In this document: piece by piece, positions 1 through 49,859 of the stretch
Layout: every line of letters begins with the position of its first letter
Position numbering within the stretch: the first letter of the stretch is position 1
Assembly (NCBI GenBank): GCA_018816985.1
Contig: JAHIVA010000003.1
Location: 1-49,859 of the forward strand
From: Patescibacteria group bacterium
GTDB lineage: Bacteria > Patescibacteriota > Minisyncoccia > Phycocordibacterales > UBA9973
Direction of reading: 5' to 3'
Length of the DNA: 49,859 nt
Notes under the pieces: generated by a model
The model's database searches: none
What the model was told of the DNA's origin: nothing
The model's input: only the letters and a program-made list of their open reading frames with translations
Position numbers and translations under genes: made by a program

Positions 1-1
1 A

Positions 2-118
2 ATAAAATCTATTGGCCTGCCTAAGAAACAACTCTCTACTTCTTGTTTTACGGGTATTTACCCCATTGATTTAAAAGAACGCAAAAATGAGGTAAGTTAT
101 GATGTCCCAAACAAATAA
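2..118 (+). CDS. purF: Amidophosphoribosyltransferase, C-terminal fragment (5' part outside window)
   Basis: Frame from base 2 reads IKSIGLPKKQLSTSCFTGIYPIDL..., matching the PurF C-terminal xCFTGxYP motif. It overlaps the purN start and is absent from the ORF track. Confidence 0.85.
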   Translation: MKSIGLPKKQLSTSCFTGIYPIDLKERKNEVSYDVPNK

Positions 119-659
119 AATAAAATTGGTTCTTTTAGTTCACGAAGGGAGTGCTCAAACCAACCTCAAAGCAATCGGGAATGCAATTTATAAAAATAAA
201 ATAAATGCTGAAATTTCTGCAGTAATTTCTAGAAAAGAAGATACCCTGTCAACAATAGAGAGAATATTGCCAGATTATATATGTCTCTGTGGTTGGAAAA
301 AAACTATTCCCAATAAAGTGATAAAAAAATATAAAAATAAAATCTTAAATTTACATCCGGGCTTAATTCCAGATACATTAGATAAAAATGCAAAGAAAAT
401 AAGAAATCCAGACAACACAGAAGCTTTATGGAATAAAGGAATGTACGGCAATAGGGCAATTGCTAATTTTCTAGATAAAAAAGCTACTTTTGCTGGTTCT
501 TCTGTTCATTTTTTAACTTTAAATTTTGATTTCGGTCCGGTCTTGGGCAGAACTTTTGAACAAATTAAAACTGATGATACAATTGAATCTCTATATTTAA
601 GACTAAAGAAAAAAGAAAATGAATTGTATGTAAAAGTTTTAGAAAAATTAACCTCCTGA
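99..659 (+). CDS. purN: Phosphoribosylglycinamide formyltransferase (divergent)
   Basis: LCGW, ILNLHPGLIP, GSSVHF and DFGPV motifs of formyltransferases; purine cluster context. Confidence 0.88.
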   Translation: MMSQTNKIKLVLLVHEGSAQTNLKAIGNAIYKNKINAEISAVISRKEDTLSTIERILPDYICLCGWKKTIPNKVIKKYKNKILNLHPGLIPDTLDKNAKKIRNPDNTEALWNKGMYGNRAIANFLDKKATFAGSSVHFLTLNFDFGPVLGRTFEQIKTDDTIESLYLRLKKKENELYVKVLEKLTS

Positions 660-663
660 CCAA

Positions 664-686
664 TGTTCAACTCTCAGTGTTGAACA
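664..686. repeat. REP-like palindrome family A, copy 1
   Basis: TGTTCAAC-TCTCAGT-GTTGAACA, abutting the transposase stop codon. Confidence 0.9.
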
Positions 687-1352
687 CTACTCTAGTTCTT
701 CTTTTTCTTCTTTTAACATTTTTGAACCACTACTTTTAACAAAATCATGATATTCGTTTTTATCTTTGAATTGTTCAAGAACAATATCTAGGGCGAGAAG
801 TTTACCCCAACGATTTTCATTTACAAAATCCTGATAGCTTGAATACGTATATTTATTTTCTTTATTAGCCCACACAGCAATCTCTCTTGGATTTCTGTGA
901 ATATAAGCAGAAACATGGAGAAGTTGAGTGTTGTCTTTTATGTGTACTGCTTTATAAGGTCCCTGGAAAAGATGCCCAGATTTTTGATATTTTGTGTTGT
1001 AATATTTTGTATAGCCATTTAATATTCTTTGCATATACTGAGCAATGCCACCTTCTTTTTCTTCCTTAAGAATTAAATGAAAATGATTTTGCATTAAACA
1101 AAAGGAAACGAGTTCGACATAACAATCTTTGACTATTTTGTTTATAATTTCTTTATCAATGTTCAACACCGAGGGTTGAACAAGTCCCTTGGACAATCTA
1201 TTGATATTTGGAAAGGTAACAGGAGATTGAAAATAAAGAATAATAAAAAGAAAACGAAACCAATCATTGGTATCATGAAAAATAACTTGCTTTCTTGTAC
1301 CACGATTTAAAACATGATAATACTCTCCAGGGGCTATTTTTATATTTCTCAT
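687..1352 (-). mobile_element. REP-associated tyrosine (Y1 HUH) transposase, RAYT-like
   Basis: YYHVLNRG, CLMQNHFHL (HUH), GHLFQGPY, YIHRNP (catalytic Tyr), YSSY; flanked by palindromes. Confidence 0.9.
1160..1182. repeat. REP-like palindrome family A, copy 2, inside the transposase CDS
   Basis: TGTTCAAC-ACCGAGG-GTTGAACA, translated as LVQPSVLNI. Confidence 0.88.
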
Positions 1353-1380
1353 AAATAGATTATATATAAAACAGATAAAC

Positions 1381-1403
1381 TGTTCAACCCTCAGGGTTGA
1401 ACA
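1381..1403. repeat. REP-like palindrome family A, copy 3
   Basis: TGTTCAACCC-TCA-GGGTTGAACA upstream of the transposase. Confidence 0.9.
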
Positions 1404-1440
1404 CTTTGTTTTTTGTTGGTAATTTTGTTATTCTAATATC

Positions 1441-2202
1441 ATGTCCTCAAACCTTGAAGGTCCAAAAATTAGTTTCAAAAAACATACTGGAAAAGAAACT
1501 AGGGTTCAGATAATTAATGAAACTCAAATTAACCATGGAGATTTCGGAGAAGTGTTTGATACTTTAGTCGAAATTGGTGGACACAGAAAAAGATTTATAG
1601 TAAAAAAATATTTTGACTATCCAACAGATGCAATTGAAAAGCGTACTAAGGCTTCACCCCTTGGATGGTCAAAAATAAATGCTCAAACAGCGTTTAAAAA
1701 CTATTCCTTAGCTCAAAAAGCTGGTTTAAAAGTATTCCCAACTTTTCGAATGGGTGAAGATAAAAAAAGCATATTGATGACTACGGGCTTTTTGGACAAT
1801 CAAATATGTGTGAGCAGTAATAATAAAATAACCGTAGTTGAATTAGGGCGCCCTTTAATAAAAGAAATGGGGGGAGAGATGTTAGACAAATTTTTGTCAA
1901 CTATTTTTACAGAAGGTTTAAAGGCCTCTCAGAAGCAGATAAGTTTACATTCTGATATGTTTTTCTTTATTTTAAGTAAAGATGAGCCAACAAAAATAGA
2001 TTTTGTTCTTGGTGATTTAGATAATTTAAGGAAAGAAGAAAAATTGATACCGACAGAAAGTATTAAATCAGATAATATGATAAATATAAAAAAAGCCTTA
2101 TACCACTTTTGTGAAAAAAATATTAATCGTAATTTTTCAAAAAAGTTTTTGGATAAAATTGAATATTATTATACACAAAATGTTTATAGAGATTTTAAAT
2201 AA
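1441..2202 (+). CDS. Hypothetical protein with protein-kinase-like motifs
   Basis: HGDFGEVF (Gly loop), FIVKK, LHSD and VLGDLD in kinase order. Confidence 0.55.
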   Translation: MSSNLEGPKISFKKHTGKETRVQIINETQINHGDFGEVFDTLVEIGGHRKRFIVKKYFDYPTDAIEKRTKASPLGWSKINAQTAFKNYSLAQKAGLKVFPTFRMGEDKKSILMTTGFLDNQICVSSNNKITVVELGRPLIKEMGGEMLDKFLSTIFTEGLKASQKQISLHSDMFFFILSKDEPTKIDFVLGDLDNLRKEEKLIPTESIKSDNMINIKKALYHFCEKNINRNFSKKFLDKIEYYYTQNVYRDFK

Positions 2203-2207
2203 TTTTT

Positions 2208-3521
2208 ATGCAAAAGCAAAAAATTTTAATAATAGGTAGCGGAGGTAGGGAACATGCTATTGGGTGGAAAGTAGCGCAGTCGCCTGACGTAGGGCAGATT
2301 TTTTTTGCGCCCGGAAATGGCGGTACTGGTAAAATTGGAATTAATGTGGACATAAAGGCAACTGATATTTTAGGGCTTTTGGAATTTGCCAAAAAAGAAA
2401 AAATAGATTTAACTCTCGCTCTGCCAGACGACCTGCTTGCCCTAGGAATAGTGGACGAATTTAAAAAAGCTGGTTTGCGAATCTGGGGACCAACTAAAAG
2501 TGCAGCCAAACTTGAATGGTCTAAAGCTTTTTCAAAGAATTTTATGAAAAAACACAAATTACCGACAGCTAAATTTGAGATTTTTACTGATTGTGAAAAA
2601 GCTAAAGAATATGTCCAAAAACAATCTTTCCCGATTGTGGTAAAAGCCAGCGGTCTAGCTCTTGGTAAGGGCGTAATTATTGCAAAAACAAAAGAAGAAG
2701 CTTTTAAGGCATTGGAAAATATTTTGGTTAAAAAAGTTTTTGGAAATTCTAATAATGAAGTTGTCATTGAAGAGTTCCTGGTTGGGCCAGAGATTTCGAT
2801 TCATATGTTTTCTGATGGAAAAAATTATAAAATGTTCCCGACCTCACAGGATCACAAAAAAATAGGGGAGAATGACATTGGATTAAATACTGGTGGCATG
2901 GGCACCATTGCCCCGTTGCCTTTTGTAAATAGCGAACTTTTTAAAAATATAGAAAAAGAAATTGTTGCCCAGACTATTCAAGCAATGCAAAAAGATAGCA
3001 ATTCTTTTTTAGGCGTACTCTACCCGGGATTAATCCTCACCCAAGATGGTCCAAAGATTCTTGAATACAATGCGCGTTTTGGTGATCCGGAAACGCAAAC
3101 ATATATGCGACTTTTAGAAACAGATATTTTGGATATTTTCAATGCTTGTATTGACGGCACCCTAGATAAACAAAAAATTGTCTGGAAAAAAGCAAGCGCT
3201 TGCACTGTCGTGTTGGCTTCGAGTGGTTATCCAGAAAATTATGAAAAAGGTAAAGTGATTTCAGGTATTGAAGAAGCCGAAAAAAATGCCGATATTGTTA
3301 TTTTCCACGCTGGCACAAAAATAGAAAAAAGTACAAGGCAAGACCTTGTACAAAACTTAATCACTAATGGTGGGCGAGTTTTGGGAGTTTCGGCTGTTGG
3401 AAATACTCTAGAAGAAGCACTGACGAAAGCCTATAAAGCCATAGAAAAAATTTCTTTTCAAGATATGTATTATCGCCACGACATCGGCCAGTCGGCTCTG
3501 AAAATAAGTAAAATAATTTAA
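2208..3521 (+). CDS. purD: Phosphoribosylamine-glycine ligase
   Basis: GSGGREHA, APGN, QDHK, NTGGMG, EYNARFGDPETQ, TNGGRVL. Confidence 0.98.
   Translation: MQKQKILIIGSGGREHAIGWKVAQSPDVGQIFFAPGNGGTGKIGINVDIKATDILGLLEFAKKEKIDLTLALPDDLLALGIVDEFKKAGLRIWGPTKSAAKLEWSKAFSKNFMKKHKLPTAKFEIFTDCEKAKEYVQKQSFPIVVKASGLALGKGVIIAKTKEEAFKALENILVKKVFGNSNNEVVIEEFLVGPEISIHMFSDGKNYKMFPTSQDHKKIGENDIGLNTGGMGTIAPLPFVNSELFKNIEKEIVAQTIQAMQKDSNSFLGVLYPGLILTQDGPKILEYNARFGDPETQTYMRLLETDILDIFNACIDGTLDKQKIVWKKASACTVVLASSGYPENYEKGKVISGIEEAEKNADIVIFHAGTKIEKSTRQDLVQNLITNGGRVLGVSAVGNTLEEALTKAYKAIEKISFQDMYYRHDIGQSALKISKII
3331..3351. repeat. 21-nt palindrome in-frame within purD
   Basis: GTACAAGG-CAAGA-CCTTGTAC, read as STRQDLVQ in an over-long HAGT-TNGG loop. 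Confidence 0.7.
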
Positions 3522-3578
3522 AAAAAAATTAAATTCCTTAATATATCATATATGGTAGGTTAAGAAAAAAACTAATTT

Positions 3579-4913
3579 TTATTTATCCCAATTGAAAAAT
3601 TGTTCTCGGTCGGGACCAGTGCCGACAGAGATGATTTTGACATTCAAATCGGAAAGTTTATTTTTTATATATTTTAAATACGCGGAAAGTTCTTTGGAAA
3701 CTTTTTGCTTATTGTTAACGCCAAAATTAGCTTCACCCCAGCCGGGCATTTCCTCCGTCTGTACACTCATTACTTGGCTTAATTGAAGTGGAAATTCTTT
3801 TAACACTTTTCCTTGGTGTTTGTATCCCGTAACCACTTTGATTTTATTACTTAGGCAAATATCTGCTTTGTTGATAAAAATTTTATTGGCACCCGAAAGG
3901 GTAATGGCATAACGAAGCGCAAACAAATCAAGCCAGCCACACATTCGAGGACGCCCGGTGGTTGCTCCAAATTCTTGCCCAGCCTTTTGAAAAAGTTTTT
4001 CTAGAGTTTCGTCTTTAATTCTAGCAGGAAAACTTCCACCACCCACTTTAGTAGTATAAGCTTTAATCACACCATAAATATTTTGCAAATAAGTGTGCGG
4101 TACGCCCAAACCGAGACAAACATTAGCTGGTAGGGTATTACTACTAGTCACGTTTGGGTAATCTCCAAAATCTATGTCCAGCATCACTCCTTGAGCACCT
4201 TCGGCTAAAATATTTTTTCCTTCTTTCAATCTTTTTTGAGTTAACGAAGATACATCACAAATCTGTAATTTTTTTAATTTTTTCAGAGCATCTTCCCATT
4301 TTTTCTTGGCTTCATTGATTTTTTTTATTGAATATTGAAAATTATATTTTTCTTTATACATTTTTAAAAAATTCATTTGAAAATCTAAAAGGTCGGATTT
4401 TTGTTTATTGAAATCCAGCAACAAAATATCTCCAATTAAAAGACCTCGGCGCGCCCTGGAATCAGCATAGCTGGGACCAATACCCTTGGCAGTGGTGCCC
4501 ACTTTTGTTCCCGACTTGCTTCTGCTATATTCTTCAGCCTGGTCTAAAAATGGGTGTAAGTATGAAACCAATTTCGCCCGATTGGAAATATAAAGACGAG
4601 GCTTAACATCAAAGCCTAAACTTTTTAGCTGAGATATTTCCGCAATTAATGATACAGCATCAACTACCACACCATTACCAATATATAATTCTGTGCCTTT
4701 CTGAAGGCAACCAGATGGGACAATGTGTCCAATAAAAGTAGTATCACCATACTTAAGGGTATGTCCTGCATTTGCTCCACCCTGGAAACGGGCAACTCCG
4801 GAATAAATTCTTGAAGATAATAACTGGTCTATATTTTTACCTTTTCCTTCATCTCCCCATTGAAGACCCACAACCACATCAATAAAACCTTTTTTGAGAA
4901 TTTTTTTTACCAT
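3579..4913 (-). CDS. purA: Adenylosuccinate synthetase
   Basis: QWGDEGKGK, GGANAGHT, GIGPSY, EGAQG, GATTGRPR. Confidence 0.98.
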   Translation of the reverse strand: MVKKILKKGFIDVVVGLQWGDEGKGKNIDQLLSSRIYSGVARFQGGANAGHTLKYGDTTFIGHIVPSGCLQKGTELYIGNGVVVDAVSLIAEISQLKSLGFDVKPRLYISNRAKLVSYLHPFLDQAEEYSRSKSGTKVGTTAKGIGPSYADSRARRGLLIGDILLLDFNKQKSDLLDFQMNFLKMYKEKYNFQYSIKKINEAKKKWEDALKKLKKLQICDVSSLTQKRLKEGKNILAEGAQGVMLDIDFGDYPNVTSSNTLPANVCLGLGVPHTYLQNIYGVIKAYTTKVGGGSFPARIKDETLEKLFQKAGQEFGATTGRPRMCGWLDLFALRYAITLSGANKIFINKADICLSNKIKVVTGYKHQGKVLKEFPLQLSQVMSVQTEEMPGWGEANFGVNNKQKVSKELSAYLKYIKNKLSDLNVKIISVGTGPDREQFFNWDK

Positions 4914-6394
4914 TATTTATCAAGACTATAATTAGGAGCTTCTTTGGTAATAATAACATCGTGGGGGTGATTTTCTTTTATGCCAGAGTTAGTAATTCTG
5001 ACAAATTTTGCTTTAGCTTGAAGAGTTTTTATATTTTTCGCTCCACAATATCCCATTCCAGCTCGAAGTCCACCCACTAACTGATAAATTACTTCTGCTA
5101 ATCCGCCTTTAAAAGAAACTCTCCCGACTATTCCTTCCGGTATAAGTTTTTTTATATCATCTTCTGTGTCTTGAAAATATCTATCTTTTGAACCAAGCTG
5201 CATAGCTTCAATCGAACCCATACCACGATAAGTTTTATATTTTCTAGATTCAAAAATAATCATTTCGCCAGGAGATTCTTCCACTCCAGCAAACAAAGAA
5301 CCAGCCATAATAGAACTTGCCCCAGCAGCAAGAGCCTTAGGAATGTCTCCTGTATATTTTATACCTCCATCAGCAATAATAGGTACTCCTGAGCCGGCAA
5401 TAGCTTGCGCAACCTCATAGACAGCAGAAAATTGGGGAAAACCCACACCAGCAATTATCCGAGTAGTACAAATAGAACCAGGACCAATTCCCACCTTAAT
5501 TGCATCAGCTCCGGCTTTGACCAGGTCTCGAGCTGCCTCTCCAGTGGCGATATTTCCCGCGATTACTTCCAGCTTTGGAAATTCCTTTTTTATTTTCTTG
5601 AGTATTTCTATTACTCCTTTAGAGTGTCCATGAGCCGTATCTATCACAACTACATCCACTCCATTTTTCTCTAGCGCTTCAACTCTTTTTACGGTATCTC
5701 CTGATACCCCTATCGCAGCACCAACACGTAAACGCCCCAAACTATCTCGAGAAGATTTCGGACGAGATTTTACTTTCATTATATCTTTATAGGTAATTAA
5801 TCCGATAAGCCTGTTTTGCTTATCAACTAACGGTAATTTTTCAACTTTATGCTCTGTTAGAATTTTTTCAGCTTCTTTTAAATCTGTACCAATACTTCCA
5901 AGTATTAAATTTTTCTTGGTCATAATTTCACTTACAGGAAGTTCAAAATTTTTTTGAAATCGTAAATCACGATTAGTTAAGATTCCTTTTAATTCCTTAT
6001 TTTTACCAACTATCGGAATTCCACCAATTTTATTATCCTTCATTAAGGCCATGGCTTCAGAAAGTAGAGCTTTTTCTGTTAGGGTTATTGGGTCGTGAAT
6101 CATCCCGCTTTCAGAACGTTTAACCTTGCGCACTTCATCTGCCTGTTTTTGGATACTTAAATTTTTATGGATAATCCCGATGCCTCCTTCTTGGGCCATT
6201 GCTATCGCCATCGCCGCTTCCGTAACCATATCCATGGCCGCTGAAATAATTGGAACGTGGAGGGTTATTTTTTTAGTCAGTTTAGAAGAAATATCAACCT
6301 CGCGAGGTAAAACTTCTGAATATTGGGGTATCAGCAAAACATCATCATAGGTAAGACCTTCTTTAAAATTTTCTCTCTGTGCTTTCAAAGCCAT
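4913..6394 (-). CDS. guaB: IMP dehydrogenase with CBS pair
   Basis: [33 protein letters not shown]. Confidence 0.98.
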
Positions 6395-6419
6395 AATATA
6401 TTATGTATACTACCATATT

Positions 6420-7943
6420 ATGAATAAGATACAAATACTAATAGTAGATTATGGGTCGCAATATACACTGGTTATTGGTCGGACATTGCGTGAACTCGGA
6501 GTGCGCAGTGTGATTTTGCCACCAGATAAAGCGGAAGATTGGATAAAAAATAATCTACCAAAAGCAGTCATTCTCTCTGGTAGTAATTGGAGCGTCCACA
6601 ATGAAGGAGCACCAGAGTTACCAAAGTCGCTTAATGTCACTGGTGTAAAATATCCAATTTTGGGTATTTGTTATGGAATGCAGTTGCTGGCCCATAAACT
6701 TAACGGCTTAGTTGAGCGCCCACTGGCCCATCGTGAATACGGACCAGCTAATGCAATATTAAATACAAATCATCCATTTTTTTATGGTGTCTCTAAAAAA
6801 ACTCAAGTTTGGGCCAGTCATGGAGATACTGTTGCAAAACTTCCAAAAGGTTTTATTTCCATCGCCACCTCTGGCGGAATAGCTGCCATGAGCAGTAAAA
6901 ATAATCGAGTATTGGGAATTCAGTTTCATCCCGAAGTCGTTAATACTAAAGAAGGTAAAAAAATATTGCAAAACTTTTTGAACATTTCTAATTGTCAGAA
7001 AGACTGGAACCCAATAAATTTAATTCATGAAATTCAAAAAGAAGTGACTGGCCTTGTCGGTAAAAAAAATGTTATCTTGGGCGTTTCTGGCGGAGTAGAT
7101 TCCACTACCTTGGCTGCTGTACTGGCTCCAATTTTTGGTAAAAGACTTATTTGTATAGCAATAGATACCGGCGGACTCAGAGCCAATGAATTGGAAGAAT
7201 TAAAAACAAATACAAAAAGTGCCGGAGTAAAAAATCTGATTATCATTAATACGAAAAAAGAATTTATAAAAAATATTGGTACAACAATTGATGGAGAAGA
7301 AAAACGCGCTAAATTTCGTAAAGTGTATCAAAAAATATTTAAAGAACAAATAAAAAAATACAAAGCCGGTTTTATGGTGCAGGGAACTCTAGCTACTGAT
7401 ATTATAGAAAGCGGAAAAGCAGGCAAGTCGGCTATGATAAAAACGCATCATAATGTGGGTCTTTCTTGGGAAGTGGAAGATTTACATCCATTTAGAAATT
7501 TATTTAAATATGAAGTTCGAGAACTTGCCCGAGCGCTCAAACTTCCAAAAGCTATATATGAACGTAATCCATTTCCAGGCCCGGGCTTGTTCTTGCGAAT
7601 CGTCGGCACATCAGTTTCTGAAGAAAATATTAAACTGGTACGGGAAGCAGACAAAACCGTTGCCAATATTTTGAAAAAGTATAAACTTACTAAAAATATT
7701 TCCCAGCTCATTGTGGCACTTTTGGGTATTAATTCTGTCGGAGTAAAAGGCGACGAACGTGTTTACGGCCATTCTCTAGCTATTCGAGCCGTGCAGACGG
7801 CAGATTTTATGACCGCCAAAGGTTATTATTTTCCCCAGGAAGTTGTAAATGAAATTACTAATGCGCTCACGAAGCATAAAAATATTGTCCGCGTATTTTT
7901 CGATATGACTCCCAAACCCCCAGCTACAACTGAGTTTGAGTAG
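6420..7943 (+). CDS. guaA: GMP synthase (glutamine-hydrolysing)
   Basis: DYGSQY, GICYGMQ, QFHPEV, SGGVDS, PFPGPG, KPPATTEFE. Confidence 0.98.
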   Translation: MNKIQILIVDYGSQYTLVIGRTLRELGVRSVILPPDKAEDWIKNNLPKAVILSGSNWSVHNEGAPELPKSLNVTGVKYPILGICYGMQLLAHKLNGLVERPLAHREYGPANAILNTNHPFFYGVSKKTQVWASHGDTVAKLPKGFISIATSGGIAAMSSKNNRVLGIQFHPEVVNTKEGKKILQNFLNISNCQKDWNPINLIHEIQKEVTGLVGKKNVILGVSGGVDSTTLAAVLAPIFGKRLICIAIDTGGLRANELEELKTNTKSAGVKNLIIINTKKEFIKNIGTTIDGEEKRAKFRKVYQKIFKEQIKKYKAGFMVQGTLATDIIESGKAGKSAMIKTHHNVGLSWEVEDLHPFRNLFKYEVRELARALKLPKAIYERNPFPGPGLFLRIVGTSVSEENIKLVREADKTVANILKKYKLTKNISQLIVALLGINSVGVKGDERVYGHSLAIRAVQTADFMTAKGYYFPQEVVNEITNALTKHKNIVRVFFDMTPKPPATTEFE

Positions 7944-7969
7944 AAATAAAATTATGCTAATATGACTTT

Positions 7970-9550
7970 ATGAAAATTCCCAAAAAAATCTCTAGCGCTT
8001 TAATTTCAGTTTTTAATAAAGATGGGCTAGAAGAAATTGTTAAACTTCTCGCTAGATACAAAGTAAAAATTATTTCTACTGGTGGTACGGCGGAGTTCAT
8101 TCGCAAATTAAAAATTCCAGTAACTGAAGTAGAAGCAATTACTAATTTTCCAGCAATTTTCGGGAGCAGAGTAAAGACACTACAGCCACAAATTTTTGGT
8201 GGGATTTTGAATCGTCGAGACAACAAAAAAGACCAAAAAGAAAAAGAAGAACACAAGATAGCCGATATTGATTTAGTTATCGTGGATCTTTATCCGTTTG
8301 AAGAAACTCTCGAGAAATATGGAAACGAACCCTCCTTCGCCAAGACTTCGAAAGGCGAGGCAGAAATTATTGAAAAAATAGATATTGGTGGAATAGCACT
8401 TATTCGAGCAGCCGCGAAAAATTTTAACGATGTGGTAGTTATTCCTTCTAAATACCAATATCAAGAATTAATTAAAATACTAAAAAAGAGTGCAAAAACT
8501 ACTTTGGAACAACGTAAAAAATTCGCTGGTCAAGCGTTTGAAGTAACTAGCATTTACGATACTGCTATTCGTGGATATTTTCAGGGTGTGTCAAAGGCGG
8601 GCTTTGACACGAGTATTAAACTTCGCTACGGGGAAAATCCGCACCAAGGAGGAAAATTTGTCGGCAACTTGTCCGAAATATTTTCTCAACTTAATGGCAA
8701 AGAACTTTCTTATAACAACCTTCTTGATACTGAAGCTGCTATCACAACCATTAGTGATTTTAAAGATCCCGCTTTCGCTATTATTAAACACCTGAATGCC
8801 TGCGGTTTAGCTGTTCGCAAAGAAGGAAAACTTTTAGATGCATATAAAGCCGCCTATAAAGCTGACCCACTTTCTGCCTTTGGTGGAGTGTTTGCTACTA
8901 ATAGAATCATTAAAGAAAATATTGCTAAATATATAAAAAAACAAAAGATTTTTTTAGAAGTAATTATTGCTCCAGATTTTACAAAAAAGGCTCTAGAAAT
9001 ATTAAAGGAGAAAAAAGATTGTCGAATTTTAAAGTGCTTGCCCGCCGAAGCCTTGGCGAAGGCGGGGCAAAATCCAATTCTACCTACCAAGCAAATTCGC
9101 ACTTGTTTTACGGGACTACTTGTTCAGGACAGAGATACTCACGTGGAAAATGAAAAAGATTTAAAAATTGTTACAAAAAGAAAACCTACCAAACAGGAAG
9201 AAAAAGATTTACTGATGGCCGCTATCGCCACTAAACATTTAAAATCTAATTCTGTGGCTCTGGTAAAAAACGGCACGCTTGTTTCTATGGGTTGTGGACA
9301 GACATCTCGCATTGATGCCCTAAAGCAGGCAATTGATAAAGCTAAAAAATTTGGATTTTCACTTAAAGGTGCCGTGCTTTCTTCGGAAGCTTTTTTTCCA
9401 TTTCCTGATTCTGTGGAGATGGCAGGGAAGGCAGGAGTAAGCGCCGTTATTCAACCCGGAGGTTCCAAGAACGACCAAGCTTCCATCGACATGGCTAATA
9501 AATACAAAATGGCTATGGTTACAACTGGTTTTCGGCATTTTAAGCATTAA
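7970..9550 (+). CDS. purH: AICAR transformylase / IMP cyclohydrolase
   Basis: ALISV, STGGT, IDIGG, AAAKN, RYGENPHQ, QPGGS, RHFKH. Confidence 0.98.
   Translation: MKIPKKISSALISVFNKDGLEEIVKLLARYKVKIISTGGTAEFIRKLKIPVTEVEAITNFPAIFGSRVKTLQPQIFGGILNRRDNKKDQKEKEEHKIADIDLVIVDLYPFEETLEKYGNEPSFAKTSKGEAEIIEKIDIGGIALIRAAAKNFNDVVVIPSKYQYQELIKILKKSAKTTLEQRKKFAGQAFEVTSIYDTAIRGYFQGVSKAGFDTSIKLRYGENPHQGGKFVGNLSEIFSQLNGKELSYNNLLDTEAAITTISDFKDPAFAIIKHLNACGLAVRKEGKLLDAYKAAYKADPLSAFGGVFATNRIIKENIAKYIKKQKIFLEVIIAPDFTKKALEILKEKKDCRILKCLPAEALAKAGQNPILPTKQIRTCFTGLLVQDRDTHVENEKDLKIVTKRKPTKQEEKDLLMAAIATKHLKSNSVALVKNGTLVSMGCGQTSRIDALKQAIDKAKKFGFSLKGAVLSSEAFFPFPDSVEMAGKAGVSAVIQPGGSKNDQASIDMANKYKMAMVTTGFRHFKH
8330..8359 (-). 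repeat. 30-nt hairpin element (family B) in-frame in purH, degenerate copy
   Basis: CCCTCCTTCGCCAAGACTTCGAAAGGCGAG = PSFAKTSKGE; 24/30 identical to the reverse complement of 9037-9066. Confidence 0.8.
9037..9066 (+). repeat. 30-nt hairpin element (family B) in-frame in purH
   Basis: CTTG-CCCGCC-GAAGCCTTGGCGAA-GGCGGG, a GC-rich island encoding LPAEALAKAG. Confidence 0.85.
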
Positions 9551-9597
9551 AATTATATTTTTGTTTTATATTAAAAAAATGATAAGATAAAATTACT

Positions 9598-10116
9598 ATG
9601 AAAAATCTAGAAGTTGGCATAATTATGGGCTCAGATTCTGATTTAGAGGTAATGGCGGAAGCAGCCAAGGTCCTTGAAGAATTTAAGGTACCCTATGAAA
9701 TAACGGTTGCTTCGGCGCATCGCAGTCCTGACTTGGTTCATAAATATGCAACTATTGCTAAAGATTGCGGATTAAAAATTATTATTGCTGGTGCTGGAGG
9801 CGCAGCACATTTAGCAGGGGTAATTGCTTCATTAACAACCCTACCAGTTATCGGTGTACCTATTAAAACAAAAAATCTAGATGGTCTTGATTCCATTCTT
9901 TCAACGGTCAACATGCCTTCCGGTATACCGGTGGCCACTGTCGGAATTAACTCTGCTAAAAATGCTGGATTGTTGGCCATAGCCATGCTCGCAATATCTG
10001 ATAAAAATTTAGAAAAAAAATTAGTTGCTTATAAAAATAAAATGAATAAGGAAATAAAAATAAAAAGCAAAAAACTTTTAAAAATTGGATATAAAAAATA
10101 TTTGCAAAATAAATGA
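9598..10116 (+). CDS. purE: N5-CAIR mutase (class I PurE)
   Basis: IMGSDSD, SAHR, AGGAAHL, PVIGVP, MPSGIPVATV. Confidence 0.97.
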   Translation: MKNLEVGIIMGSDSDLEVMAEAAKVLEEFKVPYEITVASAHRSPDLVHKYATIAKDCGLKIIIAGAGGAAHLAGVIASLTTLPVIGVPIKTKNLDGLDSILSTVNMPSGIPVATVGINSAKNAGLLAIAMLAISDKNLEKKLVAYKNKMNKEIKIKSKKLLKIGYKKYLQNK

Positions 10117-11153
10117 CTGACTTATATAAACAAGCTGGGGTAAATATTGAAGCTGGAAATGAAGTCGTCAAGCGAATTAAGGAAGACGTCATGAGCACCC
10201 ATACCAAAGCGGTGCTAACCAACATTGGACATTTCGGAGGATTGTATGACCTAGGAGAGATAATAAAAAATTATAAACACCCAATCTTAGTTCAAAGTAT
10301 TGACGGCGTGGGAACAAAGCTTTTGGTGGCCAAAATGGTAAATAAATACGACTCTGTGGGGGAAGACATGGTTGGACATAGTTGTGGAGATATTTTAGCC
10401 ATGGGTGCACGGCCAATTATTTTTTTAGATTATGTCGCTAACGAAACACTCGTACCCGAAGAAATGGAACAAATAGTTTCTGGAATGGTAAGGTCTTGTA
10501 AAAAAGCCGGTGTCGCAATTATCGGTGGCGAAACCGCGGAAATGCCTGGGGTATATATGAAAGGAGAACATGATATCGCCGGATGTATCACCGGCATAGT
10601 AGAGAAAGATAAAATAATCACCGGAGAAAAAATTAAGGAAGGTGATATTATTCTAGGTCTTGCTTCTTCTGGATTGCACACTAATGGATTCTCCCTGGCA
10701 AGAAAATTAATTTTCGAAACAGCTAAACTTTCAATAAGAGATAAAATTCCTGAACTCAACACGACTATCGGCCAAGCACTTTTACAAATTCATCTAAATT
10801 ATACCGAGCCTATATTGGCTATTCTTGATTCGGGCATTGAAATAAAAGGCATCGCCCATATAACTGGCGGGGGCTTTATAGAGAATATTCCACGAGTACT
10901 TCCAAAAAACCTTAACGCAGAAATTAAAAAAGATTCCTGGCCAGTACTTCCTATTTTTTCTTTTTTACAGAAAATCGGCCAGGTAAACGAAGAGGAAATG
11001 TATACAGCTTTCAATATGGGCATAGGAATGGTTCTAATAGCTTCGTCAGCAGAAAAAGAAAAAATTAAAATAATCTTGGAAAAATATTCAGATTATCATT
11101 TATATGAAATCGGTCAAATTATTAAAGGAGAAGGTAAAGTAAAATTAGTTTAA
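10113..11153 (+). CDS. purM: AIR synthase
   Basis: YKQAGV, DGVGTK, GGETAEMP, SSGLHTNGFSL, HITGGG, FNMGIG. Confidence 0.98.
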   Translation: MTDLYKQAGVNIEAGNEVVKRIKEDVMSTHTKAVLTNIGHFGGLYDLGEIIKNYKHPILVQSIDGVGTKLLVAKMVNKYDSVGEDMVGHSCGDILAMGARPIIFLDYVANETLVPEEMEQIVSGMVRSCKKAGVAIIGGETAEMPGVYMKGEHDIAGCITGIVEKDKIITGEKIKEGDIILGLASSGLHTNGFSLARKLIFETAKLSIRDKIPELNTTIGQALLQIHLNYTEPILAILDSGIEIKGIAHITGGGFIENIPRVLPKNLNAEIKKDSWPVLPIFSFLQKIGQVNEEEMYTAFNMGIGMVLIASSAEKEKIKIILEKYSDYHLYEIGQIIKGEGKVKLV

Positions 11154-11163
11154 TTTAAAAAAA

Positions 11164-12096
11164 ATGAATATTTTAGAAAAAACAGATTTCAAAAATTTAG
11201 GAAAAAAATATATTGGTAAAGTAAGAGATGTTTATATTCAAAACGACAAGGTAATTTTAATTTCCACTGACCGATATTCAGCTTTTGACCGCAATCTTGC
11301 CTTAATCCCTTACAAAGGACAAGTTCTGACACAAATTAGTCGTTTTTGGTTTGAAAATACAAAAGATATTGTAAAAAATCACGTTCTTGATTTTCCAGAT
11401 TCAAATGTAGTGGTGGGTAAAAAATGTAAAGTTATCCCTATAGAAATGGTGGTGCGAGGATATATTACTGGAGTCACTGATACTTCTTTATGGACTTTAT
11501 ATAATAATGGACAAAGAAATTTTGGTGATTTTATTTTACCAGATGGTATGAAAAAAAATCAAAAACTAGCTAAACCAGTTTTAACACCCACGACCAAAGC
11601 TTCGGACCACGACCAACCGTTAACGACTGCTGATATTGTAAACGAAAAAATTGTTTCAAAAGAATTATGGGAAAAAATGATGGACGTAACATTAAAACTC
11701 TTTCAAAGAGGGCAAGAAGTCGCTTTTCAGCATGGATTAATTTTAGTAGATACTAAATATGAATTTGGCTTAGATGAGAGCGGAGAACTAACTCTCGTTG
11801 ACGAAATTCATACTCCCGATTCCTCTCGTTATTGGCAAGCAAAAACTTACGAGGAACGCATTAAAGGTGGCCTAGAACCAGAAAATTTCGATAAAGAATT
11901 TCTACGTTTATGGTTTAAAGAACAATGTGATCCATATAAAGATGTTATAATACCACCGGCTCCTCCGGAATTAGTATCAGAGCTATCTCGCCGATATATG
12001 CAGATTTTTGAACAAATTACTGGCACTAGTTTTAAAATTGAAACAGGAAATATTGAAAAAAGAATAGAAAATAATCTTAAAAAATATATAATATAA
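11164..12096 (+). CDS. purC: SAICAR synthetase (long type)
   Basis: GKVRDVY, DRYSAFD, VDTKYEFG, DEIHTPDSSRYW, DKEFLR. Confidence 0.97.
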   Translation: MNILEKTDFKNLGKKYIGKVRDVYIQNDKVILISTDRYSAFDRNLALIPYKGQVLTQISRFWFENTKDIVKNHVLDFPDSNVVVGKKCKVIPIEMVVRGYITGVTDTSLWTLYNNGQRNFGDFILPDGMKKNQKLAKPVLTPTTKASDHDQPLTTADIVNEKIVSKELWEKMMDVTLKLFQRGQEVAFQHGLILVDTKYEFGLDESGELTLVDEIHTPDSSRYWQAKTYEERIKGGLEPENFDKEFLRLWFKEQCDPYKDVIIPPAPPELVSELSRRYMQIFEQITGTSFKIETGNIEKRIENNLKKYII

Positions 12097-12098
12097 TT

Positions 12099-13460
12099 AT
12101 GATAAAGAATGCAATAAATCCACTGGACGGAAGATATTTTGAAAAAACCCGTGCCTTGGCATCTTATTTTTCTGAAGAAGCATTAATGAAATATCGCATT
12201 GTGATGGAGTGTAAATATCTGATAGCTTTATCACAGAATAAAATTCTGAGAAAATTTACATCCAAAGAAATAAAAATAATTACGAATCTTTACGAAAAAT
12301 TTGACGAAACTTTTTATAAAGAAATAAAAAAGATAGAAGTAATAACCAATCATGATGTTAAGGCAGTTGAATATTTTATAAAAGAAAAACTTTCCAAGAC
12401 ATCCTTAAAAGACAGTGTTGAGTGGGTTCATTTTGCCGTCACCTCGGAAGATACAAACAACATCGCCTATGCGTTCATTTTGTCTGACTCTTTAGAGAAT
12501 GTACTAATACCTTCAATTTCAGAAATAATTTCAGAATTAAATATTTTAGCGAATAAATATAAAAATTTACCAATGCTGGCTCGTACTCATGGGCAAAGCG
12601 CTTCTCCCACTACTTTCGGCAAAGAAATGAATGTTTTTCGTTCTCGCTTAGAAAAACAGCTTAAAAATTTACAAAAAATAAAAATAGAAGCAAAACTAAA
12701 TGGCGCTACTGGAAACTATAATGCCCACCTAGTTGCTTATCCAAATATAAATTGGTTAGAATTTAGTAAAAAATTTATTGAGGATTTTAATAAAAACCGA
12801 AAGCAGAAATTTGCCGTCAATTTAAACACGACTCAAATAGAATGTCACGATAGTTATATAGAAATTTTTGACGCCCTGCGAAGAATAAATAGTATCCTGC
12901 TAGATTTTAATCAGGATATGTGGCGATATATTTCTGACAACTGGGTAACTCAAAAACCAAAAGCAGGGGAAATAGGCTCTTCCACTATGCCCCACAAAAT
13001 AAATCCCATCGATTTTGAAAACAGTGAAGGAAATTTAGGACTAGCAAATGCTTTGTTTGAATTTTTTGCTCGCAAGCTCCCAGTCTCGCGCCTACAACGA
13101 GATTTATCAGATTCCACAGTAGAACGCACCCTTGGTACTGCTTTTGGACATTCTTATTTAGCTTATATTTCATTACTTAAAGGATTAAGTAAAATAAAAG
13201 TGAATGAAAATAAAATAAGAGAAGACTTAAATGCACATCCAGAAGTTATTGCCGAAGCAATCCAAACAATTTTAAGAAGGGAAGAGGTAAAATTTCCTTA
13301 TGAAAAATTAAAAAATTTAACTCGAGGTAAACAAGTGGCCTTAGAAGATATTCATAAATTTATCAAAACACTTGACGTCAGTAATAAAATCAAAACTGAA
13401 CTCTTAGCAATCACTCCAGAAAATTACCTCGGTCTTGCGTCAAAACTGGCTTCCAAGTAG
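12099..13460 (+). CDS. purB: Adenylosuccinate lyase
   Basis: PLDGRY, TNHDVKAVEY, GSSTMPHKINPIDFEN, SRLQRDLSDS. Confidence 0.98.
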   Translation: MIKNAINPLDGRYFEKTRALASYFSEEALMKYRIVMECKYLIALSQNKILRKFTSKEIKIITNLYEKFDETFYKEIKKIEVITNHDVKAVEYFIKEKLSKTSLKDSVEWVHFAVTSEDTNNIAYAFILSDSLENVLIPSISEIISELNILANKYKNLPMLARTHGQSASPTTFGKEMNVFRSRLEKQLKNLQKIKIEAKLNGATGNYNAHLVAYPNINWLEFSKKFIEDFNKNRKQKFAVNLNTTQIECHDSYIEIFDALRRINSILLDFNQDMWRYISDNWVTQKPKAGEIGSSTMPHKINPIDFENSEGNLGLANALFEFFARKLPVSRLQRDLSDSTVERTLGTAFGHSYLAYISLLKGLSKIKVNENKIREDLNAHPEVIAEAIQTILRREEVKFPYEKLKNLTRGKQVALEDIHKFIKTLDVSNKIKTELLAITPENYLGLASKLASK

Positions 13461-13463
13461 AAT
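13435..13463 (+). promoter_or_regulatory. Sigma70-type promoter, leaderless geometry
   Basis: TTGCGT-17 nt-TAGAAT, then 6 nt to ATG 13470. Confidence 0.55.
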
Positions 13464-13469
13464 AGGTCT

Positions 13470-13736
13470 ATGTTGTTTAGAATTTTAGCTTCTCTTTTAC
13501 TCTTATTTTCAATACTTTTTATGCCTTTTTGGGTGTCTGTCATTTTAGCTTTAGCTGGAATGATTTATTTTAATGTTTTTTTCGAAGCAATAATTTTATT
13601 TATTTTATCGGATTTGCTTTATGGAACAAAAGAGTCAAGTTTTCCTGTAGTTTTTACTTCTTTTATCGTCACTTCAATTGTTTTAATAATGATAGAAATA
13701 ATGAAAAAAAAAGTAAAATTTTATAATGATCGTTAA
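13470..13736 (+). CDS. Small membrane protein
   Basis: 88 aa, almost entirely hydrophobic; overlaps the PBP start. Confidence 0.75.
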   Translation: MLFRILASLLLLFSILFMPFWVSVILALAGMIYFNVFFEAIILFILSDLLYGTKESSFPVVFTSFIVTSIVLIMIEIMKKKVKFYNDR

Positions 13737-15420
13737 AATATTTAAAAAAAATAAAAAGAAAAAAAATACCTTGGTAGAACCAGACGAGATTTTTCTAGAT
13801 TCAAAAAATCTAGAAAGTTTTGATCGCCAGCAATTTGAGGGACGGATAGAGCGTCCTATCCCTAAAAAAAATATTCTCTTGCTTGGTATTTTATTTTTAT
13901 TTTTTACAGTAATTTTTGGAACTCGGCTTGTTTATCTTCAAATCCAAAAAGGGGAAACATATTTTAAACGTAGCCAAAATAATATACTAGAAAAAGTTCC
14001 TATTTTTACCGATCGGGGAATGGTCTACGATCGTAATAAGGTAGAATTAACCTGGAATGAAAAAACAAGCGAATCTTCCATTCCTATTCGAAATTATTTG
14101 TCACCAGGATTCTCACATCTTTTAGGTTATGTGAGTTATCCCACAATGGATAATTCTGGCAATTATTGGCAGGTCGAATTTATAGGCAAAGATGGATTAG
14201 AAAAACAATACAATGATTCACTAAAGGGTGAAAATGGAGCAAAAATAATAGAAACAGATGCATTGGGAAAAGTATATTCGGAAAATATTATCAATGCACC
14301 CAAAAAAGGTACCGACTTAATAACGACGATTGATTCAAGAATTCAAAAAGAATTGTTCAATCTCATAAAAAATCTCTCAGCCAATAGAACTTTTAACGGA
14401 GGTTCGGGGATTATAATGAGTACAGAGAATGGAGAGATTATAGCTACCACCAGTTTTCCCGAATATAATTCAGAAATTCTTTCATTAGGAAAAGACGTGG
14501 TAATAATTAATGGTTATTTAACTGACCCAAGAAAAGTTTTTTTAGATAGAGATATCTCTGGACTTTATACTCCAGGATCAATCGTCAAACCCTTTTTTGC
14601 TTTAGGGGCTCTAGTAGAAGGAGTAATTGATCCGTATAAAAAAATTCTTTCTACCGGCTCTATTTCTATCCCTAATCCTTATTTTCCAAATCAAAAAACT
14701 GTTTTTAAAGATTGGCAAGTAAATGGCTGGACAAATATGATGGAAGCATTAGCTGTTTCTTCGGATGTTTATTTTTATGAAATTGGTGGGGGATTTGAAG
14801 ATCAAAAAGGGTTAGGTATAACTAATCTTGGAAAATATGCGGAACTTTTCGGTTTTGGAGAAAAAACAGGAATAGATTTGCCAGACGAAAAAGCTGGGAC
14901 CATTCCCAGTCCGAATTGGAAAATATTAAATTTCAAAGGAGACCCTTGGCGCATTGGAGACACCTATCATACTGCCATCGGACAATATGGATTCCAAGTA
15001 ACCCCAATAGAGATGGTTCGTGCAGTAGCCGCTATTGGAAACAGTGGAATAATGCTCACTCCACATTTAGTGTTAGGTGATTTGGAAAAGGAAAATCAAA
15101 AAACTCTACTTAACTTAAACAAAGAATATTTTAATACTGTACATGAAGGAATGAAACTTGCGGTAACTTCCGGGACCGTGACAGCTCTAAATGTACCCTA
15201 TGTACAAGTAGCTGCTAAATCGGGTACTGCCCAGATTGGAGTAGCTAAAAATAAAGTTAATTCTTGGGTTATTGGTTTCTTTCCTTACAAAAATCCAAAA
15301 TACGCCTTTGCAATAATAATGGAAGCTGGACCCGCAACCACAGGCGGTGGCGCCGCTTCCACTATTATGCGTCAGCTCTTAGACTGGATGTCCGTCAACA
15401 CACCAGAGTATTTTAAGTAA
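13726..15420 (+). CDS. mrdA: Class B penicillin-binding protein (PBP2-like)
   Basis: N-terminal TM, RGMVYDRN, GKDGLEK, PGSIVK (SxxK), SSD, KSGT. Confidence 0.88.
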   Translation: MIVKIFKKNKKKKNTLVEPDEIFLDSKNLESFDRQQFEGRIERPIPKKNILLLGILFLFFTVIFGTRLVYLQIQKGETYFKRSQNNILEKVPIFTDRGMVYDRNKVELTWNEKTSESSIPIRNYLSPGFSHLLGYVSYPTMDNSGNYWQVEFIGKDGLEKQYNDSLKGENGAKIIETDALGKVYSENIINAPKKGTDLITTIDSRIQKELFNLIKNLSANRTFNGGSGIIMSTENGEIIATTSFPEYNSEILSLGKDVVIINGYLTDPRKVFLDRDISGLYTPGSIVKPFFALGALVEGVIDPYKKILSTGSISIPNPYFPNQKTVFKDWQVNGWTNMMEALAVSSDVYFYEIGGGFEDQKGLGITNLGKYAELFGFGEKTGIDLPDEKAGTIPSPNWKILNFKGDPWRIGDTYHTAIGQYGFQVTPIEMVRAVAAIGNSGIMLTPHLVLGDLEKENQKTLLNLNKEYFNTVHEGMKLAVTSGTVTALNVPYVQVAAKSGTAQIGVAKNKVNSWVIGFFPYKNPKYAFAIIMEAGPATTGGGAASTIMRQLLDWMSVNTPEYFK

Positions 15421-15503
15421 ATAACAAATAGAAGTATTACTAAACGCACGACAAAAACTTGTTCATCTTTACAAATAAGTTTTTATTGTTCATAATATAG
15501 CTA

Positions 15504-16448
15504 ATGTTTACTTGGTTAAAAAAACATTTTATTCCACACGAAGGAAATGAGCATCGTCCACATATTTTACGTGGTTATAATATTCGTAATCTTATTATTA
15601 TTGTTATTTTTTTAGAAATAATAACTTTTCTCTTACCGACACTAACTCATCTAAATACAGCAGGGAACATGGCAGCAGTTTTGCCAGCTGTCTTGTCTAA
15701 TCTAACAAACGAAAAGCGACAATCTCAAGATCTTCAAACTTTAACAGTTAATCCAATTTTAAATAAAGCAGCCGAAATGAAAGCAGAAGATATGTCCGCC
15801 AAAGGATACTTTGCCCACACCAGCCCTGAAGGAAAAACTCCTTGGTATTGGCTTGAGCAAGTAGGTTATCAATACCAATATGCTGGTGAAAATCTAGCTA
15901 TTAACTTTAGCGATTCCAAAGATGTCGCTACTGCTTGGATGTCTAGTTCTTCCCATAAATCAAATATTATAAAAGAAAACTATACAGAAATCGGTACCGG
16001 TATTGCTACTGGTATATATGAAGGATATGAGACAATTTTCGTAACTCAAATTTACGCAAATCCTCTAAAAGAAACAATAGGACAAATAGAATCCACCTCA
16101 AAAGAAATAAAAACAAATAATGAGGAACTGATAAATGTTCTTGGGGCAGAAACAGTTATAACTACAGAAAATACTCAAGATATTTTAATTAGCCCAGCTG
16201 AAAATGCTTCATTTTGGCAAAAACTAATTGCCTCACCCCGCAATACTACTAATATATTTCTATATATTATTTTCGGAATTATTGTCCTTGCCTTGTTTTT
16301 ATATGTAATATTTATAAAAATGAAAAATCATCATCTTGGATTAATAACAAATGGATTAGTTGTTTTAGCTATTATTGGAGTGATTTTTATTACCAATTAC
16401 TATTTAAGTCATCACAATATGGTAATTACCCAAAGTTTGGATTTTTAA
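15504..16448 (+). CDS. CAP/SCP-domain membrane protein
   Basis: YFAHTSPEG, AGENLA, WMSSSSHKSNI, EIGTG; terminal TM segments. Confidence 0.88.
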   Translation: MFTWLKKHFIPHEGNEHRPHILRGYNIRNLIIIVIFLEIITFLLPTLTHLNTAGNMAAVLPAVLSNLTNEKRQSQDLQTLTVNPILNKAAEMKAEDMSAKGYFAHTSPEGKTPWYWLEQVGYQYQYAGENLAINFSDSKDVATAWMSSSSHKSNIIKENYTEIGTGIATGIYEGYETIFVTQIYANPLKETIGQIESTSKEIKTNNEELINVLGAETVITTENTQDILISPAENASFWQKLIASPRNTTNIFLYIIFGIIVLALFLYVIFIKMKNHHLGLITNGLVVLAIIGVIFITNYYLSHHNMVITQSLDF

Positions 16449-16512
16449 AATAAATTTTAATATCGATAGAAAGCTATTTGCATTTTTTTTGTTTATAAAA
16501 TACAATACATTT

Positions 16513-16740
16513 ATGCAAAAAGCACGAATATTTTTAGTTTTAGGTATTTGGATAGCAATATTACCATATTTAGGTTTTCCATATTCTTGGAAAGATAGCC
16601 TGACGACTCTTTCTGGGTTAGGACTTATGTATGTGAGTTTTATGCTATATAAAGAATCCAAATTAAGAGAGAAAAAAGAAGAAAAAATTTTTGAAAATTT
16701 TTCAGAAAATGAATTCAAGGAAGAGGAAGGAGAAAAGTAA
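16513..16740 (+). CDS. Small two-TM protein
   Basis: MQKARIF... with two hydrophobic helices and an acidic tail; ATG 16513 preferred over the track start. Confidence 0.7.
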   Translation: MQKARIFLVLGIWIAILPYLGFPYSWKDSLTTLSGLGLMYVSFMLYKESKLREKKEEKIFENFSENEFKEEEGEK

Positions 16741-16751
16741 AATATAATCTA

Positions 16752-17975
16752 ATGAAAAATTTTTTTAAAACAAGACGTATTGCTACTGTCATTATCATTA
16801 TTGCTTTGTTTTTTATTACTTTTGCTGTAGGTGTCTATGTGGGTAATTCTAATCGACCCGCAATAGATAAAATTTTAGGTTTAACTAATAAAGAAACACA
16901 AGTCACCACTCAAACAGACTTTTCTCCTTTTTGGAAAGTCTGGAATATAATTAACGAAAAATACCCAAAGGCTGATACTATTACTGACCAGAACAGGGTT
17001 TATGGGGCTATTTTGGGCCTAGTAGGCTCTTTAGATGATCCATATAGTGTATTCTTTAATCCAGAGGAAACTAAATCTTTTAAAGAAGAAATAGCCGGCA
17101 ATTTTGATGGAATCGGTATGGAAGTGGGAATAAAAAATAAAGTTCTCACAGTAATTGCTCCACTCAAGGATACTCCTGCTTATCGGGCTAATATAAAATC
17201 CGGCGATGAAATCCTGAAAATTAATGAAAAAATCACTAGTGGATTAAGTATTGAGGAAGCAGTTAAATTAATACGTGGGCCTAAGGGAACATCTGTCACT
17301 CTCACTATTTTCCGTGAAGGACTACAACAACCAAAAGAAATAACAATTACTAGAGACACAATTAACATTCCCACTTTAGATACAGAATTAAGGGATGATG
17401 GAATTTTTGTTATTAGACTTTACAGTTTTTCCGCCAATTCCGCTAATCTTTTCCGTAGTGCGATAAAACAATTTATAGATTCAGGTAGTGATAAACTTTT
17501 ACTTGATTTACGAGGAAATCCTGGTGGTTACTTGGATGCAGCCGTAGATATGGCTAGTTGGTTTTTAAAGGGAGGGAAAATAGTTGTAACTGAAGATTAT
17601 GGTAATAATAAAACAGCCGAAATATTTAGAAGCAAGGGTTATGATATTTTTAGCGAAAAATTAAAATTTGTGATTTTAATTAACGATGGGTCAGCTTCAG
17701 CTTCCGAAATTCTCGCTGGCGCTATGCAGGATAATGGTCGGGCAAAATTAGTGGGAAGTCAAAGTTTTGGTAAGGGCTCAGTCCAAGAAGTAGTCGGTGT
17801 TACTTCAGATACTGTTTTAAAAATCACCGTAGCCAGATGGCTGACTCCCAATGGAACTTCTATTTCTGAAAAAGGATTGACCCCGGATTATCTTGTGGAA
17901 ATTACTCAAAAAGATATTAATGCTAAAAAAGATCCACAATTAGACAAAGCGGTGGAATTATTATTAAAACTATAA
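16752..17975 (+). CDS. S41 carboxy-terminal processing protease
   Basis: DPYS, GIG (PDZ), DLRGNPGG, SASASEI, FGKGSVQ. Confidence 0.95.
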   Translation: MKNFFKTRRIATVIIIIALFFITFAVGVYVGNSNRPAIDKILGLTNKETQVTTQTDFSPFWKVWNIINEKYPKADTITDQNRVYGAILGLVGSLDDPYSVFFNPEETKSFKEEIAGNFDGIGMEVGIKNKVLTVIAPLKDTPAYRANIKSGDEILKINEKITSGLSIEEAVKLIRGPKGTSVTLTIFREGLQQPKEITITRDTINIPTLDTELRDDGIFVIRLYSFSANSANLFRSAIKQFIDSGSDKLLLDLRGNPGGYLDAAVDMASWFLKGGKIVVTEDYGNNKTAEIFRSKGYDIFSEKLKFVILINDGSASASEILAGAMQDNGRAKLVGSQSFGKGSVQEVVGVTSDTVLKITVARWLTPNGTSISEKGLTPDYLVEITQKDINAKKDPQLDKAVELLLKL

Positions 17976-17983
17976 ATTAATTT

Positions 17984-18427
17984 ATGAAAATTATTTTTTT
18001 ACAAGATGTTCCCAGGGTAGGGAAGAAATACGATATTAAAGAAGTAAATGATGGCTATGCTATGAATTTTTTATTACCCAGAAAATTAGCAGAAATGGCC
18101 ACACCAAAAGCCATCGCTTCGCTAGAAATGCACCAAAAAGAAATTGTAATTGAAAGGGAAGTGCAAGAAACTCTACTCCTGAAAAATTTAGAAGAAATTA
18201 AGGGAAAAGTGATTATAATTAAAGCAAAGGCGGATGAAAAAGGTCATCTGTTTTCTGGAATAAAAAATAAAGAAATTGTAGAAGAAATGAAAACTCAACA
18301 TCACGCCGATATTAGCGAAGAATGTATTGCTTTAGAAAAACCAATTAAAGAAGTAGGGGAGTTTGAAATCCCGATTTTCATTAAAGATAAAAAATCTTCG
18401 TTTAAACTTATCGTAGAAAGAATTTAA
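17984..18427 (+). CDS. rplI: 50S ribosomal protein L9
   Basis: MKIIFLQDV, VNDGYAMNFLLP, GHLFSGI, PIKEVG. Confidence 0.96.
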   Translation: MKIIFLQDVPRVGKKYDIKEVNDGYAMNFLLPRKLAEMATPKAIASLEMHQKEIVIEREVQETLLLKNLEEIKGKVIIIKAKADEKGHLFSGIKNKEIVEEMKTQHHADISEECIALEKPIKEVGEFEIPIFIKDKKSSFKLIVERI

Positions 18428-18428
18428 A

Positions 18429-18701
18429 TTAAACCACATTCACTATTTTTTTAACAACAACGTTACCGTTGAAAGAAGTTTTGCGCTTAGAGCCAAATTT
18501 GACCATACCGTCTTTAAGAGAGAAAAGGGTATGATCTTTACCTACAGATACGTTTGTCCCAGCCATAATAGCTGTACCGCGCTGACGAACGATAATAGAG
18601 CCAGCCTGAGCCTTTTGGCCGTCGGTAAGCTTAATACCGAGGTATTTTGGTTGCGAATCTCTTAAGTTTTTGGCTGTACCGCCAGCTTTTCTATGTGCCA
18701 T
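18429..18701 (-). CDS. rpmA: 50S ribosomal protein L27
   Basis: [26 protein letters not shown]. Confidence 0.98.
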
Positions 18702-18723
18702 GAAATGTAGTATAATTTATTTC

Positions 18724-19083
18724 ATGGAAAAAATCAAGCAATTTCTAGAAAATGAAAAAGGGAAGGACCTTTTGACAGTTATTATTGTAATTTTGGTCGG
18801 ATTAGGGTCATTTGAGCTGGGCAGGCTATCTTCTAAGGAAAATAGCTTTTCGGGTATAAAAATAGAGTATCCCGACCAAGGGATAAATCAAGCTGCAAGT
18901 CCTATAATAACCCAAAATTCAAATTCTGTTGGAAAAATTTTTTTTGCTTCAAGTAAGGGAAGTAAATACTATACCATTAGTTGTTCAGCCGGAAAAACAA
19001 TCAAGCAAGAAAATAGAATTTACTTTACGACAGGGGAGGAAGCACAAGCAGCCGGATATAGCCTTTCTAGCTCGTGTAATTAA
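18724..19083 (+). CDS. Membrane-anchored protein with Ada metal-binding-like C-terminal domain
   Basis: One TM, then ASSKGSKYY...C...NRIYF...AQAAGY...C; TATAAT 7 nt before ATG 18724. Confidence 0.7.
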   Translation: MEKIKQFLENEKGKDLLTVIIVILVGLGSFELGRLSSKENSFSGIKIEYPDQGINQAASPIITQNSNSVGKIFFASSKGSKYYTISCSAGKTIKQENRIYFTTGEEAQAAGYSLSSSCN

Positions 19084-19157
19084 TATATCTACGTGTCGCA
19101 CAATATATGTTTTGGGTCTTTTATTTAAGATAGACCTATTTAGGCCATACTTATCCT

Positions 19158-19481
19158 TTATTGCACCATTTGGAGACTTTTGGCTGCATTATCAAAATCA
19201 GTGGGCTGACCATCACGAATACGCTCCATATTAGAAATAAAACCTTTCCAAAAAATATTTACCCAAACATCATTCCAAAGGTATGAAGCTGGTTCCGCTA
19301 AATAAGTGGTCCACAAGCTTTTAGCCCCTCCTTTAACATAGTTTACGTTTTCCTGACCAGCAGGACTATCCACAACAGATTTGATGCTTATATTAAAATA
19401 ACTGAGCACTAAAATAACAACCACCGATAAAAATAAAATTCCTAAGATACTTATGCCAGACTGCTTGTTATAATTTTTCAT
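19158..19481 (-). CDS. Hypothetical protein with prepilin-like N-terminus
   Basis: MKNYNKQSG followed by a hydrophobic helix. Confidence 0.7.
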   Translation of the reverse strand: MKNYNKQSGISILGILFLSVVVILVLSYFNISIKSVVDSPAGQENVNYVKGGAKSLWTTYLAEPASYLWNDVWVNIFWKGFISNMERIRDGQPTDFDNAAKSLQMVQ

Positions 19482-19490
19482 TAAAATAAT

Positions 19491-19631
19491 CTATTTTAAA
19501 ACACTTTTAAAAAAACTAGAAAACCAATTAAAAACTTCAGAAATAGTTATTCCAAAAAACTTCATCACAAACAAAGAAATAATAAGAAGAATTATAATTT
19601 GAATGAACCCATTTTCCTTACTATTTTTCAT
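19491..19631 (-). CDS. 46-aa membrane peptide with prepilin-like N-terminus (not in ORF track)
   Basis: MKNSKENGFIQIIILLIISLFVMKFFGITISEVFNWFSSFFKSVLK; TGtTAAAAT 6 nt before ATG. Confidence 0.7.
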   Translation of the reverse strand: MKNSKENGFIQIIILLIISLFVMKFFGITISEVFNWFSSFFKSVLK

Positions 19632-19671
19632 ACTTTTATTTTAACACACAGTCTCTTGCTGAGGCAAGACT

Positions 19672-20952
19672 TTATTTGAACATACTGGCAGTTGTTGGGG
19701 GTAAATAATTTAACGGATTAAGATAACCATTTGTTGCAGAAACAGGCTGGGTTAAGACTTTCCCTGGACATGATTTGCTTGGAATAGTTTTTATTTCAAC
19801 CGCATCACGGGCATAAACTGAGACATGAAGATGGGGAGCCGTAGAATAGCCTGTATTGCCACTATAAGCGACTATTTGACCCCTTGCTATAGTGTCCCCT
19901 TTTTTCACCTTAATGAGTGATAAATGCCCATAGGTACTCGCTAACCCGTTGTTGTATTTTATAAGTACAAAGCGTCCAAAAGAAACTCCTGGACATTGAA
20001 TATCTGTATCGCCAACTCCATCTACCACTCCATCAGCCATAGCAAAGACCGGCAATGGAGTTCTGGCCCTCAAATCAAATCCATAATGAAATCCGCCGTT
20101 CCTTGGACCATAAGAAGAAGTTATAATAATTGCACTAAGTGGCCAGTTTAATACTCTTCCACTGGGAAGCTTAGACGGATCCAGAATGTATTTTAACTGT
20201 GATTCATAATCTTCCAACTCTTTTTCAAAGGCATCTTTTTTTGCTAATCGATCTTTTAATAATTTTTGATAATTAGCTTCATTGTTTTTTGTTTCCTTGA
20301 GAAGTTTATTTTTATCATTGCTATTTTGGACGACTATTTTTTGCTGATCAGAAAGCTGGGAATGAAGTTTAGTTAGCTTATTTTTTGCGTCAATGGTTTG
20401 TTGCCTGGTGTTTTCTAATTCACCCTTAATTTGTTTTAAATTTGCAATATTATCTCTGATTTTTTCACGAACACTTATTAAATTATCAACATCATTCCAA
20501 ATAGTGGTAAAGTTGTCTCCAGAGAGTAAGATTTGCAAAGCATTATTTTGATCAGCTTCATTCATTTGTTTTAGTCCAAGTTCGATGGCATCAATGTCAT
20601 TATTTATATAATCTTGCTTACTCCCAATATCGAAACTCAAATTTTGGATAGTGAGATTTGTTTTATTAATCTGATTTTGCGTAACGGCGATATCTGCCTT
20701 CAATTTTTTATTGGTTAAATCAAGCTCTTTTAATGATTTACTCAAAGAATCTTTTTGCTGTCCCAAAGTGTCTAGTTGTATCTGATATATTGCTATTTCT
20801 TTTTCCAAATTCTGTATATTAGAATTATTTTGATTTATTTTATTTTGAATTTCCTGAGCAGTTTCCGCATAGGAAAAAACCATCGGATATAAAATTAAAG
20901 AGAATAAAATTATTATCTTAAATAGCTTTTTGTAATCTTGATAAAGTCTCAT
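19672..20952 (-). CDS. Coiled-coil M23 peptidase (murein hydrolase or activator)
   Basis: Signal/TM segment, long coiled coil, HYGFD, YGHL, GNTGYSTAPHLH. Confidence 0.9.
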   Translation of the reverse strand: MRLYQDYKKLFKIIILFSLILYPMVFSYAETAQEIQNKINQNNSNIQNLEKEIAIYQIQLDTLGQQKDSLSKSLKELDLTNKKLKADIAVTQNQINKTNLTIQNLSFDIGSKQDYINNDIDAIELGLKQMNEADQNNALQILLSGDNFTTIWNDVDNLISVREKIRDNIANLKQIKGELENTRQQTIDAKNKLTKLHSQLSDQQKIVVQNSNDKNKLLKETKNNEANYQKLLKDRLAKKDAFEKELEDYESQLKYILDPSKLPSGRVLNWPLSAIIITSSYGPRNGGFHYGFDLRARTPLPVFAMADGVVDGVGDTDIQCPGVSFGRFVLIKYNNGLASTYGHLSLIKVKKGDTIARGQIVAYSGNTGYSTAPHLHVSVYARDAVEIKTIPSKSCPGKVLTQPVSATNGYLNPLNYLPPTTASMFK

Positions 20953-22345
20953 TTTTTCCTAAAATCTCTGCAATAATAAACGGATCAGGAGATTTATCTA
21001 ATCCAGACAAGGCAAAACGAACCGGGTGCAAGACCTCTCCCCTACTTTCTAAATTATCAGCCAGAGTCATTAATACATTTTTAATATTTTCAACAGTAAA
21101 ATTTTCTTCTTTTATTTGTTCCAATGCTTTAATTACCAATTCTAAATTGTTTTTAATTTTCTCCAAGGAAATATTTTTATAGATAAGTTTTCCTTTATCG
21201 TAGTCTGACTTTTTAAAAAAGAAATCTAACTCCCCTCTCGTAACGATATCCTCTACATCTCCCCACTTAGAAATTCTTTCAAAAATTAACGGTACTAGTT
21301 TTTTTCCAATGTCATTTTGCATTTCTTTCGGCAAATATTCCAAAATACTTTTTTCAATTTCATTTTTGGAAAGTAATTTAATGTGTTCCTTATTTAACCA
21401 ATTAAGTTTATCATCATTCCACTTAGCTCCAGAGCGCTGAATTTTTTTAATATCAAAAACATTAATTAGCTCTTCCCGTGTATAAACTTCTTTTTCTCCA
21501 CCCGGATTAAAACCAAGAAAAGCCAAATAATTTATCACGGCGTCTGATAGATATCCCTCTTTTTCATAATCCAAAATATCTTTAGCACCATCACGCTTAC
21601 TCAACTTTTTATTGCCACTGTCTCCCATGATTGGAGGCGTAGTGACAAATAGCGGAGGAGTGATACCAAAAGCTTCATAGACAGATAAAAATTTTGGGGT
21701 GGAAGAAATAAATTCCTGTCCCCGCACCACATGGGTCACTCCCATTTCTATGTCGTCTACAATGTGCGCAAAATTATATGTCGGATATCCGTCGCTTTTT
21801 ATTAAAATAAAATCATCTAACGCTTCAGTTCCGGCGGAAAGTTCGCCCCAAACAATATCATTCCATTTATAATTTTTTATTTCTGGAATCTTAAAACGAA
21901 GTGGTTTTGTTTCATCCCAAATATCAAACTTTTCAGGTCGGTGTTCTCTATATAAAAAAGGTTTTTTCTCCAGTTCTGCTTTATTACGAAATTGTCCGAC
22001 CTCTTCTTCCGAATATGGATCGGGGTATGCAAACCCTTTATTAATTAAAATTTGCGCATATTTTTTATAAATATCTAATCTTTCCGATTGAATATAGGGT
22101 GCATACAATCCGCCAATATCCGGCCCTTGGTCCCAATTCAACCCAAGCCATTTCAGTGATTTTTGGATATGAAAAATAGAACCTTCCACTTCCCTTTCCT
22201 TATCCGTATCTTCAATACGTAAGATAAATTGACCATTGTTTTTTCTAGCCCACAACCACGCATACAGAGCCGTACGAATATTTCCTACATGAATAAACCC
22301 TGTCGGGCTAGGCGCGAACCTGGTAACAATTTTTTTATCTGACAT
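20918..22345 (-). CDS. gltX: Glutamate-tRNA ligase
   Basis: RFAPSPTG, HVGN, LRIEDTD, KLSKR. Confidence 0.97.
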   Translation of the reverse strand: MSDKKIVTRFAPSPTGFIHVGNIRTALYAWLWARKNNGQFILRIEDTDKEREVEGSIFHIQKSLKWLGLNWDQGPDIGGLYAPYIQSERLDIYKKYAQILINKGFAYPDPYSEEEVGQFRNKAELEKKPFLYREHRPEKFDIWDETKPLRFKIPEIKNYKWNDIVWGELSAGTEALDDFILIKSDGYPTYNFAHIVDDIEMGVTHVVRGQEFISSTPKFLSVYEAFGITPPLFVTTPPIMGDSGNKKLSKRDGAKDILDYEKEGYLSDAVINYLAFLGFNPGGEKEVYTREELINVFDIKKIQRSGAKWNDDKLNWLNKEHIKLLSKNEIEKSILEYLPKEMQNDIGKKLVPLIFERISKWGDVEDIVTRGELDFFFKKSDYDKGKLIYKNISLEKIKNNLELVIKALEQIKEENFTVENIKNVLMTLADNLESRGEVLHPVRFALSGLDKSPDPFIIAEILGKNETLSRLQKAI

Positions 22346-22361
22346 AAGAGCATTTTAGCAT

Positions 22362-23492
22362 TTATCTCTCATGACTCAAAGCGATATCCACCAAAGCACG
22401 GGCAATTTTTTCGGCTGCACCCTCTTTACTAAAAGCTTTGGCATTTTTCGCCATTTTTTCATAACTTATTTTATCGTTCGTTATTCTTTCAATTTCTCCA
22501 CTTAAAATATTAGCGGTCATATTAGCTTCCTCAATAACACTGCAGGCTCCGGCTCGGGCATAATTAAAAGCATTTTTTCTGGAATGATCAGCATTAGAAT
22601 TTTTAAATGGAACTAAGATTGACGGCACGCCCCAAGAAGCTATTTCAAATAAAGTTGATCCAGCACGAGAAACAATAATGGTTGCCGAGCCAGCTGCCAT
22701 TTTCATTTGTAAGGGATTTAAAAAAGGAAAAGGAAAATATCTTGTTCGGAGACTTTCTCTAGTCAATACAACTTCAGCCTGGCTAGAAACTATTTTAAAC
22801 TTTTTAATCCCGGTTTGATGAATAATCTGATAATTTTTTATTAATCTCGGTAAAGCATCTAAGACAATATTATTGATAAGTTCCGCCCCTTGAGAACCCC
22901 CCAAGATAACAACAACAGGCACTTCTTCTTCAAGTTTAAGATATTCAAGCGCCTCTTTTTTAGTCGCTCTATGTTCTATCTCGGTGCGAATGGGCTGTCC
23001 TATCCAAGCAGTATTTTTTTGAGGAAAATAAGTCGCCGCTTGCTCAAAAGACACAGCTACTTTTTGGGCAAAGTGCCCGGCCCATTTATTTACCCTACCG
23101 GGCGCTGAATCCGATTCATGAATAATAACTGGAATACGTAAAATTCTAGCTGCAAAAATTGTCGGAAAGGATGCATATCCTCCCTTGCCAAAAATAACAT
23201 CGGGGTAAATTGTAAATATTTTAAAAATTGCATTCAGGGTACCAAAAAAAATTTTAAAAATATCAAAAAAGTTTTTCAAAGAAAAATAAGTGCGCATCTT
23301 ACCGGAATCTATTTCTTCATATAAAAGTCTATTTTCTAAGAGCATCTCCTTGTCATAAGGATCATTGGAAAAATAATAGAGTTTCGCCCCAAGAATGTGT
23401 TCAGAATCTATTATTTGATTAACTTTTTGGGCAATAGCGATAATAGGATAAAAATGCCCTCCTGTCCCCCCACCAGTGAAAACTATTTTCAT
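22362..23492 (-). CDS. murG: MurG glycosyltransferase
   Basis: GGGTGGH, GGY, HES, GGSQGA, SRAG. Confidence 0.96.
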   Translation of the reverse strand: MKIVFTGGGTGGHFYPIIAIAQKVNQIIDSEHILGAKLYYFSNDPYDKEMLLENRLLYEEIDSGKMRTYFSLKNFFDIFKIFFGTLNAIFKIFTIYPDVIFGKGGYASFPTIFAARILRIPVIIHESDSAPGRVNKWAGHFAQKVAVSFEQAATYFPQKNTAWIGQPIRTEIEHRATKKEALEYLKLEEEVPVVVILGGSQGAELINNIVLDALPRLIKNYQIIHQTGIKKFKIVSSQAEVVLTRESLRTRYFPFPFLNPLQMKMAAGSATIIVSRAGSTLFEIASWGVPSILVPFKNSNADHSRKNAFNYARAGACSVIEEANMTANILSGEIERITNDKISYEKMAKNAKAFSKEGAAEKIARALVDIALSHER

Positions 23493-23510
23493 AAATATTA
23501 TTTAATTAAT

Positions 23511-24614
23511 CTAAACTGATCTACTTCTGGCGGATAATTTTGATACATTCAACACAATGCCGACAGCCGCCATATAAACCATCAGCGAGGTCCCCCCTTG
23601 ACTCATAAAAACTAAAGGAACTCCGGTCAAAGGAAAAACTCCAATTACTGAAGCAATATGCATAAACGATTGGACTGTAATTAGTATAACAATTCCATAG
23701 ACCAAAAGTCCACTAAAGGAATCTGGAGAGCGGTTGGCAATACGAAAACCTCTCAACATAAAAAGAAGATAAAGAAAGATTGTTAAAGTTGCCCCAATAA
23801 AACCTAATTCTTCACCTAAAACAGCAAAAATAGAATCCCCTTGTGGTTCGGGAAGATAGCCAAATTTTTGAATACTTTGTCCAAATCCACGCCCAAAAAC
23901 GCCACCAGACCCTATGGCAATAAGCGATTGCTGAATTTGATAAGAAGACCCCTGTGCATCTTGTGCCGGATTGATAAAGGTTTTTACCCGTTCCTGTAAA
24001 TAAGGCGTAAAATAAACAAGAGTCCCAAACAATAATCCTGCTCCTAAAATTGTACCTAAAATATATTTAACAGGAACACTGGAAACAAAAAGCATTGATA
24101 TTCCAGTAACTATAATTAAAATAAGACTTTTTGTATCCGGTTGCTTTAATAAAATTAAAGCAATAACTGCAATCATTATTAAAAACGGCAGAACTCCAAA
24201 TTTGAAATCTTTGATTCTACTCTTAGCCCAAGACAACCAAGCCGCAAAATAAATTACAAAAGCAAATTTTAAAAATTCTACCGGTTGAAAAGAAATTGGT
24301 CCCAACTGTATCCATCTTTCTGCTCCACCATGACTCCATCCCAAAGTTGGAATAAAAACTGCTGCAGTTAAAAGTATTGATCCCAAAAAAAAGAAAAAAG
24401 AAAATTTACGCCAAAATTTATAATTTATTTTAAAACAAAAATACATACCTAAAAATCCAAAACCAAAGCCTAAAACCAACTGACTAAAAAGTACTGAATA
24501 AAAAGTTTTCTCATTTTTAGCTAAAATCCCCAAAGAAGCCGAAATAAACATAGCCACCCCAAGTGCCAATAAAAGAAAGACAATTATTAGAAAAAATCTA
24601 TCTGGTTTTTTCAT
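23511..24614 (-). CDS. ftsW: SEDS peptidoglycan polymerase FtsW
   Basis: GAERWI, FQPVE, QPD, YQ, GSGG, LPE, GEELG, PLTGVPL; between mraY and murG. Confidence 0.93.
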   Translation of the reverse strand: MKKPDRFFLIIVFLLLALGVAMFISASLGILAKNEKTFYSVLFSQLVLGFGFGFLGMYFCFKINYKFWRKFSFFFFLGSILLTAAVFIPTLGWSHGGAERWIQLGPISFQPVEFLKFAFVIYFAAWLSWAKSRIKDFKFGVLPFLIMIAVIALILLKQPDTKSLILIIVTGISMLFVSSVPVKYILGTILGAGLLFGTLVYFTPYLQERVKTFINPAQDAQGSSYQIQQSLIAIGSGGVFGRGFGQSIQKFGYLPEPQGDSIFAVLGEELGFIGATLTIFLYLLFMLRGFRIANRSPDSFSGLLVYGIVILITVQSFMHIASVIGVFPLTGVPLVFMSQGGTSLMVYMAAVGIVLNVSKLSARSRSV

Positions 24615-24618
24615 AAAC

Positions 24619-25674
24619 TCACCTACTAATAATTGTTAAAATTATGCCGATGATAGCAAATATAACTGAAAGGATCCAAAAACGCATTGTTACCTTATAA
24701 GATGGCCAACCAATTGCTTCAAAGTGATGATGAATGGGGGCGAGTTTTAATAATCTTTTACCCCCTCTTAATTTTTTTGAAAAAATTTGTAAAATAACCG
24801 AACCAGAAGTAATAACCAGAGGTAAAGCAATAATTGGAAGAATCAAAACCGAGTCAGTAAGAAAAGCAAAAGTTGCCAAAGTAATAGTAAGACCCATTAT
24901 GCCCGTTTCTCCCATATAAAATCTGGCTGGAGGAATGTTAAACCACAGAAATGCCAAGATTACTCCAGCAATAACTCCAGAAAAAGACGCCAAGTCAATT
25001 TGATTATTCGCATAAGCGATAATAGAATAAGCGGCAAAAATGGAAGCAAAGACTCCTCCGGACAAGCCATCTAGTCCATCAATCACCCCCCCAGAGAAAG
25101 TTGCCAGAGCCACTATAATAAAAAAAGGAATAATAAAAATACCTAAATAAATTTCTCCGCCGAATGGAATATGAATTTCGGTCAGGCCTAATTTATAAAA
25201 AAACCAAAAACCGATAAAAAAAGAAATCAATATTACCAAAAAAGCTTTCCATCTACGCCAAGACTTATCGTCCCGGGCAAATTTACCATTACCATAAATT
25301 TGAATAAGGTCATCCCAAAGTCCGACCAAAGAACCTAAAAGAAGTGTGAAAAAAGGAATAATAGTTTGATTGCGACTCAGAAAATTCATTTTTTCCGTAA
25401 TAGATGATGGAAATAAAATTGATATTAAATAAAAAACAAGAGTCGTAAGTAAAGCAGAAACCCAAATTATTATTCCCCCAATTCGAGGTGTTTTTAATTC
25501 CTCTTTTTCATTGTGTATTTTATGAAAATCTAACGAAGATGTATCTGTATTTCTGGAATATTTTTTCCACATTTTATATTTATAGAAAAAATACGTGGCA
25601 ATTGGGGTAAGTAAAAAACCCAAAAAAAAGGCGAAAGCAGTCGGTAGAAAAATTTTAACTATGTTTATGAGCAT
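24619..25674 (-). CDS. mraY: Phospho-MurNAc-pentapeptide transferase
   Basis: TPRIGG, WDD, DGLDGL, FYMGETG, APIHHHFE. Confidence 0.94.
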   Translation of the reverse strand: MLINIVKIFLPTAFAFFLGFLLTPIATYFFYKYKMWKKYSRNTDTSSLDFHKIHNEKEELKTPRIGGIIIWVSALLTTLVFYLISILFPSSITEKMNFLSRNQTIIPFFTLLLGSLVGLWDDLIQIYGNGKFARDDKSWRRWKAFLVILISFFIGFWFFYKLGLTEIHIPFGGEIYLGIFIIPFFIIVALATFSGGVIDGLDGLSGGVFASIFAAYSIIAYANNQIDLASFSGVIAGVILAFLWFNIPPARFYMGETGIMGLTITLATFAFLTDSVLILPIIALPLVITSGSVILQIFSKKLRGGKRLLKLAPIHHHFEAIGWPSYKVTMRFWILSVIFAIIGIILTIISR

Positions 25675-25734
25675 AAATATAGTATAACATTTAATTTTTT
25701 TGATTAAAATGTGTACTTGTGTTATTCTTTTGAA

Positions 25735-26574
25735 GTGAAAAAAGGAAATATTTTAAATTTTATATGGTTGATAATTTTTCTAATTTTAATTTCTATACCA
25801 ATAGGTACTTCATTCACCTTATATATAAAACAAAGACAGGAAAATAAAATTCTCCATCAAAAACTCCTGGTATTGGAATTAGTTGTTAAAAAAATACAAG
25901 AGAAAGTTGCAGAAAAAAATTATTTAATGGGAAAATTTGACCCATCCCAGAGGGGAGATTTTATTGCTGTCCCCGAGAATTACAGCATTAGCGGGTATAA
26001 AATGTATTTGAGAAAAGAAACCCTAGATGCTTTTTTACAAATGCAGAAAGTGGCAGAAAAGGATGAGGTAGATTTAAGAATAGCTTCAGCTACCAGAAAT
26101 TTTATTTATCAAAAAAATATTTGGAACAATAAATGGACTGGGTTCACTCTAGTAGACGGGAAAAGTTTAGTAAAAAGTATATTAGATGAATCAGCCAGAT
26201 TTAAAAAAATCTTGGAATATAGTGCTGTTCCTGGAACATCTAGACATCATTGGGGCACGGAAATAGATATCAATAACGCTAATCTAGAATATTTTGAAAC
26301 TGAAAAAGGTAAAAAAGTATATGAATGGCTGGTAAAGAATGCTCCGCTTTTTGGTTTTTGCCAACCTTATATTCAAAAAGGAGTTAACCGACCAACGGGC
26401 TACAACGAAGAAAAATGGCATTGGTCTTACTTACCTCTCGCAAAAGATTTTACCCAAGAATATAAAAATTTAATCAACGATGCTGACATTAAAGATTTTG
26501 ACGGGGATAAATATGTCCCTGATTTAAATCTAATTAATAATTACGTATTAGGTATTAATCTAGAGTGCCTTTAA
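25735..26574 (+). CDS. M15B D,D-carboxypeptidase (VanY-like)
   Basis: IASATR, PGTSRHHWGTEID, EKWHW; N-terminal TM; GTG 25735 chosen because TGtTATTCT lies 6 nt upstream. Confidence 0.88.
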   Translation: MKKGNILNFIWLIIFLILISIPIGTSFTLYIKQRQENKILHQKLLVLELVVKKIQEKVAEKNYLMGKFDPSQRGDFIAVPENYSISGYKMYLRKETLDAFLQMQKVAEKDEVDLRIASATRNFIYQKNIWNNKWTGFTLVDGKSLVKSILDESARFKKILEYSAVPGTSRHHWGTEIDINNANLEYFETEKGKKVYEWLVKNAPLFGFCQPYIQKGVNRPTGYNEEKWHWSYLPLAKDFTQEYKNLINDADIKDFDGDKYVPDLNLINNYVLGINLECL

Positions 26575-26584
26575 TAGATTTTAC

Positions 26585-27136
26585 TTATTCTGTTTCAGTA
26601 GATTCTTCTTCTAAATTCTTAGCCGCTGTTTCAACGGCCTGACTTACTTCGCCGTAATCTTGCAACTCTTCTACTGATTTTATTCCCATAAAAGACAACG
26701 TATCAAAACTTGGCTTATAGATATACCGTCGATTGTCTTTCGAGTCCATAGTTTTTTCTATCAATCCACGCACCGACAATGCCCGCAGGGTAAAACTTGA
26801 ATTTACCCCCCGAATATAATCAATCTCTGCCCGGCTGGCGCCATTTTTATAAAGAACAATAGAAAGCGTCTCCAGGCTCGCCTTAGAAAGTTCTTTATTT
26901 AATTCTTCTTTTTGTAAATCTTCAATTAGCTGACTTAATTCCGGCATCGTACCAAGAGTAACTTCATCAGACTTTTCCAATAAAACTATTCCCCTATTTG
27001 TAAAATTAGTTTTTAAATTTAAAATGGCTGTTTCTATTTCTTCTTTTGAAACTTTTAAAATATCTTGAAGTTTTTTTAAAGAAATTGGTTCGCCTTTAAA
27101 AAAAAGAACAGCTTCGATTTTTTGTTCTAAATTCAT
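26585..27136 (-). CDS. scpB: Segregation/condensation protein B
   Basis: IEAVLF, LSKASLETLSI, EIDYIRGVNS. Confidence 0.95.
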   Translation of the reverse strand: MNLEQKIEAVLFFKGEPISLKKLQDILKVSKEEIETAILNLKTNFTNRGIVLLEKSDEVTLGTMPELSQLIEDLQKEELNKELSKASLETLSIVLYKNGASRAEIDYIRGVNSSFTLRALSVRGLIEKTMDSKDNRRYIYKPSFDTLSFMGIKSVEELQDYGEVSQAVETAAKNLEEESTETE

Positions 27137-27882
27137 AAAATTTGTTTTTCCATAAAAATATCTCCAGAGTCAATTTCCTGTATAGCGTTAATAATTCCCT
27201 GTCGGACAAGTTCCAGCATAGCCAAAAAACCAATAATAACAACAACTTTTTCTTCTCGAGTAACCTTTTTTCCATTTCCATTAAAATCTTTAAAATTAAT
27301 CTTGAGGGAATTTTCAATTCTGTCTTTTAATTTATCAATCATTTCTTCAAGGCTAACAACTTTTCTCACTTCCACTTTAGGTAAAAATACTTTCTGGGGC
27401 ATTTCACCTAATACATTTCTGGCTAAGGTCATCATAGATTCTTTGGTAATTTGATTGTCCGGTAAAAATACTAAAGTTGTGTGGCCCCAAGCTTGTAAAT
27501 TGTTTTTTCTAGAAAGTGGAGCGAAAATTATTCTCTGACCAAAATTACTTTTTACATTTCCTCCAAGTTTAGTAAAAAGTTCATAAAGACGAAGTCTTTC
27601 TTCTAGATTTTTTATATCACCCTTCTCCTCACTAGTTAAATCTAAATTAGGTAAAAGTGATTTTGATTTAATTAAAAGCAAGGTGGATGCAACTAAAACA
27701 AAATTGGTAATCTCCACCGGTGGAAATCCTCCCAGTTTATTCAGATAACCTAAATATTCTTCAGTCACAGCCGAGAGAGAGACATCATTGATGTGAAGTT
27801 TCCTTTTTTCAATTAAGGTTAAAAGTAAACCAAAAGGTCCCTCAAAATTGTTTGTTTTTATTTTAAAAGTTTCCGTTTCCAC
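27133..27882 (-). CDS. scpA: Segregation/condensation protein A (kleisin)
   Basis: FEGPFGLLL, KSKSLLP, FLAMLEL; coupled to scpB. Confidence 0.95.
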   Translation of the reverse strand: METETFKIKTNNFEGPFGLLLTLIEKRKLHINDVSLSAVTEEYLGYLNKLGGFPPVEITNFVLVASTLLLIKSKSLLPNLDLTSEEKGDIKNLEERLRLYELFTKLGGNVKSNFGQRIIFAPLSRKNNLQAWGHTTLVFLPDNQITKESMMTLARNVLGEMPQKVFLPKVEVRKVVSLEEMIDKLKDRIENSLKINFKDFNGNGKKVTREEKVVVIIGFLAMLELVRQGIINAIQEIDSGDIFMEKQIL

Positions 27883-27927
27883 CTTTATATTATATAATTA
27901 TTTCCAAATTTTTGCTATCAACAAGAA

Positions 27928-28761
27928 TTACATTACTAAAAATACCAAACCCATAACAATAAAAATAAATGAAGTAATTTTAATTAAAATATGCTTTTCA
28001 TGAAAAACTTTACTACCTGAAATAATTGACCACAATAGAGAAGAAGCTCTTTTGCCACTAGTAATTATAGAAGCAGGAGCATAAACATAAGCAATGCTTA
28101 TTAACACAGAACCAAATCCATTAGAAAATGAATGTACTAAAAAATCTTTTCTTAAAAGATAAGACAAGGGATTCTGTTTGAATTTCCACATAGACATAAT
28201 AAATAAAAAAATTAATAAAAAAACAGAAGTGATAATTTGTTGAGCCGCAACAGAATTATAGTAAGTAATACAATATTTATAAATAGAAATTGTAGCTACA
28301 GCATTAATGGTAGAAAATATAACATAACCAATTCCTTTCTTATTAATACCATGGTTGGTAAGTAAAATAATCAAACCTAAAACTGTTACAAAAATCCCAA
28401 TTAAATTAAAAGTGCTTATTTCATAACCTAAAACCTTATCAACTAAAAGTAAAAGTGGAATTGTCCCAATCATTAGAAATCCTAAAGTACTACGATCTGC
28501 TTTGACTATTGCATGCAGAGAAGAATAAGTTTGGGCTATTTCTAAAATTATTAATAAACAAAAAATTGGAATAGAGGCAGGATTAAATATAAAATCATTT
28601 TTTACGAGAGCAAAAATAATAAATATAATTAAAAGCCAAAACATATTCAAAAAACCAAAAGTATAAATATTTTCCTTATTATGTAAAATTTCCCACTTCC
28701 CAAAAGAAGAGGATATCTCATCAAAAAAAGTTCCAATAGTGGCTAAAATTACACCAATCAT
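27928..28761 (-). CDS. Multi-pass membrane protein, probably DMT/EamA-like
   Basis: About 10 hydrophobic segments in two halves; C-terminal ..VFHEK.. pattern. Confidence 0.6.
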   Translation of the reverse strand: MIGVILATIGTFFDEISSSFGKWEILHNKENIYTFGFLNMFWLLIIFIIFALVKNDFIFNPASIPIFCLLIILEIAQTYSSLHAIVKADRSTLGFLMIGTIPLLLLVDKVLGYEISTFNLIGIFVTVLGLIILLTNHGINKKGIGYVIFSTINAVATISIYKYCITYYNSVAAQQIITSVFLLIFLFIMSMWKFKQNPLSYLLRKDFLVHSFSNGFGSVLISIAYVYAPASIITSGKRASSLLWSIISGSKVFHEKHILIKITSFIFIVMGLVFLVM

Positions 28762-28764
28762 GTT

Positions 28765-30198
28765 TTATTCATATTCCTCAATAAATTTATACAAAAGCCT
28801 AACTGGTGTACCAAGGGCACCGATAGCAAGATTTTCACCAGTCATAGAGGTCATTCTAGGAGCAATATCTAAATGCGCCCATTTTGGAATTCTACCATCT
28901 TTGGATTGGTCTTTGATAAATTGGTAGAGAAAAATTGCTCCATAAATCGCCCCGCCAGAACGAGAATCTTTGTTGTGAATATTAGTAAAATCTCCAAAAG
29001 TTCCCTTTATTTCATTTTCATATTCTTCCCACATAGGCAAACGCCAAACATAATCCCCAGTTTTTTCTCCTTTTTCTTCAAGGTCTTTAGCTAATTTATC
29101 GTCATTAGAAAACAAAACAGAGGCTCTCTCCCCAAGCGCCACCATTGCTGCACCCGTTAGGGTTGCAATATTTATTACAACTTTTGGATTATATTTCCCT
29201 GCATAAGTTAAAGCATCTGCCAAAATCACTCGGCCTTCCGCATCGGTGTTTAATATTTCAATTGTTTGTCCAGACATAGAACGAATCACATCTCCCGGAT
29301 GATAACTTTTTCCAGAAGCCATATTCTCCACAGCTGGAATGAGCCCAATTACATTCTTTTTTAATTTCATTTTAGCTATTAAGACAATCGCATGAATTAC
29401 CGCTGAGCCCCCAGACATATCCATATTCATGCCAGAAAGAGAGGACGAGGGTTTTAAATTTATTCCACCCGTATCAAAAGTTACTCCTTTCCCTACAAGC
29501 ACAATCGGTTTATCTGTTTTTTTGCCTCCTTCGTATTCCATAATAATAAATTTTGATTCTTCATCTGACCCTCGTCCAACAGAAAGGATAGCTCGCATAT
29601 TTTCTTTTTCCATCTCCTTTTCGCCAAGCACCGTAACTTTTACTGGTAAATTTTTTACTGCTTCTTTTGCTTTCTTCGATAAAATTTGCGGAGTCATATC
29701 TCCGCCAGGCATATTTGAGAGAGAACGAGTTTTATTTACCTCCTCAGCAATAATACTTCCTTTCAAAATAGCTTTTTGTATTTCTTTATTTACTCCTAAA
29801 ATAAAAATTTCCTGAATTAAGGAAAAGCCTTCCTTTGGTGGAGTTTTATATTCATTAAATTCATAATTGGCAAAATCAAGCTGAGAGCCGATAATTTCTC
29901 CAAGCTCTAGGTTAGATAGTTTTATGCTGCTGAATTTGAAATCATTAAAATTGAAAGCAAGCTTTTTTGTTTTGGTGCTTTTAGCCATAACAACCATTTT
30001 GCGCACTAATAAAAATAGCTTTCTTAAATTTATTTTTCCTTCCTCGTCGCATTTCAAATAAAGAGTTTTTACTCCATTTTCTTTTACAATTTCATCACTT
30101 ACTTGTGGTGAGCTTGTCGAACCATTTTTTGAGCCAATAGACACAAAAAGCACCTCCCCCGGCACTCCTTTTGCGCTATCTTTAAAGGTAATTTTCAT
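28765..30198 (-). CDS. pepA: M17 leucyl aminopeptidase
   Basis: VGKGVTFDTGG, DMSG, NTDAEGR, ATLTGA, HLDIA. Confidence 0.95.
   Translation of the reverse strand: MKITFKDSAKGVPGEVLFVSIGSKNGSTSSPQVSDEIVKENGVKTLYLKCDEEGKINLRKLFLLVRKMVVMAKSTKTKKLAFNFNDFKFSSIKLSNLELGEIIGSQLDFANYEFNEYKTPPKEGFSLIQEIFILGVNKEIQKAILKGSIIAEEVNKTRSLSNMPGGDMTPQILSKKAKEAVKNLPVKVTVLGEKEMEKENMRAILSVGRGSDEESKFIIMEYEGGKKTDKPIVLVGKGVTFDTGGINLKPSSSLSGMNMDMSGGSAVIHAIVLIAKMKLKKNVIGLIPAVENMASGKSYHPGDVIRSMSGQTIEILNTDAEGRVILADALTYAGKYNPKVVINIATLTGAAMVALGERASVLFSNDDKLAKDLEEKGEKTGDYVWRLPMWEEYENEIKGTFGDFTNIHNKDSRSGGAIYGAIFLYQFIKDQSKDGRIPKWAHLDIAPRMTSMTGENLAIGALGTPVRLLYKFIEEYE
30101..30124 (+). repeat. Hairpin element (family C) in-frame in pepA
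   Basis: A-CTTG-TGGT-GAGCTTGTCGA-ACCA; encodes GSTSSPQV on the minus strand. Confidence 0.7.
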
Positions 30199-30232
30199 TT
30201 TGATATTGTACACTAAAATATGCTATTATCAA

Positions 30233-31483
30233 ATGGTGCAATTTAAAAATAAAACTTTTATCGGTGCCTTGGCGGTCGTGGTGGCCGCTTTGTTTTGGAG
30301 CTTAGATGGGACTTTTTTGCGTCCGCATCTTTCATCTGTTTCCCCTACCCTAGTGGTATTTTTAGAACATAGCTTAGGATTCATTATTCTCTGGCCATTT
30401 TTATTTATTTATCGAGCAGAATTAAAAAAGATTACCAAAAAACAATGGGGGACGATTTTTTGGGTGGCTTTATTCGGCGGAGCGTTGGGTACTACTTTTT
30501 TCACTAAAGCACTATTTTTAACCGGTTTTGTGGATGTCTCAGTGGTTATTCTTTTGCAAAAGTTTCAACCGATTTTTGCTATCTTATTATCGGCTATTAT
30601 TTTAAAAGAACGCTTCCCTCTTAAATTTTATATCTATGCCACTTTGGCTTTAATTGGCGGATATTTTGTAACCTTCAAAGACCCAAGTTCCATAAATTTT
30701 GGTAGCGCTACATTTATGATAGCCGTTTTTTCTTTACTAGCTGCTTTCTCTTGGGGGTCATCAACTACTTTTGGAAAATATTCTTTAAAAAATATTAACT
30801 ACGGCTTGCTTTCTGCTCTACGGTTTGGTTTTACTGTACTCATTATGTTGATTCCGGCCATAAGATATTTTTCAACCTTGTCGTCAATTGAATCAAGTGT
30901 CTGGAAAACTTTAATTATCATAGTCTTCACTTCTGGGGCTATGGCTATGTATTTTTATTATTATGGTTTAAAAAAAATTCCAGCTTCACTGGCAACTTTA
31001 TGCGAATTGGCTTGGCCAGTCTCGGCAGTTATTTTTGATTATTTTTTCAATCACAATATCCTATCATCCACTCAAATTATTGGCGCAGTCGTTTTGATTA
31101 TAACGGTTTCTTTAGCCACTCGTCTGAATAAAACAAAAATCATCAGTGGAGTAGTTTTAGCTGGTAAAAATAATAGTGAAAAAACAGGCGCCAGAACGGC
31201 AAACTTAGACATTTCTTTAGCTAAAAACCTTGCCAAGGGACTCTACTCCTGTAAGGTTGATTTGAACGGTATAGTTTACCGAGGACTTTTATATTATGGA
31301 TTTAACTCACTAATTAATAAAGATTCTCTAGAAGTTCATCTTCTCGAATTTAATGGAAATCTTTATGGTAAAAATATTACCGCTGTCACGGAGAGATACT
31401 TGCGTTTTCCCAAGAAATTCAAAAGTGTAGAAAAATTAAGCAAACAAATTAAAAAAGATTTAGCTCAATCGTTTAACGAGTAA
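30233..31483 (+). CDS. EamA/DMT transporter fused to a C-terminal riboflavin kinase-like domain
   Basis: About 300 aa with 10 TMs (LQKFQPIF, ILKER), then GVV..G..RTANL, GLY, EVHLLEFNGNLYG, YLR..KKF..L..QI..D. Confidence 0.88.
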   Translation: MVQFKNKTFIGALAVVVAALFWSLDGTFLRPHLSSVSPTLVVFLEHSLGFIILWPFLFIYRAELKKITKKQWGTIFWVALFGGALGTTFFTKALFLTGFVDVSVVILLQKFQPIFAILLSAIILKERFPLKFYIYATLALIGGYFVTFKDPSSINFGSATFMIAVFSLLAAFSWGSSTTFGKYSLKNINYGLLSALRFGFTVLIMLIPAIRYFSTLSSIESSVWKTLIIIVFTSGAMAMYFYYYGLKKIPASLATLCELAWPVSAVIFDYFFNHNILSSTQIIGAVVLIITVSLATRLNKTKIISGVVLAGKNNSEKTGARTANLDISLAKNLAKGLYSCKVDLNGIVYRGLLYYGFNSLINKDSLEVHLLEFNGNLYGKNITAVTERYLRFPKKFKSVEKLSKQIKKDLAQSFNE

Positions 31484-31485
31484 AT

Positions 31486-32826
31486 TTATTCTGACAGTCT
31501 GCTATCTATACGCGTCATGTCTCTCGGAAATGAAGTAGCTTCTTTAACATTTGGAAGTTCAAGCATTCTAGCAGTGAAACGCTCCAGTCCGGTAGATGAC
31601 CCCCCGTGAGGAGGCATACCATATTTGAAAGCCTGAAGATAATATGAAAATTTGTTAGGATCCATTCCCCTCTCTTTTATTTTAGCCACAAGCATATCGT
31701 AATTATGAATTCGTTGCGCCCCGCTATTTATCTCTAATCCCCGAAAAAGCAAATCAAAACCCCTAGAATAGGGTGCTTCTTTTGGGTCTTCATATGTATA
31801 AAAGGCTCGCTTTTTTGTTGGATATCTTGTAATAAATACGAAATCTGAACCCTTTTCTTTTTTGGCCCATTCACAAATATTACGTTCATGTTCGGGATCC
31901 ATATCTGGAGCATGTTCAACACCAAGAATATCGTGTACTTCTTTCAGTGTTAGAATAGGAATTTCATTAGGTAGAAGCGGTAAGGTTGTATTAAAATGAG
32001 AAAATATGTCAGAGTGTTTTTCTTTCACTATCTGAACGACATCGCGAATAACTTGCTCTAAGACTGCCATAGGTTCTCGCTCATTTTCAATAAACCCCAT
32101 TTCAAAATCAATACAGGTTGCTTCGCTTAAATGACGAGTGGTAGCGCTTTTCTCAGCTCTAAAAATTTTTGCCACCGTGAAAGCGCGTTCAAACGGACCA
32201 ACCATAATTTGCTTATAAAATTGTGGACTAGTCGCCAAAAACGCCGTATGGTCATTAAAATAATCTACTTTAAATGCGGCTGCTCCCCCTTCCGCATCTC
32301 CTCCCACAAGCGCTGGGGCAATAAATTCTGTAAAACCTTGTTGCTGTAAAGAATTTCTATAAGCGTCAAGAATTGATGCCTGCATTTTAAAAATATCTTT
32401 GGCTCGTTCTGTTCGTAACTTGAATGGTAAATAATCCAAATATGTATCAAGATTAACTTCGGTATCAAGGTCAAATGGCAAATCTTGAGCTTCAGACAAA
32501 ACTTCGATACCTGTCACCTCTAACTCCACTCCCCCATTCAATACTCCCACTTTTATATTTTTCTCTGGACGATTGTTTACTAAACCAGTAATTTTTAAAA
32601 CCCATTCTGAGCGAATTTCTTTTGCCTTTTCAATAACTTCTGCTCGAGAGGGTAAAGCTACGCATTGCACTTTCCCAGTCACATCTCTCATATCAAAAAA
32701 AACCATCTTCCCCTGGTCACGTCTGACATCTACCCATCCAGCAATAATAATTTCTTTTTGACCTGAGCTCGTCGAATGGTTGCCTATATTATCTTTTAAA
32801 TCTTTTATATAAATTCTATTTTGCAT
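31486..32826 (-). CDS. aspS: Aspartate-tRNA ligase, short non-discriminating type
   Basis: GWV, AEGG, SPQFYKQ, FRAE, SGAQR, GMPPHGG, GLER; lacks the GAD insert. Confidence 0.93.
   Translation of the reverse strand: MQNRIYIKDLKDNIGNHSTSSGQKEIIIAGWVDVRRDQGKMVFFDMRDVTGKVQCVALPSRAEVIEKAKEIRSEWVLKITGLVNNRPEKNIKVGVLNGGVELEVTGIEVLSEAQDLPFDLDTEVNLDTYLDYLPFKLRTERAKDIFKMQASILDAYRNSLQQQGFTEFIAPALVGGDAEGGAAAFKVDYFNDHTAFLATSPQFYKQIMVGPFERAFTVAKIFRAEKSATTRHLSEATCIDFEMGFIENEREPMAVLEQVIRDVVQIVKEKHSDIFSHFNTTLPLLPNEIPILTLKEVHDILGVEHAPDMDPEHERNICEWAKKEKGSDFVFITRYPTKKRAFYTYEDPKEAPYSRGFDLLFRGLEINSGAQRIHNYDMLVAKIKERGMDPNKFSYYLQAFKYGMPPHGGSSTGLERFTARMLELPNVKEATSFPRDMTRIDSRLSE
32757..32780 (+). repeat. 24-nt hairpin element (family C) in-frame in aspS
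   Basis: TTTG-ACC-TGAGCTCGTCGAAT-GGT; encodes (N)HSTSSGQ; shares TGAGCTyGTCGAA with the pepA copy. Confidence 0.75.
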
Positions 32827-32838
32827 ACTTTTATATTA

Positions 32839-33828
32839 TCATATTTCCAGAAATAATTTTCTCATGTGACCTTCAGTATGAATAAGAGTAATAACATCAG
32901 CAATAAGGTCTGCCGGACTAATTACCACAAGATTCTTGTGCCATTTTTCTTTATTAATGAGAGGGACGGTTTCTAAAATATAAATCTTATCAATTACTCC
33001 ATTTTCTAGCAGAGGATTAATACGATTAAATGTATTCATAGAAAAATCGTTGTGAACTACAAAAAAAGTAATTTTTTTGGCACCATTATATTTAGCAATC
33101 TTTGCGCCTGCCTCTAAAGTTCCTCCCTCTTGAAGCATATCATCAAAAGAAGCAACTCTATGTCCTTTTACATTTCCAACAATACTTGATTTTTCAATAC
33201 TCACTAGTCGAGTGGCTGGGTCTCTGTCTTTGATAATAAAGGAAACTTTTTTATCAAGCATTTCGGCAATTTTTTTATTCCTCTTAAAACCACCATCATC
33301 CAGAGCCAGAACACTGTCATATAATTTACTATTTTTCATCACATATTCAATGAGTATCTTCATTAAATATACGTGATGCACCGTGCGAAGACGATAGTGT
33401 CTAGTGTCATAGAAACTTGGATGTTGCCCTGAATGTTGGTCGAATATTGTGATTATTTCCACTCCAGAACTGGAAATTTCCATAGCGGTGTCTTTATAAG
33501 CTACGTTTTCTCCAAATCGTTTGATATGATCAGATTTTCCATCTCTAACAAATGGAAATACTCCGAAAATTCTGTTGGCTCCCTTGATTGATTTGCAAAT
33601 CAATCTCAGCTCTTTCATTGTGTCATAATTAGCGTGTAGTGAACTAAAAACACATATATCTTTTCCGCTTACATCGCACAATCTTCTTACGTCCAATTCT
33701 CCATTGGGAAACAACTTGGATTCAATTTCAAGCGGAGTTACTTTGAGCTTTTTTGCTATTTCTTTTCCTAACGATGGATGAGAATTAGCGATAATCAAAC
33801 CGAATTCCCCGAATCTACTTTTTTTCAT
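32839..33828 (-). CDS. prs: Ribose-phosphate diphosphokinase family protein (divergent)
   Basis: ANSHPSL, FPNGE, DQH, DDGG, VGNVKG, FDDMLQEGGT. Confidence 0.78.
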   Translation of the reverse strand: MKKSRFGEFGLIIANSHPSLGKEIAKKLKVTPLEIESKLFPNGELDVRRLCDVSGKDICVFSSLHANYDTMKELRLICKSIKGANRIFGVFPFVRDGKSDHIKRFGENVAYKDTAMEISSSGVEIITIFDQHSGQHPSFYDTRHYRLRTVHHVYLMKILIEYVMKNSKLYDSVLALDDGGFKRNKKIAEMLDKKVSFIIKDRDPATRLVSIEKSSIVGNVKGHRVASFDDMLQEGGTLEAGAKIAKYNGAKKITFFVVHNDFSMNTFNRINPLLENGVIDKIYILETVPLINKEKWHKNLVVISPADLIADVITLIHTEGHMRKLFLEI

Positions 33829-33847
33829 AGTAAATGTATTTTATCAC

Positions 33848-33894
33848 AAAAAAAACAAAAACCAGCAACATTTCTCCTTTCGGTGTTACTGGTT
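33848..33894 (-). terminator. Intrinsic terminator
   Basis: AACCAGTAACA-loop-TGTTGCTGGTT followed by a long U-tract on the minus strand. Confidence 0.8.
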
Positions 33895-34078
33895 GATTAT
33901 GAGAAGTTTGGCCTTCTCGTTGCCTGCTCGGAGGGCGCCGAGCTCGCTTAACACCATGGGTCTAATTCCCAAGCTACTTTGATGATGAAATCACCCCCTT
34001 TCTTCACTAAAGAACAAAAATCAGCGCTTGTGCGCTGTTTGGTAGATTCCTTTTTTTATAAAACAGAGAAGAAAGAAA

Positions 34079-34156
34079 TCAATTAAATAGCGCAAAAGCT
34101 AAAACTTTTGTGCTAAACCAATAATTCAATGTTGTTATTGTATAATTTCGTTTCAT
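34079..34156 (-). CDS. Putative 25-aa leader peptide
   Basis: MKRNYTITTLNYWFSTKVLAFALFN just downstream of a promoter. Confidence 0.4.
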   Translation of the reverse strand: MKRNYTITTLNYWFSTKVLAFALFN

Positions 34157-34170
34157 AACCTTATATCCAA

Positions 34171-34199
34171 ACATTAACAAACTAAAAAAAATAAAGCAA
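34171..34199 (-). promoter_or_regulatory. Sigma70-type promoter
   Basis: TTGCTT-17 nt-TAATGT with TGn extension. Confidence 0.5.
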
Positions 34200-34200
34200 A

Positions 34201-35151
34201 TTAATATATATTCACTCCGATTTTTTCCCGTACTTCTTCCATTTTTTTTGCCGCAACAATTTTTGCCTGTTCACTTCCCTTTTTTAAAATCAAGAGGACA
34301 GTGGGAATATCTTTAGCAAATTCTTTTCTCTTTTCTCGCAAGGGCGCGATAAACTTTTCTAAATCTTCTATTAGTAATTCTTTTAATTCTTTATATTTTC
34401 CCGCCTTGCTCTCATAAAGAGACAGAAGCTCCGAAGCTGGACGAAGCAAATTATGGATTGCATAAACATTCTTAGGGATTCCTTCACCTGAATCCGTGAC
34501 TATACTCATTACACATTTTTTTATTTCTTCATATTCAGCAAAAAGCGGAATCGTGTTATTGTAACTCTTGCTCATTTTTTTGCCATCCGTACCGGGTACC
34601 ACAGCGACATCTTTTAAAATCATCGGATTCGGAAGTTTAAATGTTTCCCCATAAGTATTATTAAATTTTTCCGCTATATCCCGAGCTATTTCTACATGTT
34701 GTTTTTGATCAGCTCCTACCGGCACCATATCTGGACCATAAAGCAGAATATCAGCCGCCATCAAAACAGGATAATTAAAAGTACCAACATCAATTTCTTT
34801 ATTCTTCGCCTGTGCATCTTTAAAAGCATGAGCGCGCATCAAAAATGGCATTGTGGTAATGGTATCAAAAATCCAAGCCAGTTCAGTGTGTTCACTAATA
34901 TCACTTTGTTTAAAAAATATAACTTTTTTGGGGTCTAAGCCAATGGCTAAATAATCAAGCAATACATTCTTGATGTTTTCGTTCATTTCTCTAGAATTTC
35001 GCAACGAATGTAAAGCATGGTAATCAGCAATAAAAACATAGCCTTCGTGCTCTTTTTGTAAATCTACGAATTGCTTCATTGCCCCAAAATAATTACCAAG
35101 GTGAGGCTTTCCGGAAGGCTGAACTCCCGATAAAAATATTTTTTTCGACAT
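34201..35151 (-). CDS. trpS: Tryptophan-tRNA ligase
   Basis: SGVQPSG, HLGN, YPVLMAADIL, VGADQ, KMSKS; start at MSKKIF. Confidence 0.97.
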   Translation of the reverse strand: MSKKIFLSGVQPSGKPHLGNYFGAMKQFVDLQKEHEGYVFIADYHALHSLRNSREMNENIKNVLLDYLAIGLDPKKVIFFKQSDISEHTELAWIFDTITTMPFLMRAHAFKDAQAKNKEIDVGTFNYPVLMAADILLYGPDMVPVGADQKQHVEIARDIAEKFNNTYGETFKLPNPMILKDVAVVPGTDGKKMSKSYNNTIPLFAEYEEIKKCVMSIVTDSGEGIPKNVYAIHNLLRPASELLSLYESKAGKYKELKELLIEDLEKFIAPLREKRKEFAKDIPTVLLILKKGSEQAKIVAAKKMEEVREKIGVNIY

Positions 35152-35264
35152 ATTTAATATATTACCATATTTAATTACTTCAGCACAGCAATTTTCCACA
35201 TGTTTAATAACATTTTACCGATTTTTAGGCTTTGACAATCATTTTACTATGCTAGAATGGCAGA

Positions 35265-36659
35265 ATGGTTAGAATTGAAAAAAATAATAATCTTCGCATC
35301 CCACCTCAAAGTATCCCCTCTGAACAAGCGGTCTTGGGATCTATTATGCTCCGCAAGGACGCAATGCATGAAGTAGAAGATATGATAATTTCGGATTCTT
35401 TTTATGTTGAAAAACATAAAATAATTTTTAGGGCTATGCTTGATCTTTCGGTAAAAAATGAACCAATAGACATGCTTTCCCTCTCCACAAAATTAGGAGA
35501 ACAGAAACTTCTTGAGGCAGTTGGTGGTAATCAATATTTAGCTGAAATTGTAAGTGTCGTGCCTTCTTCCATCAACATAAAACATTATGCCGATATTGTC
35601 CAAAAAAAATATGTTCTTCGAAGCCTAATAGAAGCAGCAGATTATGTATCCGAACTTGCTTTTGAGGAAGGTGACGACCATATGAATGACATTTTAGATA
35701 TGGCGGAAAAGAGAATTTTTAGCGTAGTCTCCTCTCCCAAAAATCAAAAATATGTAAATTTAAAAGACGCCCTGCCGGAAGCCTATGAACGTTTGGAAAA
35801 ATTACATGAAAATAAAGGTATGCTTCGTGGGCTAGCAACAGGATTTAAAGATTTAGATACAATCCTTTCAGGTTTGCAAAAATCAGATTTAGTCATCTTG
35901 GCGGCCAGACCAAGTATGGGTAAAACAACTCTCGCTCTTGACATAGCGCGAATGTCCGGAGTCTTGCATGAAAAATCTATTTTAATATTTTCTCTAGAAA
36001 TGTCTTCTCAACAATTGGTAGACAGAATGCTTTCAGCTGAAAGCCGAGTCAATGCCTGGAACCTACGCACCGGACGTCTGTCTTCCGACCGAGAATTTTC
36101 TCAATTACGAGATTCCTTAGACAAATTAGCCAAAGCAAAAATTTATATTGACGACCAACCCGGAAATTCTATCGTTAAAATGAAGGCTCTTTCCCGCCGG
36201 CTTAAAGCGGAAAAAGGGTTAGACCTTATTGTGGTAGATTATTTACAGCTAATGACTACTTCAAAAAATTATGATTCTATGGTTAATCAAGTGACGGAAA
36301 TCAGCCGGTCCTTAAAAAGTTTAGCCAAAGAATTAGATGTACCGGTTCTGGCACTTTCTCAGCTTAATCGTGCAGTAGAATCCCGTGGAGGTAAGCCCAG
36401 ACTTTCTGACCTACGCGATTCCGGGTCCATTGAACAAGATGCAGATGTTGTAATGTTCATTCATCGTGAAGATAAAGGAAAAGATGAATCAGAAAAAACA
36501 AATATAGCTGAAATTTTAATTGAAAAACACCGTAATGGACCAACTGGAAAAATTGAACTTTATTTCGATGAAAAAACCACCACTTTCCTAAACCTTGAAA
36601 AAAGTAATTTAAGTGAATTTACCCAGTCAAAAGTTGGCGGAGAATTGGATGAATTTTAA
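35265..36659 (+). CDS. dnaB: Replicative helicase
   Basis: AARPSMGKT, SLEM, VDYLQL, LSQLNR, DLRDSGSIEQDAD, KHRNGPTG. Confidence 0.98.
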   Translation: MVRIEKNNNLRIPPQSIPSEQAVLGSIMLRKDAMHEVEDMIISDSFYVEKHKIIFRAMLDLSVKNEPIDMLSLSTKLGEQKLLEAVGGNQYLAEIVSVVPSSINIKHYADIVQKKYVLRSLIEAADYVSELAFEEGDDHMNDILDMAEKRIFSVVSSPKNQKYVNLKDALPEAYERLEKLHENKGMLRGLATGFKDLDTILSGLQKSDLVILAARPSMGKTTLALDIARMSGVLHEKSILIFSLEMSSQQLVDRMLSAESRVNAWNLRTGRLSSDREFSQLRDSLDKLAKAKIYIDDQPGNSIVKMKALSRRLKAEKGLDLIVVDYLQLMTTSKNYDSMVNQVTEISRSLKSLAKELDVPVLALSQLNRAVESRGGKPRLSDLRDSGSIEQDADVVMFIHREDKGKDESEKTNIAEILIEKHRNGPTGKIELYFDEKTTTFLNLEKSNLSEFTQSKVGGELDEF

Positions 36660-36667
36660 ATTTAAAT

Positions 36668-37282
36668 ATGGATATCATAGAAAAATTAACTGAAATTTTT
36701 AAAGAATTCCCAGGAATCGGAGAAAGACAGGCAAAACGTTTCGTCTATTTTTTGATGCACAAAAATCCCATTTATGCAGAAAATTTATGCAACCTTATTT
36801 CCGATCTTAAAAAAGAAGTGACACAATGCAAAGAATGTTTCAGGTTTTTCATAAAAAACAAAAAATTAGTATCTACAACTTGTGAAATTTGCGCTAACGT
36901 AAATACAGACTCCTCTATCCTAATGATTGTAGAAAAAGATTCTGATTTAGAAAGTATCAAAAAAAGTAGGGTTTATCATGGTAAATATTTTATTTTGGGC
37001 GGGCTGGTACCCATAGTAGAAAAAACAACCAAAAGCCGAGTACGGATTTCCGAACTGCAAGAAAAAATTAAACGTGAAAAAGAATTGAAGGAAATAATTT
37101 TAGCCTTTTCCATCAGTCCCCAGGGCGACCATACGGACCAATACGTGCGAGAACAACTGAAAGATTTGTGTGAAAAACAAAAAATAAAAATCTCCTCCTT
37201 AGGTAAAGGCCTCTCCACCGGCACCGAACTCGAATATTCCGACAACGACACTCTAAAAAACGCATTAAAAAACAGACAATAA
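36668..37282 (+). CDS. recR: Recombination mediator RecR
   Basis: PGIG, CxxC..CxxC, YFILGG, GTELEY. Confidence 0.95.
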   Translation: MDIIEKLTEIFKEFPGIGERQAKRFVYFLMHKNPIYAENLCNLISDLKKEVTQCKECFRFFIKNKKLVSTTCEICANVNTDSSILMIVEKDSDLESIKKSRVYHGKYFILGGLVPIVEKTTKSRVRISELQEKIKREKELKEIILAFSISPQGDHTDQYVREQLKDLCEKQKIKISSLGKGLSTGTELEYSDNDTLKNALKNRQ

Positions 37283-37288
37283 AGATGC

Positions 37289-37326
37289 ACACAGGAGTTT
37301 CCTATGTACATAGGAAACTCCTGTGT
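37289..37326. repeat. Perfect 38-bp palindrome (doublet of 19-nt REP-like hairpins, family D)
   Basis: ACACAGGAGTTTCCTATGT|ACATAGGAAACTCCTGTGT. Confidence 0.95.
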
Positions 37327-37338
37327 TATACTTAATGT

Positions 37339-37974
37339 ATGGCATTAAGAAAACAAGTTTTCGCTCCAGGTGAATTTTATCATTTATATAATCGCGGTAC
37401 TGAAAAAAGAATAATCTTTTTAGATGAATATGACTATCGTCACTTTTTGTTTTTAATGTATATTTGCAACTCAGAAAAAAGCATCACATTAAGAAATGTT
37501 GGTGAATTTTTTGACCGAGGAGAAACTATCGTTGATATTGGAATCTTTTGTTTAATGCCAAATCATTTTCATATTCTTGCTTATGAAAAAATAGAAAATG
37601 GCATTTCTACATACATGCGTAAATTATTGACTGGATACTCCATGTATTTCAATAAAAAATACAAAAGAACCGGAAAATTGTATGAAGGGGTTTTTAAATC
37701 AATTCACGCAAACAAAGACACATATTTTAAATATCTTTATTCATACGTACATCTAAATCCGGCAAAAATAATAGATAAAAATTGGAGAGAAAACAACAAC
37801 AGAAATTCAGCAAGCTTATTAAAATATGTTTTTTCTTACCCATACTCAAGTCTAAAAGAATATAAAGATAAAAAATTTAGAATCGTAAACCCCTTGCCGT
37901 TTCCTGCTTATTTCAAAAATCTAATTGATCACAAAAAAGAACTTTTGGAGTGGCTTAGTTTTGATGATGCATAG
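37339..37974 (+). mobile_element. REP-associated tyrosine (Y1 HUH) transposase, RAYT-like
   Basis: FYHLYNRG, CLMPNHFHI, GKLYEGVF, YVHLNP, YSS; flanked by palindromes. Confidence 0.9.
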
Positions 37975-38005
37975 GAAACTCCTATGTACATAGGAGTTTC
38001 CTATG
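37970..38005. repeat. Perfect 36-bp palindrome (family D doublet) containing the transposase stop codon
   Basis: CATAGGAAACTCCTATGT|ACATAGGAGTTTCCTATG. Confidence 0.95.
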
Positions 38006-38015
38006 TTAAGTACAA

Positions 38016-38306
38016 TTAGTTAAAAATAGATATTACAATAAAACTAATCCACGGCGCCATAAATATGATGGCTATAATATTATTAACTATCATTTCCATT
38101 GTAGGGTATTTTTCTTTATTATCGCTAGCATAAAACCAAACAAATATTAGGAAAACAGATATAAAAATATAATACCAACTAAAATCTATTATCTTATTAC
38201 TAATAGTGGCACCCATAGCATTAAACATAAAAGAAAAAACTACAAAAATATCTACAATTATAGATAGACCAATTACGTAATTTCTTATTTTTCTAAAAAG
38301 TTGCAT
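38016..38306 (-). CDS. Small three-TM hypothetical protein
   Basis: 96 aa, hydrophobic; start overlaps the rplU stop. Confidence 0.65.
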   Translation of the reverse strand: MQLFRKIRNYVIGLSIIVDIFVVFSFMFNAMGATISNKIIDFSWYYIFISVFLIFVWFYASDNKEKYPTMEMIVNNIIAIIFMAPWISFIVISIFN

Positions 38307-38623
38307 TATTTAATAGAAGTAATTTTCACTTTGAAAAATGGCTGACGATGGCCATTGCGCTTCAGATAGCGAGATTTTTGTTTATATTTTACAACCATCA
38401 CTTTGCGAGCACGACCGATTTCTACTATTTCCGCTTCTACTTTTGCGCCTTTAATGTAGGGTGTACCGATAGTTGTATCTTTATCATCTTCAACAAGCAA
38501 AACTTTTTCAAAAACAAGTTTATCCCCTTTTTTATATTCTCCCTTTATTTTCTCAATAGAAATAAGGTCTCCTTCGGAGACTTTATATTGCTTTCCGCCT
38601 GTTTGAATTACTGCAAATTCCAT
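38306..38623 (-). CDS. rplU: 50S ribosomal protein L21
   Basis: AVIQTGGKQYKV, IGTPY, GHRQ. Confidence 0.98.
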   Translation of the reverse strand: MEFAVIQTGGKQYKVSEGDLISIEKIKGEYKKGDKLVFEKVLLVEDDKDTTIGTPYIKGAKVEAEIVEIGRARKVMVVKYKQKSRYLKRNGHRQPFFKVKITSIK

Positions 38624-38680
38624 AAGTTACATATTATATGAAATTTCACAAAAAGGCAAGGATGGGTTATACTAAATATT

Positions 38681-39688
38681 ATGCGACCAAAAATTATAGA
38701 AAGGTACTTTTTCTTCGGGTTATTATTTACCACTTTAATTTTTGTTTTTTTAATTTTTCGTCCTTTTTGGACTGTTCTCGTGTTGGGAGCTTCTTTTTCC
38801 ATAATACTTTATCCTGTATATGAATGGTTAAATAAAAAGTATTTACCAAGTTGGCTGGCTTCGCTTTTAACTTTATTTTTCTTTATTATTGTTCTTTGTA
38901 TTCCGCTTTTCAGCATTGGATCCATCGTCTTTAGCCAATCTCAAGATCTTTACCATTCTGTTATAAAAGGTGGTAATGTTTTCCCATTTATAAATTCTAT
39001 TGGGGATAAAATTAATCAAATACTGCCCAGCGGTCTGTCTTTCGATATTAATGAAAAAATTTCAACCTTTATTTCTTTCTTAACAAACAATCTGGCAAAT
39101 ATATTTAGCGCCACTGTCTCTGCCTTGTTTTCTTTTGTGTTATTGCTTTTAGCTATTTTTTATTTCTTAAAGGATGGAAAAGAATGGAGAAAAACAATAT
39201 TGAGACTAAGTCCCCTTTCAAATACTGACGACGAAAAAATAATTGCCAAGCTTTCACAAACCATAAATGGAGTAATGAAAGGAACTCTTTTTATCGCCCT
39301 TATTCAAGGCGTTCTAATGGCAATAGGCCTTAGTTTGTTCGGTGTACAAAATGCAGCCATTTGGGGTGTGGTAGCAGCCATAACCTCTCTTATTCCTTCC
39401 GTTGGCACTGCGATGGTTTCGGTCCCCGCTATAATTTTTCTTTTTGCCACGAATCATATTTTTCCAGCTATTGGTCTTGCCATTTGGTCAACAATAGTAG
39501 TTGGAACAATAGATAATTTCTTAACTCCTTACATTATAGGTAGTAGAATAAACATTCCTCCATTTTTAATCCTTTTTTCAGTCTTGGGCGGAATTGCTCT
39601 TTTGGGCCCAGTAGGCGTCCTGATTGGTCCGTTAACAGTCTCTCTCCTTTATACCCTAACTGAAATATATCAAAGCGAATTTAAATAA
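38681..39688 (+). CDS. AI-2E family transporter
   Basis: FYFLKDG, IQG, IPSVG, DNFLTP, SVLGG, GVLIGP. Confidence 0.92.
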   Translation: MRPKIIERYFFFGLLFTTLIFVFLIFRPFWTVLVLGASFSIILYPVYEWLNKKYLPSWLASLLTLFFFIIVLCIPLFSIGSIVFSQSQDLYHSVIKGGNVFPFINSIGDKINQILPSGLSFDINEKISTFISFLTNNLANIFSATVSALFSFVLLLLAIFYFLKDGKEWRKTILRLSPLSNTDDEKIIAKLSQTINGVMKGTLFIALIQGVLMAIGLSLFGVQNAAIWGVVAAITSLIPSVGTAMVSVPAIIFLFATNHIFPAIGLAIWSTIVVGTIDNFLTPYIIGSRINIPPFLILFSVLGGIALLGPVGVLIGPLTVSLLYTLTEIYQSEFK

Positions 39689-39697
39689 AAAATTAAA

Positions 39698-41077
39698 ATG
39701 TCTCTGAAATTTTACAATACCCTAACTCGTAAAAAGGAAAACTTTATCCCAATTAATAAAGAAGAAGTTCGAATGTATTCCTGCGGACCAACGGTATATT
39801 ATTATGCGCACCTGGGCAATTTACGAGCTTATGTTTTTACTGATATCTTGTGCCGAACAATAAGATATAGTGGTTTGAAATTAAAACAAATAATGAATAT
39901 TACTGATTTTGGGCACTTAACCAGTGACGCAGATTCAGGCGAAGATAAAATGACTAAGGGACTTTTACGCGAAGGAAAAGAATTAACTTTAAAAAACATG
40001 CGTGAGCTTGCAGAATTCTATACAGAAAGATTCAAAGAAGACTTGCAAGCTCTTAATATTAAAATACCAAATGAAATGTATTTCGCCAGTGATTATATAA
40101 AAGAAGATGTTGAACTTATAAAAAAACTGGAAGGAAAAGGATACACCTACAAAACAAGTGATGGAATTTATTTTGATACTTCAAAAATTTCCGACTATGG
40201 AATTCTCTGGGGCGGAAAAAGGGACTGGGACGAAAAGGGTGCCAGGGTTACAGAAAATTCTGAAAAAAAAGATCCGAAAGATTTTACTCTTTGGAAATTT
40301 GAAGACAAGATTGGATACTCTTCTCCTTGGGGCCAAGGCTTCCCAGGTTGGCATATTGAATGTTCAGCGATGGGAATAAAATTTTTAGGCGAACAATTTG
40401 ACATACATACTGGCGGTGTGGACCATATTGCAGTGCACCACACCAACGAGATAGCCCAATCAGAAGCCGCGACTGGTAAAAAACCTTTCGTAAAATTCTG
40501 GATGCATAATGAACACGTGGGTATTGAAGGCGCCAAAATGGCTAAATCTGATGGAAATTTCTTGAGACTTTCCAGCATCACCGACCGAGGGATAAATCCC
40601 CTTACTTATCGTTTTTGGCTTCTAATGGCCAATTATCGCACTAAAATAAACTTTGTCTGGGAAGCCCTAGAGGGCGCGGAAACGGCCTTAAAACGCCTTT
40701 ATGGCCTTTATTTAGCCCTTGGAAATGAACACGGACATATCCATAAAGAATATCAAAATAAGTTCAAAGAATACCTTGAAGATGACCTAGATACACCTAG
40801 GGCTTTAGTCCTTCTTTGGGATGTTATTAAAGATAAAAATATGTCCGCCGGCGACAAGAAGGCCACTATTTTAGATTTTGATAAAGTGCTAGGTCTGGGT
40901 TTTGAAAATTTGCAAAAAGAAAAAATTCCAGAAGAAATAAAAAAATTAGCCGAAGAGCGCGAAGAAGCCCGAAAAGAAAAAGATTTTAAAAAATCTGATG
41001 AGCTAAGAAAAGAGATTAATTCATTAGGTTATGAAGTAAAAGATACTTCTGCAGGCCAAAAAATTTCAAAGATTTAA
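39698..41077 (+). CDS. cysS: Cysteine-tRNA ligase
   Basis: CGPTVY, HLGN, PGWHIECS, DIHTGG, KMAKS. Confidence 0.98.
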   Translation: MSLKFYNTLTRKKENFIPINKEEVRMYSCGPTVYYYAHLGNLRAYVFTDILCRTIRYSGLKLKQIMNITDFGHLTSDADSGEDKMTKGLLREGKELTLKNMRELAEFYTERFKEDLQALNIKIPNEMYFASDYIKEDVELIKKLEGKGYTYKTSDGIYFDTSKISDYGILWGGKRDWDEKGARVTENSEKKDPKDFTLWKFEDKIGYSSPWGQGFPGWHIECSAMGIKFLGEQFDIHTGGVDHIAVHHTNEIAQSEAATGKKPFVKFWMHNEHVGIEGAKMAKSDGNFLRLSSITDRGINPLTYRFWLLMANYRTKINFVWEALEGAETALKRLYGLYLALGNEHGHIHKEYQNKFKEYLEDDLDTPRALVLLWDVIKDKNMSAGDKKATILDFDKVLGLGFENLQKEKIPEEIKKLAEEREEARKEKDFKKSDELRKEINSLGYEVKDTSAGQKISKI

Positions 41078-41655
41078 ATTTGCTTAAAAATCTTTTTGCG
41101 GTAGATGCAAAATACAATTACTAGATTAATCAATACGAAATATAAACCAAAAGAATAAATAGAGAAAGTCCAATTCTTAATAATCAATAAACCAAAAGCA
41201 TTACTCAAGGCAGCCACTAAATATACAGTGACTGCTTCTGTTTCTGGAAATTTCCAAGATTTTACAAGTGTCGGCATAGTCGCTAGGCCATCACTTAATA
41301 TGGCAAACAAAATAGATATTCCTAAATTATGAGTAAATATATAGAGAATTAAGGCCATTAAGGCAAGCGCTCCGCAATATAGATCGAATGCATTAAATTT
41401 CCAAAAACCATTTTTAGTTAAAATAGCTGTAATAATAATTAATAAAGAAAGAAAGCCATCCATAAATATCGGAAGACTGACAAGTCCTGCCCCAGCCTTA
41501 AGCTGAAAGAACACTCCGATAAGTGGAGCCAGCGCCCAAATAAACCAAGAAACCAAATTAGGTTTCGCCTCTCCTTTTATTATGCTTTTAATATAAGAAA
41601 GATGGCCAAATAAACTTAAAAAAATAACAATGTAAATAATATTTTCAGGAAGCAT
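41074..41655 (-). CDS. Six-TM hypothetical membrane protein
   Basis: Hydrophobic throughout; two loosely similar halves (KPNLVSW / PTLVKSWKFPETE). Confidence 0.75.
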   Translation of the reverse strand: MLPENIIYIVIFLSLFGHLSYIKSIIKGEAKPNLVSWFIWALAPLIGVFFQLKAGAGLVSLPIFMDGFLSLLIIITAILTKNGFWKFNAFDLYCGALALMALILYIFTHNLGISILFAILSDGLATMPTLVKSWKFPETEAVTVYLVAALSNAFGLLIIKNWTFSIYSFGLYFVLINLVIVFCIYRKKIFKQI

Positions 41656-41659
41656 TTTT

Positions 41660-42769
41660 TTATATTCCCTCTTTTTTAAGTTGTTCTATGATCTCGCGGG
41701 ATTGACGAGATAATTTCCCTGGAAGTTTGATGTTGAGTTTAATCAATAAATCACCGCGTCTGTTTTTCCCAACAGGTACGCCTTTGCCTCGCACTCGCAG
41801 AATTTCATTGATAGTTACTCCCTCCGGAATAGTTACTTCAATTTCCCCGTCTAGAGTCTGAATTGGATATTTGGTTCCCAATAAGGCATCAGAAAGTTTC
41901 AAATTCAAATTCATCACCAAGTCACTACCTTCGCGCTTGAAAACCGGATGCGATGCCACGTTTATTTTTATATAAAGATCCCCAGCTGTTCCTTTAGAAA
42001 TAGCTTCACCATAACCAGTCATCTGAATCATCTCCCCATCACGAATGCCCGCCGGAATAACAATTGAAACTTCTTCCTCGCGACGGAGCACGCCTTTGCC
42101 TTTGCATTTTTCACAAATTTCTTTTGGTACCTCACCTGTTCCTAAACAAAATTCACAAGTTTTAGTACTGGCAATATTTCCAAAAATTGTTCTTTTGGAC
42201 TCACGAATCCTACCCTGACCGTTGCAATGCTTACAAGTCTCCATCTTGGAGCCAGCCCTAGCACCAGAACCGCTACAAATTAAACATTTTGAAGTTTTAG
42301 TAATTAAAACTTTTCGAGTAGTGCCAAAAACAGAATCAGCAAAAGAAATTTGAATCTCAGTAGAAATATCTCTTCCACGGCGTGCCTCTCGCCTTCCCCC
42401 ACCCATTCCGCCACCAAAAAAATCACTAAAAATATCATTGAGATTCCCAAAGTCTCCACTAAAAGCAGATTCACCTTGAGCGGAAAAATTAGAAAAGTCG
42501 AACCCCTCAAATCCTCTAAATCCACTTTGCGCGCCTCCTCCATATCCCGCCCCTGCATTTTCAAATTGAGAACCAAATTGATCATACTTTGAACGCCTAG
42601 TATCATCCGAGAGGACCTGATAAGCTTCATTAGCTTGTTTGAATTTTTCTTCATTACCACCTTTTTTATCAGGATGATATTTTTGCGCCAACTTATAAAA
42701 AGCCTTTTTGATTTCATCCTTAGAGGCACCCCTATTAACACCTAAAATATTGTAATAGTCTTTGTTCAT
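41660..42769 (-). CDS. dnaJ: Chaperone DnaJ
   Basis: J domain with HPD, G/F-rich region, four CxxCxGxG repeats. Confidence 0.98.
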
Positions 42770-42784
42770 AACGATATTTAACTA

Positions 42785-44272
42785 TTATATCATAGGTTCA
42801 GCCTCTTGGGAAGTTTGATTTTTTTCTTTCTCTTTTCCCTCAGGTGTAGCACTACGAGCGAGCCTCTTTGCCCTACCCTCAATAATTGCTTTCTCTTCTT
42901 CACTTCGAATAATTGTGGCCTCTTCTTCAGCAATAAGTTTAGCTGCATCACCCTTAGGTATTGAATATTTACCACGAGAAGCCTCAATAATTTCTTCTCT
43001 GTATGATGGATGAGTTGGCACAAGAACTCGTAATGTTTCAGCGGAAAACGGATCATATGATTCTCCATCAATGGTCATTTTTATATAAAATTCCCCGACA
43101 GCTAGATTAATCATATCTTTAACATCAAACAAGGGCGCAAATTCCGGTTTCATTTTCACTGCATCTTCACCACCAATCCGAAAAGTGATAACGCTCCCAC
43201 AATTACCCAACACCGCCTGATGAACTCTCGGTAAAATTTGGCCGACATATTGATGAGCAATGGTCAGATTAAGAGCATATTTTCTAGCTTCCGATAAAAT
43301 ATTTTCAAAGGTCTGAGTAACGACATTTTGGAACTCATCCACATATAAATAAAAATCCACCCGATCTTTTTCCGGAATAGCAGCTCGTTCCATTCCGGCT
43401 TGTTTTATTTTGGTTAAAAATATCGAACCAAGAAATGAAGAATTTTCTTCTCCCAAACGTCCTTTAGAAAGATTAATCAGAATTATTTTTTGTTGATTCA
43501 TTAACTCACTGATATCTATTTTATTCTGTTTCTGCCCGAAAATATTTCGGAGCAATGGGTCGGAAAGAAATTGCCCCAGTTTGTTCACTAACGGAATAAT
43601 GGCATCAGTATCAAACTTCTCAGACCAATCAGCGAATTCTATTGCAAAGAATCTTTTCACCATATCGTCGGTAATATACTCCACCACTTTTTGTCTATAA
43701 TTTCTATCCGTTAACATTGAAATCATTCCACGCATTGTAGCATGAGGATAGTCAAGCAGAGCCAAACAAGTAAAACGAAAAACGTGTTCTAATCGAGGTG
43801 TCCAATTCGCTCCAAATTGTTTTTGGAAAACCTCAATTAACCCTTGGGTTAATTGAAATTTAAACATCGGATCAACATTGGCTAGTGGATTAAAGGAGGC
43901 CGGAAAGTCTAAGTCAGTCGGATCAATGAGACAAACATCATTAATCCGTTCCTTAGGTATATAATCAAGAATCGCATTTATTTCATCTCCGTGTGGATCT
44001 ATTAAGCAAATCCCGTGGCCATAAGTAATATCTTGGCGCATAAAAAGCTCAAGTAATTTGCTTTTCCCGACACCGGATTTACCGACAATATAAAGATGGC
44101 GACGACGGTCTAGTCTTTTGATACCAAAAACAAATTTTTTCTCTTCTAAAGAAGCAACGTAATTCGTTCGGCCAATGAAAGAAACATCTTCTGGTTTGAC
44201 CTTTCCAAAAACAGGCAATTCCGGCGGTGGCGGTCCGTATTTTATTATTTGCACTCGATTCTGTTTAATCAT
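42785..44272 (-). CDS. TraG/VirB4/HerA-FtsK-type ATPase
   Basis: GKSGVGKS, IDPHG, FNPL, LYVDEFQN, EARKY, HQ. Confidence 0.88.
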   Translation of the reverse strand: MIKQNRVQIIKYGPPPPELPVFGKVKPEDVSFIGRTNYVASLEEKKFVFGIKRLDRRRHLYIVGKSGVGKSKLLELFMRQDITYGHGICLIDPHGDEINAILDYIPKERINDVCLIDPTDLDFPASFNPLANVDPMFKFQLTQGLIEVFQKQFGANWTPRLEHVFRFTCLALLDYPHATMRGMISMLTDRNYRQKVVEYITDDMVKRFFAIEFADWSEKFDTDAIIPLVNKLGQFLSDPLLRNIFGQKQNKIDISELMNQQKIILINLSKGRLGEENSSFLGSIFLTKIKQAGMERAAIPEKDRVDFYLYVDEFQNVVTQTFENILSEARKYALNLTIAHQYVGQILPRVHQAVLGNCGSVITFRIGGEDAVKMKPEFAPLFDVKDMINLAVGEFYIKMTIDGESYDPFSAETLRVLVPTHPSYREEIIEASRGKYSIPKGDAAKLIAEEEATIIRSEEEKAIIEGRAKRLARSATPEGKEKEKNQTSQEAEPMI

Positions 44273-44296
44273 ATATTAATTATTTTAGCACAAAAT

Positions 44297-46075
44297 TTAA
44301 TAAACCTCCTTTTGGTAGCATTTCTCGCAATAAATTATCTCCGGTCGGTCGGGAGAGTAGGTAGTTTCAAACTCATTTGGACAAGGTTCATTTCTATGAA
44401 AATGTTCTATTGTATTTTTATATTTTTTATTTGAAGAATAGGCCCCAGCACACTGACATTTACCAGACCAGAGCTTGAACGGATTTCTTTGTTTTAACCT
44501 CTGATAGTGCCGACAATTAGGACAAAAACGTGGTAAAGCAATATTGTTATTTTTAAGAAATTCTAACTCTGACTTAATAATTCTATAGGCTTTCGTACAC
44601 TGAGTTTTTTCATTACCATTATTGGGACAAGCAATAATTTCTTCTAAAATACTTTCCGGCACATCTTTAATATGATCTGACAAATCTTTACTCAAGATAG
44701 TTGTTTGATAATCTTTTTCCAGTGAGTCTCGAAAATTATTCTTGTTTTTAATAATTTCTTTTTTTGTTTTTGGAAAATATTCTTGAGCAATTGTTTCATT
44801 ATAGGCAAAGGGAGATAATTCACTTGGAAAAAATTCTCCATATTTATAAATTAAACCCTTTTTATCTTTATAGGGTAAATTATTCATTTGCTCAATAATT
44901 TTCGGCACAAGCTTTTCATATTCTTCTTTGCTATATTGTTTATTTAAAATACAATACTGTTTACCTCGTAAGCCAACACAACCAAAAAGATTTTTAGAAC
45001 TAAAACACATATATGTGTAATGGGTATTTAAACAACTATGGGTAAAAATAGAAAATAATTGCCTAGATGATTGCACCCCTGCATCTACCGATTCATACAT
45101 TAAAGAAGCTATCCCCCCACCATACATATCATAACTATCTTTTAAGTCCACACAATGAATTATATCTTTTGAATCTTCTACTCCACCATAACTATCAAAA
45201 CATCGTTGGACATTTTTAGAATTCATAATATTATCACCTGTCGCTTCAGTAGATTTTATGATACTGGCATATCTATTGGGAAAATTAGGTGCAAATTTAT
45301 TATATAAATTTACAAATTCGCAAAGTTTTTTATAACTACCAAAATCAAATTCTTTTTTCTTTTTTTCATATTCTTCTTTAGTATATTGAATATTAAAAAT
45401 GCAATGACTTTTATTTCTTAAATTGACACAACCAATACAATCTTGTAGATTTTTACAATGTTTTAGAAAAAAGGAGTCAATAGATTCATCTGTATCGTAA
45501 GAAAAATGAGTTTTATATAAACCTACACACAACGTATCCCAATAAGACAATTCGGATTTATCAACAACATATATATCAAGACAATCCTTTAATCCAACAG
45601 CACCAAATGAATAATGTGTTCGTTCGTTATTATAAGAGGCATATAATAAATAACAATATTTACAATCCAAATTATGATTACCAAAAGGGCTACCTACACA
45701 ATTGACGTTTCCTAAATTAGCTAATGGAGTTTTGTGAAGCAACTCCTGAAACTGCTTAAAAAAGGGCTGAGAAAAATCATAATCCATTTTATAATCAGTT
45801 GGCTCCCATTGGTCGCTCCACCAAATATCATGATCATAGATTATCACATCCGTATCTGGATGAAACATTGTTATTATTTCCTTGCCAGTTTTGGCGCAAG
45901 GTCTTTTAAAAAGTGAACGTTCGTTACGCCAAGTCATCCGGCGAATTAACCGACATTCCGGACAAAAAGTCGGCAAAGGAACTTTGATTTTTTCATAAAA
46001 ATTAAAATCTTCCGGCTCTATGGAAAACGAAGCCTTGCAATTTTGACACACCACATTTTTAGATTTATATTCCAT
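44297..46075 (-). CDS. Cys-rich protein with terminal zinc ribbons
   Basis: CQNC..CPEC at the N-terminus, CPNC..CEKC at the C-terminus, periodic Cys in the middle. Confidence 0.8.
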   Translation of the reverse strand: MEYKSKNVVCQNCKASFSIEPEDFNFYEKIKVPLPTFCPECRLIRRMTWRNERSLFKRPCAKTGKEIITMFHPDTDVIIYDHDIWWSDQWEPTDYKMDYDFSQPFFKQFQELLHKTPLANLGNVNCVGSPFGNHNLDCKYCYLLYASYNNERTHYSFGAVGLKDCLDIYVVDKSELSYWDTLCVGLYKTHFSYDTDESIDSFFLKHCKNLQDCIGCVNLRNKSHCIFNIQYTKEEYEKKKKEFDFGSYKKLCEFVNLYNKFAPNFPNRYASIIKSTEATGDNIMNSKNVQRCFDSYGGVEDSKDIIHCVDLKDSYDMYGGGIASLMYESVDAGVQSSRQLFSIFTHSCLNTHYTYMCFSSKNLFGCVGLRGKQYCILNKQYSKEEYEKLVPKIIEQMNNLPYKDKKGLIYKYGEFFPSELSPFAYNETIAQEYFPKTKKEIIKNKNNFRDSLEKDYQTTILSKDLSDHIKDVPESILEEIIACPNNGNEKTQCTKAYRIIKSELEFLKNNNIALPRFCPNCRHYQRLKQRNPFKLWSGKCQCAGAYSSNKKYKNTIEHFHRNEPCPNEFETTYSPDRPEIIYCEKCYQKEVY

Positions 46076-46088
46076 AACTTTTTTGCAG

Positions 46089-46122
46089 CCTGCCCTGTAC
46101 TAAGCTTTGCTTTAGTATGGGG
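46089..46122 (+). repeat. 34-nt hairpin element with CCTG foot
   Basis: CCTG-CCCTGTACTAAGC-TTT-GCTTTAGTATGGGG, interrupting a CQN|C coding stretch on the minus strand. Confidence 0.75.
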
Positions 46123-46195
46123 TTTTGGCATTGTCGTTTTTCGCTTTTCATTCTATTTTATCATTCTAATATTCTATAGAATTATAGAATAGATT

Positions 46196-48208
46196 TTACT
46201 CCAGAATTTTCTTCAAAACATCTTCCGGTACTTCCTTAGGCTTTTGCGGTACTGGCGTTGAAGTGGGTATTTTTTCTTCAATCAAATTTTTCAACTTCTT
46301 CATATCTTCTGAACCCGCAGAACGGTCAGATGAAACTTTAGTTTTTTTATCTTTAAGAGTATCGAGAGAAACTGGCCTATTTAGACTCGATCTAGTTGGG
46401 GCTGGCTCCGGAGTAGGTTTAGCAGCAAGAGTTTTATCTAAAAATTCCCTTAAGGCTGTATTATCTTTTGGCTTTATGGGAATCGAGATTTTGTCTGGAA
46501 TAGGCTTTTTGTTTTGTTCTTGTTTAGTAAAAACTTTTTTAATAACCCCAATTATTCCAGCTTTACCGACATTTTCAGACCTTTCAGGATACCTATTATC
46601 TTCTTCAATTCTTCCATTTTTTTGCTTGAACTCTATCCCCAAATCAGCCAAGGGTTTAAAAAATTTAGATTCATCATATTTAATTTGATCCGTTCCCCTT
46701 TTTTCCACCTTAACTTCTCCAGATTTTATTTTAGCAATGCATTCTTTACAATAAACCGCCCGGCCCGGCTCAGGCTTAAAAGGCACCGTCTTTTCCAGTT
46801 TGCAAAGCGAACAAATCACCGGAAATTTTTCAAAACTACCACCACTACTGCTACTATTGCCACTATTGCTATCAGATTCATTGCCGAGCGACATTCCGCT
46901 CCATTCATTAATTTCCTGCTCCACCACTTCTTTCGTCCGACAATAAAGTTCACGAGAAGATTTTATAACCTCTTCTTCTATTTTTTTATCACCCGCCTTA
47001 ACCATCGGAGGCAGAGTCTTAGCAGAAAAAGGACGAGACGTTACCCCATCTATCATTAATTTTAAATAAATTTTATAATTCGGCAAATTTACGATATCAG
47101 AAGGAGTAAACTCTGGATCAAATTCTTTTTCCAGAAAATCTGCGTCATCGGAGCCAACACGAAAAACTATCATAGTACCGACGTTACCAAAAACAGCATC
47201 GCGCACCGCAGAACTTTTGTCTGAAATAAGCTGAGCGGTATATTGATGAGCTACTGTCAAATTTAATCTATATTTTCTAGCCTCAGATAAAATACCAGCA
47301 AAAGCATCAGTCACAAAATTTTGAAATTCGTCGACATAAAGATAAAAATCCTTACGATGTTCCTCGGGGATACGCACGCGTTCCATCGCGGCTAATTGAA
47401 TTTTAGTAATAATCATCCCTCCTAAAAGTCCAGAATTATCCTCTCCGATACGCCCCTTGGAAACATTCACTAGAAAAATTTTTCCCTCATTCATAATGTC
47501 AAAAATATTGATAGTACTGATGGATTGCCCAACAACATTCCGAATAATGGAAGTAGAAAGAAATTGCCCGACTTTATTTTGAATCGGCGCAATCGCTTCA
47601 TTCCTGAATTTATCTTGCCAAGCTTCATATTCGTGCACCCAAAAAGCCTTAATTACTGGATCTTTTAAATTTGAAATTATTTTTTGACGGTAATCTTTAT
47701 CTACCAGCATTCGAGGAATTCCAAGAAGCGTTGTCCCTGGCGTATCCAACAACGCTAAGATGCAATTATTTAAAATGTATTCCATTCGGGCGCTCCAGGC
47801 ATTCGCCCAAATTTTAGTAAAAATACCCATCAGTCCGGACGCCACCAAGTGTTTATATTGCGGATCAATTAATTCTAAAACATTAAACCCAATATGATGG
47901 TCCGCGTCCGCGGGATTAAAATAAACAACATCTTTCATTCGATGAGGCGGGATAGCAGAAAGGACAGCCTCCACAAGCTCTCCGTGCGGGTCTACGACAC
48001 AAACTCCTTCACCGTTTTTAATATTTTGGAAAATCATATTGAACATCAGAACGGACTTACCGGTACCAGACTTTCCTAAAATATAAACATGCTGACGCCT
48101 GTCTTTGCGCTTAATACCAAAAAGCTGATTACGGTCACGAAAAGTCGTGAGCCCCAGATAAGTAACGTCCTTATTTATAGGTATTTCCGGCAATTCAATG
48201 TGAGTCAT
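46196..48208 (-). CDS. TraG/VirB4/HerA-FtsK-type ATPase with CxxC-x17-CxxC domain
   Basis: GKSGTGKS, VDPHG, LYVDEFQN, EARKY; CSLC..VPFKP..VYCKEC; TATACT upstream of ATG 48208. Confidence 0.88.
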   Translation of the reverse strand: MTHIELPEIPINKDVTYLGLTTFRDRNQLFGIKRKDRRQHVYILGKSGTGKSVLMFNMIFQNIKNGEGVCVVDPHGELVEAVLSAIPPHRMKDVVYFNPADADHHIGFNVLELIDPQYKHLVASGLMGIFTKIWANAWSARMEYILNNCILALLDTPGTTLLGIPRMLVDKDYRQKIISNLKDPVIKAFWVHEYEAWQDKFRNEAIAPIQNKVGQFLSTSIIRNVVGQSISTINIFDIMNEGKIFLVNVSKGRIGEDNSGLLGGMIITKIQLAAMERVRIPEEHRKDFYLYVDEFQNFVTDAFAGILSEARKYRLNLTVAHQYTAQLISDKSSAVRDAVFGNVGTMIVFRVGSDDADFLEKEFDPEFTPSDIVNLPNYKIYLKLMIDGVTSRPFSAKTLPPMVKAGDKKIEEEVIKSSRELYCRTKEVVEQEINEWSGMSLGNESDSNSGNSSSSGGSFEKFPVICSLCKLEKTVPFKPEPGRAVYCKECIAKIKSGEVKVEKRGTDQIKYDESKFFKPLADLGIEFKQKNGRIEEDNRYPERSENVGKAGIIGVIKKVFTKQEQNKKPIPDKISIPIKPKDNTALREFLDKTLAAKPTPEPAPTRSSLNRPVSLDTLKDKKTKVSSDRSAGSEDMKKLKNLIEEKIPTSTPVPQKPKEVPEDVLKKILE

Positions 48209-48235
48209 ACTTATAAAGTATAGCAAAAAAGCATA

Positions 48236-48275
48236 AAACTAAAAAGCCCAAGAGAAATCGAGGGCTTTTTAGTTT
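48236..48275 (-). terminator. Intrinsic terminator after dnaK
   Basis: 14-bp inverted repeat AAACTAAAAAGCCC...GGGCTTTTTAGTTT. Confidence 0.75.
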
Positions 48276-48303
48276 CCGTTGTGCAACACCAAGTATTAAA
48301 CAT

Positions 48304-49859
48304 TTACACTTTTTGTGCTTCGTCTTCCCCTTCTTTTTTTTCTTTAAATTCTGCATCCCGAGTAGGTCCTGAACCTTCAGATGCAGGATTGACTTCTGGA
48401 TTTTGTTCTTCGGGAATAGGGTTCGCTTCCGGATTGGCAGTCCCGCCGGCTTTAGCTATCGCCTCTCCTATCTTGGACATTTCAGTAGAAAGTTCTTCGG
48501 TCGCTTTTTTAATAGCTTCTCCGTCTGCACCATCTTTTACTCCGCGAAGCGCAGTAATTTTTGCATTCACTTCATCTTTTAATTCTACCGGAATTTTTGT
48601 TTCATTATCTTTCAGCGCTTTCTCCGCAGTATAAATTATCATCTCCGCTGTATTTTTTACTTCAGCATTTTCTTTCTTTTTCTTGTCTTCTTCGGCGTGT
48701 AATTCAGCATCAGCTTGCATTTTTTTAATATCTTCTTCTTTCAACCCAGAACTAGCTTCAATTTTAATAGATTGAGTTTTTCCGGAGGCTTTGTCTTTCG
48801 CCGCCACATTTAAAATTCCATTTACATCCACATCAAAAGAAACTTCAATCTGAGGCATTCCACGAGGAGCTGGAGGAACTCCGTCCAAAATAAATCGTCC
48901 AAGAGATTTGTTGTCGGAAGCCATTGGACGCTCTCCTTGAACTATATGAATCTCGACGCTAGTTTGATTATCGGCGGCCGTAGAAAACACTTGAGATTTA
49001 GAAGAAGGAATAGTGGTATTTCTTTCAATTAATTTTGTTCCTACTCCTCCCAAAGTTTCAATACCTAAAGATAGAGGAATGACATCCAAAAGTAAAACAT
49101 CGCGGACATCACCCTGTAATACACCCGCTTGAACAGCTGCACCGAGAGCCACAACCTCATCAGGATTAATGGACATATTCGGTTCTTTGCCGAAAAGATT
49201 CTTAACTGCAGAAACTATGGCAGGCATTCTCGTCTGGCCACCCACCATAATAATTTCATTGATTTCATTCATCTTGAACGGAGACGCAGCGAGCGCTCTT
49301 TTAGTAATTTCAATAGAACGATCAACAAATTCTTTTGAAATAGATTCTAAGGTTGCACGAGACATTTTCATCAATAAGTGCTTTGGCCCAGATGAATCGG
49401 AAGTAATAAATGGAACATTTATTTCAGTTTCTAGGGTAGTAGAAAGTTCATGCTTAGTTTTTTCAGCTGCTTCTTTCAATCTCTGATGGGCTAATGGATC
49501 TTTAGTTACATCAATGCCCGAATCTTTTTTATATTCTTCAGCAATCCAAGAAATTATTTTTCTATCAATATCGCCTCCACCCATATGGCTGTCTCCATCA
49601 GTAGACTTTACTTCTATAACGTCGTCACCAATTTCTAATACTGACACGTCAAAAGTTCCTCCACCAAAATCATAGACGACAATTTTCTCGTTTTTCTTTT
49701 TATTAAACCCATAAGCAAGCGCAGCCGCTGTCGGTTCATTGATAATACGTTTTACTTCCAAACCGGCAATGGCACCAGCGTCTTTAGTTGCTTTTCTTTG
49801 CGCATCATTAAAATAAGCCGGCACGGTTATAACCGCTTCAGTAATTTTTTCTCCCAATT
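48304..49859 (-). CDS. dnaK: Chaperone DnaK (5' end outside window)
   Basis: [38 protein letters not shown]. Confidence 0.99.

Follow-up and report, generated by a model that had tools for sequence, protein, structure and literature searches.

Short in-frame hairpin elements, probably REP-like, in protein-coding genes of a very small groundwater Patescibacteria genome

The DNA analysed here (the window, 49,859 nucleotides) belongs to a very small groundwater Patescibacteria bacterium with a gene-dense genome of 1.02 Mb and raises the question of whether short hairpins within its protein-coding genes are inserted DNA and, if so, what moved them. An earlier note had listed five such sequences, each composed of a 4-nt foot and an imperfect hairpin, and had attributed them to a REP class mobilised by HUH enzymes and filtered for reading frame. 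All five sequences (elements A to E) were found at the positions given.

Two of these elements, together with a third insert, were located in purH (AICARFT/IMPCHase by Pfam; 7970..9550, plus strand), which encodes 526 aa as opposed to 493–495 aa in most orthologs. Element A (30 nt, 9037..9066, plus) consists of foot CTTG (9037–9040), arm CCCGCC, the 15-nt core GAAGCCTTGGCGAAG (9047–9061) and arm GCGGG, and is read in PurH as (C)LPAEALAKAG. These 10 residues were without counterpart in an alignment with the ortholog of genome G006 (76% identity). Element A interrupts a TGG codon, and its excision gives back K-W-Q-N-P, which corresponds to K-W-Y-N-P in G006; the TTG of its foot and a CAA located 3' of the stem can also pair. 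Among the purH orthologs listed, all carriers of an insert at this site read ILK-C/Y-LP...AG; of 29 non-carriers, 27 have ILK-W and the remaining two have Y and S. Element B (30 nt, 8330..8359, minus; codons PSFAKTSKGE), composed of foot CTCG, arm CCTTTC, core GAAGTCTTGGCGAAG and arm GAGGG, adds 10 aa that were missing from the aligned G006 ortholog and from two solved PurH structures, its exact 30-nt boundary being ambiguous by a few codons (RNNQ/RDNQ alleles) and its stem dependent on G-T pairs. The third purH insert (27 nt, 8587..8613, minus; peptide (V)SKAGFDTS) contains a perfect 9-bp hairpin, GTGTCAAAG-GCGGG-CTTTGACAC (8588–8610), with CTCG 5' on the minus strand, and was missing in G013 and G006.

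Comparable inserts were noted in three further genes, those with C and D being on the minus strand. Element C (30100..30125, plus) is a 24-nt in-frame insert in a gene for an M17 aminopeptidase (Pfam), with foot CTTG (30102–30105), stem TGGT/ACCA, loop GAGCTTGTCGA and boundaries placed to within approximately 2 nt; its 8 residues, GSTSSPQV, had no counterpart in the G006 ortholog (78% identity). Element D (24 nt, 32757..32780, plus), with foot TTTG, arm ACC, loop TGAGCTCGTCGAAT and arm GGT, lies in frame in a gene for a class II Asn/Asp-type tRNA synthetase (Pfam), and its peptide, NHSTSSGQ, was missing in all three orthologs compared (G013, 81%; G003, 74%; G006, 54% identity). A 21-nt hairpin in purD, GTACAAGG-TCTTG-CCTTGTAC (3331..3351, minus), is read in frame as the 7 residues STRQDLV and was missing in both orthologs compared. 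The purD insert and the third purH insert had escaped the earlier list. The coding copies A, B, C and D measure 30, 30, 24 and 24 nt, all in frame, in agreement with the approximately 24 or 30 nt of that note, and no target duplication was visible at any of the four sites; the empty sites that it had proposed to seek in sister genomes were present in orthologs for all four. No target motif shared by the empty sites was found, and the arms of A and D were not copies of flanking sequence. Elements A and B in purH, C in the M17 peptidase gene and D in the tRNA synthetase gene are real DNA hairpins inserted in frame.

Since A and B have one 15-nt core in common and C and D another of 11–13 nt, the elements represent two families plus E and not, as first described, three types of equal standing. 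The loop of family A is GWAGCYTTRGCGAAG and that of family C/D is GAGCYYGTCGA, and the stems of both vary but remain complementary; the conserved part of the unit is the loop and not the stem. Two variable positions of the A loop pair in 95 of 97 exact hits (47 C..G and 48 T..A by hand count). The multi-copy status on which the earlier note had staked its case was borne out for family A, with 12 solid and approximately 8 weaker copies in this genome, and for family C/D, with 6 exact-core copies, though not for E. A CYYG foot was present at the 5' stem boundary of 15/39 family A copies as compared with 2/39 for the mirrored 3' control, and of 11/29 family C/D copies as compared with 3/29. The foot is real but partial: about 38% of copies have one, in the form CYYG, or else CGTG or TGTG, rather than strictly CYTG. 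Elements A to D withstood all the refuting tests that the earlier note had set. Element E (46089..46122, plus) is an imperfect, single-copy intergenic hairpin that precedes by 14 nt the start codon of a gene at 44297..46075 (minus), its neighbours being a VirD4/TraG-like gene and a 592-aa gene of no assigned family. A search of the genome for E revealed no further copy beyond chance matches of 12–13 nt. The foot-plus-hairpin build held for A to D; E is at most a putative member of the system.

The distribution of both families extends well beyond the window. Exact A cores were found in 29/151 genomes of the order (97 hits as compared with 1 for the reversed-pattern control) and C/D cores in 52/151 (114 hits as compared with 15 by hand sums). 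The A loop, together with stems, was also found in viral contigs and across numerous other phyla, with 14–15 nt identical. At three loci (L162, L155 and L135) one copy was nested in another, the inner unit being complete, with a foot of its own, and lying between CCTTG and GCGAAG of the outer core. In two groundwater runs, many contigs with unrelated flanks matched just positions 9035/9036–9066/9067, i.e., element A; loose ends at this element numbered 10 and 8 before it and 7 and 9 behind it in run X1, and 4 before it and 1 and 4 behind it in run X2. No insert-free purH allele was seen among the contigs of the groundwater runs examined.

Recurrent insertion was evident from 120 purH orthologs, in which the principal insert sites were the three of the window, with 24, 26 and 23 carriers. 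Inserts of the (M/V)SKxxFD type occupied the third site in 26/120 orthologs, and inserts at site A kept the stem peptide LPA..AG around a loop of 1 to 9 aa. Carriers were scattered on a FastTree phylogeny, with a minimum of 16, 15 and 16 changes needed for the three sites on a tree with 50 of 117 forks unresolved, and this scattering could reflect recombination between strains. In an AlphaFold2 model of PurH (mean pLDDT 83.5) the inserts fell between secondary-structure elements in low-confidence segments, with pLDDT below 50 for residues 120–125 and 210–213 and a mean of 65 for block 361–370. Elements A to D are each predicted to add 8–10 aa to surface loops.

An excess of hairpins among inserts was also noted genome-wide. 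Lineage-specific inserts of 4–20 aa were scored for folding energy within the lowest 5% of same-gene controls, a result expected for about 5% of them. The proportions were 19% (n = 73) and 25% (n = 40) in the host genome (G000), 34% (n = 74) and 15% (n = 26) in G006, and 6% (n = 67) and 10% (n = 10) in G013; under a stricter filter, the corresponding counts were 24/113, 27/100 and 5/77.

From these results we consider, with a probability of roughly 0.6, that A to D are copies of tiny REP-like DNA elements that were filtered for frame and translated into protein loops, in support of that part of the earlier proposal. The unit, a hairpin preceded by a 4-nt foot, is 21–39 nt overall and REP-like in build, and is inserted whole, foot included, without target duplication. 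In a gene-dense genome of 1 Mb many insertions would fall in genes, and the only survivors would be copies with lengths in multiples of three in tolerant surface loops, translated as 7–13 added residues. The families are set by the conserved loop and foot, the stem needing only to pair. We infer a single-strand hairpin intermediate and a mobilising enzyme: the likely active form would be a hairpin extruded from single-stranded DNA, which a structure-specific nuclease would recognise through its loop and foot, cleave and rejoin. Units also enter the apex of other copies, with remodelling of the loop, or land beside tRNA and tmRNA acceptor ends, and are gained and lost repeatedly at one nucleotide across related lineages.

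In-frame palindromic repeats in genes for known, mutually unrelated proteins are already described from intragenic REPs and RPE (Di Nocera et al., 2013, PMC3733652), where they are thought to occupy tolerant linkers or loops, and families A and C/D are a variant on that theme. They differ in tag, in unit size (21–39 nt, 7–13 aa), in their ultra-small patescibacterial host and in the recurrent use of one codon across 120 orthologs; the family A core strings were absent from the text of PMC3733652. The mechanistic model adopted here is the IS200/IS605 'peel and paste' pathway of single-strand transposition, in which a hairpin with a 4-nt guide at its foot is excised and inserted seamlessly without target duplication (PMC3479197). 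The present elements differ from it: they carry no gene, their foot moves with them, and a specific target tetranucleotide was not seen 5' of the inserts. RPE-1 elements, for comparison, are approximately 100–150 bp long. The GC clusters of yeast mitochondria are likewise short, mobile G+C-rich palindromes in an A+T-rich genome and can occupy a coding gene, but they are organellar and differ in sequence.

Mobilisation in trans by an HUH Y1 transposase (RAYT), with the CYYG foot in the role of GTAG, is the rival with most in its favour, yet it appears doubtful for families A and C/D. REPs and REPINs of Enterobacteria and Pseudomonas are also short imperfect palindromes inserted without target duplication; the tetranucleotide that precedes their hairpin foot is conserved and is needed for binding and cleavage by TnpA-REP (PMC3479197). 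Y1_Tnp gave 14 hits in the genome that carry HUH and Tyr motifs, and most of the RAYT-like genes are flanked by a hairpin private to each. This pattern was seen at both RAYT-like genes of the window, which, as previously claimed, flank different repeats. The first (687..1352, minus; Y1_Tnp 47.9 bits; NHFH and YIHRNP motifs), which scored below the NCBIfam RayT cut-off (37 as compared with 80 bits), has GTTCAAC..GTTGAAC downstream (665–685), within the CDS (1161–1181) and upstream (1382–1402); the second (37339..37974, plus) has its hairpin at 37293–37322 and a related one straight after the stop codon (approximately 37975–38001). Private hairpins also insert in frame, since the purD insert matched those flanking a RAYT-like gene on contig C67 (15707–15943) with 0 mismatches. 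The third purH insert was similar to hairpins beside RAYT-like genes on C129, C23 and C64. The roughly 13 RAYT-like genes of this genome run a parallel set of private hairpins alike in behaviour. The excess of hairpin inserts was present in G000 and G006, with 15 and 4 RAYT-like ORFs, respectively, and absent in G013, with none.

No direct link between RAYT and families A and C/D emerged. Neither an A nor a C/D copy directly flanked any of the 14 Y1 hits of this genome or any of the 6 RAYT genes examined from five further genomes; one A copy lay approximately 110 nt downstream of the RAYT gene on C74, beyond that gene's own hairpin. A Y1 open frame was present in 0/96 A-core loci. By genome, Y1 was present in 24/29 A-core genomes as compared with 67/122 others (odds ratio 3.9, p = 0.006, Fisher), an association overstated by the test because related genomes are non-independent, and 5/29 core-positive genomes lacked a Y1 hit. 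RAYT hairpins are private to a gene, in contrast with the A loop, which is identical across phyla. In REP/REPIN systems, moreover, the foot is GTAG or CGTC and RAYT is typically single-copy (PMC5581495), whereas here 13–14 divergent paralogs are present, the loop is conserved instead of the stem, copy number is low and many copies are intragenic.

The sole gene found repeatedly beside copies of both families encodes a small stand-alone GIY-YIG nuclease (PF01541, 65–66 bits; PDB 1zg2, UPF0213, E = 3.9e-8). Such a domain lay within 150 nt downstream of 6/97 exact A cores and 3/114 C/D cores, as compared with approximately 0.05–0.06 adjacencies expected per family by our own arithmetic, and an A- or C/D-like hairpin was recognised by eye in 6/21 GIY-YIG upstream regions. 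In loci from other phyla, the A core overlapped a GIY-YIG open frame in 4/96. Only about 5% of hairpins adjoin a GIY-YIG gene, and co-occurrence by genome (27/29 A-core genomes as compared with 99/122 others, by hand count) is uninformative since small GIY-YIG genes are present in 126/151 genomes. Eukaryotic Slx1 is a structure-specific nuclease; transposition activity is not known for bacterial Slx1-like proteins, nor is a hairpin partner or mobility described for them (PMC1564403). GIY-YIG homing endonucleases work differently, making a double-strand break after which an entire gene is copied; they do not spread 30-nt units. As the enzyme behind families A and C/D, the Slx1-like nuclease is a tentative candidate; that neither it nor a RAYT-like Y1 is responsible is equally probable, and a RAYT-like Y1 acting in trans is only slightly less so.

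The GIY-YIG genes directly downstream of hairpins also lie beside tRNA or tmRNA genes. Hairpin and nuclease gene could each be near tRNAs for its own reason, and regulation is a possible role of the hairpin that precedes a GIY-YIG start codon by 24 nt. These neighbourhoods bear on the rather improbable alternative that the hairpins are host-functional RNA or DNA structures (in tRNA/tmRNA processing, termination, mRNA stability or GIY-YIG control) with coding copies as tolerated by-products. Copies adjoin tRNA and tmRNA ends, 13/82 are no more than 60 nt from a tRNA gene, and in 17/17 tRNA-adjacent cases strand follows position, copies upstream of the tRNA gene sharing its strand and those downstream having the opposite one. 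A copy in a tRNA-Gly leader is shared by G000, G084 and a Colwellbacteria record, and a tmRNA-hairpin-hairpin-GIY-YIG module is kept in G000, G065 and G051, from three families. The identical, covarying loop across phyla and this module could denote host function instead of mobility. The tRNA rule is strand-symmetric, however, and fits DNA better than RNA; Rfam returned no match at E ≤ 1 for 10 copy-bearing loci; coding copies occur in either orientation to transcription (A sense, B antisense); and nesting, with presence or absence at one nucleotide among close orthologs, indicates turnover.

Slightly less probable again is an origin without a dedicated enzyme, in which palindromic indels arising by template switching or slippage are spread by homologous recombination and resemble families through favoured, stable GA-capped mini-hairpins. 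The repeated use of three purH sites with remodelled loops, the flanking residues common to site B carriers (Y-G/E-N-E), expected if whole segments recombine, and the varying yet perfectly complementary stems, as from correction within a hairpin, agree with this account. Identical 15-nt and 11-nt loops with a common foot at unrelated loci, in unrelated genomes and phyla, are not what palindromes formed de novo would give, and neither the constancy of the inserted unit between sites nor the dissimilarity of the A and D arms to their flanks is in keeping with it. Chance hairpin-like strings from codon usage in Ala/Gly/Pro-rich loops, an account that E and some weak matches would allow, are refuted for A to D by the reversed-pattern, mirrored-flank and same-gene folding controls and by the use of the same DNA in both coding orientations and at non-coding sites.

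The hairpin inserts A to D are thus a source of 8–10 extra residues each in essential genes of a very small genome, and families A and C/D belong to widespread hairpin families that, as the A loop indicates, reach beyond the host organism.

All five strings that the earlier note had described as a 4-nt foot followed by a hairpin were found at their positions in the window, and four of them were extra DNA relative to orthologs: A and B in purH, C in the M17 aminopeptidase gene and D in the Asn/Asp-type tRNA synthetase gene. The fifth, the intergenic hairpin E, remained unassigned. In alignments with purH of two other genomes, G013 (79% identity) and G006 (76%), window purH carried ten additional codons at B and ten at A, and G006 was empty at both sites. 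At site A, G013 carried a different insert of 13 codons with the same outer stem as that of the window, the 39-nt unit having a CCTG foot and the same TG^G position. A third purH insert, nine codons long and containing a perfect hairpin of 9 bp (8588-8610), was noted in the same alignments, and the B insert was absent from two solved PurH structures. C added eight codons relative to the M17 gene of G006 and D added eight relative to three orthologs, while relatives bore hairpin inserts of their own in the purH and tRNA synthetase alignments. The proposal that A-D are REP-like elements filtered for reading frame held. The in-frame units were absent from orthologs, and sister genomes provided an empty site for each; as had also been claimed, no target duplication was visible at any of the four sites. 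The finding is upheld for A-D and goes beyond what the earlier note had envisaged.

The extent of the repeated unit was evident at A, where deletion of 9037-9066 (foot plus hairpin, 30 nt) rejoins TG and G as a Trp codon. Without A, purH would read K-W-Q-N-P, compared with K-W-Y-N-P in G006; among the purH orthologs in the matches listed, all site-A carriers read ILK-C/Y-LP...AG and 27 of 29 non-carriers ILK-W. The sequencing runs that contain the window are groundwater metagenomes, and in reads from two of them many contigs with unrelated flanks matched only from 9035/9036 to 9066/9067, indicating that the foot is part of the repeated unit. Assembler contigs break at repeats, and a groundwater run's own contig ended at 9065. 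B was compatible with a 30-nt unit of ten whole codons on the minus strand, its edges being ambiguous owing to RNNQ/RDNQ alleles; C was 24 nt with the foot CTTG, and D was compatible with TTTG+ACC+14+GGT, also 24 nt. No contigs skipping a 24-30-nt unit were seen in the stretches covered by three groundwater runs, and a joint skipping 317 nt in groundwater contigs was discounted, as just 20 letters supported one side. Copying of stems from the target flank, hinted at by GCGGG/CGGGC before the foot at tRNA-Gly and tRNA-Pro, was ruled out at purH A and at D.

The inserts fell into two families, A and B sharing the core G(A/T)AGCYTTRGCGAAG (family A) and C and D the core GAGCYYGTCGA (family C/D). 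In both, the loop was constant and the stems varied by copy with complementarity retained, units overall measuring 21-39 nt and their stems 3-12 bp. Both families were repeated in the genome of the window (G000), as the earlier note had supposed, with 6 copies of C/D and, by nhmmer, 12 solid copies of A plus about 8 weaker ones. Coding copies of A occurred in two frames only, sense ..LPAEALAKAG.. and antisense ..PxFAKASxG..; at least 8 copies lay within long open frames and further copies were non-coding. Among the 151 genomes of the order, the exact A core gave 97 matches in 29 genomes (reversed control, 1), with its degenerate positions paired in 95 of the 97 by hand tally, and the C/D core gave 114 matches in 52 genomes (control, 15); these counts, from exact and degenerate patterns, under-count degenerate copies. 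The CYTG-like foot of the earlier note proved to be real, directional and widespread but partial. Of 39 A copies 15 had CYYG at the 5' stem boundary, and of 29 C/D copies 11 did, compared with 2 and 3, respectively, in a mirrored 3' control. The C/D values were obtained with a 2-nt tolerance; exactly at the automated stem boundary they were 3/29 and, for the control, 1/29. When all G+C-rich perfect hairpins were tallied the signal was diluted, CCTG and CTTG being among the top 4-mers yet rare. Four family A copies were also noted on one strand within 7 kb of another genome (G070 contig C3, 44-52 kb; L143, L148, L153 and L157), with a similar ..GTCATCC(C/T)G.. segment ahead of each, pointing to a longer composite repeat there. 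In G073, two inverted A copies enclose 1.2 kb that contained membrane-like ORFs and no nuclease.

Signs of mobility were noted in nesting, in genome-wide inserts and in the recurrence of insertion. Full units occurred in the apex of others, between CCTTG and GCGAAG, at three loci of two other genomes. Genome-wide, an enrichment in strong hairpins among lineage-specific inserts of 4-20 aa was seen in G000 and G006, G013 showing none. Among 120 purH orthologs (70-84% identity; lengths mostly 493-495 aa), the three main insert sites were exactly those of the window, with 24, 26 and 23 carriers. Carriers were scattered on the tree, also within small well-supported clades, with minimum changes of about 15-16 per site (FastTree), counts that are soft because the tree has many unresolved forks; recombination between strains may also have contributed to the scatter. 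At site A the foot and stem peptide LPA..AG was constant and the loop ranged from 1 to 9 residues, a range that would fit nesting and loss within the apex. At or near B, after residues 116 and 130, other orthologs carried a different insert family (..GVPTSEGVGIP.., ..APTPEGIGVPTESVG..) that looks like yet another hairpin type. The 120-sequence alignment also served for an AlphaFold2 model of PurH, with a mean pLDDT of 83.5. In it all three inserts lay in low-confidence segments between secondary-structure elements, with pLDDT below 50 for segments 120-125 and 210-213 and an average of 65 for block 361-370, as would fit tolerated surface loops.

The window carries purine-synthesis genes (guaA, purH, purE and purD), the M17 aminopeptidase gene, a class II Asn/Asp-type tRNA synthetase gene, VirD4/TraG-like ATPase genes, DnaK and two RAYT-like Y1 genes. 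At 42785-48226, the VirD4/TraG-like ATPases are each accompanied by a partner protein of about 590 aa that belongs to no Pfam family, and several paralogous copies of such pairs were noted in G000, G013 and G006. The G000 assembly comprises 136 contigs (1.02 Mb, 37% G+C), the window being C111, and has a contamination estimate of 8%; names carried by purH orthologs put the genome in Patescibacteria. About 22 short contigs at 45-61% G+C, including C14, C29, C36, C46, C47, C52-C54, C59, C63, C72, C74, C78, C82, C96, C97, C103, C105, C109, C116 and C120, are probably contamination. Y1 genes are present on C74 and C97, and the count of RAYT-like genes belonging to G000 may therefore be 1-2 too high.

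RAYT-type hairpins do write peptides into proteins here, as two observations indicate: a purD insert of 7 codons in the window, in frame and missing from both orthologs, matched the hairpin of the C67 RAYT at all 21 nt, and in-frame inserts in G006 genes included a dimer of the hairpin flanking the C107 RAYT of G000. Long, perfectly palindromic in-frame inserts of this kind, e.g., PKDGLRGAPRRPSL, were C107-hairpin dimers in the G006 M17 gene (L012) and in genes on C15 and C20 of G006. Pfam gave 14 Y1_Tnp matches in G000, and most of the RAYT-like genes of about 220 aa had HUH and Tyr motifs and a private perfect hairpin both upstream and downstream, extra copies of these hairpins being found elsewhere in the genome. 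A GTAG-type tag was confined to some private families, e.g., that of C64. The two window proteins passed Pfam Y1_Tnp and had the motifs NHFH and Y(I/V)HxNP; their NCBIfam NF047646 scores were 37.3 and 28.2 bits, the cut-off being 80. A private hairpin copy lay in frame inside the coding sequence of 6 of 13 RAYT-like genes of G000 (window, at 1161-1181, with flanking copies at 665-685 and 1382-1402; C23, C107, C8, C67 and C74), and two RAYT-like genes of G084 (L197, L200) had the same layout of flanking and internal copies, which suggests self-targeting or autoregulation.

Mobilization of A and C/D by HUH enzymes, as the earlier note had proposed, remains a candidate explanation. The two window RAYTs do flank different repeats, as that note had recognized, these being private hairpins rather than A or C/D, and direct flanking by A or C/D was found for none of the 14 Y1 matches in G000 and none of 6 RAYT genes elsewhere; similarly, no RAYT was present within 96 A-core loci. 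Y1 genes were present in 24 of the 29 genomes with an A core and in 67 of 122 others, a modest difference between related genomes that are not independent, and were absent from the remaining 5 A-core genomes. A GIY-YIG partner for A and C/D is at least as likely as an HUH enzyme.

Non-coding A copies in G000 abut genes for tRNA-Gly, tRNA-Pro, tRNA-Glu and tmRNA, and in a wider sample a tRNA gene lay 60 nt or less from 13 of 82 A copies. With a core-tRNA gap of 1-6 nt the foot-less side faced the tRNA (10/10 copies; same strand when upstream, opposite strand when downstream), and with a gap of 8-12 nt the foot side did so (7/7 copies), these gap classes having been set after the data were seen; tRNA-Trp of G125 was one added case obeying the 1-6 nt rule. 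The strand symmetry favours a DNA-level relation to acceptor-stem ends over an RNA role. The same copy of the tRNA-Gly(TCC) leader hairpin was noted in G000, in G084 and in a Colwellbacteria record.

When neighbours of the 96 A-core loci were clustered, the single cluster that overlapped the element was a small GIY-YIG protein (4 loci); genes that also recurred nearby encode a sigma-54 activator, a class I tRNA synthetase and an ABC ATPase. Genes for 23S-rRNA-intervening-sequence proteins (PF05635) lay a few kb from A copies at 4 of the 96 loci (L278:6408-6950 and three others). In G000, an exact A core lay 99-131 nt away from two of three GIY-YIG matches; both of these matches adjoin tmRNA or tRNA-Glu, and one has a second A copy 24 nt before its ATG. 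Order-wide, a small GIY-YIG domain lay no more than 150 nt downstream of at least 6 of the 97 exact A cores and at least 3 of the 114 C/D cores, lower bounds that rest on 150 of 362 places, compared with about 0.05-0.06 expected per family by our arithmetic. By eye, an A- or C/D-like hairpin was noted in 6 of 21 GIY-YIG upstream regions. A module consisting of the tmRNA 3' end, an antisense A hairpin, a sense A-like hairpin and a small GIY-YIG gene was present in G000 (C23 13450-14100; L119/L361), G065 (C14; L350) and G051 (C11; L357, with loops enlarged by an extra apical hairpin) and thus spans three families of the order. The association is statistically clear, for about 5% of the hairpins; genome co-occurrence was uninformative because the gene is near-universal.

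The GIY-YIG proteins (PF01541, 66.2 and 65.1 bits; ORFs of 79-84 aa counted from the MYYVY start) matched PDB 1zg2 with E = 3.9e-8, and by sequence the A-linked protein is a minimal UPF0213/Slx1-like domain, for which about 80-100 aa are expected. Eukaryotic Slx1 is structure-specific, and the bacterial Slx1-like family is described as stand-alone and of unknown role (PMC1564403). The link between hairpin and gene could reflect a regulatory hairpin or a common preference for tRNA neighbourhoods. A more speculative reading, with a probability of about 0.3, is that the conserved-loop hairpins (GWAGCYTTRGCGAAG and GAGCYYGTCGA) are gene-less partners of small stand-alone Slx1-like GIY-YIG nucleases, the two together making up a pan-bacterial and as yet undescribed counterpart of REP-RAYT. 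On this GIY-YIG reading, the nuclease gene would neighbour a tRNA or tmRNA gene, with one or two hairpins ahead of it; solo hairpins would spread to acceptor-stem ends and into the apices of further hairpins, and where genomes are very small they would enter genes and write peptides into proteins.

Beyond the order, the 17-nt CGAAGCTTTAGCGAAGG occurred in at least 119 stretches of a species-level genome collection, a count that means little because about 70 are expected by chance. A perfect stem of at least 5 bp directly surrounded the core in 49 of 81 copies examined, and in the remainder pairing mostly resumed past one mismatch. Hosts of the A loop included Bradyrhizobium, Mesorhizobium, Sphingorhabdus, Geomonas, Bacteroidota, Nitrospirota, Verrucomicrobiota, Planctomycetota, Bdellovibrionota and many Patescibacteria, and IMG/VR contigs held 17 copies, 8 with perfect stems. 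Cultured hosts with variable complementary stems included Bradyrhizobium, Mesorhizobium, Geomonas, Aureisphaera and Sphingorhabdus.

Like REPs, which are imperfect stem-loop palindromes of 20-40 bp, A and C/D are short hairpin units. In contrast with the GTAG or CGTC tetranucleotide reported for more than 90% of copies in most REP families (PMC3733652), the foot here is CYYG and present in only 15/39 (A) and 11/29 (C/D). A cognate gene flanked by its own repeat was found for most RAYT-private hairpins but not for A or C/D, and whereas REPs are extragenic and of high copy number, the copies in G000 number about 20 for A and 6 for C/D, with at least 8 of the former in long open frames. In-frame palindromic inserts in genes for known proteins, with orthologs lacking them, resemble Rickettsia palindromic elements (RPEs) and intragenic REPs. 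IS200/IS605-like elements insert on the 3' side of a fixed tetra- or pentanucleotide and leave no target duplication; here no duplication was visible, and 5' flanks varied by site (AAGTG, TTCTGC, TTAATA, CACTTA, TTTCTT), with CCTTG^ common to nested copies only.

Rfam cmscan (E <= 1) at 10 loci with copies returned tRNA, tmRNA and sub-threshold noise and nothing at the hairpins. The core strings, searched on both strands, were in no paper, although supplementary lists of REP families and intragenic REPs in PMC3733652 could bear on novelty. Insert peptide strings retrieved only unrelated papers from the full-text literature, Patescibacteria with RAYT nothing relevant among the matches listed, and GIY-YIG with palindromes mostly fungal mitochondria. 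As PMC3733652 describes in-frame REPs and RPEs, the kind of element is known. What looks new is the micro-size, the conserved loop with free stems and the CYYG foot, and, for Patescibacteria, the combination of codon-level hot spots that are hit repeatedly, the geometry at tRNA ends and the GIY-YIG genes nearby.

Empty sites and exact unit boundaries show that hairpin elements of 21-39 nt keep supplying small in-frame insertions to housekeeping enzymes encoded in ultra-small Patescibacteria genomes. They provide a concrete mechanism of indel-driven loop evolution, as in purH, where one enzyme has three inserts and the same three loops were repeatedly rewritten across 120 orthologs. They call for caution in alignment, phylogeny and annotation of such lineages. 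Both loop motifs are shared within the order and the A motif extends to many phyla and viral contigs; since none was described in Rfam or full-text searches, an unnamed DNA element may hide in 'hypothetical protein' translations, candidates being ..EALAK.., ..FAKAS.., ..SFSEGG.. and ..PELVEG... For a stand-alone GIY-YIG family of no known function, the hairpin link and tRNA-end geometry offer a candidate substrate that is directly testable.

Follow-up and report, generated by a model that had tools for sequence, protein, structure and literature searches.

Ribosome-mediated tryptophan attenuation combines a short leader open reading frame (ORF) carrying one or more Trp codons with mutually exclusive RNA helices and an intrinsic terminator, as outlined in parts of PMC6614838. 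The same parts describe rnTrpL of Sinorhizobium meliloti, a small RNA (sRNA) of 110 nt that is derived from the trpL-trpE(G) attenuator. We analyzed a region of a 49,859-nt stretch of Patescibacteria DNA, referred to here as the window. The region (33848-34199, minus strand) is flanked by trpS (34201-35199) on one side and by a divergent prs-like gene (32839-33828) on the other, and aspS comes after prs. The genome, G000, is a 1.02-Mb assembly of 136 contigs with 8% contamination. The unit in this region is real and has three separable modules, at 34199-34008, 34000-33948, and 33947-33848. With its conserved leader ORF, which contains a single Trp codon, and with three helices that exclude each other, the region likely encodes a ribosome-sensed Trp attenuator, and the first module is very probably such an attenuator of known logic that has been orphaned from the trp genes.

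Like the Escherichia coli trp operon (trpL plus the TrpR operator; Rfam Trp_leader), the window unit has a leader Trp codon, exclusive helices, and an intrinsic terminator. In relatives, the likeness extends to trpR, to an operator-like CTAG repeat over the promoter, and to trpE, trpC, or trpBA downstream. Unlike the E. coli operon, the window unit has no Rfam match, a single Trp codon, and a leader stop codon inside segment 2. The stem of its antiterminator is long and interrupted, its terminator tail overlaps a boxA-like motif, and its cargo is a micro-ORF, with trp genes and trpR not found in G000. The features of the attenuator and its upstream gene are as follows.

34201..35199, minus strand: trpS, tryptophanyl-tRNA synthetase, upstream context (Pfam PF00579, E 2.6e-64)
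34171..34199, minus strand: predicted sigma-70 promoter (-35 TTGCTT, 17 nt, extended -10 TG-n-TAATGT)
34079..34156, minus strand: leader peptide MKRNYTITTLNYWFSTKVLAFALFN, 25 codons, from ATG at 34156 to TGA at 34081-34079
34088..34115, minus strand: helix 1:2, protector/pause hairpin (-10.7 kcal/mol, z -3.55)
34027..34098, minus strand: helix 2:3, antiterminator, exclusive with 1:2 and 3:4
34009..34037, minus strand: helix 3:4, attenuator terminator CAGCGC-ACAA-GCGCTG plus U-rich tail, with covariation
34008..34016, minus strand: boxA-like motif TGTTCTTTA, overlapping the terminator tail

The original prediction had listed a promoter, a 25-codon ORF, a series of hairpins, a boxA-like motif, and a terminator on the minus strand, and when checked against the sequence all of them were present at their coordinates. 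The ORF has the predicted 25 codons, and its Trp13 codon at 34120-34118 had been overlooked, as had the long 2:3 antiterminator at 34098-34027. The name trpS was assigned from likeness and context; PF00579 covers both Trp and Tyr synthetases. The predicted promoter, with its -35 box at 34199-34194, 17-nt spacer, and TG-n-TAATGT at 34176-34171, is a weak match that was not listed by a consensus scan; a similar arrangement is found in relatives. It lacks a TrpR-operator-like CTAG repeat, and no trpR lies between trpS and the leader in G000. In trpR-containing loci such as L054, L057, L114, and L116, the operator end and the leader ATG overlap, the ATG being about 7 nt past the -10 box, and these leader peptides look leaderless, with translation from the first base.

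The distribution of the attenuator was determined with a search pattern from segments 2 and 3 that contained no Trp codon. Across 185,579 genomes, this pattern found 23 loci, 17 of which were intergenic and Patescibacteria-type (9 "Ca. Nomurabacteria," 4 Saccharibacteria, 2 "Patescibacteria group," 1 Minisyncoccia, and 1 "bacterium"). These titles suggest a Nomurabacteria-like genus. In each of the 17, segment 2 is preceded at a distance of 20 to 36 nt by the one or two Trp codons of a leader. We discarded the other six loci, which fall within coding sequence of unrelated taxa. The window leader has one Trp codon, and 12 of the 17 pattern-found relatives have WW. Leaders of relatives aligning with the 5' part include MKKGFRTMTVSYWWSAKTLMRFSVDF. 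Model R1 was built from the 17 loci and the window (18 sequences) and matched 52 of 150 genus genomes, a count that includes the unpublished genome G084 and is partly circular because the model holds the Trp-codon and boxA columns and many of its training sequences are among its own matches. Across the order, R1 matched 0 of 150 genomes. The analyzed set comprised 52 loci from 49 genomes, window included, after G084, three weak matches failing 1e-5, and opposite-strand echoes were left out. TGG occurred in the leader frame of 51 of 51 complete homologs, compared with 9 and 6 in the other two frames, although the 51 of 51 is partly circular in that R1 includes the Trp-codon columns.

All three helices covary. 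The alignment held 49 sequences, with three lower-scoring loci left out, and was fitted to helix 2:3 only. The shuffle control ignores kinship, and related sequences are not independent. In helix 2:3, 95.8% of cells were paired, two-sided changes occurred in 8 of 19 pairs, and none of 500 shuffles reached the score. In helix 1:2, 88.4% were paired, with two-sided changes in 5 of 9 pairs and 2 of 500 shuffles reaching the score. Helix 3:4 was 88.2% paired and had two-sided changes in 5 of 7 pairs (45 cells), with 0 of 500 shuffles as high. In the window, the hairpin at 34037-34022 folds at -10.4 kcal/mol (z -3.59) and the antiterminator stretch at 34101-34030 at -15.3 kcal/mol (z -3.34). The multi-hairpin folding proposed earlier for the region was confirmed, with z -4.90 for the whole and 0 of 100 shuffles equally stable; its separate hairpins reached z -3.3 to -5.2 against shuffles.

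We then have the switch itself, as computed by folding with parts of the RNA blocked. With a ribosome-sized block reaching to the stop codon, the terminator won in 49 of 50 loci, and with a block to Trp+12, the antiterminator won in 32 of 50. In the window, P(terminator) was 1.0 with the stop block and P(antiterminator) was 0.82 with the block to Trp+12. The unblocked window RNA favored the antiterminator in one folding (P 0.70) and helices 1:2 and 3:4 in a longer fold. Because the full equilibrium switch, with both blocks, held in 31 of 50 loci only, window included, kinetics must be assumed. The predicted contribution of a leader peptide to control was supported in the form of Trp attenuation, on the basis of in-frame Trp codons, covarying exclusive helices, and gene context. 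Anatomy, conservation, covariation, and gene context are observed, and from them we infer transcription and switching.

We propose the following mechanism. When charged tRNA-Trp is plentiful, the ribosome would get to the leader stop codon, and because this stop lies inside segment 2, helix 3:4 would form and an RNA of about 150 nt would be released. When charged tRNA-Trp is scarce, a ribosome halted at Trp13 would cover segment 1, and helix 2:3 would form before segment 4 is made, giving an RNA of about 310 nt. This read-through RNA would carry only an 11-codon Trp micro-ORF and a trailer with a predicted double pseudoknot, followed by a second terminator. In relatives, the same switch heads a variable cargo slot behind trpS-trpR, with trp genes in some. 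In G000, trpR and the trp genes appear to be missing, and the slot holds the micro-ORF alone.

By tblastn, trpR lies upstream in 41 of the 52 loci, and an operator-like CTAG repeat was present in 36 of the 41 loci with trpR versus 1 of the 11 without it. In relatives, the attenuator is found after trpR and before trpE, trpC, or trpBA. Pfam-confirmed trp genes lie downstream in 4 of 52 loci, with trpE in L067 and L107, an IGPS-like gene and then trpE in L064, and trpB-trpA in L101, and not in G000. In another genome (G013), the 5' part lies between trpR and trpE. The other downstream genes encode a racemase, PPDK_N proteins, a histidine phosphatase, and proteins without an assigned role, or there are small ORFs alone; 46 of the 120 listed downstream proteins were scanned with Pfam. 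Searches of G000 for trpR, trpE, and trpA gave no match, and the absence of these genes is not proven, because the assembly is fragmented and partly contaminated.

The first cargo place behind the Trp attenuator is taken in several genomes by a recurring protein of 343 to 369 amino acids with no Pfam match (L062:433-1461, L085:1682-2788, L109:1799-2842, L111:1695-2756, and L042). PPDK_N proteins (L080 and L084) and proteins of 427 to 493 amino acids without a known role (L081 and L104) also occupy it. Other leader-peptide attenuators were seen in the same slot near trpS, with the leaders MNLLVKFSVNYYTCPIGRSSFC (Tyr-Tyr), MKSNINNSSFFYFSFWTNGSRADFCYC, and MNNKFLQINNWQYFFSPSNRKLLFVL (aromatic rich), each followed by a hairpin and a U-tract (L018:1300-1520 in G026, L129/L137 in G076 and G080, L165 in G095, and L166 in G113). 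The genus seems to hold several unrelated amino acid attenuator families. No description of such attenuators or micro-ORFs in Patescibacteria emerged from a literature search, mostly of openly accessible main texts, and passages of PMC12577380 contain nothing on them either.

The boxA-like motif of the original prediction is present at 34016-34008 and is conserved. In 40 of the 52 loci, the tail of the terminator contains GTTCTT[TC], compared with a mean of 1.6 and a maximum of 6 in shuffles and with 1 of 30 control terminators; the 40 of 52 is partly circular, as the boxA columns are part of R1. The boxA consensus of E. coli is UGCUCUUUAACA and that of Bacillus subtilis is AUGAUCUUUGAAA, as given in part of PMC13753749. 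Similar to the boxA/NusB-S10 systems of rrn, suhB, and CRISPR leaders, the loci have the motif UGUUCUUU(G/A), and nusB is present in G000. Unlike in those systems, the motif of the window is part of the tail of an attenuator terminator, and a search of G000 did not find rho. The strict motif was present in 0 of 29 16S leaders of the genus, some of which carry a related TTCTTTGA(C/A)AA core. This relaxed core, TTCTTT[AG]A, was chosen post hoc and occurred in 13 of 29 16S leaders versus 2.3 in shuffles; the window's copy lacks its last A. Antitermination control through boxA is plausible and unproven. The motif may load NusB/S10, and would do so on read-through transcripts only; Nus binding is a prediction, as are the pseudoknot folding and every micro-ORF function discussed below.

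The presence of nusB and of a boxA-like motif bears on the relation of the unit to prs, for which two further features are needed.

33828..33846, minus strand: extended -10 box and near-leaderless prs start, read from the sequence, with predicted activity
32839..33828, minus strand: divergent prs-like gene (Pfam PF13793, E 2.6e-12; PF14572; PF00156)

The unit had been offered as a possible attenuator for prs. Under this explanation, Trp shortage and Nus antitermination would let RNA polymerase pass both terminators into prs and so supply PRPP for Trp synthesis. Besides the boxA-like motif and nusB, it has in its favor that several relatives (L073, L086, L110, L114, and L120) have prs downstream of the unit and that the end of the micro-ORF can form an 8-bp pairing with the left arm of the terminator in the window (by eye). 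However, prs has its own -10 box past the terminator, as originally noted (TG-A-TAAAAT at 33843-33838, 9 nt before the ATG at 33828). The gene downstream of the unit varies, being aspS or another gene in most loci. In two relatives (G076 and G080), the gap between trpS and prs contains a unit that shares the micro-ORF and trailer and points away from prs; it sits under a different, Phe/Tyr/Trp-rich leader. The sole prs homolog found by BLAST in 60 relatives (L026, G021) has no unit upstream, no Trp biosynthesis was found in G000, and the final terminator forms in the free fold. Given its own -10 box and the inverted unit in two relatives, control of prs is very unlikely. The window also contains, at 30200-31483 on the minus strand, a 427-amino-acid ORF in which a membrane-transporter-like N-terminal part appears to be joined to a C-terminal part (by eye). 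The latter resembles a separate riboflavin-kinase-like gene of 106 to 114 amino acids that follows aspS in relatives.

The second module, at 34000-33948, contains a strong Shine-Dalgarno (SD) sequence and a small reading frame.

33990..34000, minus strand: strong SD sequence AAGGGGGTGAT (duplex of -17.3 kcal/mol with a generic anti-SD tail)
33948..33983, minus strand: micro-ORF IKVAWELDPWC, 11 codons, ATC start, TAA stop

The original prediction had overlooked both and had recorded in this span only a hairpin at 33971-33957. That hairpin is present as a 4-bp stem inside the micro-ORF, and its recurrence was not seen in homologs (by eye). The Trp codons of the micro-ORF lie at 33971-33969 and 33956-33954. 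A second in-frame ATC is at 33986, and an in-frame GTG at 34006 has no SD. Similar micro-ORFs ending in Trp...Trp-x-stop are present at the trp locus of about 20 relatives. The 900 nt downstream of each of the 52 attenuators contain, in total, 27 short ATG or GTG ORFs with a strong SD, and 12 of these 27 encode at least two Trp residues (for example, MLWDPEWC, MLWDDWWP, and MAWSSDDDWWF); genome-wide in G000, 2 of 92 strong-SD short ORFs do so. When 12 hand-picked peptides (window plus 11) were aligned, W10 was invariant and W5 nearly so.

Model R3, built from 10 micro-ORFs of the commoner subtype, matched 17 of 150 genus genomes and, across the order, 0 of 150. Four of five strong matches outside the training set encode at least two Trp residues, three of them directly behind trpS/trpR in genomes without an R1 match (G142, G071, and G095). 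Also among the matches outside training are one degenerate copy and one at a contig start elsewhere. The window micro-ORF gave no match to R3 (E 8) and belongs to another subtype. G076 (MMPLGWDIEEWY), G080 (TTG start, one Trp), and G162 (MAWSIDDEEWS) share its arrangement of micro-ORF and trailer and contain the nearest counterparts of the entire 3' half. A metagenome pattern for the micro-ORF gave four matches, all unrelated. Stop-codon read-through of the micro-ORF was considered and dropped, since the downstream frame is not conserved. In the commoner subtype, a GGGCC...GGCCC stem follows the stop codon, with loop bases complementary to the 3' flank (by eye; GCGG/CCGC, GCGT/ACGC, ACGAT/ATCGT, and GAAGG/CTTTC; L073, L076, L079, L082, L083, L089, L091, L099, L103, and L059).

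The ATC of the window corresponds to ATG in relatives; the window copy may therefore be weak, decaying, or misassembled, and its start codon likely makes it weak or decaying. This raises the possibility that the whole unit is a vestige in G000, where the attenuator would still switch, the cargo would be lost, and the micro-ORF would be a dead copy. Such an explanation fits the ATC start, the failure of R3 to recognize the window micro-ORF, the lack of matches to trpR, trpE, and trpA in G000, and the high variability of the cargo between attenuator and terminator in relatives. However, all three helices and the terminator are intact, as are the SD, the stop codon, both Trp codons, and both pseudoknots, and in relatives with ATG the micro-ORF is likewise retained, as the only cargo or the final one (L099, L070, L163, and L164). 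We consider a vestige possible but doubtful.

For the micro-ORF, our best guess is that its translation itself, and not a folded product, would be the point. A strongly initiated minigene with Trp codons, made only in Trp shortage, would hold ribosomes at UGG codons. A rival concerns this last step only and accepts the attenuator as described, with the micro-peptide as the functional product: an acidic, Trp-rich peptide that would bind a protein or act as a signal once Trp returns, with TrpRS, TrpR, or a host receptor as candidate partners. The W-[DEN]...W-x-stop arrangement with its acidic linker is kept over variable lengths, the SD sites are very strong, and the DWW endings resemble those of streptococcal XIP pheromones, which have double-Trp endings such as GLDWWSL (part of PMC5131902). 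Against such a product, the length ranges from 3 residues (MWW, L168) to 14, degenerate copies (L166) and non-ATG starts (window, L137, and L079) occur, and no shared receptor, exporter, or modifying enzyme was noticed among the genes at these loci. ComS/XIP and the micro-peptides share a small ORF and an acidic residue before a Trp-Trp close to the C terminus. Unlike ComS, the micro-ORF has no N-terminal export segment, its control is Trp linked, and the loci show no comR neighbor, the upstream genes being trpS, trpR, or cargo ORFs. The likeness is probably convergent, and a functional peptide is an unlikely, if possible, outcome.

We tentatively suggest, at less than even chances, that one Patescibacteria genus keeps Trp-starvation micro-genes on pseudoknot-protected mini-mRNAs, perhaps as a new starvation signal. 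As read here, the family would comprise ORFs of 8 to 14 codons with W-[DE]...W-x-stop at the trp locus. Their control would fall to a TrpR operator, to a Trp attenuator, or to leaders with other aromatic residues, and they would be kept even after all trp biosynthesis genes are lost. If this is true, a peptide or stalled translation would be a new kind of amino acid starvation signal in a host-dependent bacterium. If functional, the micro-ORF would also offer a small, synthesizable handle on the sensing of Trp shortage in a bacterium that takes Trp from outside. The switch itself is textbook; it occurs in a lineage usually described as poor in regulation, and the genes it normally controls were not found in G000. 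The conserved Trp micro-ORF family and the genus-wide tandem-pseudoknot 3' trailer were found in neither Rfam nor the literature searched. The attenuator, the boxA-like motif, and the trailer mark a variable cargo slot and therefore point to Trp-responsive genes that lack annotation in roughly one-third of genus genomes.

The third module is the 3' trailer, which has the following features.

33926..33947, minus strand: predicted H-type pseudoknot 1 (GCG/CGC plus GCTCGG/CCGAGC), beginning at the first base past the stop codon
33901..33924, minus strand: predicted H-type pseudoknot 2 (GGC/GCC plus GAGAAG/CTTCTC)
33848..33894, minus strand: intrinsic terminator of a dispersed family, top GAAAGGAG (-14.4 kcal/mol, z -5.24)

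The hairpins recorded earlier at 33943-33926 and 33918-33901 are present, not as plain hairpins but as the long stems of the two predicted pseudoknots, both of which show compensatory changes. With the long stems picked blind to the short helix, the short helix of pseudoknot 1 could pair in 8 of 19 loci (permuted mean, 2.4; 4 of 5,000 permutations as high) and that of pseudoknot 2 in 13 of 25 (permuted mean, 3.1; 0 of 5,000 as high). The partners vary by locus (GGC/GCC, GAT/ATC, CAGG/CCTG, and GGG/CCC). H-type geometry upstream of the terminator was found in 19 of 30 loci versus 0 to 6 in shuffles; two such pseudoknots lie in tandem in the window. The 3' part at 33950-33852 has z -5.06, and 0 of 200 shuffles were equally stable.

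The terminator is as strong as had been supposed, and it had two-sided changes in 10 of 13 pairs among the top 30 loci. Model R2, made from this last hairpin, matched 80 of 150 genus genomes at E<=0.01, a count that includes the unpublished genome G146 and in which weak matches may be generic terminators. Across the order, matches were weak (E 4e-6 to 9e-5) and occurred in 10 of 150 genomes. The view of the unit as self-contained from promoter to terminator was supported, in that 10 of the 30 top trailer loci have an R1 attenuator 0.1 to 2.8 kb upstream, in the same orientation, so that the same terminator family ends the unit. Others end unrelated units. The trailer is preceded by many kinds of ORF, trpE and a trpG-like gene among them, whether at trp or at non-trp loci, and is therefore a general 3' end for cargo units; our guess is that it protects the RNA from 3' decay. 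Two other roles were considered and dropped. The terminator top GAAAGGAG as an SD for an 18-codon ORF fails in L030 and L037, where the ATG is not kept. A tymovirus-like tRNA mimic is expected to have NCCA right after the pseudoknot, and homologs have no NCCA directly past pseudoknot 2.

In tmRNA, a short reading frame and a stop codon are followed by tandem pseudoknots. The unit resembles tmRNA in this order of parts only. Unlike tmRNA, it has no tRNA-like domain (ARAGORN and Rfam were negative), its micro-ORF has its own SD and start, and its trailer is also found behind ordinary genes. None of the 136 contigs of G000 gave a tmRNA with ARAGORN. The inability to match the unit to a known RNA, reported at the outset, was confirmed: Rfam at the gathering threshold was negative for the window and 13 homologous loci, and ARAGORN found no tRNA or tmRNA. 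An Rfam E-value scan gave subthreshold matches only, among them mir-4679 (31 bits versus 88), which is merely the 2:3 stem and was rejected.

The interpretation of the unit as one undescribed sRNA was not supported, because its three modules occur independently of each other in relatives. In a BLAST search of 60 relatives, matches fell on two separate parts of the gap. A related explanation is that the released or read-through RNA acts in trans like rnTrpL, or that the trailer is a processed structural RNA. S. meliloti offers a precedent for an attenuator-derived sRNA, of a size similar to that predicted here (PMC6614838), the sequence of segments 2 and 3 is strongly conserved, and the read-through RNA would be mostly structure. 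The three-way pairing and the leader coding already explain the conserved segments, however, and the trailer follows many different ORFs. Unlike in S. meliloti, no trpDC-like target genes were seen in G000, where trpE and trpA were searched for and missing. An RNA acting in trans, or a processed trailer RNA, is improbable. RNA contigs from three runs of one study cover only the trpS end and the promoter (34164-34340 and two short trpS pieces) and give no evidence either way on the unit; one groundwater metatranscriptome contained 0.12 of the sequence words. No second copy of the region, of R1, or of R2 was found in G000. The trailer and attenuator patterns matched 0 viral contigs, so a phage origin is unsupported.

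Three loci with the same trailer (L030, L034, and L038, in G005, G011, and G010) have a gene for a protein of 220 to 240 amino acids with no Pfam match and the N terminus MIKIQPIVR.... The gene is divergent from an inverted-repeat promoter that heads cargo units with this trailer. In G011, the promoter block of this unit is repeated, and dapF is next. The protein may be an unrecognized amino acid regulator.

Follow-up and report, generated by a model that had tools for sequence, protein, structure and literature searches.

Small palindromic repeats are usually regarded as intergenic clutter. IS200/IS605 elements are recognized through single-stranded hairpins, leave clean junctions and make no short target duplication; they have two different subterminal hairpins and a fixed 4- to 5-nt target on the 5' side. 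Rickettsia palindromic elements (RPE) are in frame and translated. The mobile ORFs of fungal mitochondria, which encode homing endonucleases and are hundreds of bases long, supply a replacement for the gene end, the old one persisting as a relic. At integron attC sites, which stand in arrays beside cassettes, the hairpin base carries the cores RYYYAAC and GTTRRRY. REPs are defined by a terminal tetranucleotide, GTAG or CGTC, and TIRYTs (TIRtrons) are RAYT-like genes flanked by their own inverted repeats, according to passages of PMC3733652.

The element described in this report lies in a 49,859-nt stretch of DNA from a Patescibacteria group bacterium (contig JAHIVA010000003.1 of assembly GCA_018816985.1), the whole of which is called the window here. 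It consists of a 30-nt stem-loop and a 4-nt tail and so resembles the 20- to 40-nt imperfect palindromes, folding as single strands, of the REP/REPIN-RAYT systems; as in those systems, the genomes that hold it are rich in Y1 transposase-like genes. Further shared features, as REPs are presented in the same passages of PMC3733652, are a conserved four-base foot, bulges and mismatches that are unequal between the strands, and occasional insertion inside genes. The foot, however, is CCTG/CAGG rather than GTAG or CGTC, there are 1 to 6 copies per genome instead of hundreds, and the copies are single hairpins, not inverted doublets. No RAYT gene flanked by the 34-nt hairpin was found in the searched neighborhoods, and a tandem copy of the target goes with the element, a feature that these passages of PMC3733652 do not describe for REPs. 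The Y1 genes of this genome, each with a private flanking hairpin, are reminiscent of TIRYTs, but the 34-nt element is not among their flanking repeats, and the link is only that of a candidate enzyme acting in trans.

With IS200/IS605 the element would share recognition through a single-stranded hairpin, and it also resembles them in its clean junctions and in inserting with no short target duplication, but it is one hairpin, without a clear target motif and with a long duplicated target on one side. Like RPEs and cyanobacterial small dispersed repeats, it is a tiny palindrome found inside conserved genes and structural RNA genes; unlike in RPEs, the 34 nt break the frame, and a second copy of the gene end keeps the gene alive. 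The likeness to fungal mitochondrial mobile ORFs is the insertion at a conserved gene end, with a foreign-looking functional end and the displaced end alongside, whereas the element is 34 nt long, noncoding and bacterial. The bypass in T4 gene 60 also involves a short hairpin-forming gap within a reading frame; here, the gap is instead preceded by AAY and followed by GGY or TGY, it is not always in frame, and the element also occurs outside coding sequence. From attC sites the element differs in its CCCC/GGGG base (59 copies), its variable flanks and the absence of arrays. A search of the literature outside subscription journals and supplementary files found no account of the element, nor one of REP/RAYT systems in these phyla; the family is apparently uncatalogued so far.

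Anatomy of the interrupted gene start

The features of the locus, and two further ORFs of the window that are considered below, are as follows.

46089..46122, minus strand: 34-nt hairpin element, from direct reading, folds, covariation and other copies
46122-46093, minus strand: stem-loop of the element, with 13 pairs, one bulged A, one or two internal mismatches and a 3-nt loop
46092-46089, minus strand: unpaired tail of the element, CAGG
46123..46151, minus strand: decoy start, first part of the relic; ATG (46151-46149) and nine codons ending in CQN (MKSEKRQCQN)
46076..46088, minus strand: decoy start, second part of the relic; C TGC AAA AAA GTT, i.e., CKKV, abutting the real ATG
46065..46151, minus strand: upstream ORF of 28 codons created by the frameshift, present in the ORF list and ending 8 nt inside the live ORF
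44297..46075, minus strand: live gene for a 592-aa Cys-rich protein, with its ATG at 46075
46035..46075, minus strand: uninterrupted second target copy (S2), which is the start of the live gene and aligns to the decoy minus the element
46043..46071, plus strand (antisense): promoter-like site, TTGACA-17 nt-TATATT (11/12), pointing into the hairpin
687-1352: Y1 transposase-like ORF with HUH and Y motifs and a private flanking hairpin
37339-37974: Y1 transposase-like ORF with HUH and Y motifs and a private flanking hairpin

On the minus strand, the element begins with CCCC and ends with GGGCAGG. The first part of the relic is homologous to the usual N terminus of the paralog family, of the type MxxETKxCQNCKKDF, and the decoy reading frame resumes after the element. 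The 34 nt are a clean insertion in a dead decoy of the first 14 codons of the Cys-rich gene. The live gene restarts 13 nt past the element, at ATG 46075, and the protein would therefore be made from this second start and not from 46151, the decoy start being left as an upstream ORF of 28 codons whose end coincides with the real one. Deletion of the 34 nt in silico joins CQN to CKKV in frame with ATG 46075; the junction is ambiguous by 1 nt because a C flanks both ends of the element. Upstream of ATG 46075 the main frame is closed by a TAG inside the hairpin, and a +1 frameshift fusing the relic to the gene is excluded in the window by the same TAG. The exact 34-mer occurs once in the window and once in the 1.02-Mb genome (up to three mismatches allowed), and a flank-free pattern finds the hairpin at 1 of the 35 RGGGCAGG sites of this genome.

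An earlier, sequence-only reading of this DNA had set out the minus-strand layout from ATG 46151 through the element at 46122-46089 and CKKV to ATG 46075, and direct reading bears it out. The 28-aa ORF that it saw ending at 46065 and overlapping the main ATG is in the ORF list, and its statement that exact removal of the 34 nt restores the CQN-C frame holds to within the 1-nt ambiguity. Of its two proposals, the one in which a second start rescues a disrupted first is an apt picture of the anatomy. Its statement that there is no target duplication is right for the junction itself but not for the sequence beyond it, since 46075-46035 is a diverged copy of the interrupted stretch: S1 (-34 to +6 at the element site) and S2 (+13 to +54) are identical at 28 of 40 positions. 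A correction concerns the last C of the relic AAC codon, which belongs to the stem; copies with AAT pair via A (L007).

The 592-aa protein has zinc-ribbon-like CxxC knuckles at both ends and matches no family in Pfam or NCBIfam. Its paralog family is large and mainly confined to this genus, with matches in 37 of 61 genomes (the window's own included), in 35 of the 36 other same-genus genomes searched, and with up to 22 matches per genome. The MEYK type of N terminus travels with the element.

Fold, copies and target duplication

Folding of the plus strand gives -21.7 kcal/mol (z, -2.45; 4/200 shuffles as good), compared to -13.7 kcal/mol for the gene-sense strand (z, -0.85; 41/200 shuffles as good). 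The strands differ because of two positions in this copy where the plus strand has G-T and the sense strand has C-A or A-C, in agreement with the earlier observation that the G-T pairs work only on the strand carrying the CCTG foot. The stem covaries in the 32 copies of the genus described below (13 double-change cells; 0/500 shuffles). It also does so in 59 distinct copies from many lineages, in a test restricted to the two stem pairs that the search pattern had left free (51 double-change cells; 0/500 shuffles); GC, CG, UA and AU occur at one of these free pairs, and CG, GC and UA occur at the other. The hairpin is real and more than a product of chance. The family motif consists of CCCC, a variable stem, AAAGC-NNA-GCTT, the complementary stem, TAC-GGGG and the CAGG tail. 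In the 59 copies, the tail (CCTG on the other strand) is invariant and the base is CCCC/GGGG; in the flanks, CCCC often has an A in front of it and CAGG a pyrimidine behind it, with no fixed tetranucleotide. A REP-like character, with a four-base foot and an imperfect palindrome, is consistent with this wider family. A longer helix, with CAR paired to YTG outside the stem, was rejected for want of covariation. No Rfam covariance model overlapped 46089-46122 at E values up to 10, and a terminator scan called the hairpin on neither strand.

Within the genus, the same module is present in 32 copies in 23 of 212 genomes, found with a pattern that included the right flank, so that only this gene context was findable. 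As the sequence-only reading had it, the ends and the target of the element are sharply defined, and they recur: other copies share the boundaries, and the spacing from relic to ATG is 12 nt in 28 of the 32. It is 10 nt in L044 and L049, 11 nt in L062 and 7 nt in the atypical L048, which places at least L044, L049 and L062 out of frame. Homologs with the MKSE type of start were also found, e.g., L016 MKSEIKTCQVCKKEF, so that the sequence-only reading withstands both of the refutations that it had named. The relic frame is open from an ATG or GTG in 28 copies and closed in four, and of the open frames 25 end between -10 and +11 of the real ATG and three end inside the element. In most copies the relic CQN codons vary at synonymous positions only, and the fourth relic codon after the element drifts (V, D, I, F, G or A). 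The second part of the relic is conserved together with the element, the conserved island extending from -9 to about +50.

At five loci the identical 34-nt unit is displaced by 3 nt in the upstream direction within the same relic, where it too is cleanly inserted. Sharing of the module is mosaic, in that one contig holds two paralogs with 100% identity from element base 1 to +160 and no relation leftward, and other paralog pairs share the upstream part and the element alone or the sequence from -9 onward alone. The module is old, occurs in many species and has been shuffled among paralogs; the earlier description of an element "caught" frameshifting a gene start does not fit. None of the 212 genus genomes has an empty site for the module. 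Both source-like and independent groundwater DNA contigs keep the 34 nt, with no skipping joint among the joints listed, and an independent groundwater DNA contig spans 46051-46262 without any difference. This check, made on assembled contigs only (two DNA and two RNA runs), is silent on rare variants, and the RNA contigs are without strand, ends or usable cover of the element. Since no filled/empty polymorphism was seen, we infer mobility from the distribution and have not observed it.

A flank-free scan of species-representative genomes located the hairpin in 101 stretches, and 80 loci with 81 copies were read. Titles of the matching records are mostly those of Nomurabacteria, Paceibacterota, Kaiserbacteria and other Patescibacteria. 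Most records have one copy and one MAG has six, the maximum; all are single hairpins. The gene starts affected are those of dnaX (2 loci), tsaD, a GTPase (2 loci), lepA and ychF. Two gene 3' ends are hit on the opposite strand (L144 and L178), and in a third opposite-strand case, L116, the reading frame is not confirmed. At tRNA targets, the tRNA gene lies 20 to 100 nt downstream of the element in the same orientation. Recurrent neighbors are the Cys-rich family (23 loci), VirD4/TraD-like ATPases (10 loci), lepA (6 loci) and an HTH protein (5 loci) of 210 to 240 aa that matches Pfam in its HTH alone; none is convincing as a partner gene.

At 17 loci, the flanks with the element removed align unbroken to a second copy that starts 0 to 27 nt further on. 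Among 66 testable loci, 21 have a copy of the insertion context on the CAGG side, compared with 1 that has it on the CCCC side, for elements that were chosen with the 3' half of the hairpin fixed in the pattern; a second copy went undetected in 45 of the 66 (about two thirds). The orientation of the element tracks the duplicated copy, not the gene direction. A decoy split by the element, with an intact copy on the CAGG side, is a layout seen in unrelated genes and in tRNAs, and the second start is thus no accident of this one gene. Codon changes between decoy and live copies are 64 synonymous and 14 not at nine loci, and 78 synonymous versus 36 not, in 183 codons, at all 16 loci whose ORF reaches 150 aa or more. 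The divergence arose under protein-level selection, so that the older pairs come from different lineages; its synonymous bias rules out simple in-place decay, and either copy may be foreign. DGR-like adenine mutagenesis between the copies was rejected, as it is third codon positions that differ rather than adenines.

Origin of the layout and its consequences

Taken together, the data establish an element family with a conserved fold, clean insertion, a decoy-then-intact layout and mosaic sharing of the module. The element is probably a low-copy, REP-like mobile hairpin of the small-genome Patescibacteria that is tolerated because the target end is duplicated and that then spreads by recombination. 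It would be a selfish element that travels as a single strand in folded form and is mobilized in trans, with Y1/HUH enzymes (RAYT- or TIRYT-like) as the obvious candidates. The Y1/HUH transposase-like family PF01797 occurs in 155 of the 212 genus genomes and at 14 places in this one, and the two Y1 ORFs of the window encode 211 to 221 aa. Within 4 kb of the 80 loci, 1 of 605 ORFs is Y1-like, and the hairpins that it carries are other ones; no Y1 gene flanked by the 34-nt hairpin was found in the 8-kb neighborhoods of the 80 loci or among the Y1 genes of this genome.

In this reading, insertion would be mechanistically coupled to tandem duplication of the target ("insert and patch"), and the finished module would spread between paralogs and species by homologous recombination, with conserved gene sequence as the arms. 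Known Y1 transposition makes no target duplication, and the "patch" step is thus without known chemistry. More tentatively, these may be a class of "self-patching" selfish hairpins, which invade the conserved end of essential genes or tRNAs and, in a polar process, leave or bring an intact copy on the CAGG side, so that the broken copy is a harmless decoy; the module could move between species by ordinary homologous recombination because its arms are among the most conserved sequences of the cell.

A mobile hairpin would not be needed if the hairpins were immobile fragile or stalling sites, the tandem copies products of replication or repair slippage, and the modules spread by recombination, although we find this unlikely. 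Near-identical pairs (L111, 21/21; L164, 30/31; L175, 22/23) are what recent in-place duplication should leave, and the second copy is without the hairpin, exactly. A near-symmetric hairpin, however, predicts both polarities, and 21 of 22 second copies are on the CAGG side. That distant lineages have kept the unpaired tail, bulge and apical motif points to recognition by a factor, and the 34-nt unit stands at two positions 3 nt apart in one relic. Slippage also leaves unexplained why the same 34 nt are found in tRNA, dnaX, lepA and other genes.

The position at which 25 of the 28 open relic frames end, so close to the real ATG, could mean that the module is kept as a regulator of the gene, either by a leader ORF that opens the hairpin (translational coupling) or by stabilizing or gating the 5' end of the mRNA. 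The stem pairing is under selection while the peptide across the stem changes freely, the CQN codons vary mostly at synonymous positions, and Shine-Dalgarno sites are rare in this genome, the real ATG having the usual A-rich context. Still, we give regulation little chance: four of the 32 copies lack an open relic frame and three stop within the element, with downstream genes not visibly worse. The same hairpin lies upstream of tRNA genes and, reversed, past gene 3' ends, contexts to which a leader-ORF mechanism is inapplicable, and its orientation goes with the duplicated copy rather than the gene.

Antisense control appears improbable. The near-consensus promoter in live codons 2 to 12 would give an RNA of ~50 nt reaching the hairpin and a U-rich tail, which would mask initiation. 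This site is the best promoter-like sequence in 4.4 kb, and 18 of the 32 copies, all with the MEYK-type start, score 9 to 12 of 12 at the same fixed position, against 23 of 600 control segments with scores of 10 or more; yet these 18 are related by descent, and the 14 copies with other types of N terminus are at background (7 to 8 of 12). The better fold of the plus strand, its slight excess of paired cells among the genus copies (90.4% versus 87.7% on the sense strand) and the GGGG then TTTTGG that follow the stem in the window speak for such an RNA; the terminator scan made no call on either strand. Other copies have TTCTG or no run after the stem; half of the copies have a broken U-run, and the shifted and two-hairpin variants lack one, and the promoter context is absent in the wider family. 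The promoter-like site may be incidental.

That the 34 nt are skipped or removed in expression (by a gene 60-type bypass or by RNA or DNA excision), so that the protein starts at ATG 46151, is very hard to credit even though exact removal restores an in-frame CxxC knuckle, the relic CQN and C-K-K codons are conserved with synonymous variation and three copies have a stop codon soon after CQN: the 34-nt gap has no take-off codon that matches a landing codon, there is drift in the fourth relic codon, a TAG in the window stops the in-frame reading over the element, no skipping joint is among the contig joints listed, and the same element occurs in tRNA relics and noncoding contexts. The excision-controlled switch suggested by the sequence-only reading fares no better, with empty sites in 0 of 212 genomes, no contig (the contigs being all that was covered) omitting the 34 nt, a spacing to the next ATG other than 12 nt in 4 of 32 copies and no open relic frame in 4 of 32.

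For this gene family the practical consequence is that the protein start should be annotated at 46075, not 46151. More broadly, distant Patescibacteria share a hairpin with conserved sequence and fold, placed where strongly conserved genes (tRNAs, translation GTPases, dnaX and tsaD) begin or end. If the coupling of insertion to target duplication is mechanistic, it would be a new route for selfish DNA into essential genes with the host unharmed. It would also mark foreign replacement of gene ends in presumed DNA scavengers, and it would account for start-mimicking upstream ORFs, pseudo-tRNA fragments and variant N termini. The "self-patching" reading, if true, would describe a homing-like lifestyle without an intron, intein or endonuclease gene, and one from which new gene starts and leader ORFs could arise, as could N-terminal variants like the MEYK type.

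Anatomy of the split start and its copies in the genus

The 34-nt hairpin of the window splits a gene start, as the sequence-only reading had described, and its coordinates, frames and flanks were confirmed by reading the sequence directly. We refer to the interrupted start as the relic or decoy start and to the intact gene behind it as the live gene.

Features at the split start (window coordinates)
46151, minus strand: ATG opening the relic start, MKSEKRQCQN (sequence read directly)
46122-46089, minus strand: 34-nt element, first bases CCCC, last bases GGGCAGG
Between the element and ATG 46075, minus strand: relic continuation C TGC AAA AAA GTT, CKKV (sequence read directly)
44297-46075, minus strand: 592-aa ORF, the live gene, with its ATG at 46075 (ORF list)
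46065-46151, minus strand: 28-codon ORF from the decoy ATG (ORF list)
42785-44272 and 46196-48226, both minus strand: two VirD4/TraD-like coupling-ATPase paralogs flanking the Cys-rich live gene

Neither Pfam nor NCBIfam has a family for the 592-aa protein, which is one of a large family of paralogs, mainly confined to the window's genus, that was matched in 37 of the 61 genomes searched (the window's own counted) and in 35 of 36 other same-genus genomes, with up to 22 matches per genome, frequently in tandem. Homologs do carry MKSE-type starts, and the family's usual N-terminus is MxxETKxCQNCKKDF...; this identifies the short ORF before the element as the relic of an ordinary family start, and the CKKV past the element as its continuation. 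VirD4/TraD-like ATPases accompany Cys-rich family members at 10 of 80 other loci, and the ATPase upstream of the window's Cys-rich gene has a CxxC-x17-CxxC treble-clef finger.

The hairpin folds at -21.7 kcal/mol (z -2.45) on the plus strand and more weakly, at -13.7 kcal/mol (z -0.85), on the gene-sense strand; two positions that are G-T on one strand of this copy become C-A or A-C on the opposite strand. Neither the window nor the 1.02-Mb genome (G000) holds a second occurrence of the exact 34-mer, and in G000 a flank-free pattern likewise finds the window copy as its sole match. Inverted repeats of the TTCTATAGAAT/TAGAAT type run at 46152-46195 (minus strand), upstream of the decoy ATG, and similar repeats abut hairpin-free starts of the live protein's MEYK type on the upstream side (L080, L087 and L093; L numbers denote loci in other genomes); they may be a promoter or operator in common. 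Shine-Dalgarno-like motifs precede only about one-tenth of 450 long ORFs in G000, and an A-rich start context is usual.

A search of 212 genomes of the genus, including three unpublished genomes that were tallied only, found 32 copies in 23 genomes, a count restricted to the Cys-rich gene context because the pattern comprised the element and its right flank. The relic lies 12 nt from the real ATG in 28 of the 32 copies (10, 10, 11 and 7 nt in the others), in line with the element boundaries proposed from the window. Its frame is open from ATG or GTG in 28 copies, ending between -10 and +11 of the real ATG in 25 and inside the element in 3; it is closed in four, three of which have stops, with the element of the fourth (L048) placed after a paralog's stop codon. 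The stem covaries (13 double-change cells over three pairs; 0/500 shuffles) and the peptide across it varies along with it, so pairing rather than coding is conserved. The share of paired cells is 87.7% for the sense strand against 90.4% for its complement, a small preference, much of which is due to one change common to nine copies.

The idea that the hairpin might act as an excision-controlled switch finds no support. Both the likely source run and an independent groundwater DNA run have contigs that retain the 34 nt, and the independent contig covers 46051-46262 with zero differences from the window; no joint skipping the 34 nt was found among the joints listed for contigs of the DNA runs, which rare variants could escape; and in 0 of the 212 genomes is the relic start joined directly, insert-free, to a MEYK-type start. 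Nor was the element caught in the act, given its 32 copies across the genus. What stands of the sequence-only interpretation is a disrupted start backed by a second one.

A conserved island surrounds the element from about -9 to +50, and comparison of paralogs shows this module to be shuffled among them. Two paralogs from a single contig have full identity from the first base of the element up to +160, with unrelated sequence to its left; one pair has the upstream part, relic and element in common and genes that differ past the ATG; another has identity only from -9 onward. The closest whole-protein relatives of the window protein (74% and 72% identity) are without the module, and remoter paralogs (59%, 49% and 47%) carry it. 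Among other members with MEYK-type starts (40 loci fetched, 39 readable), the same 34-nt unit is displaced 3 nt upstream within the relic at 5 loci, a ~62-nt two-hairpin insert follows CQNC at 7 loci plus 2 partial ones, a third hairpin type occurs at 3 and window-like variants at 2. The ~62-nt insert has 8-9-nt inverted ends and occupies the same relic start (L066, L067, L075-L077, L083, L090, L020), and in some copies the relic frame is open throughout it.

The wider hairpin family and candidate enzymes

One genome per species was scanned with the apical motif and the element's 3' half only, which gave 101 stretches; 80 loci with 81 copies were read. By deposited title, 19 loci are Saccharibacteria (a label from automated assemblies), 17 Nomurabacteria, 13 Paceibacterota or Paceibacteria, 8 'Patescibacteria group' and 4 Kaiserbacteria, with single loci from Wolfebacteria, Zambryskiibacteriota, Spechtbacterales, Parcubacteria and Minisyncoccia; the remainder are 6 from unnamed bacteria, 6 from one Elusimicrobia-titled MAG and 2 under other labels. 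The 5' arm was absent from the search pattern and yet, in 59 distinct copies, complements the fixed 3' arm; the two free stem pairs covary, one through four and the other through three pair types (51 double-change cells; 0/500 shuffles). These copies also keep the CAGG tail, the bulged A and a single internal mismatch close to the base. The element is a member of a widespread REP-like hairpin family; it has no match in Rfam, and the family is, as far as could be found, not yet catalogued. Published work on REP, RAYT and TIRYT (for example PMC3733652) concerns other phyla, and we found no literature on such elements in these phyla in a paper library outside subscription journals and supplementary files.

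The Elusimicrobia-titled MAG holds six near-identical copies (L117, L133, L163, L165, L180, L181), all with ATTCA in front and in recurring AT-rich surroundings; they reflect a burst in this genome or else a binning artefact. At 5 of the 80 loci (L161, L171, L158, L126, L170), a gene lying 0.5-1.7 kb from the element encodes a protein of 210-240 aa that has a conserved LYWAEG motif and, at its N-terminus, an HTH, the only part that Pfam sees.

The Y1 transposase family PF01797 is present in 155 of the 212 genus genomes and at 14 places in G000. Five RAYT/TIRYT-like ORFs in G000 are each flanked by a private hairpin, and two of the five lie inside the window.

RAYT/TIRYT-like genes and their hairpins (window coordinates)
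687-1352, minus strand: RAYT/TIRYT-like Y1 transposase gene, 221 aa, HUH and Y motifs
664-688, 1160-1184 and 1381-1405: TGTTCAAC-type hairpins of the 687-1352 gene, two flanking it and a third within the ORF
37339-37974, plus strand: second RAYT/TIRYT-like gene, 211 aa
37289-37328 and 37970-38008: palindrome pair, 37-39 nt, flanking the 37339-37974 gene and unlike the TGTTCAAC-type hairpin

From anatomy and co-occurrence we infer a Y1 enzyme as a candidate mobiliser of the element, and as a candidate only, because none of the five ORFs in G000 is flanked by the 34-nt element and just 1 of 605 ORFs near the 80 loci is Y1-like, that one bearing other hairpins. A predicted antisense promoter driving transcription into the hairpin has a low probability: a near-consensus site at 46043-46071 on the antisense strand points into the hairpin and recurs in 18 of the 32 genus copies, all with MEYK-type starts, being absent from the other 14, but we rank it low because the wider family is without such a site.

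Decoy and intact copies of the target

At 17 loci, once the element is removed, its flanks align unbroken to a second copy just downstream. The interrupted copy covers 14-79 nt on the element's left and 4-28 nt on its right, and the intact copy begins 0-27 nt later. The targets are gene starts (those of the Cys-rich family, tsaD, lepA and ychF, and at two loci each those of dnaX and a GTPase), the 3' ends of opposite-strand genes (L144, L178), a further opposite-strand locus with an unconfirmed reading frame (L116), and tRNAs, with intact copies in the same orientation 20-100 nt downstream. The window has this signature, with 28 of 40 positions identical between the decoy at -34 to +6 and the live start at +13 to +54. 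In an unbiased two-sided test, the insertion-site context was copied on the CAGG side at 21 of 66 loci and on the CCCC side at 1 of 66; this polarity is a property of the element and not of gene expression, because the genes occur on either strand.

Between decoy and live copies, changed codons at nine loci are 64 synonymous and 14 nonsynonymous; in the wider set of 16 loci, comprising every one with an ORF of 150 aa or longer, they are 78 and 36 in 183 codons. This wider set takes in Cys-rich copies in which the decoy start and the live start belong to different paralog types. In-place decay of a dead copy is expected to give mostly nonsynonymous changes, so the older pairs diverged while both copies were working genes, each in its own lineage, and recombination then imported one of the two. 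Near-identical pairs (21/21, 30/31 and 22/23) are as expected for recent local events. What marks the family is a doubled target: a decoy accompanied on one fixed side by an intact copy.
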